From assembly GCA_001938485.1 (NCBI GenBank), contig MQRK01185281.1, positions 1,691-65,690 of the forward strand: 64,000 nucleotides of DNA, written 5' to 3'. Positions within the stretch are counted from its first letter, which is position 1; every line of letters begins with the position of its first letter. Below, piece by piece: positions 1-64,000 of this stretch. Below the pieces are notes generated by a model. That model was not told the origin of the DNA. It saw only the letters and a program-made list of their open reading frames with translations, and did no database searches. This DNA is from Girardia tigrina. Lineage: Eukaryota. The translations under genes and the position numbers were made by a program.

Positions 1-140
1 GTAACCGCGACCGTAACTAAGGTAATCGCGACCGCTGCTATGGTAACCGCGACCGTTGCCAGGGTAACCGCGACCGTTGCTATGGTAATCGCGACGGTTG
101 CCATGGTAACCGCGATAACCTATACCGTTGTCATGGTTAC
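1..140. repeat. 21-bp minisatellite (unit ~GGTAACCGCGACCGTTGCTAT), ~6 copies, truncated by window start
   Basis: GTAAYCGCGAC recurs every 21 nt; followed by a G/C-rich segment ending TTCCCCCTA (~182) that may be a transposon end. Confidence 0.9.
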
Positions 141-185
141 GGCTAGGGGGGGGGTGTAGGCCGAATGCCCATTTTCCCCCTACTT

Positions 186-1250
186 CAGTATGTGAAAGAA
201 AACGATACTGTAAATCAACGACGGGTTGCACGTGTCCTTGGTGTAAGTGTCTTGTGTCTTGCAAGTGTCCTCAATAAGGACAATCCTCCATGAAAATTTG
301 AACATGAAAAAGATTTTGAGCATCTGGGTGCCTTATCAACTGACTGATGATCACAAACGACAGAGTTCTGTTCATCGTTACCTCAAGCAAGAAAAGGTAA
401 AGCCTTTCAAGTTTTCTTTTCAACAAGAGTTAACAGAAGATGACCCAAATCGAAGAATTGAATTTTGTTCTTGGATAATCAACGAAAATGGCACCAATTT
501 TTGCAGAAGAATTATTTTTTCTGATGAGGCATCGTTTTACCTTAATGGTCATGTACGAAATCATAATCTTTTTTATTATTCAGAAAAGAATGAACATCGT
601 TTGATTCGTGTGCATATGAAATCGCCGGGATTAACTGTTTGGGCAGCTGTTTCCTACGACTTTGGAATAACTTTCAGTATTATCCATGAAACAATGAACC
701 AGGTACGATATGTCGACGTTCTGAATCAAAAGTTGCTGCATTTTGTTGGGGATAACACGCAACACTGGTATCAACATGTTGGCGCACTCCCGCATTACAG
801 CATTGCAGCGTGAACGTAGCTGGATGAACATTTCCCACAAATATGGATTGGTCGTAGAGGACCCCAGGAATGGTCACCTCGGTCTCCCGATTTGACGATA
901 TCTGACTTCTGGCTATGGAGTTACGTCAAAGATCGAGTTTACGCCATCGAAAATAACTATTTGAACCTCGACGAACTACAAGGCGCCATTTCAAGAGTGC
1001 TGTCAGACATCGGTCACCGTATCATTCGAAAATGCTACACGAATTTTGTGGAGCGATGCAATCTGTGTTTGCAGAAAAATGGTAAACATTTTGAACAATT
1101 ATTGTAAAACCTTTTTCTTTTCATGTCTTCAAGTTGTACTGCGTAAAAAAACCATTTCGTAATACGTTTATATCATATTCAAAAAGTTTTACATTACATC
1201 GCAGTATAGTTCCATATCTTGAGACGACAACTTATGAATCGCACGGTATA
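186..1250 (+). mobile_element. Decayed Tc1/mariner transposon, rosa (DD41D)/DUF4817-like transposase
   Basis: IIFSDEASFYLNGHV, TVWAAVS, WYQHVGALPHY, WIGRRG..WSPRSPDLTISDFWLWSYVKDRVY, C-terminal GKHFEQLL; internal stops; putative 3' TIR ending CACGGTATA ~1250. Confidence 0.85.
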
Positions 1251-1255
1251 TTAAT

Positions 1256-1945
1256 TTGTGTCATATGATCACTTTTCATATTGGATTTAAAAGGTTGTCG
1301 GTAAAAATGGAGTTTTCAAAATCTAGCAGTCGATTATATGCATACGTTGAGTGGAAAAATGGAACGACTGCAGCTGAAACCTATAGAAAGTTGTTCAATG
1401 CCTTCCCTGATGATTGCCCAACGGAACGCATAATAAGAAACTGGTTCTTTGATTTTACCTCAGGCAAGCGGCTATCGTTGGACGAACACCCACGAAGTGG
1501 ACGTCCTTCAGCAACAACAACTGATGATTTGATTGAAAAAGTTAGGAACATAATTGAGCAGGATGAAAGAATGTCTTTAAGACACACAAGTGAAATGCTT
1601 GATGTCAACAAAGAATCAATAAGGACAATTCTCCATGAAAATTTGAACATGAAAAAGATTTTGAGCATCTGAGTGCCTTATCAACTGACTGATGATCACA
1701 AACGACAACGTATTGAATCCTCGAGAAATTTTTTGCAACTTGTGCAACAATATGGGAAAGAATACTTGATGAAACGATGGATAACAGTTGATGAAACGTG
1801 GATATCATTTTCCTCTACATTATGGAGATCCCACTTACGAGTATGGGCAAGTGGAGATGATCCTCGACCACGTGTTGTTCAAAACAAAAAATTTGGACGA
1901 AGAACGACCTCCTCATGTGAACTGGCTCTTACTATGAAAATGGGT
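1256..1945 (+). mobile_element. 5' half of a mariner (DD34D) transposase, with nonsense mutation and 3' truncation
   Basis: HTH region, D.PRSGRP motif, W(stop)VPYQL (WVPHEL-like), ITVDETW first catalytic Asp. Confidence 0.9.
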
Positions 1946-2109
1946 TAAAAAATGGAAGAGGTGAAAATCAGAAGTGGTAGGTAATGGCTGTATGCAGGGT
2001 GCAGTAGGACATCAATACCTGATAGCTTCTGTTGTTTCTGTGGCACTTTCAATAAAGTATGGGCTAGAGGATTGTCACGAAGATGTGCTTTTCCATAATT
2101 CATTAATGA

Positions 2110-2545
2110 GGGGTATTAAGAACACCAATTTGACTTTTTATATTTTTATTTAAACAACAATTTTGATTGTCCTCAAGACAATCTTTGTCTAAACTTTCGT
2201 ACATTTGCATTCAAAGCGAAATTGATTAATGCATTAATTCTCATTATTTTTTTAGCAAATGGGGAAATAAATATTTCAATAAACTCAAAACTTATTGGAT
2301 AATAATTAAAATAATAATTAATTATTTAAAAAATATTAATTTGATTTATTTATTAAATATTATAAAACTTAATTAACTTATTTAAAATTTTAATATTATT
2401 TGAAATTAAAAATAAATTTAAACATTACATATTTTTAGATGATAAGAATTAAAACATTAATCATCCATCTGGGTAGGAGAAACACATTTCCAAATCAACA
2501 TACACATTCCAACACCAAACATCAAACATTCAAATATTCCTCACA
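2110..2545 (-). repeat. TG-terminal dispersed repeat, copy A (LTR-like 5' end)
   Basis: Minus strand starts TGTGAGGAATATTTG and contains CCTACCCAGATGG; internal segment matches 44940-45000. Confidence 0.75.
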
Positions 2546-2549
2546 AGGG

Positions 2550-3323
2550 GTACTTAATACTCAGAACACAGTGAACGCACACCAGCTGTTTGGCTTAGAG
2601 TTTTGAGTTTATAGTTCGACCCTCTGCTTCGAGCTTCCAGTGCACAAGACCTTTGAAATTCCACAACACGCACATCTTTTTTCGAAACATTGAGTTGAGA
2701 CAACATGTTGAGCTGACTGACCACATTGCAGCCACTGCTTTCAGCCCACCGAATCGCGAAAGACGACCCATTTTCAGGACCCGTTTCAATTCGGTTTCTT
2801 AAGCGTTTATCTCGAGGGTTGGTGAGGAGTTTGCGGTAGAGGAATTGTGCTTTTGGAAGAACTGAGTTCTTCCTACAGTATGTGGGTACTCAAACTTGGT
2901 GGTTGTTTCACAGGGACGTGCAGCTTCTTCTGATTTACCACCGACGGTTGTACTCAGTGTGATTCAATTTCAAGACTGGTTTTACCTTACTTGAAGCGCT
3001 GGAACCACCATCAATTTGTGCAATTATTCACTACATTTTGACCTTTAACATCACATATTCCAAGAGTTAAGGCTTCCGCTGTAAGACTTCTTTTATAGGA
3101 GTAAATATAAATGTATCGAATAGTTGTCTTTTTTGTCTGTCATTTTACATGAAATATAACACACTATATCAATAATAAAAAATAATTTTGTAACAGAAAT
3201 ATGTACACCTATTAAAGATCTTTAAAATAATGTCAAAATTGGCGCCAGAAAGTTAATGTATAATAGAAATAGAAAAACAAATGGAACATTGAAGACTTTA
3301 ATAGTTTTTGGGACAACCTGTTA
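2550..3323 (-). mobile_element. Decayed mariner transposon, 5' part
   Basis: Minus-strand WWFQRFK.G, (W)VPH-like, KKMCVLWNFKGLVHW...GRTINS; TIR-like end at GGGACAACCTGTTA ~3310-3323. Confidence 0.75.
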
Positions 3324-3482
3324 AGGGATTTTTCAGCTGCTATATTTCGATTCCAAAGTTTTTCTTTGAAACTTTTGTTCTCGTACTTTTAATTTATGCG
3401 AAGAAAAAATAATTCTAAACGTAAATATATCTTTTATTAGTAGGAAATGTTGATGACGACTTATGAAGGACCCGGCGAACAT

Positions 3483-3522
3483 CCTCTGACGGCGCGAATA
3501 ATAGTCGCGAAATATTTTATCT
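3483..3522 (+). ncRNA. Degenerate minimal hammerhead-like motif (probable Penelope-like 3' end)
   Basis: CTGACGG (vs CUGANGA), stem GCGA/TCGC, GAAA; core mismatch and weak stem I. Confidence 0.35.
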
Positions 3523-4530
3523 TAATGTTTACATCTGCATCACTTTCATATTCATTTTTGATGTCTTAACTTTTTATATTTTTAATGATGCTTTGTTATA
3601 GATGAAATAACAACTTTTGGTGTCAGCCTCTGGAAATGATTCGTCAGCAGCAGGTTTGCTTGCTTCTCGAAATCGGTTAAACTTCTACTTGGGTTTACAA
3701 ATGTCTTCTGGAGCAAATCGAGTGTATTGATTCTAAGAAGGCTTTCAAACCGTGTTTGACATTATTCTACGAAGAGCGTTCAAATACTGAAGATGGTAAA
3801 CTGCTAGCAAGTTTACAAATTAACTGCGTGCTGTCGAACAATATCTCTTTTGATAGAGGTAAAATTATCACCTTTCTTTCAGTTATTTTTAATCTCCTCT
3901 TCTTTTTTTGTGAAATAAGTCGGTTGATTGACTCCGTCACTTTCGGCATTTATAACGCAGTCTCATCAACTCACGTGTTTTACTTTCTAAACGTACGGGT
4001 CCATACACCATTAATTTGATTCAAAAAGGACCCTTTTCATAGTGAACGAATTTCCGATACAGCAACAAGAAGTTGTATATTCTCCATTGCTTTAAATGCT
4101 AAATCAGACCTTACAGGGTGTAGAGCTTACTTGATGCGGTCAAAATTCTCAACTGCCCTCAATATTAATCAACTCCTATGCTTTGCTTCTGAGGAGTGGC
4201 TTACTTCTAGGATCGTTGCGATGTCCTCCCCAGTAAATGGAACGACCAACTTTAGGAATGACTGATGTCAATGACGCTAGAATATAATGTTCCGGAATGT
4301 TAATCCTAAGCAATAGTCCAATCCTCTATTTCAACAAAAATGTGTTTCCAAGTGCAAAAAAAGTGTTGAAGAACTTGGGTTCACGGAAAGAAAGGACGTT
4401 CATTCGACAGGATATTCTTTCAAAGGATATTACTACAAAATACATTTTTCGACAAAAGCATTACTCAATATTGTTATTTTAGCTAATTTTAAATGAGTTC
4501 CCTGCAAAATAAACAGTTAAATAAAGAGAC

Positions 4531-6130
4531 TTACATCATTTTTCCAAGATTCACAAACAAGTCTTCTTTATTATTGTCGGTTTGAAGAAAGAGATCAATG
4601 AGTCGAGTGTCTTGCGCCAGATGAGCGTAAAGACGCAGCTCAATTTGGAAAAAGTCAGCGGATACGTACGTGTAATTGTTGGAGGATAAAAACAACGATT
4701 TGACATCGATTGAAATTCCCGGAGTCATATCTTTATACTTGCTCCGAGGAAAGGCCTGTTTAAAACATGTTAGGACCAAAATAAGTTGTTTCGTTGTACT
4801 TGTAAATTGGGTTTCGAACAATATATCCGTCCGGTGATGGCAGAACTCTGGTCCCAGGTGCCGCAGATCCTTCTTTTGTCATGATCCATAAAAGACATGT
4901 ACGAATCAACATAAATTGCCCTAATTTTGTTGATCTATGCATTATTAGTAAACGATTAAAGGACACTCTTTGCAACAAAAATATTTGATACATAAAAAGC
5001 CTACCTTTGACCTTTAACAACAAGCTCGTAACAGAAATGAGACAATATAATAAATTATCGAAGGAAAACTGGAAAAAAAACTCACTTGTCGGTACTTGAT
5101 AATCAGATCCGGCAGCGGATGGAACGCTGCTAATTTGGAAAGAATGGTTTCGTTTGTTGAACGAATCTTAATAAGATTTTTAATCCCCATACTGCTTTGT
5201 CGCTTTTCGCTCAGATTATCGTGCAGCTTAAGCTTTGTATACAATATCTGCAAAGAAATATTAATGTCTTTCTAATGTGTTTTTGTAACTTCTCTCAAGC
5301 AAATCGGACTTGTCAGACATAACTGAGACCCCCCGGCTGCAATAACCTGATTCTCTAATGATTGGAGGACACTCTAAAAGGTCGATGTACCATCTTCGAT
5401 AAATCAGCAATAAATAAATCAGATAAAACCTTGGTATTAATTTGAAACTGTTTCCAACTGTCGAGATCAATAGCTATGCCAAAAAATTCAAGTCCTGCCA
5501 AAATAGCATTAACAGAACAGGAAATACGGATAAAAGCGTCCAACGAATTGAGACGTGTGATTTGACCGAGTAATCTATCGTAGAGATCAAACAGATCCAA
5601 CTTGTCGGACGATTGGTCAGGCTCCGTGACAGTACCCTGTGTTATACATTATTAATGCTGCTCAGCAGAAACAAGGTCAATTGGTATACGGGTGTCTACT
5701 CGTAAAAGTTGCTTAAAACAATATGAGAGTATCACGTATAAACTGGTATTTGTGTCTAAAATCTGATACTAGTATACAATTTTATTTACGACTTTATATT
5801 TTTACCCAGAATAAGGTCTTCTCGAGAAATAATGAGACCCTTATTTAACAGAACTGACTTAGACCTTACATTGATATGTTGTCCTTCTCTTTCCAACCAG
5901 TCTTCTTGGGATGCTTCTCTTTTCTCTCAAACTGTGAAACCAAATTACAATCGTCTTTTATACAAGTAGTAAACAGTAATGATCGAATCAAAAAAGTATT
6001 CATTTTGCTCAATATCCTCATTTATCTAGCTCGGTAAACGTTTGATGAAGAACTTCTTCTGATGAACCGCATCCTAATCTAGTTGTGTTTTATTTATATG
6101 CAATTTGATTTCTGCAACTGCCTCAATTTG
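4531..6130 (-). pseudogene. POLN: DNA polymerase nu (family A) partial, intron-containing, disrupted copy
   Basis: Exons give ILAGLEFFGIAID, ILYTKLKLH, STNETILSKLAAFHPLPDLIIKYRQ, WDQSSAITGRIYCSKPNLQ and motif A SADFFQIELRLYAHLAQD..LIDLF; GT-AG introns ~4757-4798, ~4935-5086, ~5249-5347; in-frame TAG at 5355-5357; motifs B and C not found downstream; 5' limit approximate. Confidence 0.8.
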
Positions 6131-6269
6131 ACTAAAATTGTGTTCCACTCACAAATGTAATAAACTATTTATTAAAAATAAAAGGAAATTTAGATGCCGT
6201 CAACGATACTTCGATAAGGAAACTTCCAGTAGTCTCATGGTTGGACATCCATGATACGGGTATTTTCAT

Positions 6270-6752
6270 ATGGAAGGTTCAACCACATTCAGAAACATCA
6301 CGAGAACATTTTCAAATAAATTTTGTTTATATTTGAAAAACCACCTATTAACAACATCAATACTAGTTTTACAACATTTGTTAATATCACAAGCGCACTC
6401 ACTATTTGACATTTTTCATGATCGATATATTTCTGAGTTCAAACTAATTATTTTCAATAAATGAAAATCTTTTAATAAAAATTATTAATTAAAAAGATTC
6501 TACTTGTTTAAAATGAAATCTAAACATTTTTAAAAAAGAACACATTAAATTAATATATTAAAATTTTAAATTACATTAAAAAATAAATAAAACATTCAAA
6601 AATTATTTTAAATCTTTTTACTTTAAAATTAAATTATTCCCAATTAGCTGAATCAAAGAAAATACCAATCATCCATCTGTGTAGGAGAGACACAATTCGA
6701 ATCAATATACAACATGCACAATATCAACACACAATTCAAAACATTCCTCACA
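6270..6752 (-). repeat. TG-terminal dispersed repeat, copy B
   Basis: Minus strand starts TGTGAGGAATG, has CCTACACAGATGG and a short ORF starting MSNSECAC near 6414. Confidence 0.75.
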
Positions 6753-7581
6753 CCACCTAGATCGTTTTCTGTCGAAGGATCAATACTTAAAACACGAATT
6801 ATAGGTACGATAAAGTCATTATTCTACAGTAATTCTTCGATCCACAAAAAAGCTAGAACTTTAATTTGAAGAGATAAAACTAAATAACAGTAACCTTTAG
6901 AAAGCACAAATCTAAAAGCCTCCATCAATTATGATGAATAACTGTGCATACATAGTTAACTACGATATTCACCATTGACACAGGGTAATTAATCATATAA
7001 TGTGTATCGAGTGGAAACCCAAAAAAATACAAGAGCTTCAGATACTCTCACATGGCTTTGGACGCAAGAGGTCTTCAGTGAACGGGTATGTTTCGGTTAG
7101 AAAGCATATCTTGCAACACTTTTTAGAGTATCAATGTATTCTTTGAAGACGTCATTCTCGAACAATACTCGCATCAAGATAAAAAAGCAGCATAAATACA
7201 GAAACACGGATTGCTGATAGGGGATTGAATAAATAAATAAATAATTCAATTTGAATGAAGAGCAAACTCTAGTTTAGACACTTTTAGAGAAATCCTTTTG
7301 TCGGGAGACTGATACTGCTCAAATTATTCAGTTATTAAATGATTTAATTAAAATAAGACTTAATGAATTAAAAGTAACAAATCACACTTTAATTTATCAT
7401 AAATAAAAAACATTTATTTACAAAAGATAATTTGCAAAATTTATTTTCTGTGATAAGTCGTACAATAAGAGAAAGATTATTTATCTTTGGGGTAAATAAA
7501 CGCGAAAACAAATAAGATAATTGAGAAGTTCAGAACAAAAGAAGATAATTTATTGAGACTTGCAAATAACAGTGGAAATGG

Positions 7582-7671
7582 GAGGAATACATGACGCAGA
7601 AGACGCGGGAAGGAGACTGAGATAAATACGAGGAATACATGACGCAGAAGAAGCGGGAAGGAGACTGAGAT
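7582..7671. repeat. 48-bp-period tandem duplication inside an orphan ORF remnant
   Basis: GAGGAATACATGACGCAGAAGAMGCGGGAAGGAGACTGAGAT at 7582 and 7630; LSLLPASSASCIP repeated in ORF 7550-7801(-). Confidence 0.9.
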
Positions 7672-10600
7672 TAATGCCGTTGGTTCTGTTATTACTCGAA
7701 GAACCAGGAAAGAACTTTGTGACTTGGAATTTGGATTTGTGACGATTGCGAATTATTTTCAATGACAAATATAAATGATTTCGGATAAAATATTTCCACA
7801 TGTGTTGTCGAGGGAGACTCGAAGGAGGGTTGACATTACATGTATAAGAGTAAAGGTTATTCAGATTAATCTCGTTAGACCGGATTTGTTACAATTGATA
7901 TTAAAATTATTAATTCGATCAATTGAAAATTTTTAAAATGAAAATCATTAAATTAATTCTATTTTGTAAATTTTTTATTGGTCAATATTAAAATATTTAA
8001 TTTCTGAAATGTATAAAATAATCATGAAACCATAATATTAATTTAATTATATAAAATAGAAATACTTGTTCAAATAAATATTTGAAAACAATTCATTATA
8101 AACTATTATCAATTTAGCTCAATATCAACTGACGAACGTTTTGTTTAGTGTTGTCCTAGAGACAATTCGAATTATTGTTCTTTATATGGCAACACACGAC
8201 CAAACGACTCCGAACTTTAGAGGTCCAGTGATATTGGATGGATGTGAGTGAAAAAGAGAGCCATTCATAATGAGCAGATTGGCGCAGGTCACGGGATAGA
8301 CAATAGAAAGGAGAATCTTAATAGTAGTTAAGATTTAGAACAGTGTTCCAGAAATATAGCAACGGCAGCATAAACCAGTGTCGAAACAAGGAAGAACCTT
8401 TGAAATATTTCTACCCACAATATTAAAATTTTAAATAAATCGGTAAAATAAAATATTTTAAAAATTTTATTAAGTATTTATGAAAAAGTTGACATTTTTT
8501 TCGAGGTGATCGCAGATCATTAATAATTTAAGTGTATCGAGTCGGGGGTGTTTTGAGAAGTTGATCTGAAAGTAAAAATTCTGTCGGTATTGAAAAGCAT
8601 CAAAAAAATTTTTAAACATTTTGTTGTAAAATAATTTAAGACTTTCAAAGAGGATGTTTCGTTTGGTGAGTTAGGTAGTCTGATAAATGATAAGCCACTC
8701 GGTACCACGGTACATGAGTCTAGGAATCGTTGGGTCTAGCTATTTTGACTGGAAAAATAGTTCATCAGTGTATTGATTAGCTTCACAGGTACAAAACTAA
8801 TCAGAATTAATTAAAAAAATACAAAGTACTTCTGTTAAAAAACACCAGTTCTGAATCAGACCTCCAGAACTATTGTTGAGCCTCATCAACTCATCAGATT
8901 AAATGTAATCACATGAAGCCCTAGCTATTGGATTCAGTGGTTCCATATTTGTTTATTGAATAATATCTTCGCTCATGACGCAATTTTATTTCAGGATGCA
9001 CAAGAACCCAGTCCATGTGGAGAGGCACCTGTCCCAAGATACACAGGATACCAACCGAGCAACGAAGACAACAAGATAATTTGGAATCATCTTCATGTTA
9101 ATTGTCAGTTACATTAAGATTCGAATTCTTTAATAAGCAAAATAACAATTTTATTATAAAGGAAATTCGCGCAAATTTTCTCCTTCTTTCCTAATTTCAA
9201 TCATTTGATCATTCGATCAATCAGCGATCATTTCGCCGATCTCTCTATTCGATTAATCTTCTATTTAAAAATCACAATTACCCTACTTTAATTTTGAAGC
9301 TCTCGAGAGGAAAATAATATTTAATCCAACTTAAAGTTTATTTCTTTCGAAAATCGGAAGCAATATTTATTCCATTTTAATAACAAGTCATTTGTTTCAA
9401 TCATTGAAACTAACCGAAATCGTGAAGATTAACTACCAGATCGATAGAACAAGTCGGCAAACCATTCCCAAGAAGACAAAACGTTCACTGTGACATACGT
9501 GGCTGGGATCAACTAATATTTGCGTCCAAAACGTTAATAGTGAACTTTGTTAACACAGCGTTTCTAAGGATATATTCTAGTTTGTCACATACACAAATAT
9601 ACGAATGTGGTTCCACTAGTTAAATGTCCTCTACCTTTATATGTTATTCGAACTGTCAGAGATCCTTTAACATACACGAAATGAAAAGAACTTCTTATTA
9701 AGGAGTTGGTGCAAGGAAAATGTGTCATGAAGAAAGTTTTGATTAAAAATATAATTAATATTGTGAGTGAAGTCACCGGGATAGAAATGCTGAGTATATT
9801 TTATCACTTGAAACAGGCCGTAATCCTCTGTGGTATTCAGCAAACTCGAGGATATTGTTTCATCACACTTGACAAATGATTCAATGTGAGGGAATAAGTC
9901 GCTGACGCGGGCCAACAAAGTCTGCTATGGGACGACGGCCCTCACTCGTTTCCCCTGACATCCGTCAACAGCCTCTTCAAAACGTAACTCAATATCTTCC
10001 AGTCCGTCCCTATCGTCCCAGGCGCGGATTTCACAAACAATGAAACGTAAATCTATTTTTGTACTTTATGATTTCAGCCACCGAGACATGTCGTTGTAAA
10101 ATTATTGAATTTCCCTCTGAAGTAATTATATTTTATTATTCCGGAACACAATAAAGGGACTTATTGAAGAGAGACATCATCTCCCATCAACAATCACTAG
10201 AAGGAACTAGTGATACCAGAGATGTATTCCGAGTTGCAGAAGACGTTTGATGTCCCCGAATGTCTTTCTGCAGCCACTGAAATACGGAGACAAAAGATGA
10301 ATTCAAAATTTATTGAAAAACGTTTTCCCAGCTTAAGATTCTGGACGCAAGAGATACAAAACCAATATTATCAATTCAGAGCCATGTTTGTAGGACCCCG
10401 ATTGATAACTCTAATTCTATCTTATTCTAGTGTCTCCATGCCGCCTTGACACGAGCATCTTTGCCATCCCCTCATCAGCACTAGGCTAAGGAATCCGTTA
10501 GAATTATTAGGATTTTATACGCAAGGAAGAAATATATCACAATCCACATCGGAATAAAACGAAATCAGGAGTACCAGATTATTATAGAACCATGTTATGG

Positions 10601-10793
10601 AAGGAACACATTTCTAAAGATATCTTTTCCCTGTTTAAAGATGGAGAAATAGACATTCAAATAGTCGAAGGTTGCCAAGTCGAGTGTTTCACAATGTCTA
10701 AACAATTTTTGTGAAAGTCACAATAACAATAAACAGTTAACGTTTAATTTGAAATAAGGTTTATGGTCAATAATTAATAATGCCTTGTTAAAT

Positions 10794-11575
10794 TTAAATG
10801 ATCAAGTATAGGAGGGAAACAGTTCTCGCGATAAGTAAGGACCTAACGACCCTATGTATTAATGGACACGCACTGCTCATCAAGGGTGCAAATAAACCTA
10901 CCTTCGGGTTGAAAAAACGTCTTAGATCATCCACAGTGCGACAAGCATTTTCACCAGGATTCAAATAATTATGACCCAGTTGCAGATCGATTAACGGATG
11001 ATCACAGAGAAAAGCTAGAATGGCATTCAGTCGGGTAGCCGCTGGAAATATAAAATAAATCAGTATTAATATAGACAAAAGGATTGATAAAAAAACAAAA
11101 GATAAATGAGAAACATACAAAAAGATAAATCCACTTGACATGATTCGAGAATATCTCGAACGATAATTTTACTGGAAAAAGTGATCACGGAGAGGGTAGC
11201 CGCATTGCGACTCTGGCAGTAACACAATACATAGATCACCACCCAGCTGTGTCGCCGAGATACAAGTGCTCGAGTAGAGTCTTTGCAGCGGCGGTCAGTT
11301 AATATCTGAATGATACGCGATGAGCTAAATCTCAGTTGATTAGAGAAAATATTACCAACGAATCCCCGTCTATTTCTATTGACAAGCAATCGGTTTCGAC
11401 AAACAAATCTTTAACTGAATCAATAACATTGCGTCTCTCATTTACAATGACCTCCGTGGTGATAAATGCCTCCATGAATGGATTGTCGTCATCTCTAGAC
11501 AAGAAACCACGTTACAGATTCCATTAATATTGACTACCGATACAACCTCCAAGTGCTTCCCGAGATTAGAGTTAT
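10794..11575 (-). pseudogene. Orphan spliced gene remnant, 5' end cut off at a mariner insertion
   Basis: Intron 11042-11118 (GTATGT...TTCCAG) joins ORF 11066-11389 in frame to ORF 10794-11141; apparent frameshift further upstream; no recognised homology. Confidence 0.5.
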
Positions 11576-11579
11576 ATGT

Positions 11580-12942
11580 AGAGTTTGGAATACTGATCAA
11601 TAACCTCGGAGACTTGGTGTGAAATAAAACCTTCACAATATTCAAACACATTTTATTTTGAACAACATTTATTACTAATATGAGAAAATTATGCATCAAG
11701 TTTATATTGTCACAGAACCAAAAGTTCATTTGCTGCTGCATTGGATTATCTTTTGCACAGATGGAATAAACATTTGGCAACCCCATGAGGTTACCAAAAA
11801 GTTTATTCCATCTGTGCAAAAGATAATCCAAGGCAGCAAAAGAACTTCTGGTTCTGTGACGATACAAACTTGACATATATTCCTTGATATCAGCTCCACA
11901 CGAAAAATGACACCCTCTTAAGTTTTTATAGGTAGAAGTAACTGGGAGCAATGTTAAGACTATAGAGTGGGTGTTCTAGGTTCAAAAAATTATATTTATC
12001 AATTATTTCTAGCGAACATTATGCGGATTGAATAGATGGATTGTCAATCAATAACCAAATTGGAGTGTGTGGTGTCATAGGTTTCTTCCTTTTGCACTCA
12101 GTAACAAGGGCACTAAAGCATTCTGCATTGATGGTACTACTTTTTAGTAAGAAATCCCAACTGACAACAGCCTTTCGTAACTAGAATACAGACAGTATGA
12201 ATTCGCTACTGTAAGACGTTTCACTTATCATCTTGAGTAAGGCCCTCTTGTCTTTGTAACGCCACTCAACAGACTCTTTCTTGGTCACAGAAAGATACAA
12301 TGAGAGTGATGTCTCGTCCTGAGTAATATTAATGTCAAGGAAAGTTGAACCATATTACTTTGAAATTTCCAGGTAGGCCAGAGCTGACCGAAGGCGCGCT
12401 TCTTTCATTTTTGAAATCAGGAATGTCAGCACAAATTTGTTTCATAAGTTTCTGTAACCAAGTTCTGTTAATATAGTATGCGCAGAACCGTAGTTAATCT
12501 TCAGTTGAATTGCTAGTTTGCTTACTTGTATTTAACGATCACATTCGACAATCTTTTCTCATTCGATATTTTTCTCATCTGAGATTTTATTTAGTCTTCC
12601 TCCTCTGCCGGCATAGTTCATTGATCTCCTACCTTGCTTGAACTCCTCCAGTCAATAAAAAGCGGTCACACCGAAGGGAAAATCTTCACCATAAACGTTT
12701 TCCATACTTCTCATGGTTTCATCTGAACTTTTTCAAAGTTTATAAAGAATTTAATTAAGCTGAGGTACTCCACATTATCTATTTTCTTCAAAATACCGCC
12801 AACTAAAATAAACTGAAATGATCCATTAAAATGAATGATTTTTTTCGTACTAGTGATAAATGCTGTTCAAAATAAAAGTTATTAGGACATTGCAAATTTT
12901 TATTTTATACCGAATCTTAGAGGTTATTGATCTAACTACGTA
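11580..12942 (-). mobile_element. Full-length decayed mariner (DD34D) element
   Basis: TIR-like pair GATCAATAACCTC..A..T.GGT.T.AAATAAAA at ~11596-11630 and ~12900-12942; ITQDETS, LLIDN, LEHPLYSLNIAPSYFYL (HPPYSPDIAPSDF), RWNK C-terminus; many stops. Confidence 0.85.
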
Positions 12943-13874
12943 TCACAGGGTTGCCCCCTTTACGGGTTAGGTTAAAACACACCCAATTTTCAATGATTAT
13001 TTTCAAGTTCATTGTTTGTATAGGTCATTATGTTTCTTTTTAAGCCAGGAAATCAAGATACATGCTCTTGACTTTCTATTTACATTTTATTAATTCACGA
13101 AACATTTTTTTGCTTCTTTGACGTTTGGTCCAAGTCTTGAATTACCTTATTTGATTAATTTTACAGTGAATAACTTTTCAGGCTCGTTCTAGAATACGTT
13201 AATGGCGGCCAGAAATCATGGATTTATATATCTTCTGGGAAAACCTAATGGCGTAGGAATTTCTGATGCTCAACAATCAATATTGTTAAATGTGCGAATT
13301 AACAAAATAGTTAAATAAGATGTTAAGAACATTGAATAAAATGTGCACTGGTATCTTTCAAGTCTTCTTCTTTTAAGTTGCAATCTTTACCAACATTATA
13401 AGAGATAGCTGTAGGTATAAATTAATATTCGTAAAAATTAAGTGTAAACTTACTCAATAAATATTTTGTGTAGCATATAGTTCAAAGGCATTCAAATAAT
13501 TAAATCTCAATGTAAATAAATGTGATTTAGTAAATGGAAATTGTCTTACTAATTATTTATTGACCTATAAATTTTAAATTGTTAAATATATTTTAGAGAC
13601 AACATTTTGCATTTTTTATTTTCCTAATGCGGGATCTACGCAAATTTCATGAACAATATGGTTCCCAGAATTTCCAATGGAGAACACGATCCTACATAAT
13701 TCATTACAGGTTGTAGAAGATTTTTTGAAATTGCCGAAATTGGAGGGGATGTCCAAAGTATTATTGTCAAAGGATTCTTGGTCAATGAACTTGTGCCAGT
13801 TTATGGGACAGTCGACATGTAGATCATCAATTTTTGGGAAATACTGAAACCGACATTTCAGAAACCGTCTTCGC

Positions 13875-13960
13875 TTATTTATTTATTTATTTATTTATTT
13901 TATTTATTTATTTTTGATTTTATTCTTTTTTATTTTATTTTGATTTATTTATTTATTTTC
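13875..13960. repeat. (TTTA/TTTTA)n microsatellite
   Basis: Direct reading. Confidence 0.9.
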
Positions 13961-15022
13961 TAAAAATTGAAAATAGGGTTGATTTATTATTGATGCACAT
14001 ATGTAAATAAACATATTATTATGCGTTATTTTCGAGAAAACCGTTACATGTTTGGTTGGCAAATTGGATAGTGGTGGTAACCTTAATTAGGGACAAGATT
14101 TTGATCAGGGTTCTTCAGAAATACTAAAGAACTCAAATGTTAAGACGAGAATGCTTAGCATGATTGTAAGTATAAAAAACAAAATAAGTAAAAGATATGA
14201 TAAATACAAAAAGATGAATGGTAAAATATGGAATGAAAATGAAAAGTATTACTGATCGATATCCCCTAAAGAACTGTCGGAAGATTGATCTAGATCCATT
14301 GGCGGAGATGCATTAAACAAAGAGAACTGTTGTTGTTCTGATAATATTGGAATGGATTGTTGTGTTGAGAAGGAAACAACGGGTCTCGCTACTGATGTCG
14401 TTGCCGTTTCACCAATTTTGACTTCATTACGGACTAAAATTGGACAATCTTCAGGTTCATTTACAGGGACTGTCTGTACCAACATCTTCTCGTCAGTTAA
14501 AATTACTTCTGATGAGCCAACTAAAATAAAAGATAATCGTTTTGTTACTTTTTGGCTTTATAAAATTTTTTAAAATTCGTTTGTTTTTGTAAAAAATCAT
14601 TTTAAACTTTTTTAAAGTTATATTAACTTTTTTAAAGTTTATACTTTATGTATTTTTATGTATTTACTTAATTTTTTTTATTTTAAATTAAACAAAATCT
14701 ATAAATTATTTGTCGAATTGAAAATTTAAACTAAGTCGACAAATGTATCATTGATAAATATTTTTACAATACCGACAGATTTACCACATCATCATCAGCA
14801 GTTATAAATTTATAAAAATTATGTAAATAAATTAATAAAAAAGAAAATATTTTAATAATAAATTTTATTAAAATAAATAACAACGAATAAAAGGATTGTA
14901 GCTAAAGATTATGGTAATTGAGTTTGTTTCACCTTACCCATTAAATTCATTTCAATTACTGAATTTCGCAGTCTTAAAATCCTTGGATTCTCATTAAAAG
15001 CAGTAGTTCTGTCAATCTATAT

Positions 15023-15322
15023 TAGAGCTGGGCGATTGTAATCCGAATCCGACCCGAACCCAACCCGGTATCACATGGTTAGGGTGGGTTGGTGATTTGT
15101 GGCTTCGGGTCGGGTTGAGTTCGGGTTACAGTTTAGAAACTCGGGTTGAGTTCGGGTTGACAAATTCCAATTTATCATAAAAGTTAATATTCCCAAAGTT
15201 TACATTCGAGTTCATTCGGGTTATTATAAAATACAGTCCGGTCGGGTCGGATTGGTTTCGGGATTGACTCATGAAAATTCGGGTCGGGGTGAGAGACTAG
15301 TAAGGATGAACGCCCGTCTCTA
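15023..15322. mobile_element. hAT-type MITE, 300 bp
   Basis: TIRs TAGAGCTGGGCG / CGCCCGTCTCTA; 8-bp TSD ATCTATAT / ATCTATTT; internal ACCCGA/TCGGGT repeats; related repeats at ~33585-33640. Confidence 0.85.
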
Positions 15323-16440
15323 ATCTATTTCAATTAAACACTTTAAATATTACCCAATTTTTAATTATGTAATCTATACTAATATTACCGTTTACTACTT
15401 TAGAAAACGTATTTAGAAACAATAATTAAAAAAAATTAAGAGAGCCAACAATATTGAATTTATGATTTTGACGGATTATTCCAGTTTACATATTCGTCAA
15501 TACAAATTTATATTTGATGCAGGGTGAGTATATGAGGGTGGGACTAACCACTTTAAAAATTATAATAAATTTTGAGAAATATTACGTTCAGTTTCTTACT
15601 CTTCAATATAATTTTGTGAGGCTGCATTAAATAACTATTTTAAACTTTCTTTTTTTCTATTGAGAAGCTTCAAACAAACAATAAATAATTTTATAATTGA
15701 AACAATAGTTAGAAATTAAGTTAGAAATTTAGATCAGTCCTTAAATATCTCTTTGCAAGACATCATCAGGCTGTCCATTACGGTGAAGCCCACGTTCTAA
15801 TAGTTCATTGGCAATGAATATTTTAATAATATATGGTTAAATTTCAGCGTTATTTTTTTGAAATTGGACAAAGAAAATAGGATGGATGGCAGCATCCCAG
15901 ATTTAGAACAGTCATATCAGCGTTATGCTTTAAAAAGACTTTTTTCCATAATAATATTAAAAAATAGTAAGGAATGATGGTAAGGGATGATCAAAGAAAA
16001 TATGGTGGCCCGTAACTCAATGTCAAATCTCGACTTGTCATAAATAAAGACCAAAATTAAAACAAAAAAATAAAAAATTCATTTTTATTTTTTATATATT
16101 CTTCATAATTACTGCTAACTTTTCTTTGAAATTTCAACTAATAATTAAATCAAAAAATCAACGAACAATAGAAAAAACAAATTAAAATTTTCAAAATTTA
16201 TTGATGGATTTTGAAACAAAAAATAATTTTTATTGATTAAAAATAAACGAGAAACTAAAAAAAATAATTTCTTTATAAAAAATTGAACATTTGAAAAAAA
16301 AGAAAAAATAAATAAAATTAAAATTAAGAAATTGTTTGGAAAAATCGATAAATTTAGGAAATTTTTTTTAATAACTTAATTTTTATTTATTCAAAAACAA
16401 TTTATTTTTCATATAAACACCATTTAAAAATATATATTTT

Positions 16441-16479
16441 GATAACATATTTCGACGGTTTAACCGTCATCATCAGATC
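16441..16479 (-). ncRNA. Minimal type-I hammerhead ribozyme motif
   Basis: GAT-CTGATGA-T-GACGG TTAAA CCGTC-GAAA-TATG-TT-ATC. Confidence 0.75.
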
Positions 16480-16700
16480 ACTGATTGTGTTCTTTTTATT
16501 GCTTTTATATGAGAAATGAATGATTATGTAATAACTTGCGTAAGTCTAATCGAAAACTCTTAACAAATTAGTTGAGAGTGCCGTTTGAACATTGATTTTC
16601 GAATCACATGATCTTATCAACAATGCTTCATATGACACTCTCTCCCAATAATTTTTAAAAAGCTTGCACAAAATCTTAAAATCATTTACGCTCATATTAT
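16441..16700 (-). mobile_element. Penelope-like element 3' fragment (GIY-YIG C-terminus plus pLTR)
   Basis: FKILCKLFKNYWERVSYEALLIRSCDSKINVQ matches the 50.9-kb copy; followed by a hammerhead motif. Confidence 0.85.
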
Positions 16701-17393
16701 GGTAGTGCGTGCTGGGCGACGCCTGAGAAGGACGTTGCACGGTTATAAGCCTTCCATAATTACTGCACGAGGACAGCTCTTAAGAAGACCAAACCCGAAT
16801 AAGAACATGACAGTAAGGGTAAATGTGGCAAGAGAGATTCTAGCCAAAAGACGCATAGTATTATATGAATACAATTCACGGAAGAATGTAACTGATGTTC
16901 GAAGAGTTCTAAACTCTGAGATGGCCTCAGAAAATCACAGAATCAGCGGCCGTTAAAAGCAACTGATGATAGAGCGCATTGCTCACGATCAAAGGAACCA
17001 TATCTGAATGACTGAAATGAGTAGTCGAGAACGAGAAAGAATATCCGAAAATGCTTCAGCCGCGCATCAAACTATTATCCTGTACATGCCCTTCTTGCTT
17101 TAAAGAATTTGCTGAGCAGAAGGAACTCACAAGATACATTAAGAATGTCCATCTGGCCACAGTGCCAACGAAATAGAGAGTTGGTGGTTCATTCATATAT
17201 CCCATGGATTACTGCCACAAAAATTATAAAACTAATGGATGACTACAACGGCATTTATTAATTGATCATCGAATTCAAGGTAATGGTATTACGAACATCC
17301 AAGTAGTACAAAGAGAAAAAACAGAAAGACGTACTGGACCTTTGAACTAGAACGCGGAATATGATATGTCAGTGTCTGTTGTTTTAATTGATT

Positions 17394-18851
17394 AGGACCG
17401 TCCAAGAGTAAATGGGTGTCCCGAAATCCCGGGATTATTGATCATAAATCCCTGGATTACTGGTTTCTTTAATATGGTTTTCACAATTTTTTTATGAAAA
17501 AATACTTTTAAAAATTACTTTCTATTTTAGTAAGATTTAAAAATAATTTTTCATCAAAAAAGGCTAAAAATATTTTTGATTCTCACTAAGCTACTAACTT
17601 ATAACCAAAAAGGCGTAGCAAATATTTTTTGGTTAAAAGCATGCAGCTTAGTAAAAATTAAAAGTAATATTTTTAGCATTTTTTATTAAAAAAATTACTT
17701 TTAAAATAATAAAGCATTTTTTTAAAATGAAAATTAAAAAAAATTTTCATAAAAAAAATCAAAAAAACATTTAGACAATCACCGCTGAAGTACAAGATTT
17801 TACTTAATTACATTCTACAAGAGAATAGCATGACCGGCAATATGTCTCTGATTCTAGACTGCAGAACACGTTAGGATAATTTAGTTAACATATTGGAGAG
17901 ACTGGTAATTGTAAAGTCACCTTTCGAAGAGCTCTGATTGATTTGAATGCGAGCATCCGTTTGACTGATGAAAATTTTGAAATCATGAAGAAAATCGTTT
18001 CTGCACTGACACAATTTAAGGCAACTGTGGTAGCTATCTTCAGAAGCAACGCTACGCTTTTGACTGCAGAAGTCAAAATAAATTTTCTTCAACAGGAGCT
18101 GCAGGCACAATCTTATTTTCTTACCGAAGAGCTTCCCGAATCTCTTCACAAGTGAATTTTAGAACAATGGTACAATGAAGCATCAGTTGTTCTGCAATAT
18201 CTGCACAACCCGTCAGCACAGTTATCGAAAAAAGAAGATGGTTAAAAGATTTTTGCATAAAACTACTGATGCGTCTTAAACCATTGAAACAAGAAGAAAA
18301 TGGTGAAGTACGAAGTTTGGAAGTGAATTCTCAAATTTCTCGGAGTTTAAAAGAACGAAATGAGTCATCACCATCGAATGACCAATTTACAACGGAATAC
18401 CTACTACAAGAAGTTATTGCGTCTGTCTTTTCAAACTCAATTACAACACCTACAACAGAGCGGGAATTCTATTCAAATTTAATTAATTATAAGATTAATA
18501 TTGCTGTCCAGTCAGGCAAACGATGACCCCATTTAGAGAGTGTATATCAATTTTTAGTGACAATTCCTCCTACATCTGTGTAATCGAAAAGTGTCTTCTT
18601 TCCGGTGGATACACTATACAATAAGTTCCGCTCCAATTTGAATGATAACACTCTTGACAAATTATCTTTTCTACGCTTAAATCTTTCGCGATTATGTGTC
18701 ACAAATAAATGTCATTTATTCGATTTATTAGTAAATTATAAATTTATTATTTTTCGCTTGAATATTTTTATATTATTTGTTCGTTTTTTATTGTAACAAT
18801 AAACTTAACACACTGTAATCTGAATCCCTGAATCTCGGGATTGGAACTCCT
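17394..18851 (+). mobile_element. Internally deleted, decayed hAT transposon
   Basis: DCRTR(W) motif, LLTAE helix region, C-terminal TIPPTSV..(E)SVF...RSNLNDNTLDKLSFLR dimerisation motif; AATCCCGGGATT-type subterminal repeats at both ends. Confidence 0.8.
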
Positions 18852-19224
18852 AACCCTGATACAGATTTGTATTCGACGACAAAACAGTTTTTGTGAATCT
18901 CGAAACAGGTATAATATTGTTAAAAAGTTAAGGTTGGTCATTATCGTCAACTTTTTAAAACAGTTTTAATGGTTTAGGGAAACCTAATTGTGGTAATATT
19001 TAACCATAGTAATTTTTGCTAAAATTGAAATAATATTTAATTAAAAAATCTGAAAAAAATATAAAAAATTCAAAAAAAAACTAAAAAAATTATAAAAATA
19101 TAAAAATGATAATATTAATCAGTATTAGATAATTAAAATTTCTAAGATTTTATTACAACTTAAAATTATTTAAGTCTTAAGTGTATAATATGATATATTA
19201 TTAAAATTATTTTGGCATTATTTA

Positions 19225-21044
19225 CCGTAAAAGTGACTAATTTGAGACACTTTTTGAAGTTATTTTAGTTTTTACAAATTCGACTTTGATTTAATTGCCT
19301 AAAACTTCTTATGAACCGCCTTTCATGTCTCTTACATCTAAACAAATATTTTCTCTTAATATCGGAGTTTATTTTACTTCTGCAGAACTTATTTTCCAAC
19401 TTGTTGAAAAATGAAAAAGCTGCTAATCTGATAAACACAAAAAATATTTATTTTTTAATTATAATGGAAATATTAATACTTGATAAAGAAGATGAGTATT
19501 TTCTTTAGCAATTTGGACAACTTTCACAGAAAAATGAGATGCTAAATTATCACCTATCAGAAGAACTGGCCCTTCAAGTTTAGCTTCTCTGACATTATGA
19601 GGGGTTAATTTTAAATTTTTATCTCGCCTGAATAGTTTATTATTTTTTTAATTTAAAGGGTAAAATATTTTTATGTTAATTTGCTTATTAAATATTTTAA
19701 AAAATTAANNNNNNNNNNNNNNNNNNNNNNNNNNNNNNNNNNNNNNNNNNNNNNNNNNNNNNNNNNNNNNNNNNNNNNNNNNNNNNNNNNNNNNNNNNNN
19801 NNNNNNNNNNNNNNNNNNNNNNNNNNNNNNNNNNNNNNNNNNNNNNNNNNNNNNNNNNNNNNNNNNNNNNNNNNNNNNNNNNNNNNNNNNNNNNNNNNNN
19901 NNNNNNNNNNNNNNNNNNNNNNNNNNNNNNNNNNNNNNNNNNNNNNNNNNNNNCGAGATAATTAAATTAAATTAATAGGAAAATTTGTTTTAGAAATGTG
20001 AATTGTTATAGTAATAAATTTTGGTGTTTAAAAAAATGAATTCTGATATAGACGTTGCAACCACTTCTCACAGACATGACGAACAAATAGCTTCTCTAAC
20101 CACTCTTCAAATATCTCCGTTTTGAACTAGCCTGACTGAATCACGTTGTACAATGTTCCAGCGAGTCCTCCAGGCGTCCACTCTGTGTATAGGTTTTGCG
20201 CTTTGTAAGCAACATACGGAGGTAGCAGGACTCCACTCGCAATTCCGCAGAACATCAAGACGTGTTAACTTTGCGTGTTCTTTGACAACATATACACTTT
20301 TTTTCCTTTTGGAACGATTACTGTTTTTGATCCCGGGTCGTCGTTAAATGCCGTCTCATCAAAATTAAGCATGTTGTTTTGCGGAATTTCTTTAATCTTT
20401 GCTTTAGGTATTTCATCAAAAACCGAATTTATTTTCTGAATATACAGACAATGGAGCAGTTTTAATATTGTCAGCTTTACGAGTGACATGATTGTTGCTC
20501 TTCCTAAAGGAAACGACAAAATCTTTCCCAGGTAAGTTATTCCTGAAGCGTGGTTCCACATGTGCTTAGCCATCCAGATATCGTTTAATTAGCGGTGAGA
20601 CGATTTCGTGATTAAATACAAAGCCCCATTCACTTACTTGCTTCACTGTATCAGCTATGGTAATTTTATCTTCATGACAAAGAACACAAGGACGACCAAC
20701 TTTACCCGACTGAAAATTTTTATTCGTCGTTGAAGGGTGCTTTTGTGCACTCTCTTCCTAAAGGAAACGACAAAATCTTTCCCTTTTGTCCACTATATGA
20801 TCCTTTGAAGCTTTTCTTATTGAAGCTCCTCTCTCAACAGCTCTCAATGCTTTCTTAATATTCTCTTTTTCAGCGCTTACCAGCCATTAAAGTCACCAAC
20901 AGTATAAATGACTGATCACAACATGATTATTGATATTATTGATATTTTATATCCATTACCTACCTATTTAAAAATGAAGCGCAGCTATGAACTGGCTGAC
21001 TGACATAGCTTTGCCGCAGTGTCTCAAATTAGCCACTTGTACGA
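19225..21044 (-). mobile_element. pogo/Tigger-like (DDE_1) transposon spanning an assembly gap
   Basis: 26-bp TIRs CCGTAAAAGTGACTAATTTGAGACAC / GTGTCTCAAATTAGCCACTTGTACGA flanked by TA; NFDETAFNDDPG, LLPPYVAYKA, FEEWL motifs. Confidence 0.85.
19709..19953. other. Assembly gap
   Basis: Run of N. Confidence 1.
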
Positions 21045-23479
21045 TACCAATCATTTATTTAAATATTTTATTTTTTAAATTAATCAATAAAATTAAAAAT
21101 TATTTATCATAAATAAATTGATAAAAGGGAATTTTCAGTTGCTGAAAAATAATAAATTTGGATTTATAAATTACTGATAATTCGGGGATAGGGTTGCGGT
21201 CAGGTCGTCTTAATTAGCAGTTTACAAAATTTTAAAATATTTTTACAATTTTCGCGATAAAATTCACAAAGTTTTTCCATCACATTTTCAGCAGAAAAAT
21301 TTCCTGTGATGTTTTTTCAGGGTCCGAGTTTGAATAGTGTCACTCGCTTAACGAAATTATTCAATGACAACTGCCACTCGACATCAGTTGCTGAGAAATT
21401 GACCAAAGAAACGATCGGTAAATTAATGGATTGACCGCTTGAAAATGCTGCGTCAGTGTCGTTGATGCTACTGTCGTTACTCGACATTTCGGAACCTGAA
21501 TTCATCTTTGGCACAACAATTTATCAAAGAAAACAATGCGCATATTTATGCAAATTCCTCCATTTAATCATGTCGCCAAAATCCATTTTTAAATTTGTCT
21601 GAATTGAATTCATAAATTGTACAATTTATTTTCAAAATTACTAAATTTCAATTTATAATTAATTTTTTATTATTTAATTAATGAATGGCGGTCAACTAAA
21701 TGTAGCATGGCTAATCAACCCTTTGGCATTGGGCCACGATTGCTCTCTCTGTCGGCACGGTTCGCTATCGCTCCTCCGACTGCCACAAGAGTCAGTCAAT
21801 CAATCAGTTAATCATTATTACACGTCAACACGGCCCTCTGTCCTACCGGCACCAGATTCTCCTCATTCTCGCCCAATTCAATCAACTTCCGCTCGATATG
21901 TCTCAACAATATCGATCGATCGACTCTGCTCAACGCAAAATCATTCATTACCCGATAATCGGCTCTACAAATAGTTACAATCGATAAACTATTTGATCAA
22001 TCAATCAATTAATTAAATCGATCGGTAAATTCGTCATTCAATAAATTCATCGAAGGTCGCGCGACATCTCATCAGTAAACAAAGTTCATTCGCGATTGAT
22101 GCGATAAAACAAACATCAAAATTATAATGGGAACCGTGCGCCATTATCAATGATTATTTGAGTCGTCATTTCGTGCGAGAATATCGCGATCGAATTATCG
22201 AAGGAATTCGTTCATCGAATTTGTCGCAATTAGCGAAAGATCGCAAAGTTAAATTCGCGAATGACGACGGAAATAATTTCGCGATTTGCAATTTGTTTTG
22301 GTACTTTTGAGAGCTTGCGTCAATCAAATAATTATTATTTATTGCTCAAATCAAGTCGCTCGTAGACGGTGCCAAGATGTAGTCTGTTGGGGGTCGCTAA
22401 TGGCATTGGGGGTCACGCGCTGCAGATGAACGATAAGATCGCAATTTGGAACCTGCATTTATTTCTTTAACAGGGTGAACACTAAACACCGCGCGACCGC
22501 TGTTTGCCTTGAGATCCATGAGAGTTCATTTAGATGTTGCGACTGGCGACCAATGAGCTCTTTGTGTCAATAAATCTAGGGGTTAAATAACGCCTACCTC
22601 AAATACTTCCTCACGAAACTCAAAAACTGCAGGCCCGTTTGTGAGAAATGTTCAACGCGTTCTGGAGGACTATTTATTCCAGCTGTCCTTCCGTGATGGT
22701 AGAGTATTTATTCGAACTCTTTCATTCCATTCTGCTCGAGTATTTATTCAAACTCCTGCGTGTAGCAGTCCAAGTCAAATAACACGACGAATAAAAGGGA
22801 AAGAGAAGATGAGTGTGTCTGTCACAATCTCTTGCTAAAAGAATGGAGATTGAGAAAGGACTCAGATTGCTACGCACAGAAATATCACCTCCACCAAAAT
22901 ACTCAATGAAGAGACGTTTTTGGTCAACGGTCTGTTTGAGGATCTAAGAGAAATATCCAACGTTCGGAAAAAAGAAAAATTTCCAAAATTGCTTTAACAT
23001 CAATCTGGAACCTTCCCGATTATCCAGGCTTTATTTAAAAATGCTTTTTTTGTGTTTGTAATATTGTAAAAGTTTTTTTAATAAAAGAATTAGTCTATAG
23101 TCGTGAGACTTTCATGTGTCCCCTGAATGAACTCGTGATATTGATGCTTGATTTTTGTAGAAATGTTAGAAACAAAAAATTGATTTTAAAAATTTTATCT
23201 TATAATAAGATATTATTATATAAATATACCTAACACGTATTTATGCAGTATAAATGTGACAAGGTTCAAAAATTATTAAAGAAGGAATACATTTGTATAA
23301 AATGTTGAAAACACGAAATATTAAAGAAATTAATGTAAAGAAATGGAATTTATAGTTATGTAGCACATTCTCGTCCCCTTCCCTCCTAATAAATAACGTA
23401 ACAAAATCATGTACCACCCCTCCATACTTTGCATTGTGTAATATGCGAACAAGCCCATCTTGAATCCGGAAGTGAGTCA

Positions 23480-25199
23480 CAAAGCAGATGTTCAGGCGAT
23501 GGGAACATTTCTAGAACTTCGAGTTCTACTGGTGGTGGCAATAGTGCTTCGTCAAGTGGAAAATCATCAGAGATAGAAAGAACAGATAGTGACTCTTCAT
23601 GAATCTATGTAGTCAGAAACACAGAAGAGGGAAAGTAGCTGGAAGAAGCTAGACGTTGGCACAAGAAATCCATTCCTGACAGATAAAATTCAAGCACATA
23701 ATATTTTCCAAGAAAACACCGGGTTGAAAGTGTCTTCAAAGCGGAAGACAAACAACTAACTCGATGCTTTCAGATTATTCATCACTCCAAAAATAACTCA
23801 GAGAGTGTACAAATGCACCAAGAATTCCGGAAATAAAAACAATGTCTGCAACTTATATCCTTAGAACAGTTTTTTCGTTTTATGGGTGTGCAGCTTGCAA
23901 GAAGGTTTGAAGGAAAGGGTCGCTCTATTCCTTTTTTGTAGTCATCTGATTTTGGAAGAAACATCTTAGCGAGAACAATGACAAGAAAGGATTTTACACA
24001 CGTCAAGCACTTTTTATGCTTTGAAGTATAGCAGATGGTAAGTATTAGAATTGAGGTTGATCCTTTCACACATATCAGTAAGGTGTTTGATGAATTGTCC
24101 AGCGAATGCTCCTCTCACTTCATTCCCTATTATTCAGTGTGCATTGATAAACAAATAATACATCTGAAGAGCAGATTCTAATTCATCACTTACATGCCAA
24201 ATAAGCCACATAAATTTGACATGACATTCTGCCTCCTGGTGGACAATTACACGAAATAAGTATTCAGCATTCTGCCCTATCTTGGAGGTATCGCGAAGGG
24301 TAGTAGAATGGCAGAAAAAAATGGCAAGGACGTTGTCTATAGTTTGATGTGCACCTTAGTAAACAAAGGATACAACATAATTTATGACCATTTCTTTACC
24401 AACATTGAATTAGCAAAGTGCCAGCAGCATAAGCGAACATCGATCGTCGGAACACTGAGACAAAATAGGTGAGGTATTCCCCCGGAAATTATTTCAAAAA
24501 AGCTTCAACGTCATGAGTCATTTTTCTATGGGAATAATTTGCATATGTTCTAGGTGAAGCATCAATGTAAACCTAATAAGAGTATCCCTGTATTATTTAT
24601 AATGCATGGCAATCCCTCAGTCGACACAACACCTAAAGGAAAACCAGACATGATTTACTATTATACCCAAAACAAATGTGGCGTTGATTGTGCTGACTTC
24701 ATGCTGTCCCTGTACTCGTCCAGATCTGCAACACGAAGATGGCCAGCGCTTGTCTGGGAGAATTTCCTTGACATTGCTGTATTAAATCTGAGGGTGTACT
24801 TCTAGGAAGCTTTTGAATCCCACATTTCCCGGAATAAATTCATGCTGAATCTTGTCCATCAACTTGTGCAATCTAATGGCACTGCAATCAAGGCTGTTGG
24901 CACAATTCATCAGTTGCCGAGTTGAGAACTAAATTTTCCTAAACGATATTCAAGAACAAGAGCAAGGTCATTTGTAAAACTTGCTCGAATGTTTTCTGTG
25001 GCAGCCATTGCCTTAATCCTGTAGGAAAACTCTATTTCTCTGTTTGTGAGAAGTATTTTTCCTCACAGATTCATATATAGTTCTATTTTGTGTTAATAAA
25101 ACTTATTATTTCAGCTCTTTTACGCATAAACCATTGTTGCCAGGTACATAGTAATGTCATATTTGAAATCAGGGTGCTAAAGTGCCAGTGAAGGGTTAA
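23480..25199 (+). mobile_element. Decayed piggyBac (PGBD4-like) element, 3' terminus retained
   Basis: YMPNKPHKF, YDHFFTNIELA, IVGTLRQNR.GIP, KPDMIYYY..NKCGVDCAD, SRSATRRWP, Cys-rich tail; ends CCAGTGAAGGG-TTAA; 5' TIR not found. Confidence 0.9.
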
Positions 25200-25419
25200 A
25201 AGCTTCTCCAAAAATCGTTGTAGTTGGTAAAAATACGGATTTCTTCAAAATTGATGAAATGGTCTTTCTATCTATAACATTTCATGGTTCTTCTAGTGTT
25301 AAAGAATACAAACACAATCTTAAAAGTATCAAAGTCATTCAGGTTTGTTGCGTTTCATTATCATTTAGCAATTTCTAATTTAAGCAGGAAAAAGGAAAAA
25401 ACAGATTGAAATCACAGTA

Positions 25420-25502
25420 GATATTATATATCTACAGATATTATATATATAGATATTATAAGTATATATAGATATATATTATATATAGATATTATATATC
25501 TA
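25420..25502. repeat. AT-rich degenerate tandem repeat (GATATTATATAT-like)
   Basis: Direct reading. Confidence 0.8.
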
Positions 25503-25553
25503 CATGCAAGTCGCTTGGTGCTGCACAAAAACTTGCATATAGGCAAATATTTA

Positions 25554-25655
25554 CAGTAGGTATTGCCTATATGCAATTCGTCTATGTGCTTCAGGAAAAA
25601 TTGCACATATGCAATAATTGCATATAGACGAATTGCATATAGGCAATACCTACTG
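25554..25655. mobile_element. 102-bp foldback MITE (Tc1/pogo type)
   Basis: ~36-bp near-perfect TIRs CAGTAGGTATTGCCTATATGCAATTCGTCTATRTGC, TA on both sides. Confidence 0.9.
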
Positions 25656-26321
25656 TACTATAAATATTTATTATATATACCAAAAATTCTTTATTTTGTC
25701 TATAAAAATACCAGAAAAAAAGCCAAAACAGAAAAGATGATTTTTTATACTTAATTATTCAACAAATTACAAAGATTTGTTTAAATGGTTATTTTTTCGG
25801 TGTTTCTTTAAAAATTGGAACAATGCCCATGATAATGTCCATAAATTATATTTTCAAACCATTTGTCGTTTTATTTCTTCTAAGGCTGGGTTCTTTCAAA
25901 TTTTCGTCTGGGTTCCATCCATCCTTGGTTCTGGAGAGCCACACACACTTTTTCTAGAAAAATATCCTCTGAGGCTCTTGGTCTCGTTGTCACACAAAGT
26001 TATGACAAATTAAAAGGATATTTGGAAAATTTGACGAATATATAAAACATAATAACAAATCGCGGTCGTTAGTTGTTAAAAAAACAGAGGCCCATTTACA
26101 AAGTAAACATCCCTTTTCGATTTCAGTCTATCCTTACGAAAAACTTATCCGAATTTAGATAACTCTTGAGAAGTTGAATTTCAGTTCTTAAAAATAAACA
26201 CTAAAGTAAGAACTTCATGGAGGAATAAGCGAAGGTTTATTTTTAGGTTTATTGGCATTTTACTAGGTAACGTATATGGCGGGAATCCAGCCTCCCTCTG
26301 TGAATCATAATATACCGCATA

Positions 26322-27005
26322 TACACTGACTTCCATAATTGTATACTTTTTTTCTATTTTTTACTAAATCGTGAATTACTTAGGGAGTATAAATGGGTTC
26401 ATAACTTTTAGATATTTGCCTGAAAGATAATTTTATGCTCTATAAGATGATATGTATGTTAAATTTTAAACTTTAATAATAACAAGTAGGCCTTTAAACG
26501 AAATTTTTAATAAAAGTATACAATTATGATCGCACAATTTCTTAATTTGAATAATTGGTTTTTTGTTTAAAGGGAACAATTAAATGTCAATATTAAAAAA
26601 TATATATGAAATTTAAATATTATAATATGGAATATTATGATTTTTTTTGTTTTTAATTTAATAATTATTACATTCATCTTTTTATATTTTAGAAATGACA
26701 AAATTGAGCAAACAAACGAAAGATTTATTGATGACTGATCTCAAATGTGGTTTTTCACTTGGTAAATTAGCATCAAAATATGGTATTAGTCGTGGAGCTG
26801 TAGAAAAAATTAAAAAATTGGAAAATATCAAAGAAAAAAACTTTTCAATTGGAAGACCTAGAATTCTTACATGCACCGATCAAAGACTTATAGTAAGAAA
26901 AATCAAAGATGGAATCTATGAAACAGCAACCGACGTAGTTAAAAATAATGTAGACATAAATGTGAGTCCTCAAACCATAAGAAGGGTTCTCCGTAGGGGT
27001 GGTCA
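26322..27005 (+). mobile_element. Tc1 element 5' fragment (paired-like HTH, GRPR)
   Basis: TA-CACTGAC start; LASKYGISRGAV..IGRPRILT..DQRLIVR...VSPQTIRRVLR, then abrupt junction into trinucleotide low-complexity DNA. Confidence 0.8.
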
Positions 27006-28707
27006 TCATCATTCCAACTTTAATGTGTCCTTCGATAAAAATAACAATAATAATAATAAGAAGAAGAAGAACAATCATACTTTTAACAAAAAAATAAGTA
27101 ACAAAAATCATGAAGTTTCCTCTGTTATTCTAAGAATTTGCTCCTATTTTTACTAATGATATATGGAAAATGAAACTCGTCAAAACTCAAAAAATGTCGG
27201 GCAATTTTAAAATTTTCATTCCAAATGAAAATTGTGGAAAGGAAAATGTGAACAAGTAACTAATTATTTATTTCTGAGGACCGCTCTTATTCCGTGGTCA
27301 AACACTTGGCCAAGAAATTGGCTTTTCAAGTGCTCACGTTGGTCAGGAACAGCAATTAAATCTGCATCAAAGAATGGCTGAAGCGCCCGGTCAAATTACT
27401 TTCTTAATAATTTATTAATCTCGAATATAAATTTGAACTACTCTTGACGAAATCTCTCATAAATTACGCCTCTTCCTCGTCGGTTTTTACATTTTTTAAG
27501 TAAGTGTTTTAAATAAATAAATTTTAAGAGACATTCTTCTTAGATCATTAACTGCGGCCCTGAAGAATATTTTTGAAACATGCAGTACCCAGCAACAGAG
27601 ATGAAACGAACTGGCTAGAGGCAGAATATGGGCAGCTAAACTCATGACAAAGTAAGAGTCTTCAGATTTGAAGAAACGGCAAAATATAATTTCGGCTTAA
27701 GAAAAACAAATTGCTTTCTTTCGAAATAAATATGCTTACTTATTCTTTTGACAGAAGAGTTACAAATGTGAGGAAGGAAGAGGGTTTAAAAAATCAAATG
27801 ACTTAAAAAGAATATCTCTTAGAAACTTTCATTTGTCGTTGTTAATGTGTGTATAACTATTTAGTAAATAAATGTGTTAGTATATAAATATTTATACAAA
27901 AAATTACAATAAATTTATTTATTTAATTAAATTATATTATAATATTGTAAAAATAATATAAATTTAATGGCAGTACAATTCAACGGATCAACCATTGAAT
28001 AATATATGGTTTTTCGATCAAATCCATGGTCGTTGCAATCAATTTCGTAATCATTAAAATATGTTTTTATGCAACATTTTTAAACTAAATTATAACTAGT
28101 AAATCACAAAATTAAAATTTTTATATCCATTCATTATGCAGACAAATCTCTACATTGCTAACAAAGTTTTTAAAATTTAAAAATTCTTCACTTCTGGTTG
28201 TGTAGTAAGAATTGAGTCTCATCCATTTAAAAACATGAGTATTCTGTTTGATAAGATAGATTTGATTCAAGTTACAAGCAGCAGTTCTGTGAATCTCTAC
28301 TGATAAGAACCACTACAATAAGTCATTACTTAACATTCAGAATGAAAAAAGAAAGCCCGTACCATACCCTGAAATAACTAAAAATTAACCTCATCGACCA
28401 ATAATACTTAAAATAATTATAATTTATTTTTGTTTTATAAATGAAATTTATAAACTAATTTTTTGAGATTCACCATTTATAATTGTAAGAGTATCATGTC
28501 AGTAAATTTAGATGTTCCCAGGGGTCCTCTTTCATGGGTCGTTGTCCCCCAGAGATTTGTTCATTTAATTATGTCTGACATGTGTCTTGATTAGAAACTT
28601 TATTTATATTTATTTTTGACTCATTAACTGAAATTTCGTTTCAACTTTTGTGTCTAATCAAATATTTCATTGTGTCTAATTAAGCGCAATAAAACAAGAA
28701 TAAATAT

Positions 28708-29230
28708 TGTGAGGAATATTTTAAATTGTATGAATGCGTGAATGTATTGATGTTGTATGTGGATTTGAGTATCTTGAAATTAGAATGGTGATGATCCACG
28801 CAGATGGAAATGGTATTTATTGTATTGAAAGTGATTGACTACTCGAACATAATTAAAAAAATCATTTGATAAGTTTATATTTTTAAATTAATAATTAAAA
28901 TTAAGTTTAATATTTTTTTAAAAACAAAACGAAAAGTATTTAATTAGATTTAAATTTAATTCATTTTTAAAAATTTTAGAGATTTTTTATTATTCTGAGT
29001 TTTTATTCAGAAATGTTTAAAATTATTATTTTAAATTAATGTTTTTAGAAATTAAATATTTTGAAAAGTATTAGAAAAATTGTTCGAATCATTATGATTA
29101 AAAATAGAAATTTAAAAACCAATTAGAGCAATGTCAAACAGTGAAAGATCTTGCGGGAGTTGTGATGACTCTAAATGTGATAATAATAAAAATGCTAATG
29201 AAAATTGTCTCAATGTTCTTAACATATATT
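28708..29230 (+). repeat. TG-terminal dispersed repeat, copy C
   Basis: Starts TGTGAGGAATATTTT; alignable by eye over ~510 bp with 61471-61985; ORF MSNSERSCGSC at 29131. Confidence 0.85.
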
Positions 29231-29429
29231 ATAAATTTCAGATTTATGAGAAAGGTTCTTGCGTTTTAAATACCATTTACTTACGCTTTCCAACACTGCT
29301 TCTACTATGGAGAAATCTGAAATCTTTTTGTGATCAATCATGAAAGAAAGCCTTTACAAAATAATTGTTCATTATTCTTAATAGATTGCCCAATATTATT
29401 GCAATAAATTATTACAATTCCCTACTCAG

Positions 29430-29820
29430 AATGTCAAGAAAATAAAGAGAAACAGTCACCCAAGATTTGAGAGATCTTGTTGTTTCCATGTTCAACTCGA
29501 GAAAATATAATCAAAAACCAGTTGCCCATGCTTTCGCTGTCCATCGAACAACGGTTTTAAAAAACGTTGCAGATAATGAATCAAATGTACCATTTGTTTT
29601 AAGCAGTGAAAAGAATATCTACATGCCAGCAAAGAAACTGTATCAACTCCGAAGGTGAGCAATATATTTTTAATGCTGTTAAAGTAAATAATGCCATGAT
29701 TCAAGAAGAACTCTTAGAGAATCTATTGGACAATACCAATAATGCCATGATTCAAGAAGAACTCTAAGAGAATCTATTGGACATAATACATTTCAACATA
29801 GCCGACCATTTTCTACATCC
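29430..29820 (+). mobile_element. IS630/Tc1-like HTH fragment with a 51-bp-period tandem duplication
   Basis: LRDLVVSMFN..YNQKPVAHAFAVHRTTV HTH-like; duplicated 46-mer at 29687 and 29738. Confidence 0.5.
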
Positions 29821-29922
29821 TCTTTTAATACTAGGCATGTACCGGTTTCCTTTTTTGAAATCCGGCCGGTGCCGGAGCCGGAGTCAGAATTTTTTTCAAA
29901 TATATATTAATTTATATTTATA

Positions 29923-29964
<42 letters not shown>

Positions 29965-30124
29965 CTCGATCTACAATATCCAGAAAATTTAAGAAAATCG
30001 AAATTACTAGAAAACGTTGACTTTTTGGTTCCTGTTAGGAGTTTTGTTGAGTTCATAAGATTCTTCAATTTAAATTCTGATCAAATTACTAATTAAACAA
30101 TTACATTTCGTAAAATATAGCTAT

Positions 30125-31595
30125 ACTACCCAAATTCATATGTATTCGGACACGTAAAATAATTCTTATTAAAAATTTAAAATTATAAATAATATGTACT
30201 TATTTGTATTATATATGAATTAATTTGATATTTTACGATAATCTAAATACCATTCTAAAATAATTTGAAGAAATCGAATAAAAAAATTAACTAATAAAAA
30301 TTTTATTCGCATTTAAAAATTTGTTCTCAAATTCAAAAGAATTCGGCTACCTATTTAAAATATTGTAACATCACCCTTTCCTTTTATGACATCTTCCATT
30401 CTTCTATTCATTGAATTGTATAAATCCTGACATTTATCAATGGGAAAACTATTCCATATTGCTAAAATTTTATTCTTCAAATCAATTTTATTTTTAGGAC
30501 GTTTTTTTGCAATTCTTTTTCATAATTGCCCAAACATTCTCTATGGGATTTAAACCTGGGCTTTCTGAAGGCCATGTCTAGAAGGACATATTATTTTTCA
30601 TCATCTAAGTTTTTGTAAATTTAGAAGTATGACAAGATGCTCCATCTTGTTGAAAAATGAAATCTCCATTGTCAAAATATTGTCAAATGAGACTTTCCGT
30701 GAATATCACGGTATACTTTGTAGAGTTCATTGTGCCCTCTATAAAGTGCAGACTGCCAAGTCCTTTGCTTGTCATACAACCCGAAATCATTACACTGGAA
30801 ATTTCAGAGTTCGGTTTAAACAGTCCGATAATAATGACTCGGTACTAAGTCTTAAGACCGATTTTCCATTTTCTCCCATAGACAATTCAAAACGAGATTC
30901 GTCTGAAAAAATAACTTTATTCCAATCATTTTGGCTCGATTTACTATGATTAAGAGCCCATTCAAGTCTCTTTTTCTTTTGAATAGGTGACAGAAATGGT
31001 TTGTTTTTAGCCTTAAAGAAATATTACGCAATGCTTATATTTCATTAAGAAAATCTAACCTTGTAGAATGAATAATTTAATTCATGTATTCGACGTAGAC
31101 AAGTGAACGGAGAAGAAGGCATTTGCCTGTTTGCATACTCCATTTCTCGTTGATTTCTTGAACAGTAGCACGACGATATTGAGGAATTAACCTCTTCAAA
31201 CGCCGGTTATCAGTAGCGGAAGTCAACTTTGGTCGTCCAGATTTCTTTGGCGATGAGTTATTCTGCAGTATTTAGCTTTTTTAATGTGATCGAACACCGT
31301 CGATTTACTTATCTCTAAACTTTTTGAAATTTCCCTAACTGATTTTCCTTTAACATGCATGGCAAATATTTTCTCATGCATTTCCTTATGCATCTTTTTT
31401 CCACGAACCATATTTTAAAAATAACGAAAATTTAATCGACTGAAATATTTAAACAATAATAACTACATGTGTTTTTACTAATAATCCATATTTAATTTGA
31501 AATAATTCATTGCCTACATTTATATTATAATTTTTATTAAGTGTCCGAATTCTTTTGAATTGAAAAGCAGATGTCTGAATTATTTTGGATTTGAG
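30125..31595 (-). mobile_element. Decayed Tc1 (DD34E) element, near full length
   Basis: GKSVREISKSLEISKSTV, KPFLS..KKRLEWA, WNKVIFSDESRF, FQQDGASCHTS, WPSESPGLNPIENVW; ATTCGGACAC / GTGTCCGAAT terminal repeats. Confidence 0.9.
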
Positions 31596-31599
31596 AACA

Positions 31600-32954
31600 A
31601 ATTTTTAAATTGCTATTTGCGAGAACTTTGGCAACCGATACTAAAGGTGAATCAATCTTTCATGTTTTGAAGGATTACTTCATGGACAAAGTAATTCCTT
31701 TATCAAATATAATATCAGTAGCTACAGATGGAGCACCTGCCATGGTTGGGCGTTATCGTGGCTTTATAAGGTTTTTAAAAGAAAACGTACCCGTAGTTTT
31801 AACTGGACACTGTTCCATCCATAGACAACATTTAGTTGCTAAAAATTTGAATGTAAGATTGCATGAATCTCTCCAATTTGTCATTGATGCATTGAACCAA
31901 ATTCGAAACAATGCGTTGAATATGCGGTTATTTGCGCAGTTGTGTGAAGAAAATGACGAGAACTTCTACCAATTACTTCTTCACACAAGTGCGCTGGCTG
32001 TTGAAAGGCTTTTGCTTAACAAGATATTTTACACTATTTGAAACTATTATGGAGTTTCTCGATGGTAAAGATGAAAATTTGAAAGAAAATTTATTGAAGA
32101 GAAAAACAGACATTGCTTATTTGACAGATTTGCTTGCTAAATTTGATATGGTGAACTTGCAGCTGCAAAGTGACAGTTTAAACTTGATTAAAACAAAGTC
32201 GATTATTTCATCGTTTCTTGTCAGAATTAAACTGATGAATCAAAACATTGGACGGTGCAAATTTTCCCTGTTCCCCAATTTGTCCCAGGTTAACTTCCAA
32301 TCTATGTCCAACATTTGACAAAACTCCATTCAGATTTTGAAAATAGATTTGCGGATATTTTGACGTCGATAATACCGCAATGGATTATCAATCCATATGG
32401 TGACATTGAAGAATGGATGTCCCATTACAAGAGGAATTGATTGGAATAAGTACTAACGAAGAACTTAAAGTACAGAATCGGATATCAACATTTCTAGCTT
32501 CAAAAAGACATACCTATTACTTATCACGTATTATGGAATATTGCGAGAAAGATTTTAATTGCTTTTCCGTCCTCATATCTAGTGGAAAGAGGTTTCAGCG
32601 CAGTGAAAAATCTCATTACAAAAAAAGAAACAAACTGGACATCATTAACCGAGGAGATTTGAGATTAGATCTAACTAAATTGAAGCCGAATGTTGATAAT
32701 TTGTTATTAAATCATCAAGTTCATCCTCTCATTAAATGAATATATTTCTTTTTATGTAACAGATACTATAATATTTTAATTTAAATTTAATTAATAATTA
32801 TATAAAAATGTTTTGTTTTGTTTTTGCTTTTTCCCATAATAGGAACTTTATTACTGTTGAAATTTAAATCTTTTATAGTGTATGACAAGGGGTCTACCCA
32901 AAACCGAAAAACATGGCAAGGGGTCTACGAGAGAACAAAGTTTAGGAACCTCTG
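31600..32954 (+). mobile_element. hAT Charlie/Buster (ZBED8/SCAND3-like) transposon 3' part, frameshifted
   Basis: ATDGAPAMVGR, HCSIHRQHL, VRWL, IAYLTDL, FPSSYLVERGFS, RGDLRL; 3' TIR GTTTAGGAACCTCTG. Confidence 0.9.
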
Positions 32955-32999
32955 ATCTAAGCAAAATTTCAGACAATACATGTATATACACGAGAGACC

Positions 33000-33500
33000 T
33001 GTTGAAGATTGTTCTGATTATTCTTAACAATGCAACAACTTCTATAAAAATATAAGTGGGGATGGAAAAAAGCTAGGAAAGGAGGAAATTTTTTAATTAA
33101 AAATATTCTTTTAATGTTTTTTCAAGGGGTTCAAGAATGGGGAGTTCGACGGTAAAAGAACAATTTACATATGGTTAAGGGTAAATATGCTACTATGGAT
33201 TAATGCATTATCATGACTTAGATAATATCTTGTCGGAGGTAGGCACTAGATGAGCTCAGAGATAAATCTCTGATACGTTTCTATGTTCACTGAACCACTT
33301 AGAACAGTAAAATATTGGGGTCCTTTTATCGAAATGAACATAATTAAGGAATGAATTTTTCCTTTGTTTATTTGAATAACGGAATGAATTCTTACTCCCT
33401 TTCTTGAGCGTCCTGTTGTTTTTTGAGTTCAAAAATTGAAACCCATCTCGTCAATAAAGATGATTTTGTTTAATATCTACATTTTTGAAATATACAGGAA
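33000..33500 (-). mobile_element. IS630/Tc1-like DDE_3 transposase remnant
   Basis: IIFIDEMGFN...GRSRKG and a degenerate PPYSPFLNP-like segment. Confidence 0.55.
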
Positions 33501-35584
33501 AATTTTTGTTTTGAAACTTGAAATGGGAAACTTTTGAAATCGGATATTTGGCAACCCTAACTCAACCAGATTTTCTAAACTGTAACCCGAACCGAACCCG
33601 ACCCGACCCGAATTAACAAATCAATTCCGGGATGGGTTGTAAAAATAAATAATTATAAAAAAAGTTTTTTACATAAATTAGTTTAAATTAGGAATGCAAG
33701 AAATATACATAACAGATCAAAAGAAGAAGTGGACGACTTAAACTGGCTGATCCTGTGTTTTATTTGCAGTCAACTCTTTTCCAATGAATCAAGGAAGCCC
33801 TTTAGATATTAGGAATATTATAGGAAAGAGTAAAAAAGATCTTTAAAATGTTTAACCTAGGAGAACTAGAAAGCTATCGACTCTAATTACGTTAAACATC
33901 CTCAACATTCCCAACGTGATCTAAGCCAACAGACTCAACTTATTCTCAATAAGGCGATTGCTCACTTTAGGAAACTCAGAATAAATAATGAACCAAAAAA
34001 CCATTCGCCATAAAATGCGTGCTCAAATTCTTTTTCAACGATTCTAATTCTGATTTCCATTCAATTTTAATTATCTTCGTGCATCGCCGGAATAATGAGT
34101 TTTATCAATCCGATTTCTATTAAATATTCATCACTCTTTGACGTCGTTTTGAGAACAATCAGAGCAACTATTTTACTTGTCCTTCGGGACAACCTCTTCC
34201 CAATTAGGGCCGATGTAATTTCAAACTTAAATGAAATCCAAATTTTCAGGAATTGAAAAATTTTATTAAATTTGAAATCACTTTTTCTTTTAATTTTAAT
34301 TATTTCATAAAAAAATATGAATAAAAAAATTATATGAATTAATTCCCAAAAGATTTCGACGCTCCCAAACGAATAAATAAATAATGAACAGTCGTAGGCG
34401 CGGAAATCTCTTCTAATTAAATAATTTTATTAAAAACATTCTAAATTATTATATTTTTTATATTTTAAATTATATAAGTTTTTAATTTATTTTTATATTT
34501 TTTTTAAATATTTTAAAAATTTTAATATTAAAATTTAAATAAAAAAATATAAAAATTAAATAATTAAATATTTGAAAAAAATATTAAAAAATTATTTCAA
34601 AAAAAATTTATTTTATATTTGAAAGATTTTTATGTGACTTCGTGAAATAAATTTTATAATTTTGGCAAATAAAAAATAATAAATAAATAACAGTAAAAAA
34701 ATATTATTTTATTATCAACATTATTATTACTCGAGATGAGCAGTTTACAAACTGATGTGGTTCAATCACTGTAAAATTGAAGTTATTTTCTGTCTGGAAC
34801 TTTGAGATTTATTGCAATATCTTATAATTATTTTCGTAAATTATTTTATAAATATTCTACAGTTATATAATCATTAATAATAATTAATAATATTTATCAG
34901 AAAATTTTAAGTGATTGACCAAACCTGAGGTGTTTCGGATTTTTTAAAATAAATTTTAAATAAATAATCCTGCTCTCTCCTTGCCCAAGAGACAATTTGT
35001 CGTTTGAAAAACTTTATCGCTTCTGTCATGTTCGTTGAGATTATCCCTTATCTACTTTATCGCTGAATTGTTTTTGGCTTATACAGAGAAGATATGATGT
35101 ATAATAATACGAAATAAATTAAATTAAAGACAAATTAATAATAATAATTTAAATTTTAATATTTTGGATTAAAATCCCGAACAAAGACTTCTCGGTTTGC
35201 GATTGTAACAGTCATTATTAATGAGTCATGTTCTGGATTCAAATTGTTGTTTATACCCATTGATCCTCTCTCACTCTCTCTCCTCTTGAAAAGAAAGAAA
35301 CTCAATTTGAATGACAATCTTTGTTCGCTGTGATTTATTTTTTGATTCTAATGTAGATAAATAAGATATATAATAAATGAAATAATTAAATAAAGTTAAA
35401 TAAAAAAGAAAAGAAATAAAAAATATGATTAAATTTTAATCAAATAAAAAATCGATTTGTTAATAAAATTAATTTTTTTGTTGATTTAGAATGATTTATT
35501 GAGGAAATAATTCTTGTTTAAATTTGTCGTGTAAATAACCGGTTTCGATTTTGTAACGAACGAACTTTATTATTATTTTATCTG

Positions 35585-35824
35585 ATGATAATTTCCGGAA
35601 ATAAACGCTTAATATTGGGTGTATTTATTTTAATTTTGGTTAACGTAATTTGGGTCTTATCGTCAGAACGGACAAATTATATATTTGTGACAGAAAATTA
35701 TAGTAAACCACTTCTATCAAAATATCTTAAAAGCTAAATTTTCACGTTATTCCTCTTGGGATTTGCCGTCAGTTCAAACTGGCGAAAATCGGCATGTTCT
35801 CAAAAATATAATTCTCCTGGATAA
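35585..35824 (+). pseudogene. SLC35F5: SLC35F5-like transporter, N-terminal exon fragment with in-frame stop
   Basis: KRLILGVFILILVNVIWVLSSERTNYIF..NYSKPLLSKYLKS*IFTLFLLGF..W resembles SLC35F5 TM1-TM2 ([26 protein letters not shown]); TAA at 35735-35737. Confidence 0.75.
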
Positions 35825-36010
35825 TTTCAGATTAACAATTCTGAACCGACAGATAAGAATAAATATAAGAATAGACCTTACTTTTATTCACACTTACCTG
35901 GTGTTTGCACTTACCTGGTATATTGAATTAAAGTGTAGAGCATTGCTGTTTCGGGATTTCGGTTCCGGAGACCTTGCTCTACTTGGTCCCCAAGTCTTAC
36001 AGTGACTCTA

Positions 36011-36559
36011 NNNNNNNNNNNNNNNNNNNNNNNNNNNNNNNNNNNNNNNNNNNNNNNNNNNNNNNNNNNNNNNNNNNNNNNNNNNNNNNNNNNNNNNNNN
36101 NNNNNNNNNNNNNNNNNNNNNNNNNNNNNNNNNNNNNNNNNNNNNNNNNNNNNNNNNNNNNNNNNNNNNNNNNNNNNNNNNNNNNNNNNNNNNNNNNNNN
36201 NNNNNNNNNNNNNNNNNNNNNNNNNNNNNNNNNNNNNNNNNNNNNNNNNNNNNNNNNNNNNNNNNNNNNNNNNNNNNNNNNNNNNNNNNNNNNNNNNNNN
36301 NNNNNNNNNNNNNNNNNNNNNNNNNNNNNNNNNNNNNNNNNNNNNNNNNNNNNNNNNNNNNNNNNNNNNNNNNNNNNNNNNNNNNNNNNNNNNNNNNNNN
36401 NNNNNNNNNNNNNNNNNNNNNNNNNNNNNNNNNNNNNNNNNNNNNNNNNNNNNNNNNNNNNNNNNNNNNNNNNNNNNNNNNNNNNNNNNNNNNNNNNNNN
36501 NNNNNNNNNNNNNNNNNNNNNNNNNNNNNNNNNNNNNNNNNNNNNNNNNNNNNNNNNNN
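36011..36559. other. Assembly gap
   Basis: Run of N. Confidence 1.
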
Positions 36560-38709
36560 CTTTTTGGGATCGCTTTCAGTGGGTATCTGTGTCGACGGGA
36601 CGTGACGAACGGGCGGGCTTGGTAATGAATCGAATTGGCTCCAGGCGTTCAACCTCTTCGCTGCCGACAGTCATCAGCCTCTGCTCGCCGAACTCTATTT
36701 CGGCCTTGGGCTATCTTTGGCTGCTCTGAACTCCGGCTATTCTGAAGACCTTGCATTCGTGGATCCCCCAGTGGTCATCAAGGTGGCGCAGGTGATTCTG
36801 AGGACAAACCAGCCGAATCAGACTAAAGTCCTGCTGTGCAGGCAATTGTAAAACCCTTTGTTTTGTAATAAATTTTTGTCTATCCGATATAAGTTAAAGT
36901 CAATTTTGAGTTATCAGAAGAGAAAGAAAATATTAGACAAATGGCGGTCATCATCGAGACCGCTCCAAATCATAGCCAAATGCCGTATTTTTTCCCTCAT
37001 CAGAATGACTCGAGTCGAGTGCGCTCATGATGATCTTTATAAATAAATTCTTTTATGAATGGACCCAGCATATTGATACCGAGATCGAGCCTTTATTCGA
37101 TAATCATTGCGCGAACTGCTATCACCGTGCGATTTTCGGGCATCTCGGGGATAATTGTGAGTGTGTGCGGTGTCAAAATGACTCATTCTGATTGGTTGAC
37201 CAATCACAGCGAACTTAGGAAAAAAAATTATTTTTGATGATTGCTAAAAATCATTTTAAATGAGATTCAAAAATTACGATTATCCATTTTTTAATTTTTT
37301 TGTGGCAAATTACGATTATTTTATTTGAAATTTTGTCGGACTTGTTAATTTACAAATTTGAATCATTGCTAGTTTTCCATGTTGTGGTGCTCCGGTCAAA
37401 CGACCGAAATAAGAAAACTGATTTTTTGAGTTTAAATTAACTTATGTATGGACACAAAATTTGAATTCGATTTGTGAATTATACAAAATAAATGGTTGTT
37501 TCTTGTCACAAATTTTACATTATTCTTTTTTTAATTCGAATTAAAAATATGAAAGCGATCCGCATCGGTCGAACTTGACCGGCCGTACCGAACACCGCGC
37601 CGTTTGACACATCTTGGCAGTGCTCGGCGGAGCTCTGCGACCGCATCAATACAACATCTGGGTCGCGGATTGAAGAACCGACGAGACAATCTGTCGCTTC
37701 AATAGGATCTGGCGGTCACTGGGCGGATAACACGATACTTGAAGCCACGGCCGACCGAATGGGTGTTTCTTACTCGACAAGGCGTCTGATGGGAGAAACT
37801 CGGTCCGACCGGTTACCAGCGTCCACCAAACTAGCCGATCAATCCCATCATCCGGCATCTTCCCGCACAATTAAGAGGTACTTGTCGCTGCTACTCTGTC
37901 AGGCAGTCGACACCTCACATGTGCTTGCGAAGAAAAGCGTAGATATAACAATTCCATAAGTTTCTTCCCAGAGGGGAATTATGTCAAAGCAAATTACATG
38001 TCTGTGAATTAATATAAATGTGTAATCAAACTTATGTGTGGAAGATAATCACAGATCCTCTGAGCTCGATTAATTGCTTTGGCGACTTCTTATTCATGTA
38101 AAGGTCATTTTAGAAATATAATCCTAAATAAATAACATTTAAAACGATAGATTAATCGAAAAATAATTGGAATGACCAACAAAGTAACAAATCCTCATTG
38201 GAAAAAAATATTGCAATTTTAGAGTTTCGTCGGCTGAATTTTCAAAGACATTTTGGAAACCATTTTTACGTCGTCGACTGATTGATATTTACAGAACAAA
38301 AATAAAGCCAATTATCCTATTCATATCGTGTACAGGCTAAAATAAGAATAAAATCATAAATAATTTACCAAATTATTGTACGTTAATTAATTCATTTAAT
38401 TTCCAAATTAAGTAAAAACAAGCTAATTCCATTCTAATTAACAGCAAACATTAACAAATCTGTTAATTATCATTTTGGAAAGGAAAGATTTAATCAATCG
38501 TTTCGTATTTTATGTAAGGTGACGGAGCCAAACAATAAAAATATCAATTGACCACAAAGCAATAATCAGTCTCTGAGACGAATCACTTCACTCTCAATGC
38601 GATTCACTCAATTCTAACTTAAATAAAATCTTAAACATATTAAATTTCATTCATGTAAACAAACTAAAACGACACTGATCAAAAGCATTTATGAGACACC
38701 TGTGTATTG

Positions 38710-39010
38710 CAGAGGTGCGCAACCTGAGGCCGAGTGAGGAACGTTGTGCGGCTGTGGAGAAGTGTATGAATTTAATCATAAAATTAAATTTTTAAACATT
38801 AAATTTTGATGTATAAAGCGGTCATATATTTCAAATGTTTGTGCAGTCTCATGGCTAATGGTGTGCAAAAGCGTCTTGTCTATGTCTACTCCCACATTTT
38901 GGGTAAGTCGGCTACACATGGCCAATAATCGCTTCGAAATTCATGCGACCGTGGTACCAGAAGACTTATTGCTTTGTGGCCATCAACGACAAAATGTTTG
39001 CGCACCCCTG
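38710..39010. mobile_element. hAT-Charlie-type MITE, 301 bp
   Basis: TIRs CAGAGGTGCGCAAC / TTTGCGCACCCCTG; perfect 8-bp TSD GTGTATTG (38702-38709, 39011-39018). Confidence 0.92.
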
Positions 39011-39916
39011 GTGTATTGTCTCAACTGTACACTCCAGGTTTACGCATAGAATAAGACCACAATCGGTCAATGCTACACAATCACTGACAAACGAAATACA
39101 TTTTATTCTCAATTTCATTTCTAAATTAAACTCGTTATATTTTGGGTTTATTCGTGTATGAATACAATACAAGTCTATAAATTTTGTTTTCGATATTTTA
39201 TATAGATACGTGTATATATTGAGAGCCTTTATATTTATCACTTGCTCTCGAGAGAGGGGGTCACTGTCCTGTTTTAACACCCTAATTTTTCATAGTAACG
39301 TTCTTTTCTTTGATTTAATAGATTAACAATAAATAAATTAAATAAAGATTGACCCCCTCTTCAAGAATATGAATTCACATAGTCATTATTTAAAGATGGA
39401 ATTTTAGAATTTCTAAATGTCCATTTTCTTCTTATATCCTCTCGTACTTTTAGCGAAATCTCTCATTTAAATAATTCAGAAAGAAAAAGTATTTGGAGGA
39501 GGAAGAAGAGCGATTTGAGTCCCACTAGTTACAGACGTAAATCATTTTTACTTCTCGACCATTTGACTAAATTACGGCGGTAGAGAAATAGTAAAAACTA
39601 AAACATGTTTTTCTTTTAATCCAGGAAATATAATCTCATATGATTTTGCAAAACATTCAGTCACGCATTGTTGTAAGAACACAAACTTTTAAAGAAGGAA
39701 ATAATTTTCCTGGATTGACTTTCCTGTCGCTACTTAGCTAACGTGTTTTCAATAGCAATAAATAATCCGGCTGCTGAAAGATTATTGAACAATTGTTTTT
39801 TTCTGGTTGAAGTAATTCCATCGTTTAACATTCATTCTTGTAACATTGACAGGGAAGAAGGCTCGTGTCAGACATTATGACGTACAGTAAGTGGGTGAAG
39901 AAGACGATGGAGCATA

Positions 39917-41134
39917 CTAGGTTGATGCAAAGGTTCTTGGCCTTTTTTGAGCATATTCACTGAAACATTTTAGAAAATGTACAAAAGCCTAATCCTCGAA
40001 GTAATCTCCGCCTGCGTCTGTCATCTTTTGAAAGTTGTCTGGCTACTTTTGAATGCAATCCTTTCAAAACCTTTCTGTGTTAGATGAGATGAAGTTATTG
40101 ATGCCATTCCTGATATTATCTCCGTTATTAAAGCGCTGTTCGGCCAAAGTGTGCTGCAAAGATCTGAAAAAATGAAAATCTGATAGAGCAAGATTTGATA
40201 AATAGGCTGAATGAAGAATAATCTCACACCCAAGACTTAAAATTGTATTTATCATTGCTTCAGCAAAATAAAGGCGAGAATTGCCATGGAGGAGGAGGAT
40301 CATTCTAGCCCTATAATCAATTTGAGGCTACAATTCTTTGATTTAATCAATCAGTTTGAGCAATGTTTTACTGTAGCGCTGTGGCATAGCTGTTTTCCTA
40401 GTTTTGAGCAACTCTTAGTAAAGTACTTCTTTTGCTTTCCACAGTATGCAAAAAGGCATCTTCTCCCAATGAATATTCGGTTTAGGAATGAAGGTTATTG
40501 CTTGACCAGGATCTAGCCATGATCTTTTGCATTCTGAATTCTCGTGATGCACCCATTTCTCGTCCTCAGTAACATTTCGCCAAAGAAATGATATTCGCTG
40601 GTGACGAGCATAAAGTGAGATGCATAAATTCAATCTTTGAGCAATATTTGCTAGAGATACCTGGAGGGGCACCCATTTTTCATCCTTTACGATTTTACCT
40701 ATTACTGCAATCTCCTTAAAACAGTAGATTGGTTCACTCAAAGTTGTATACCCAGTCCACGAGTTGTCTGGGCAGTATCCTTCACCAATAGGGCTTACAA
40801 ATTGATTTCTTCAATTTATTTGGGTTTGTAACTCGCTTTCCTCGAGCACAAATTCTCCATTTCCAAATTTTCGCAACCAAAGTTTGACTGTCGATAAGGC
40901 CATAACACCCTCTCGTTACGCTTGCCATATCAAAGCCTTTGTTTCTGCAGCATTATTTTCCAGTATAAACATGAAAAGCATACATGCAACTTGTTGGCCT
41001 CCATTAATAAACGTATATACATAATAAGAAATACAAAAGGTGTTTTATTGAAAATAGAGGTCAAAATATAGAACATATATTTATGTAGATATCGACCTAA
41101 TATAAGGGGTCTAACAACTTTTGCATAAGCCTAA
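39917..41134 (-). mobile_element. Full-length decayed mariner (DD34D)
   Basis: TA-flanked TIRs (CTAGGTTGATGCAAAGGTT / AACTTTTGCATAAGCCTAA); KWVPLQV, VTEDEKWV, LLHGNSR, HSAYLSNLALSDFHFFRSLQ. Confidence 0.9.
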
Positions 41135-42828
41135 TAGTTTAAGAGGTCCCATAAAGATTCTTTTTATTCTTTTTCTTCATGAAATTTTTACGGAAAAACC
41201 ATTTCAAGATTCTTGCCGACTCCGGCCTCCTCGTGCGAGCAGTGCACGCAGTTCACCACAGGGGTATGTCCATCGCGGTATGAAACATCTTGATCAAGTG
41301 TTAATCCTCTTTTATCAACACGTTCGACTGCAATTAAATATTCGAACGCGACGAGATATGTTCACCTTGTGGTTTTTGTAGCCGATCCTCGCTGAAACTG
41401 GCAAGGTTCTAGGTATCATTTCTTTCGGGAAGTAAAGGAAGAGAATGGAACAGCGGATTGCAACGCTCCATTTTAGGAACAGTCAAACAAATGTTTGGAT
41501 TTAAACAGAATTTAGAAGTATTATTTTAATGATTAATACGTGTAAATTAGTAGAAGGACCAAAGGACAAACAGAATTATGTAAGAAATTGCTTGTTGGGA
41601 TGGTTTAAGACAGAAGATTACCCTTGCTTAAGGTCCTCTGGCTTCGTTCCTTAGAGTACCCTTTCAGGGGACATTATCTGTCCAAGTAAATAGGACAACA
41701 AGACTTCCTGAAACGAATAAATATTTCAGACGATTATTAAAGGCTTTTTTCAAGTAATTTCTTTGCACAATAAAACGAAAAATATTTCTATTTTTAAATT
41801 CGATCTGAAGGAAAAACAATAATTAAATTCGATTCTTTTTTCATCCCCCTTTTCCACACTGAAGCGAATTCTCCGTCGATTTACATGAAATAAATCTCCT
41901 CAGAAATACAAAAATTACAACAAAAATTAAAATAAAACGAAACAAAAATACTTCAAAGAGATCAAAAAGCAAAAAAACGTTCAATGAGAAAAGAACTATT
42001 TCGATATTTTTTATTTAATAAAAAAATTAATATAAATTATTTGAGAAAAATAGGAAAAATTAATAAATATTTGGGCATAAGATGTTCTTATACTTCGATC
42101 ATAGGACGCCTTCTAAAGGAAGTCATCTGGGGAGACGCGCCACACACGGGGGTTCCCTTCCATGAGGTGACCTAGCAAATGTGTCCTGTCGACACAAATT
42201 ATGCCTTAGAGACCCCTTAAAGGACACAATGAGGAAGCCAGATCGAAAAGTTCTTATGATCCTAATAATTTGTACAAAAGCAGGTAGTCAGAGGATCGCT
42301 GTGGGAAATACAAGCACAATACATATACTAAAAGGGTTACGTTATAAGTTTGAAAGTTTCATAATAAGAAAGGGAAAATAATAATAAACTTGGGATGAAA
42401 GCAGCGGATAGAATCTTTGTGCTGATCAGATCTTCCAAGGGTCACAAATGTGAATTCCTTTCTTCAAAGACCATAGCGCGAAAGTGTTACGATATACGGA
42501 AGAATAAATTCAGTAATTAAATACATTTACAGTTAAATATTTAGCTAAAAAGGTTAAATTGAAAGTGACAAAGAGATATTTAAAGGAGATTCGACAAATG
42601 CTTTTAAGACCGCAGAATGACAAGAGAGACAAGTATTTAAAAAACAAGCTTTGGTGTACATTGAGAACTCGACACAGCTATGAGCAACAGAACGCCATCG
42701 AGCATGACTCGTTTTTCAGACACCAAGCAGCCTAAGTACCAAGGAGGATCATACCAAACAAACAGTACAACCAAATTGCATTTCAATAATAAAAAAATCT
42801 AATTTGTATTATTTTCTTAATTACCAAA

Positions 42829-44198
42829 TGTAATATTAATTTTGATTGTATTTCTTGTTAATCAACACTTTAATGGTCGCTCACACGACATGTGTTTTGC
42901 CAGAGCAGACAGGGACGCAAGGTTCGAGATCCAGGATGCGTAATTAATGTTCTAGGAGATGATCTAGTTGGATATTCGTGCTGATGGCCGATAGCGTTGA
43001 CGGAGAGGTGTTGACGGCGCTCCTTCTCAGCCGGCTGGAACTTGGGCTACGGTTGCGCGCAGTGAAAGCGCCAAAGATTGACGACAGCGATCGCGGGGAT
43101 CATGTTCTGGGACAAGAGGCACATAAAAAAGATCGAGGACGTTCAGCTGCACGATTTTTGTCGGGCGCATATGATCAAGAGTCGGGTCGCTGCGAGGACA
43201 ATAACCGTTCGAGAAGCGAATCAAGGTACGCACGAGCGATCGAGAAGCTAATCGTGTGGAAGCGCGGGCGATCAAAAAGCGATTTGCAGGAATTTGAAAG
43301 GATAATCAAGGACGCCAATCCGATCAATTTCCGACGGGGAGTAGTGACAGCGAGGTGGCGAATCTGAGAGCGATATTGAAACCGGTGGCGACACCCAAGG
43401 GCATCGCACATGTGACGGCTATTTCAGTGAACGAAGACCGATCGATCGGCGATTTCATCCCGGAGGCGATCAAAAAGGTCGGGAATGAAAATCACGACCA
43501 AGAACGGCGAGATGCACCATGGCGAGATACGCTTGACAATGGAGGGAGTCAAGAGCTCATCTTTGAGCATATCAATCAAGTGAGTTCGCCGGATGAGATG
43601 GATCCGCTGCTGGAGAAGTGCGTGGACAAGTGAGTGGATCTAGTATGCAATATCAACGGGGAGCAACCTGCGATGAGTCTGGTGGTGATGGTGAGCGTGC
43701 TACTGGAGCAAGCAGAGAAACTGCTGCGAATGGGCGGTAGTATTAAAAATCGAGAGACTGGCGCAATTGATTTTTTTGGCTAGCACGAGGGCCGAGTTGG
43801 GAACAGACCAAACTCGGTGATTCGGGACGCGGTCTAAAGGTCGCAATTTGATTTTATCTTTACCAATGGACTTCAGTGATTGACGGGTTTAATGTGGAAG
43901 GCCAGAATCGGGCATCACTGGGAAATTTGCGGTCGTAGGACTGCAGTTGAATTTTGGCGATGTACCGCGATTGCTGGGTTGAATGTCGAGGGCCAGGACA
44001 GGGCAGAATCCGGTGTCTTGCGGTGCGGTCTAAATGCCGCAAATTTAATTGGCTTACCACCCTTGCTGATGTAATGAACATACTTTGATGGCAGGAGGCG
44101 TGTGAGATATTATTCTCATTTGTTTTAATTCACTGAACCCAGTGAGAGTTTTTGATTTAAATATAACTTTTGCATTGTCTGCCGCTTGTTTTATTACA
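42829..44198 (+). mobile_element. Degenerate LTR retrotransposon (Gypsy-like) gag-protease remnant plus short LTR-like segment
   Basis: GC-rich block with broken gag-like ORFs; IDFF.ASTRAEL (DTGA-like) and DVPRLLG; TGTAAT...ATTACA segment 44070-44198. Confidence 0.45.
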
Positions 44199-44619
44199 CT
44201 CCACAATTAGATATAATATTTGGTTCTGTTTTACCAGATATAAAGTTTGTGCTTTCAAAAGATTTTTAAGAAGCCAACCTAAAATCACAAATAATTAACA
44301 GACATTTAGAATTGACCGAAATGTATTCGAGTTTAAAAACACGAAATTAGCGGAATGAGAGTATTTTGAGCCACAAAGAATTTGATAAAAGTGAAATTTT
44401 ACGCAAAAGTTAATAACCGATTTTTCTGAGGATCAAAGTCGATAATTTGACAGAAAATATGTATATATCGCTTGCTGCAGAATTCACATCGTCTTCATAA
44501 TATCGCTTCCGTCAATAAAATAATAATCTAATGTTTGGGCGACATTAACTTTGTTGACCACCGAAACGTTCCTTGGACAGACATAACATTACTGAGGACA
44601 TTGGTTATTATTTTCATCA

Positions 44620-45090
44620 TGCGAGGAACATTTTGAATGTTTGAACTATGTTGATTTGGAATTGTGTCGGTCCACCCAGAAGGCTGATTGATACTTTATT
44701 TCGTGTTACCTGCAAATATGCAATGTCTAAATTTATTTCTAATTTAAAATAATTGTAAAATTTGAAATAAGTTAATTAATTTTATTAAAAAATTTTAAAT
44801 AAATAAATTGAATTAAAATTTTTAAAATTATTTTTATTCATTTTAATTTTTAACCAATAAAATTTGTAGTATATATTTTAAATAATTATTCAATCTCCAT
44901 TTGCTCTGATAATTAGATTAAAGTCATTAATTAATTAGAAGATGTAATTGTACGAAAGCTTTGACAAAGATTGTCCTGAAGATAATCAAACTTGTAATGT
45001 TAATTGGTGTTCCAATTAATTACCAAAAGTTAAAATTAAATTAGAGGAAAAGATACTTTCAATAAATTTGAAGTTGATGGTGTTAGCACA
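44620..45090 (+). repeat. TG-terminal dispersed repeat, copy D
   Basis: TGCGAGGAACATTTTG start, CCACCCAGAAGG box, TGTACGAAAG..GACAAAGATTGTC shared with copy A. Confidence 0.75.
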
Positions 45091-45839
45091 TTGATGTTAG
45101 GATCAAAGGATTCGATCATCAGTGCTCACACAGCGCCCTCTGCCAGTAATTATCGAATTGTGAACACAAAATCTTAAAATTACTTACGTCAACTTTACTA
45201 TTCAAACACTTCTTTCTGTGTTGAGCAATAATAATATTATTTGAGAATTATTTTATAAATAATAAAATATTTTTTAATTTTTCGTACTATTAATACCACA
45301 TTCCAAAGATAAACCAAACAATTAAGATTTTATCTCCAAATAATACAAAAATAAATTTATTCAACGTTGCCAATTTATTCTCCGATTTTATTACATTTTC
45401 TGTGCCAAAGAAAGTAGGAAAATTAATAATATAAATAAAGAAATAATATTCCAAATAAAGTCAAGCCCCAGTTGGAATATCTCTGATCTTTACCAACAAA
45501 ATACGAACAGTTATTTAAATAAATTTTAATTAAATTAATAATTATTTTAATATTTCTTGGAAATTTTTCTTTAATGAAATAATATAAAAATGAAAAAAAA
45601 ATTCATTTATCAAAATTTATCATTTTGGTGATCATTTTGTCATATAACATTAATCCATTCATTAATTAATTTTTTAAAAAATAATTAAAATAATAAAAAA
45701 ATAAAATATAAAATTCTATAATATTTTATTACATATTTTTCAGAATTTTTTTTAATAATTTTTTGAGATTTACAATTTATCACAATTTTCCCTTTAAAAA
45801 TAATGTAACCGATGGTCAAAATATTACAAAATATTAATT

Positions 45840-46793
45840 TGTTATATTACATCGTCAAGTATGAAATTTTTAGAACTAAAGTCCAAGTTTATTGATAATT
45901 TGCCAATACGAATATTTCTGTGATTCATCAAAGTATGCGCACATATTATCGACTCACTTTTGCCTTTTGAATAGCAATCTGGTGGGCGAGAATCATTAAA
46001 TTCCTTGAAGACCATTTATACGGCATCTTCAGAATGAATTTATTTCCTATGAAAAACTTGTTTGAATTGAGGAAGAAATGGTAGACATCGAGGCTATGTC
46101 TGGTGAGTGTGGAGGATGATGCCGGAGTTCAAGTTTCTGTAGATTTTTCACGGTCTTAAGAGTAGTAGTTGAATTTCCATGATGTAAGTCGACCTGCTTA
46201 CAAAATACGGCTATTTTTCTTTGATTTTCTGCATCATATCGTCCAATTAGTTGCAGTATACACCTGCTTTGATTGACGAACCAGGTTTCATGAAGTCATA
46301 AAAGATTATACCTGTGGCAGATAACAAAGCACTCATCATCAGCTTCTTTTTAATAAATGTTGAGTTTCAGAATGTGTTTTGGTGCTTCATTCTTGTCAAC
46401 CCAGCTGGCTAAAAGTTTGCGATTCTCATATTTGATCCACTTTTCATGACAAGTGACAATTCGATTGAAAACGATATCACATTTATAATGAGAAAGCACC
46501 ATCAAGCAAGCACTCAAACGGTTTTTTGCTTTTCATTCAACTCATGTGGAATCCACTTATCCAACTTTTTCATTTTATTAATTTGAGACAATAGTTCGAA
46601 TATCGGACTTTTCCTTTTTTAAAATAATGATTATCAAATAAGTTGTCAATAATTTTACTTTTTATAGATGTGCTCACTAGCCAAGATGTGTATTAAACAA
46701 AAACCTGAGTCACTAAATGTGAAGTCCTTGTCACATTATAACTATTTGAATTTATTGTGATCATGCCTACAAATTCAATAGTCGACAACCTAA
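45840..46793 (-). mobile_element. Decayed, internally deleted mariner (SETMAR-like)
   Basis: LDKWIPHELNE, RIVTCHEKWIKYEN, HPPHSPDIA; TIR-like GTCGACAACCTAAT ~46780-46793. Confidence 0.85.
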
Positions 46794-47474
46794 TCATTCG
46801 GATAAATATAATTAGGGGACAGCAACCCCCCTCGGTCTCTCCCTATTTCTATATCATAATCTACCGGAATCGATAAGAAAAATGAAGTTTTATTTATTTA
46901 TTATTAATTGTTTTATATTTTTTAAAAATCTCCTTCGTCGAGTGATTGAAAGGAAGACATTGCTGAACTCTGCGCAGAGTCCCAGAGAGAGATGCCCACA
47001 AACAATTGACAAACAATCAATCAGAGAATCTCTCCCTTCAATCCAAACAATTAAATCGTATTTCTCCCATCCCATTCTCCCAAACAATTTGTAATTGTAG
47101 TTTCTCGGCCCATTCAACGACAAATCTGAAAAAGAATAACAGATTAAGAAAGAAGAGAAAGTTCTAAATGAAACTGGTTTGTCGAGCAGCTACAGCCTCA
47201 TTCCTATTTCTTACTTCATCAATATTGATATGTTTCCCACCTGCAATGTGTCCTCGGGAGATCGGTTGATCGATGGATGATTCTGATAATGATGATGATA
47301 ACAATAATAGTAGTAATAATAATAATGGACTCGGTTGATTGAGATAGAGATGGAGTGTTGTTGGCGTTGCAGCGCGTGGGAGGATTCTTCTGCCGGTGGA
47401 GGCCAATCACATCTCTTCTGCCACTCTCTCGCTGACAAGCAATCTTTCTCACATTTTCCCTTAGTTTTGTTTTC

Positions 47475-49015
47475 ATGGCTTATCCTTTTGATTTCAATGC
47501 GAGCAGTAACAAGTCATTAGAGAAATATCAATGGCCTTTCCTGGGTTTATTTATCATACCTCTGTGCACAATCTGGGGTAATGCCCTCGTATGCGTCTCG
47601 GTGTTCATTGAAAAGAGATTGCAAAATAGATTCAATTTTTTTCTGGTGTCTCTAGCGATCAGTGATTTGCTTTGCGCCCTGCTCGTCATGCCGGTGTCCG
47701 CGTGGAATATGGTGAACAGTAAGTCCCTCGCTTTTCTATGCTCTTTCCAGGTCACATTGATCTCATTTCAGGTAATAACCTAAGTAATGTCCCTCGAGGA
47801 ATCTGCCTCGCCTGGTACAGTCTCGATGTGTTCTTTACGTCGACAACTATCATTCACTTATGCTCAATTTCATTAGACCGATATTTCGTGTTAAATAATC
47901 CTTTAAAGTATCACAACACTCGCGTTCGATCATCATTACCTCTTAAAATTAGCATCGCCTGGCTTATTCCATTCTGTATTGCTTGTCCTTTATTTATATT
48001 TGCTTTGAGACTAGATAATAGTGCTATGGGACCTATCCAAAAACAATCGCCCGAAGAGAAGTCCTTATGGAATCAAACGATGTTTCTCCAGTCGGACTCT
48101 TACAAAGGATGTGGGCCTCATAACGTCTATTTCATCATAATCGCGACCGTCACAACATTTGTGTTGCCTCTCATGATCATGATAGTTACGTATATTCTCA
48201 CTGTTTGTTCAATCATCCGCCAGACAAACCAAGCGCGCCAGAATCTCTATCCGGACCAATCTGTCCTAAAGTCCAAACCTCATACGCATATTAGGATCAC
48301 TGACGATAGTCAATCAATGAACGATACAACAAATAGTATAGAAAACGTCTCGTACTCCTTGATCACGGTTGATGACAACAAGTACTTGAGCCACTCCTCT
48401 CTCAGCATTAATTCGTTTGACTCTCCCTCGAAAAGAGATTCTTTTAAAATTCCTTCTCGTCACAATAAAGAATTCAAAATCCATTTGAATGTTCCTCCGG
48501 CGGTTGAAATTCGACGAAGCTTCGATTTCACCCCGAAAGGAAACTGTATCATTAAAAAACAATCGTCCTTGTCGGAAAAGAGTTTCAATAGCTTCAGAAG
48601 TACCTTGAAAATGAGTCCGTCCCATTACGTCAGTGAATTGTCCAACAAGAAAAGCTTTTCGAGCTCCTTTCGAATTCACAAACAATCAAGAAACAGCGCC
48701 AAGCGAACTTTGGCCGCTATGAATTCGGGAAAGAAAGCCGTTCAAGTTCTTGGAATACTTTTTGCTCTATTCCTTCTTTGTTATTTGCCTTTCTTCGTGA
48801 TTTACCTGCTGGACTTCTTCTGCACCCGGTGTCAAAGCATGACCGGACCTTTAGTTCCGAAAACCGAGTGGATAGGCTATTCAGCCTCAATGCTGAACCC
48901 GATCGTATATCACATCTTCAACCCGACATTCAGAAACACCTTCAACCGCCTCATGAGGGGTCAGTGCTACAAGGTTCGCAAGGCGATCTCCACAAACACA
49001 AAAGCGTATGTTTGA
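47475..49015 (+). CDS. 5-HT2-like serotonin/aminergic class A GPCR; exon 1 47475-47718, exon 2 47772-49015 (alternative in-frame acceptor at 47751), ~495 aa
   Basis: Seven TMs: GN..V in TM1, EKRLQN..NFFLVSLAISDL..LLVMP, TM3 LDVFF..IIHLCSISLDRY with Asp3.32, TM5 TFVLPLMIMIVTY, KKAVQVLGILF..PFF, TM7 WIGYSASMLNPIVY..FN; N-glycosylation sequons NAS and NKS; GTAAGT donor at 47719. Confidence 0.93.
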
Positions 49016-49075
49016 TTAGTTGACCGCAAAGAGAACAAAAACGGTTTTGTTTTAACAATCGTGATCTGTAAATTG

Positions 49076-49081
49076 AATAAA
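49076..49081 (+). terminator. Putative polyadenylation signal of the GPCR gene
   Basis: AATAAA ~60 nt after the stop codon. Confidence 0.55.
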
Positions 49082-50469
49082 TAATGTTTCATGTCAACTG
49101 CTGTATCAACTTACATAGCGTAATTACCGAGCGTCATTCCCGATCCAAATAAGGAGAGTGCTCAAGAATCCTTCCGTCCCTTTCGACGGTTTACTATTTC
49201 AGTTCCCTAAGACCTAATCAACCAAAAAAAGATAATTAACTAATTAATTAAGTAATATTTTCCCTATTTTCCTTTTGCATTTCTTTCTGTGTGACTCCTC
49301 CTCTTTTGGAAACAGAGAAACTTGAAAATAATTTGTTGCGGGTCGACCATCTCAACGAGGGAAAGATGATATCCAGCAATGGTCGAGTGGGGAATGTTCT
49401 AAAATTGTTTTTGTTATTTTCTTTCCCTTTTTGTGCTGAAATAGCAAGAGTAGGAGGACGGAGGAGTGAGGAGGAGAAGAAAGAAGGAGAAAGAAGGAGG
49501 ACATCTATACGTATAATTATCAGCTCCCAACGCGGTGTCCTCTAATATCTTTAATTACTCAGCTTCCTGAATGCGGGACCGTTTCCGAATGATCTGACTC
49601 TTTAATTGTCCCTTGATTCCCATGTCTCTTTCTCCATTCTTTCTCTCTTTCCCTTCTTGCTTCACTTGCGCGATTTGAGTTCGAGAATTAATCTGTTGTG
49701 CTAATTGATCCATCGGAACGGAAAGTTCTCACAACATTCTCTTTGCCAAATCAATCCACCATAAATTCTCACAAATAATTGTCTTTCTTGAAAACAGATT
49801 AATTAATTATTAATTAATTAACGTTATTTAAAAAAACAACCACAAAATCGTTAGAGAAGAGAAACAGAAAAATTATTTATAATTATTTAATTATTTCTTT
49901 CATTAATTTATATTAATCGTTTACAAAGATAATCTAAAATTTATTTTAATTAAATTAATTAATTGAATAAATAAGTTAATTAAAATTGTAAATAATTATA
50001 TAAATAAGATATCTGGTATTCGATAAATGTCTTTTAAAAGATTGTTCAATGAAATATGGGGAGATCGAATTGGGGAAGTATTTGCGATCCGAGGGACATA
50101 ACCTGGTTAGGGGGGCGGGAGAGGACGGAGGGGCGGACCGATCTGTGCACGAATCTGTGAATAAACAACCGTATTTCGCTTTCGCCTCTTTCATGAAGCG
50201 AAAATAAACATTTGCAAAAGCAGTTCTTCGTTGGGGCCATGTGGCCAGCACAGATTCGCAATGTATTTTTGACGAATATTTCCGTGGGAAAACGGGATCA
50301 CCCTAATTAGCTGTGGGGATGTAAACCGTCTGGAGGGGGTATATTTTTGTTTTGTGTTTTCAGTCTCATTATTCAACAATAAATGAAAGTAATAATTATT
50401 GATCAGCTTCAATCCGGATGAAAGTTTTATATTAAAAACAATTTCCATACTTTAAAAAATATATTTCAA

Positions 50470-50508
50470 GACAATATATTTCGACGGATCAACCGTCATC
50501 TTCAGGGC
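50470..50508 (-). ncRNA. Minimal hammerhead ribozyme motif
   Basis: CTGAAGA-T-GACGG TTGAT CCGTC-GAAA-TATA-TT; one stem I mismatch. Confidence 0.7.
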
Positions 50509-51112
50509 ACTGATAATCTATTTCCTTGTTTGCAAATGGCATGGAATCACGCTAAAACATCATTAGATATTAATAATATGCCTAAATATTGATTGATTGT
50601 ACCTTATTTTGAAGGATTTATAAACTTTAAAAATGCATTGCTAAAAGCAACTAACAATGAATTAAATGTAAAATTATATCACGATCTCATAAAATTCAAA
50701 ATATGTTCAGTAATAAATCTATTACACCTTTAACACTTTGTTCTGATATTGTTTATGAATATAAATGTAATGGGTGCGATGCCACATACATTGGAGAGAC
50801 TGCCCGTCATCTCTGTTAACGAATTCAAGAACATGGTCGAAAAGAGAGTAAGAGTAATATTGCAGAACATAGTAAAAAATGTAAATGTGATGTTAAAATT
50901 GGTAATTTCAAAATTCTGTGTAAGCATTTTGACAGTTATTGGGAGAGAGTGTCGTGTGAAGCATTGTTAATTAGGTCACGTTGCCCTAAAACCAATGTTC
51001 AATCGGCAGTCTCAACAACTTATTGAGAATTTTTGATTAGCATGATTTCATGCAATCGATTACATAATTATTATTTTACACTTATGCAAAGGTGAATTAA
51101 TTATTAATCAAT

Positions 51113-51151
51113 GACCTGAAGATGACGGTAGATCCGTCGAGATATGTTTTA
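51113..51151 (+). ncRNA. Degenerate hammerhead motif (GAAA changed to GAGA)
   Basis: GAC-CTGAAGA-T-GACGG TAGAT CCGTC-GAGA-TATG-TT. Confidence 0.6.
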
Positions 51152-54100
51152 TGTACAAATTTTGTTTGTAATAAGAAGTAACATCATTAAATTTATTTGC
51201 ATTGAGAATATTTTATCATATTTCGATTTAGAAAGCTTAAATGACTCCCGAGAAGGGTTTATCATTGAGTTATATCCGGATTAATGGACTTCCGGTCAAC
51301 CATAAATCAAGAATAATTTGATCTGAGATTATGAAACAAATAATCCCAGAAAGAAGGGGAGAAAATTTCTCTTGTAGGAACGCCCGCCCATCTGCGTCAT
51401 TACACTGTTGAAACATTCTTCTCCTTCCTCTCAAGGTTATCAAAAATGATTTGTTTCAATTGAGATCAAACAGCGCCTTATAAATGTTGAAGAGAATAAT
51501 TTAAGAGAATGTATTTATTGTTGAATATTCTGTCGTATTCCGTTAGACAGATAATTGACAATCATTAGTCGTGGCAGTCTTCTAAGGCCCAGTGGAAGGG
51601 GGGGTAGGGCGGGTTGGCGGGGGTCGGGAGAGAGCGGTTTATTTCCGCTAAGGTCGGTGTACCGAGCAGAAAAACAAAATTCATATCTCATTTTTTCTAC
51701 ACAATTATTTCAGTAATTTGTAATGATATTTTAATAATTAATTAATTGTCATAGGAAAATTAATCAAAAGAAAATAATTATTTCTTTATTAATTTTTCAT
51801 ACATAAAAATAATATAATTATTTTTCAAATTTTACTCAATTTCTATTAGAAATTCTCATTCTCAGCGCATTCCTGTTCGTTCTCCAAGTCCGCGGATATG
51901 TGTGGCAATCATTCTGCAAGGTGACCCCCTCAATCTGGGGCTCCTGGCTCTATTTTCAAACTAATTTGTTAAATTGATCACCCCCCAGTACATAAATTAC
52001 TGATTTATAAATTGTTTTAAGAGAGTATAGAAAATAAAATACAGATACATATGGAGAACCAAGTTCCAAGATCTGAATACAATCTTCTTCTGTCTCTTCC
52101 TTCGCTACTTTTTAACTTCTATCACAATGTTTCCTTAAATATAAGCTCGATTCGTGAAGTGGAATTTTATTAAATATTTAAAATGATAAGAGACACTATT
52201 AAGTCTATGAGTGAAAGGTCGAAGAACCTTTATTGAACAAGTTAGGAACAAGTTAGCAAAGATCGATCCACGTCTCCAGTTTGAGTCCACACCAACTCAA
52301 GGGCACTGAAATCCTCTTCCGTTAGGTTCAAAGAAGGTCTAAAAATTATAGATGTCAAATCGTTATCATTCGAATCTCAGAGGGTTTAGAATGAGAATAT
52401 TTCCTTATCAAAAGAATCCAAATGTATCAAATCATGAAAAATCATTCAATGAGAAAGACTTACAAATTCTCCACAATTTCAACTTGTCATTCGACCCCCC
52501 TAGCTTATACCCTAGATTATACCCTGAAAATGAAGACACAGGTATAATCTTAAGTACAAGCCTAAGTCTTTGACAAATGACTCGAGCAATAATCTTAGAT
52601 CCAAAGAGTCAACAAGTCGAGGGCAATGTTTATAAAATTTAATTTTTGAATAAAAAAATTGAAATTTCTCATGGAAAAGACCTTCACGGCGATGAGATGC
52701 TTCATCAAGGAATCCTTCCATAGCAAAGATATGTAAAGGATGTCCTACTCTTGAAATATCCTCCATCTGATTCTTTAATTCATTGATGCATTTGTAAGAA
52801 CCCTTTGCTCAACAGTAGAGACGAAGCAACAATGAGAAGCAACTGCTGGCACCGTGACCGGATCAGACGGCTCTCAACCGTAAAACGAGTCTTTACTGCG
52901 TAACCTATACTGAAGTGTCCGCGAAAGATATTAATCTCATCATTGCATAACCTCGAAGATTATCTATGACAATTTGCGAACGCGGTTACGCAATCCGCAC
53001 GTCGTAATCCGTTAGTTAACATTAATTTGTTCTCTTTTATAAAAGATGATCGAGGGCGACTTGAATTCCTCACTCAATTAGTAAAGTTGTACCGACAGTG
53101 AAAAAGGAACTCAAAAATCAAAATAATCGACCCCACGTTTGCCAACAAGGTTTGAAAAAACAAAAATAAATTGTAGGCCCCCTACCGCCCCCTCCGATCC
53201 CCCCCTCTCGGAAGTCGCACCTATACCGTCCCGCCTGGCGGAGGGCGCAAAATTAGTTCTTCTTAACCACAAGTTTATATTGACTTCATAAATGCCATTA
53301 GAGCAGTTGTAATGTGATAATAAAAAGTAATGGATGCTGGGTAAAGACTAATTGCAGTCGACGGTGACGGATATATCTAACCGGATGCTTGATGCCTGCC
53401 TCTATACAATGATCGCCTCTCCCTCTCCCATCCCTCGTTGTCCTGACGACGTACCTCAATCTACAGAATCTCAGCAGAATTCCCATACAAATACTCAACG
53501 AATTTGTTGTACTGATAAAATAATTAAATTTCACTATAATTTATTGAAATTATTATAATAATAAGAAGCCGTCGACGGTTGGTCGGACCGAGTCTCTGGG
53601 AAGTCTGGCTGAGGGGGGATTGCTGGGTTCTCTGACGCTTCTTTCGTAAAGATCCTCGGCTTTCTGTGCGTTTGAAAGACAACTCATTATGACGGAGACA
53701 GTTTTCGGGATTCTCCGGCTAATTTCGATCCCCAATAATACAGCAAAGACGTCCTAGAAACGAAGATTAAACAAATAATTACTAATTAATTCATTTGGGA
53801 AAGAAAATCTCATTTCTTTCTCTAGAGTTAATTAAAACGGGCGTCGATAAAAATAGATTCTTGCTTGACAAAGAGTCGCGCGACAGCGATGTTCCTGCCG
53901 CCGGATTCAGCCGAAGAAAGCAGTTTGGTAAGTGCTCCTTATACGTGTTAATATCGCTAGGAGAAGCCAGAAATTTCGTACAATCAGCACGATCTTGTTG
54001 TCGTCTCGCATTCATATGCAAATTCTGCTCCTCAGTTCTTTTAATACCGACGATTTCTGTTTTCTTTTGTCCCATCGAGCAGCTAGCCGAGAACAATAGG

Positions 54101-57100
54101 CCATCATCAATTATGCCATACAGCCCATCGGATTTGTTGACTGAGGGAATTCCATCAATTAATTAATCAATTGAAATGAGGAATTTTAATTTCTTGTCCT
54201 CTGATGCGTTTGGGGTTGACTACAGAAATCGGATATTACTTTTCTTGCTGACTGACTCTCAGATTCCTCCACTTATTCACCCCGTTCTTTTGTCAAGACC
54301 TCCCTCCTTCAACCGCCTAGCCGACACAATACCCACTCGACCACTTCAATCTTTGACCGCTCACTCAACCTTGCCTAATTGATCTCGCTCCATTGACTAT
54401 TCTTCGCTTTCACTCGCGTTGTCTCCGTTCCGGTCGATCCGCATCGCTGGAACAAATCGCCGGTTCTATCAAAATATAAACTTCATACGTCACTGGACAC
54501 AATAGAACAATATTTGATTAAAAAGTAATAAAGTCGATCAGCGCAGTCACAAATGTATCAGTTTATGCATTTATATCGGTCACGACCATTATCAAATGTG
54601 TATAAATGTATAAAACTAATACTCAATGAGTTGCGTTTTCGTTGCGTCAAAGTCCGACAAACGTCATCAAAATAATAAATTATCAATGAAACGATTGACT
54701 TGTTTATATATGAAATCGTCTCGCGTGTTCGCCGTGTTCGCCGAGTGCTGCACACCGGTGACGTAATCTCGCCATCGATTAGTAACCGATTTATTTGCGA
54801 GATTCTGCACCATCATCGACTGCGGTGTGTTCGCGTCATCGAATATTTGCGTATTCGTGTGCACACGCGTTCGCGGATTAATGATGAATCGAGGAGTGAT
54901 TGTGTCAACTGATTGCACTGTGCTGTCGGTGCACGATTGTTGTCCGAGAGTCTGTGAGTCACCGGCGGAATCTGTCGAAGATTCGCTCTTCCGGATGTGA
55001 TGACGACGACATTCATTATCACGTTTACTATTTGTTGTCCGGTTATTGCGGTCTTCAAACACAGCGAATTCTCGTTCTGATGCTGGTTCTCGAAGACACC
55101 GTAAATTGTCTCATCTTAAGGGGGTGGTTACTATTTTACGTATGGGATTCAGGGGGACGAGCAAACATTAGAATTGTTAGAGCTTCTAATGGCGACCAGG
55201 GGGTTACTCTTTTGTCCGTGAACTAAATCCACGGTGATTCTGTTCTCTTTCTCCTAATCTGTCTTCTTAATATATTTATCTATTTTATTTTTATCTGTAC
55301 AAAATTCATATGGAACCGCTCTCTCGACTCATCAATAATTAATTTGGAAAACTCATCGATGTTTGAGCACGGACAAATCAGTCTCGCTCTCTCGGGACAA
55401 ATTTGTCTTTTTTCTGACTTTGCCAAATGAAAAGAAAATAATTTTCTTTAAACTTAAGATCAAACAAACCAGGAAACGTTTCCCCCCTCGAAAATTAAAT
55501 GAATTAAAGATGGAATTCTTCCTTGTCGAGGAGGTTGATGAACCATGCGAAAGGGGTCATGAAGAGGCAGCTTATTCACCCCTCTTTCTACGGAAGTAAC
55601 TTTGATCTTCTCTTTCTTTCGCTGAAACTTTTGATTTAAAAGGGACTTAAACGACCCTCACTACCTGGAAGTTTGCAACGAGAAGAGTAGTTGTAGCCCT
55701 AAGTACCAGAGATGAGTTCTCTCGTTCAAATCTTCCAAGAAATAGTGTTCGGGGTCGATTGAAATATCGCCTATATTCCGTGAATGCATTTGCGTGACGG
55801 ATTGAAGAAAATGTAGAAATTATTCAAAATCGTTTCAAAAAAACAAAGATTGCTTGAGTAGATTGAGGAGAATGAGCTTGCACGAGACTCATTAAATATT
55901 TATGGGTCGAATCGTTTGTTTATTTTCATTCTTTTGTTGGGGAGCACTGACGAAAGAGTGTTGTTTCTATCGCGCTAGGCGGCCGTAACTAATGCTTATC
56001 GATTCTGGGTTGACGGGGTTCCCTTTCTTGGAGTGTCATTGTTCCCTAAGCAAAGTCACAGGGGGAGGATTCACATATAAATATTATAAATACTTAAAAA
56101 ATTGATAAAGTAGGAAAAGACAGAGCAGTCGACACACGAAAGATTTTCTAATTATGAGGCCCCGTAAAAGAGCAGGCCCCCTCATGAATGCCTTACCCCA
56201 ACAACGAGAGCCAGCAAAAATTTTATCGATTTAATTTTTGTTAATAATATTTTTCAAATCATTTTTAATATTTTTTAATTCAAAATGTTTTTATTCGATG
56301 ATAATTTTTTGTAATTTTTATTAATTTGCTAAAATTAACTTCGCGGCCAAACTTGTTCTGTGCGGTCTTTTCTACGCGTCTTTGGTTTCTGATGTCCCTG
56401 TCTTTTTTCCGACTTCTTTGCTTACGGCTCTTAATTTTGAGGGGGCACGAAAAGGGACCCACAAAACAGGTTTGGATTTAATATTTTAAGTGTCAACGTC
56501 GGAAATTGACAAATAAAAATAATAAAATAATAAAAATTAATGAAAATGATTTATTTTCCAAAGTTTGTTAAACTCTGAGAAATCTTTAAACCAAACATTT
56601 TACGTCTTTAATCAAACAAATGTTACACCTTCTAACTACCAGTGAGGTCTCACTTGACCCCAAGAAAACTTCGAGCAATTACATGATGCGACGGAAAAAT
56701 ACGGTGAACTTCCCTGTCTGAGATCAGGTGTGGGTAAAAAATGAGATAAGAAATGAAGGGAATGGCAGATATTAAGCACGATCCACCATCATAGGAAGGG
56801 TTCATGAGAGAGTTATAAACTCGAGAAAAAAGACATAAAAGAAAAGTGAGAAATGTCGAAAATTTAAAAAATTTTACAGAAAAGGGCCAATGTTTGGAAT
56901 TCAGAAATGTTTTTTAAATTTTGTGAAAGAATGTAAAATTAAATACACCAATTAAAATGTAGAAGACTTATAAAATATAAAACTATTTGATGATTGTAAA
57001 AGAAATTTTACAATTAATAAAATTTAATGAAACTATTAAATGATTGTTGATGTTCGTATAAAATTATGAGATGTGATTAAAGGTAATTAATAGAGAATGT

Positions 57101-58189
57101 TGATAAAGATTTTTAAATTTATCAAATTTCACGAAATGATTAAATATTTGATAATGTTAAAGTAACTTAAAATCGATAAAACTTATGAAAGGTAAAATGT
57201 CGGATCTCACAACTCATGCAACTGGAGCTGTGTAGTGCCTCTTGCTGACACGGCACAGTGTGACTGCTGTAGAACCGTTTGTCACTAAGCACTAACAGTT
57301 ACACTTTTGAACGAATATATTAAACCAAAAAGTTGTATTGGGGTCGCTAGCGATCGAACTGGTAGTTAAAATTTTAAAATTCCAACTTAATTTATCAAAT
57401 AAATGATTTAATGTTTATTTTTGTGCTTCTCGATTTATAATAAAAATGATAAGACAAATAATAATTACCCAAATCGATGGAGTTACATTGACTTCTTCTT
57501 TCTTTTTCCCTTCCAAAATCGATCTTCAGAGAGACGGATAACAATGGAGCCAAATGTATTGGGGCCAATAAACATCGGGTTGAATAAGACAAAAATCCCC
57601 CAGCAAAAAAAGCGGATCAATGTTAATTGCGGCACATCAATGCTTCGCAAAAAAAACATTTGCGAAGAAATACTAATGGGCAGAAAGAATTTCCTACAGA
57701 GGACATCTAAATAACTGGCAAAAATACCGTGATTGTCCAAAAATTTCCCCCATTAATAAAAGTTTCAATGCAAATCATGACATTGCTTGGAAGTACTTAT
57801 GCTGGCGAGCAATTATTTTTCGCAATGACAATTAATAAAAGCGACAGTAGATCAATGTCACACGAAATACGATTGTAATTTTGCGTCAAAGTGTCTTAGT
57901 CATCTATGACTGCGAAAATACCACCTGTTAAGAAACTACTTCCCCGCTTTGCATTAAAATTTACGTACTTTCCAATAGCTATAATCACGTTTTATTTCAT
58001 TGGCATTTTTATCTTTCTTCTTTCTTTTTGACCTTATCCGTGGGTACACCCCAATATACACAAGCTTTCGTCATATCTCTTTATTTGTAGCCTATTTTCT
58101 CAGACATTCCATGTTCAATCCACTCCATTCTTTTAAATTGTCTTCCATTGTTTCTTTGGAACTTCAGCGTCCTCCTCTTGATGGTCTCT

Positions 58190-58621
58190 ATTAGCAACAT
58201 CACAATTTGCGTGTAAACATTTATTAAGAACACAAACATTTTCACTAGCAATTTCATTCTTGATTAATATGTTTTGTACCTATATTCAAATCTTTAAATT
58301 AATTAATGGGACAAAATTAATATTAACTTGTAATTTTCCAAAATTTTATGGGATAAAAATTCGTTAAGTAATTTTAAAAATAAAAATCAGTTCTGAAAAT
58401 ATATTACATTTAATAAGTTAAAATCATTTACTGAAAATATTATTAAAATTCATAATTATCAAACTTTAATTAATTAGTACTTTAATTTAATATCATTAAA
58501 TTAATTTCATTGGATTCAAATAATCAATCAATAAACATATCAATCCCATCTGAGTAGGAGAGTCACAAATCTAAACAGTATACAAACAACAAATTTACAA
58601 CATTCCAAATTATCCATCACA
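58190..58621 (-). repeat. TG-terminal dispersed repeat, copy E
   Basis: Minus strand starts TGTGATGGATAATTTGG and contains CTCTCCTACTCAGATGG. Confidence 0.7.
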
Positions 58622-59311
58622 ATCTTTTCTATTGTTCCCAGTCTTTTAGATAGTTTTATAGGGTCGTTATAACTATAATTTTGTTCACAAAGGAGGCATA
58701 AGTGTTTACAACCTGGTGATTAGATTATTGTGTTAAAATTTTAACATTTTTCATGCGTGCAACCCGCTCAAAATTTTCAAGTTGTCCTGGGCACGTAGTG
58801 AAAAGATTTATGCTCCCCGATTTACATGAGATTAAAGATAAACAGATAATTTTTATGTTAAAAATTCAAAAATTAATAAAAATCGAATTAATTATTAATT
58901 TTTTAAAGTAGTAAGAAAAGTTGAATTCGTCAACAGTCGAATTTTTCATCGGGGAAAATTTTTAATAAATTATTTTTCCATAATTAAATTAAATTAATTA
59001 TTTATTTGGTTGAGAGAATTCACAAATTTTCGAAAATTCAAATTTATTTAATTTAGAGAAAAATATTTTCGGATTTTTCATAATTTTAAAATAAATTATT
59101 TCCAAAAAAACATGTCTTTTTTGTCTTCTGTTTCTTTTAAGTTTTCTTCTTTTTTTGTCTTTTTCTTTTTTTCTTTGTGAATAAATAATTAAAATTTTGA
59201 ATATTGATTTTTAGACGTTTTTTCTTGTTATTTTTTTAATTAAAAATAAAAAAAGCCTAATAACAGCCTACCGCTATATAAAAGGGACTTAAATCTGAAA
59301 TTTCAATTAGT

Positions 59312-59346
59312 CAACTGAAGATGCCAATATGGCGAAACTAGTATTG
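59312..59346 (+). ncRNA. Apparently intact minimal type-I hammerhead ribozyme
   Basis: CAA-CTGAAGA-T-GCCA ATA TGGC-GAAA-CTAG-TA^TTG: 3-bp stem I, 4-bp stem II, palindromic ACTAGT stem III, GUA cleavage triplet. Confidence 0.8.
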
Positions 59347-59425
59347 CAAAATAAAAATAAATGTTTGGAAAAATGGCTATTTTTTTGTTTTATTAATCCG
59401 ATTGCCATTGGAATTAATTGAAAAG

Positions 59426-59455
59426 TATATGTATATATATATATATATATATATA
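59426..59455. repeat. (TA)n microsatellite (another at ~29930-29962)
   Basis: Direct reading. Confidence 0.95.
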
Positions 59456-61470
59456 AAGTAAGCTAATAAAACAAATGGAAAAAAAGCAAAAAGTAGTTGA
59501 TGAAAAGCCCCGACTCATCGACTATCTCATCCGTGTATGCTAACACATTAATCTTGCTCGACCGGTGCAGCAAGTATTACGTGGCTTTTGGCAAAAAAAG
59601 TAATTTTGAAAGATCGCTGATAACGTTTTTCTTAGAATTTTCTTCTTACGAAAAATGATAAATCATATACAAATGTTAGGGAACATGTTTGGAAAGCCTG
59701 TCTAAATGAAACAGCTCCTCGACCGAAGATGCGACTGAAGATGACCTTGGTCAAAGGTGCAATGGAAAACATCTCGATCAGAGCTGCTACACAAATTATA
59801 TCGTTGCGGTCATTAAATGAGTTATAACTCTCCAATATATTGAGAAGATCAATTAACAAGTAAATAATTAAGGATCAACAAACTTCATGATCCTCAAGTT
59901 GTGAAAGAAGGAGAATCTTTCATTGATAATTTACTGCATCTTTCAAAGAACTGAAAACTTTTACCATTACATATCTTCTTTTCTTGTATATTAATTCATT
60001 TAAATTAAAGGTGTAATCATCTTACTTTTGTTTAATCATGTTTTTAACTTGTGTTAAAAACGAGTATTGGTTGATGTAGATAAACTAATTATAAAAGGGG
60101 TCGAATAATATAAATATAATGTAAAAAGTTTAATTTAAAAAATAATAAATAACAAATATAATTACAAGATAACAAATAAAGAAGAACCTCACAAGATTGG
60201 AGCAAACAAGAAGATAGATTTTTATAATGAATCAAATATCTTACGTCATGCGATTTGGGCGGTGGGGTAAAACTGATCGGCGATACCAGGAAGAAGGACG
60301 ACAAAAATAATAATTATCGATACGAATGTTTCAACGAATCTCTCGGAAACGATCTCCTGAGAAGTGTTAAATTTTCGTTTAACGAATTTATCTGAAAAAA
60401 ATAATTTCAATTGTCCCTTCACTGGTTGTTAAAAGTTCACTGCAACAGCCAAAGCAATGCTAAATCATGGAACATCCGTACATGGTTGGTCGTTTTTTAC
60501 TGTGGGTACGAAGAGATATCGCAAGCAGAAAGCTGACAACTTCGTGGGAGGCCTATCGGGGGCTGCAAGTGTTTTTTAATTGGGATGGACCCTCTAAAGA
60601 GCCTATGGCTCAGTACCATTGAAAGTAATGGGAGACCCACGTCATTCACCTAGTAATAAAGTTCTTTATCAGTTAATCAGCTCATAATATAGAAACTGTC
60701 TGCACGCAATCATTATAATCGATCTAGGAATATTAACCGAAAGAATTTTTCTGTCCTTTTTTATAATTCTACGACCTCCGGATACAGAAGTGTGACCTGA
60801 AATAAATTAAGAATAACAAGCGCTCGGATAAGGAGCGTATTGATTAGCTTACCTTGATTTTTTACCGAACGAGAAATCGAAGCTCGTTTCAATAATATGA
60901 AGTCACAGAGAAAAGTTTGTCTGAAGAGACAATATTATAGTATTAATTCTTTTAATTTTAAAATTTATAACTGATAAATCATTCGTGGCAACATCGTTCA
61001 TCAATAGCGCCATAAATAATTCAAAAAATTAAATTAATGATAATGATAAATCAAAATTATAATAATTTTAATAATTTGTTTCTTCCTTCTGAATCCATCC
61101 TACAGGAGACGGTCGCTGAAATCATGACCTCCCAGTAGGCACTGGAAAAGAGAGAAGAAAACATAAAAATAATATAAAATAATAATCCCTTTTACAAAAA
61201 ATAATAAATGTTAAAATATACAAAAATATATAACATACATATGGGCTAATATACCGTATTCATTGTTGTTATATTTCGTTAAATAAACAGAAAATCAGAT
61301 ACTTATATTTTGTTTGCTCTTATATGTTTATATTTGGAAAAAACGATGACTTTTGATGCATGTATATTTTGTTTGTCTTCGTTTGTTGTTTACTTAGGAA
61401 AGACAAACAAAATGTCTCGAGACTGAAAAAAAGAATCTCAAATGAGAGAAATCAAGTTGAAGAAAGTTTG

Positions 61471-61990
61471 ACTGAGGAATATTTTAAATTGTTTGAATGT
61501 GTGAATGTATGGATGATGCATGTTGATTTGAGTACGTTGAAATTAGAATGGTGATTCTCCCACCCAGATGGAAATTGGTATTTATTGTATTGAAAGTGAT
61601 CGACTATTCGAACATAATTAAAATAATCATTTGATAAGTTCATATTTTTAAGATTAAAAATCAAAATTAAGTTTGATATTAAAAAAAACAAAATCATTTA
61701 ATTAGATTTAAATTAAATTCATTTTTATAATTTTATAATTTTTTTATTATTTTGAGTTTTTATTGAGAAATGGTTAAAATTTATTATTTTTAATTAAAGT
61801 TCTTATGAAGTAAATATTTTAAAAAGAATTAGAAAAATTGTTCGAATAATCATGATTAAAAATAGAAATTAAAAAAGCTAATTTGAGCGATGTCCAACAG
61901 TGAAAGATCTTGCGAAAGTTGTAATGACTCCAAATGTGATAATAATAAAGATGCTAATGAAAATTGTCTTAATCTTCTTAACATTGACAA
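61471..61990 (+). repeat. TG-terminal dispersed repeat, copy F (close relative of copy C)
   Basis: TGAGGAATATTTTAAATTG start, CTCCCACCCAGATGG box, MSNSERSCESC ORF start ~61890. Confidence 0.85.
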
Positions 61991-62654
61991 TAATTTTACG
62001 ACAAATCTCTGACTACCGACAATGGTGACAAGATTTCGGACAGCAAGTCTTATGAATTGAAAAGACACTCTTCTTGGCGATTATCATTGTTATTGTGAGG
62101 TCCAGGAATACATTCTCATGATAAATCAGGTAAAGACATTTTTGACACTTTTATTTAATAATTTTACTACTCTAAATTAATTTCTTTGTTTTTAAATTTA
62201 TTTAATTTAAAAATTTCAATACTTTAAATTTTATCCAAACATTTCTTTTTAAATATTATTAATATTGTAACTTTATACCACATTTTATCGGCTTCACTTT
62301 TTTTACAATAAATTTCTATTTTTTACTTTTATAATTTAATATTAATTGAAAATGTTTTATTTAATTCAAAAATTTAAAAGAATTTCTCAAATCTTCACAA
62401 TTATTATTATGATTATAATTATTATTTTTATAATATTAATAATAATAATAATTATTATAATTAATATATATTTAGGCACTCGACTTTCTATATCGATTTA
62501 TTATTTTTATAATTTTGATTACAAATCATTTTGTTTAGTTTTAAGCCATCATTTTTTTAAATTTTATTGTGATTTTTAGTATATTTTTCAATGTTACTCT
62601 CATTTACTGTCAATATTGACTTTTTGCGGTTTCTGATTAGGTTGAAGTCAGATA

Positions 62655-63303
62655 CGTGGTGCGTTCAATAAGTACCTGACCTATAATAAAACATAATAGA
62701 AAAATTTAGTTTTTATGTATGATTAAATAAATTTAAATGGGTTTTAATTTCAGTAATTGATTTGTTTTATCAAAAGCATTGAAATTTTTATGGTGACATT
62801 TTGAATTTTTGTTAGTGTGATGATTTCAGACGTAGAACATTGCAGTGTTATCAAGATCTTTGTGTTGCAGAAGAAGACGTGCAATGAAATCTATGATCTT
62901 TTGAAACACGTCACTAAGGTTTCTCCGAAAATGCGTTAGTGCACACAGTGTAACATTTCTCGGGTCACAATTGACGGTGCCTGACTAGTGCTTGTAGATT
63001 ATCCGCCGCACAAACCATATTTGGTACCAAGCGATTTTTTAAATAATCCTTTGAGAAGTATCCAATTTGGATCCATAGGTGGTTTAAAGGTTGCCCGGGA
63101 GGATTTCTTCCTCCGAACGCCGTCCAGAATTATTCAAAACGCTGTTTTCTGAGTTTATTATTCTTTGGTGGATGTGTGTCGAGTGAAATGGATATTGTGA
63201 TGAAAAATGATCCCTACTTACGTTAAGCTTGTTATGTTATAAAAGTGGTCCTTTATGCAATTCGTTTATTTAGTCAGGCCGAGTATTTATTGAGCGCACC
63301 ACG
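62655..63303 (+). mobile_element. Internally deleted non-autonomous mariner
   Basis: TIRs CGTGGTGCGTTCAATAAGTAC / GTATTTATTGAGCGCACCACG; remnants HCSVIKIFV and YPPHKPYLVPSDF. Confidence 0.85.
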
Positions 63304-64000
63304 TCTACTCTAACTTCTATTTATATTTCATTTCAAAATAAAATATATTTTACGGTAAAATATAAAATCACAAGCCCAAATCAAAAATCTCAGATCTAAA
63401 TTATATTTCAAGTATAATTAAAATATAAAATACTAAATCGAAGTACAAAATCTAAAGCCAAAATAAAATCTGAATTTAAAATGAATACTAAATATTATTA
63501 TTAAATTCTATATTCATTTAACTCAATAATGTATGTTGTAAATATAATTCTTTATTATAATTTATAAAGTTAATATATTTCTAGATTTTCTTTTCAAATG
63601 CTAATGAGGATTGTCTCTATCCGTGAGGGATGTCGATTGTAACGATATCAGTTGAAATGAGCTTCTTTTTGAGCGGGCTTGGATGGCTTTGCAGTGATAC
63701 GAATTCAATTCCCAGAACACATTCTTCACGTCTCCCTCTTTACAACCCTCAAATAATTTATGCCACCCCTCATCAGATGCTCCAATGCGACTGCAAATAA
63801 ACTCCATTAACTTGAAATAACTTCAAATTTTTTCGATTGGGGCAACATTTGATCTCAAATTGCTCAAATGTCTTCTTGGAAATAGTTTTAAATTTTTATA
63901 TTGAAATGAAAATAATTTATTTCTGAATTTCAATTAATATTTGAGTACCCGAATGACGGTGAGTATTTCCATCTGATGCATCCATCGCGCCCATCGTCGT

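Follow-up and report, generated by a model that had tools for sequence, protein, structure and literature searches.

Repeat copies in the window

Six related repeats, designated copies A to F, are present in the window, a stretch of 64,000 nucleotides of Girardia tigrina DNA from contig MQRK01185281.1. The copies are listed below with the short box and the reading frame that each one carries.

2114 to 2545, minus strand: copy A, solo LTR of 432 bp, TG...TA ends, exact 5-bp target duplication
2465 to 2471, minus strand: CAGATGG box of copy A
2114 to 2210, minus strand: copy A, frame of 32 codons from an ATG, with no stop before the LTR end; its AATAAA (2150-2145) is read as Asn-Lys
6346 to 6752, minus strand: copy B, solo LTR of 407 bp, TG...TA ends, exact 5-bp target duplication
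6673 to 6679, minus strand: CAGATGG box of copy B
6346 to 6412, minus strand: copy B, frame of 22 codons from an ATG (MSNSEC...), with no stop before the LTR end
28708 to 29224, plus strand: copy C, solo LTR of 517 bp, TG...CA ends, target duplication 4/5
28801 to 28807, plus strand: CAGATGG box of copy C
29131 to 29224, plus strand: copy C, frame of 31 codons from an ATG, with no stop before the LTR end and with AATAAA at 29185-29190
44620 to 45018, plus strand: copy D, decayed LTR from an older subfamily related to A; 3' end placed approximately, frame broken, no target duplication recognised
44677 to 44683, plus strand: variant box CAGAAGG of copy D
58189 to 58621, minus strand: copy E, solo LTR of 433 bp, TG...TA ends, target duplication 3/5
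58546 to 58552, minus strand: CAGATGG box of copy E
61473 to 61983, plus strand: copy F, 511-bp solo LTR belonging to subfamily C, initial TG gone, CA end, exact 5-bp target duplication
61565 to 61571, plus strand: CAGATGG box of copy F
61890 to 61983, plus strand: copy F, frame of 31 codons from an ATG, with no stop before the LTR end and with AATAAA at 61944-61949

The six copies and their termini agree with the initial annotation, and no seventh copy is present in the window. The TG(T/C)GA(G/T)G start described there holds for A (2545), B (6752) and C (28708), which begin TGTGAGG, for D (44620, TGCGAGG) and for E (58621, TGTGATG). Copy F, however, starts at 61473 as TGAGG, short of one TG, and not at about 61471. 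The AT-rich tract was also confirmed, the middle of the LTRs being AT-rich and their GC content 19-21%. No matching other end had been evident, but every subfamily proved to have a sharp one 407-517 bp in. The units in the window measure 399-517 bp and have TG...CA or TG...TA ends. TG...CA is found in subfamily C, and also in the sister family H, and TG...TA in A, B, D and E. The internal region of the element found no match within the window. Contigs from other runs end at the 2114 edge of copy A, one of them extending into a primer site, and one contig from another run extends from copy B at 6752 into a polypurine tract. None of the other runs' contigs bridged an empty-site allele of copy A or copy B.

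Among the proposed subfamilies, the C/F pair (87% identity) and the A/D pair (77-82%) were recovered, but the B/E pair was not: B and E are 63.5% identical, similar to A and B (64%; shuffled 54%). The motif CCWACNCAGATGG is conserved far above background: it has 18,510 matches in the partly redundant 1.43-Gb assembly, whereas its reversed control has 29. All 30 matches that were sampled correspond to the window repeats. The group is thereby very abundant in its host and a major family, as had been claimed, but the accompanying density of one copy per ~10 kb is local only. Exact-motif matches average one per 77 kb genome-wide, a figure that skips subfamily C wholly and part of the others and that comes from an assembly containing duplicates. 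The window itself holds 3 exact matches versus 0.83 expected (P = 0.05).

The parent element

Two LTRs in direct orientation were found in 6 of 20 fetched regions, the whole LTR pairs being 91-98% identical. Four of these six copies are flanked by exact 5-bp duplications and two lack clean ones. A primer site complementary to the 3' end of the host tRNA-Arg(ACG) adjoins the 5' LTR, and the pattern of LTR end plus primer site gave 1,457 matches, with 0 for the control. The pairing covers 10-13 nt, or 11 nt with one bulged base, in 64 of 68 junction matches, which were not de-duplicated. The tRNA was found with a looser tRNA pattern, a stricter first pattern having returned nothing. The polypurine tract adjoining the 3' LTR reads GAGGGGGA in 22 of 32 junctions, with variants in the remainder.

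The element is 5.1 kb long and has the order gag-PR-RT-RH-IN. Pfam recognised zf-CCHC, RVT_1, RT_RNaseH, Integrase_H2C2 and rve in the internal region, and an aspartic protease below the curated cut-off. The pol gene lies in the -1 frame of gag, downstream of a G GGA AAC heptamer, and Gag-Pol would be made by -1 frameshifting; in most copies the pol stop codon consists of LTR bases 3-5. The closest solved structure to Pol is Ty3 (E 1.8e-98), ahead of foamy (1e-35) and MLV (1e-29). These structure matches, with the Pfam families RT_RNaseH and Integrase_H2C2, place the RT nearer to Ty3/Gypsy than to the retroviruses compared. The capsid fold, modelled from 52 sequences, is nearest to dArc and Ty3, a weak match at E 0.008-0.04 with none at E <= 0.001; a first Gag model from 7 sequences had a pLDDT of 47. 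No env ORF was found in the copies examined, in which the integrase reaches the polypurine tract and 3' LTR and hence leaves no room for env. All 30 bins of one two-LTR copy were covered in 4 of 4 public runs, one of them recorded as RNA, although such coverage does not prove transcription.

Ty3/Gypsy elements form solo LTRs and generate 5-bp target duplications. Target duplications were scored in 84 non-duplicate stand-alone copies, a set from which 23 of 120 loci had been removed as duplicates and 13 primer-site or purine-tract copies kept separate, and in which one more such copy, L030, remained through a parsing miss. Among the 20 D loci, the ends of 6 were left unparsed, one locus was a duplicate and another was misparsed. 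An exact 5-bp duplication flanks 51 of the 84 (shuffled mean 0.85) and one of at least 4/5 flanks 69 (shuffled mean 4.4); exact duplications of 4, 6, 7 or 8 bp numbered 0 each.

The six repeats are almost certainly complete stand-alone LTRs of this 5.1-kb Ty3/Gypsy group, and they probably arose when the paired LTRs of inserted elements recombined with each other. The initial annotation was right to read the termini as the 5' ends of LTRs from a major family. At 0.4-0.5 kb, however, the LTRs are not long, and they derive from a compact Ty3/Gypsy element and not from the Ginger-like or unclassified large element that had been envisaged. A match to an already described ordinary LTR had been named as the outcome that would count against an unusual element, and in substance the repeats would count as ordinary. 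Gypsy solo LTRs are routine, and the finding is mostly an ordinary one with modest points of use.

Ginger DNA transposons have TG termini and a Gypsy-type integrase. A non-autonomous DNA transposon (Ginger-like or a MITE), or the 5' end of some giant element or of one with long LTRs, would account for the TG starts, for terminal 12 bases that are inverted-complementary at 7-9 and for the thousands of short copies with target duplications, but it has next to no probability and is ruled out by the two-LTR copies, in which the unit is a direct repeat around gag and pol (including RT), with primer site and polypurine tract, instead of terminal inverted repeats bounding a transposase without gag or RT, and in which the whole element measures only 5.1 kb.

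The Drosophila 412/mdg1 group also has a tRNA-Arg primer site, beginning TGGCGAC, but its elements are longer, with primer site and gag separated by a long leader, whereas the primer site here lies inside the gag frame of a 5.1-kb element. Ty3 is ~5 kb, with two overlapping ORFs and the order PR-RT-IN, according to PMC4974528. The present element shares these three features with it; its Pol finds its best structure match there, and its capsid fold a weak one. It differs in its primer, tRNA-Arg(ACG) in place of tRNAi-Met, in the -1 rather than +1 frame of pol, and in having a primer site inside the gag frame, two CCHC knuckles and many LTRs that end in TA. The planarian giants Burro and GYPSM1 are Gypsy-like, number thousands of copies and carry CCHC knuckles in gag (PMC6431247), all of which is shared here; Burro, however, exceeds 30 kb, with a 4,873-aa ORF1 and an env-like region, whereas this element has 5.1 kb, an integrase that reaches the polypurine tract and no space for env. 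No description of the group was found in literature that excludes most subscription journals and Repbase Reports, and the parts consulted of PMC12440569, PMC5035971, PMC9503155 and PMC4202319 gave no placement of the element.

The reading frame at the LTR end

ORFs starting MSNSE-x2-C had been reported and are present in B, C and F. The frame of copy A differs (MQMYE...), and copies D and E of the window are without one; in copy E the upstream ATG has been lost and AATAAA lies at 58225-58220 on the minus strand. The LTR frame is stop-free across the LTR end and the primer site, in frame with gag. The micro-ORF is no separate ORF, and it likely supplies the N-terminus of Gag, its first 22-32 codons, in a Ty1-like layout. 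Transcription would begin within the AT-rich middle of the 5' LTR, and ribosomes would initiate at the LTR ATG and continue across the LTR end and primer site, the junction Met being formed by the last LTR base A plus TG. The AATAAA 28-43 nt before the LTR end would be the poly(A) signal, leaving a very short U5, and its bases would at the same time encode Asn-Lys.

ATG-started frames of at least 20 codons occur in the gag frame of 84 of 109 LTRs, and in the other two frames of 0 and 10 of 109. The corresponding shuffle P was 0.02-0.06 per lineage in eight lineages that are not independent. One alternative frame runs into the TAA at the LTR terminus; the other is likewise free of stops over 25-37 codons in B, C, D and E, so that openness by itself is weak evidence. 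The modal AATAAA-to-end distances, 28, 37, 40 and 43, all keep one frame. Among 56 related Gags examined (homologues below 250 aa and P0108 were left out, and the junction pattern misplaced two, P0112 and P0134), 48 have a recognisable junction and 41 of these an N-terminal extension of at least 5 residues, with Asn at its end in 37, versus 14-43% expected. The remaining 7 of the 48 database entries were parsed as starting at the junction ATG, the starts being gene-caller output. A metagenome search with P0019 returned 2 loci, and at one of them the junction is the same and an ATG lies upstream in frame; the search with P0112 returned 0 relatives, and the sister junction L270 has no upstream ATG.

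Gag might instead begin at the junction ATG formed by the last LTR base and the primer site, the upstream Cys-rich frame of the solo LTRs being a side effect of AATAAA and of poly(A) signals rich in TG. No codon-level selection on the extension was found: the codon-position mismatch between A and G is 0.39/0.40/0.44, versus 0.03/0.19/0.49 for gag proper, and its dN/dS of less than 1 is not specific to the frame (C2 vs C3 = 0.95; the gag comparison omits 7 frameshifted or short copies). This lack of amino-acid-level selection suits a junction start, as do the prediction of the extension as a low-confidence coil (pLDDT 46-56), the restriction of Cys richness to this subgroup, which supplies all 6 of the Cys-rich cases among 27 long extensions, and a junction Met that is nearly invariant, although the primer site fixes it regardless. 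However, the ATG is retained at -31/-32 in A and G despite ~40% divergence, length changes between AATAAA and the LTR end are multiples of three, and the upstream start recurs in the 41 of 48 distant Gags. Moreover, in 6 of 8 lineages the stretch between the two starts contains 3-5 ATGs out of frame, and these would impede ribosomes scanning towards the junction ATG. A start at the junction is considered unlikely.

A further proposal is that the Cys-rich extension is a selected Gag module of this subgroup, the LTR encoding a translated lipidation or metal-binding tag whose bases double as the poly(A) signal. Each of eight lineages has 2-4 Cys, the combination of length and 2 Cys gave a shuffle P of 0.0005-0.016, and a Cys stands no more than 4 residues before Asn-Lys in all 5 full-length close homologues. 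Against this, the Cys spacing varies among subfamilies, there is no codon-position bias, and distant relatives function with Cys-free extensions, which leaves a selected tag doubtful. Were it real, solo LTRs could express the extension fused to host sequence, and tens of thousands of them would carry an E-box promoter and a start frame into host DNA.

If the LTR start is used for Gag, a Ty1-like layout would be common to a large Gypsy lineage, gene models that start Gag at the primer site would be too short, and each solo LTR would be a portable promoter with an open start frame that could feed host genes. In Ty1 the gag start lies inside the 5' LTR. This follows from the primer site inside the GAG ORF, as given in PMC4974528, and the primer site within the gag frame is what the present element has in common with it. 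Ty1 (Ty1/copia, Pseudoviridae) differs in its PR-IN-RT order, tRNAi-Met primer and +1 frameshift, and since it belongs to an unrelated superfamily, the common layout is likely to be convergent.

The CAGATGG box

The box had been placed roughly 60-90 nt into each copy. In A, B, C, E and F the distance is 70-94 nt, but copy D has CAGAAGG at 58. CAGATGG is the sole GC-containing 7-mer found in at least 60% of copies of each of A, B, C and E, and it is present also in G, C2 and C3. The 301-bp LTR of sister family H contains no CANNTG anywhere, and CAGATGG was not found upstream of the H, I and J junctions.

An integrase-binding site, as suggested initially, or a conserved RNA structure required in replication would also explain why this one 7-mer is shared so widely. 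The box, however, lies far from the termini, 58-94 nt inside the LTR, it is missing from family H and from the regions upstream of the H, I and J junctions, and no folding signal was seen around it in any of the six copies of the window (z -1.6 to +1.5; the structures differ). The integrase reading is unsupported by these data, and either role is improbable. The absence from the sister family makes it likely, on sequence grounds, that CAGATGG is a promoter element of this subgroup rather than an integrase site, and it may act as a U3 transcription-factor site (E-box) restricted to the subgroup. In this group an LTR of 0.3-0.5 kb holds the stop codon of pol together with the conserved E-box, and probably also the start of gag and the poly(A) signal.

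The six copies and their ends

All six copies of the repeat were confirmed where the initial annotation had placed them; when 109 natural genome copies were searched against the window, only these six were returned. The letters also name subfamilies, with copy F in the C subfamily.

2114..2545, minus strand, copy A
6346..6752, minus strand, copy B
28708..29224, plus strand, copy C
44620..about 45018, plus strand, copy D
58189..58621, minus strand, copy E
61473..61983, plus strand, copy F

The starts, the AT-rich middle and the frames beginning MSNSE in B, C and F were as originally described, as was the CAGATGG box, except that D has CAGAAGG. The earlier statement that no matching other end is evident was wrong. 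Genome matches to C, A, B and E each end sharply, at base 517, 432, 407 and 433, respectively; each search gave 2,762-5,051 first-look candidates, figures that should not be taken as copy numbers. LTRs of C begin with TG and end in CA; those of A, B, D and E begin with TG and end in TA. Identity between subfamilies was 58-65%, compared with 52-55% for shuffled sequences, the exception being A and D at 82%; by this comparison B and E, previously grouped together, are not a pair.

Target-site duplications were sought at 120 loci, from which 23 duplicates were removed and 13 copies with a primer site or purine tract were set apart. Among the remaining 84 loci, an exact 5-bp duplication was found in 51 (0.85 with shuffled pairings) and a match of at least 4 of 5 bases in 69 (4.4 with shuffled pairings), while exact duplications of 4, 6, 7 or 8 bp numbered zero. 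In the window the duplication is exact in A, B and F, 4/5 in C and 3/5 in E; none was recognised at the flanks of copy D. Contigs from other public sequencing runs break off at window positions 2114 and 6752, and at these breakpoints one runs on into the primer site and another into the purine tract.

The parent element

Some LTR copies are directly followed by TGGCGAC..., others directly preceded by GAGGGGGA. The pattern of LTR end plus primer site had 1,457 matches in the genome and the control none. In 64 of 68 junction matches the primer site is complementary to the 3' end of host tRNA-Arg(ACG), over 10-13 bases or over 11 with one bulged base, a primer that we regard as reminiscent of 412/mdg1. 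The internal region has the order gag-PR-RT-RH-IN, with Pfam domains zf-CCHC, aspartic protease (a match below the cut-off), RVT_1, RT_RNaseH, Integrase_H2C2 and rve. Two LTRs were present in 6 of 20 regions fetched around integrase matches, four of the six with exact flanking duplications; the length is 5.1 kb where the element is uninterrupted. Within whole pairs the two LTRs share 91-98% identity, so the insertions differ in age and are fairly recent.

The LTRs of A, B, C and E each adjoin the same internal region. No internal-region sequence was found anywhere in the window, and the six copies are therefore solo LTRs, which in elements of this type arise by LTR-LTR recombination. The repeats are thus genuine and numerous and, as solo LTRs of a compact Gypsy group, for the most part ordinary.

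In 12 of 14 copies G GGA AAC stands ahead of a pol frame that is -1 relative to gag and overlaps its end; from the slippery-site rule for such shifts, we infer that gag-pol is made by -1 frameshifting. The integrase frame continues across the purine tract and, where this tract has five G, stops at TGA at LTR bases 3-5. In many database relatives the integrase ends likewise, or goes on for several residues into a start resembling TGTGAGG. The nearest Pol of solved structure is that of Ty3, and the Gag profile and model suggest a weak resemblance to the dArc and Ty3 capsids. The element works like Ty3 and showed every Ty3/Gypsy feature tested; env was absent from the copies examined. A Ginger identity was rejected, as was Burro (PMC6431247). 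Close homologues in the protein collection carry no family name, and a search of research papers gave no account of this Gypsy group.

Three further loci were observed. An A-type element of about 3.4 kb (L124:6138-9527), its two LTRs 98% alike, has an unrelated frame in place of the pol region; this frame had no Pfam match and appears BEL/Pao-like. Three C-type LTRs of mixed orientation cluster in 1.7 kb (L006/L007:322-2031). A tRNA-Arg 3' half with CCA is present in DNA at L207:790-829, as expected for a reverse-transcribed tRNA piece.

The micro-ORF and the CAGATGG box

The micro-ORF, which has no stop within the LTR, reads from the 5' LTR through its last base and the primer site into gag; at this junction the final A of the LTR and the TG of the primer site form a Met codon. 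Such read-through was found in the A, B, C-like, E-like, G, H, I and J lineages. Of 109 LTRs, 84 have an ATG-started frame of at least 20 codons in frame with gag, versus 0 and 10 for the other two frames (shuffle test, P 0.02-0.06 per lineage). AATAAA lies 28, 37, 40 or 43 nt before the LTR end and at each of these distances is read as Asn-Lys; the distance differs by one or two in a few individual copies. Among 56 related Gags the junction was recognisable in 48, of which 41 have an upstream extension; its last residue is Asn in 37 of these, the codon being formed by the LTR terminus. The junction and extension are likewise visible in DNA at one metagenome locus. The LTR ends in TA in A, B, D and E versus the usual CA in C and H, and the Asn codon ahead of the junction Met is kept in both. 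Translation probably begins at the LTR ATG. Ty1 is a known case of a primer site placed within gag (PMC4974528).

The extension lacked codon-position bias in the subfamily comparison, in contrast to gag proper, and was modelled as coil with low confidence. At least two Cys occur in 6 of 27 long extensions, all six from this subgroup only. These observations weigh against a function of the extension itself, and a selected role for its cysteines is improbable.

The box pattern CCWACNCAGATGG had 18,510 genome matches versus 29 for the control, and all 30 sampled matches fell in these LTRs. CAGATGG, exact in 83 of 97 copies, stands alone among GC-containing 7-mers in reaching 60% or more of the copies in each of A, B, C and E, and it recurs in the related lineages G, C2 and C3. 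The conservation above background that had been proposed for the box is thus real. The sister family H, with the same primer site, has a 301-bp LTR without any CANNTG; its target duplication was seen in its one solo copy among 15 loci. RNA folding of the box region was no better than that of shuffles. The box lies 58-94 nt inside the LTR, away from the integrase's site of action. Its most likely role, and a reasonably probable one, is that of a predicted U3 site for a host bHLH factor, which we assume from motif identity.

Other features of the window

1-115: tandem repeat of 21 bp, 5.5 copies, containing GTTGCCATGGTAAC-type palindromes
247-1948: broken mariner-type transposase fragments, Mos1-type HTH, plus a 92-bp duplicate
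4531-5648, minus strand: host gene encoding a DNA_pol_A domain (E 4.9e-10), flanked by copies A and B
47436-49015, plus strand: Rhodopsin-family GPCR (7tm_1, E 7e-33)
16423-16690, 45055-45188, 50451-50514 and 50905-51148: second dispersed repeat family, 69-88% alike
11696-11873 and 25552-25657: near-perfect long hairpins, with 41+42-bp and 38-bp arms

The palindromes resemble an RFX X-box, and the GPCR appears to be an amine receptor. The second repeat family is not related to the LTRs; one piece lies directly after copy D. Contigs of run X7 omit 4754-4799, 5247-5290 and 5373-5430 in the DNA_pol_A gene, and these gaps end CT..AC, as very short minus-strand introns would.
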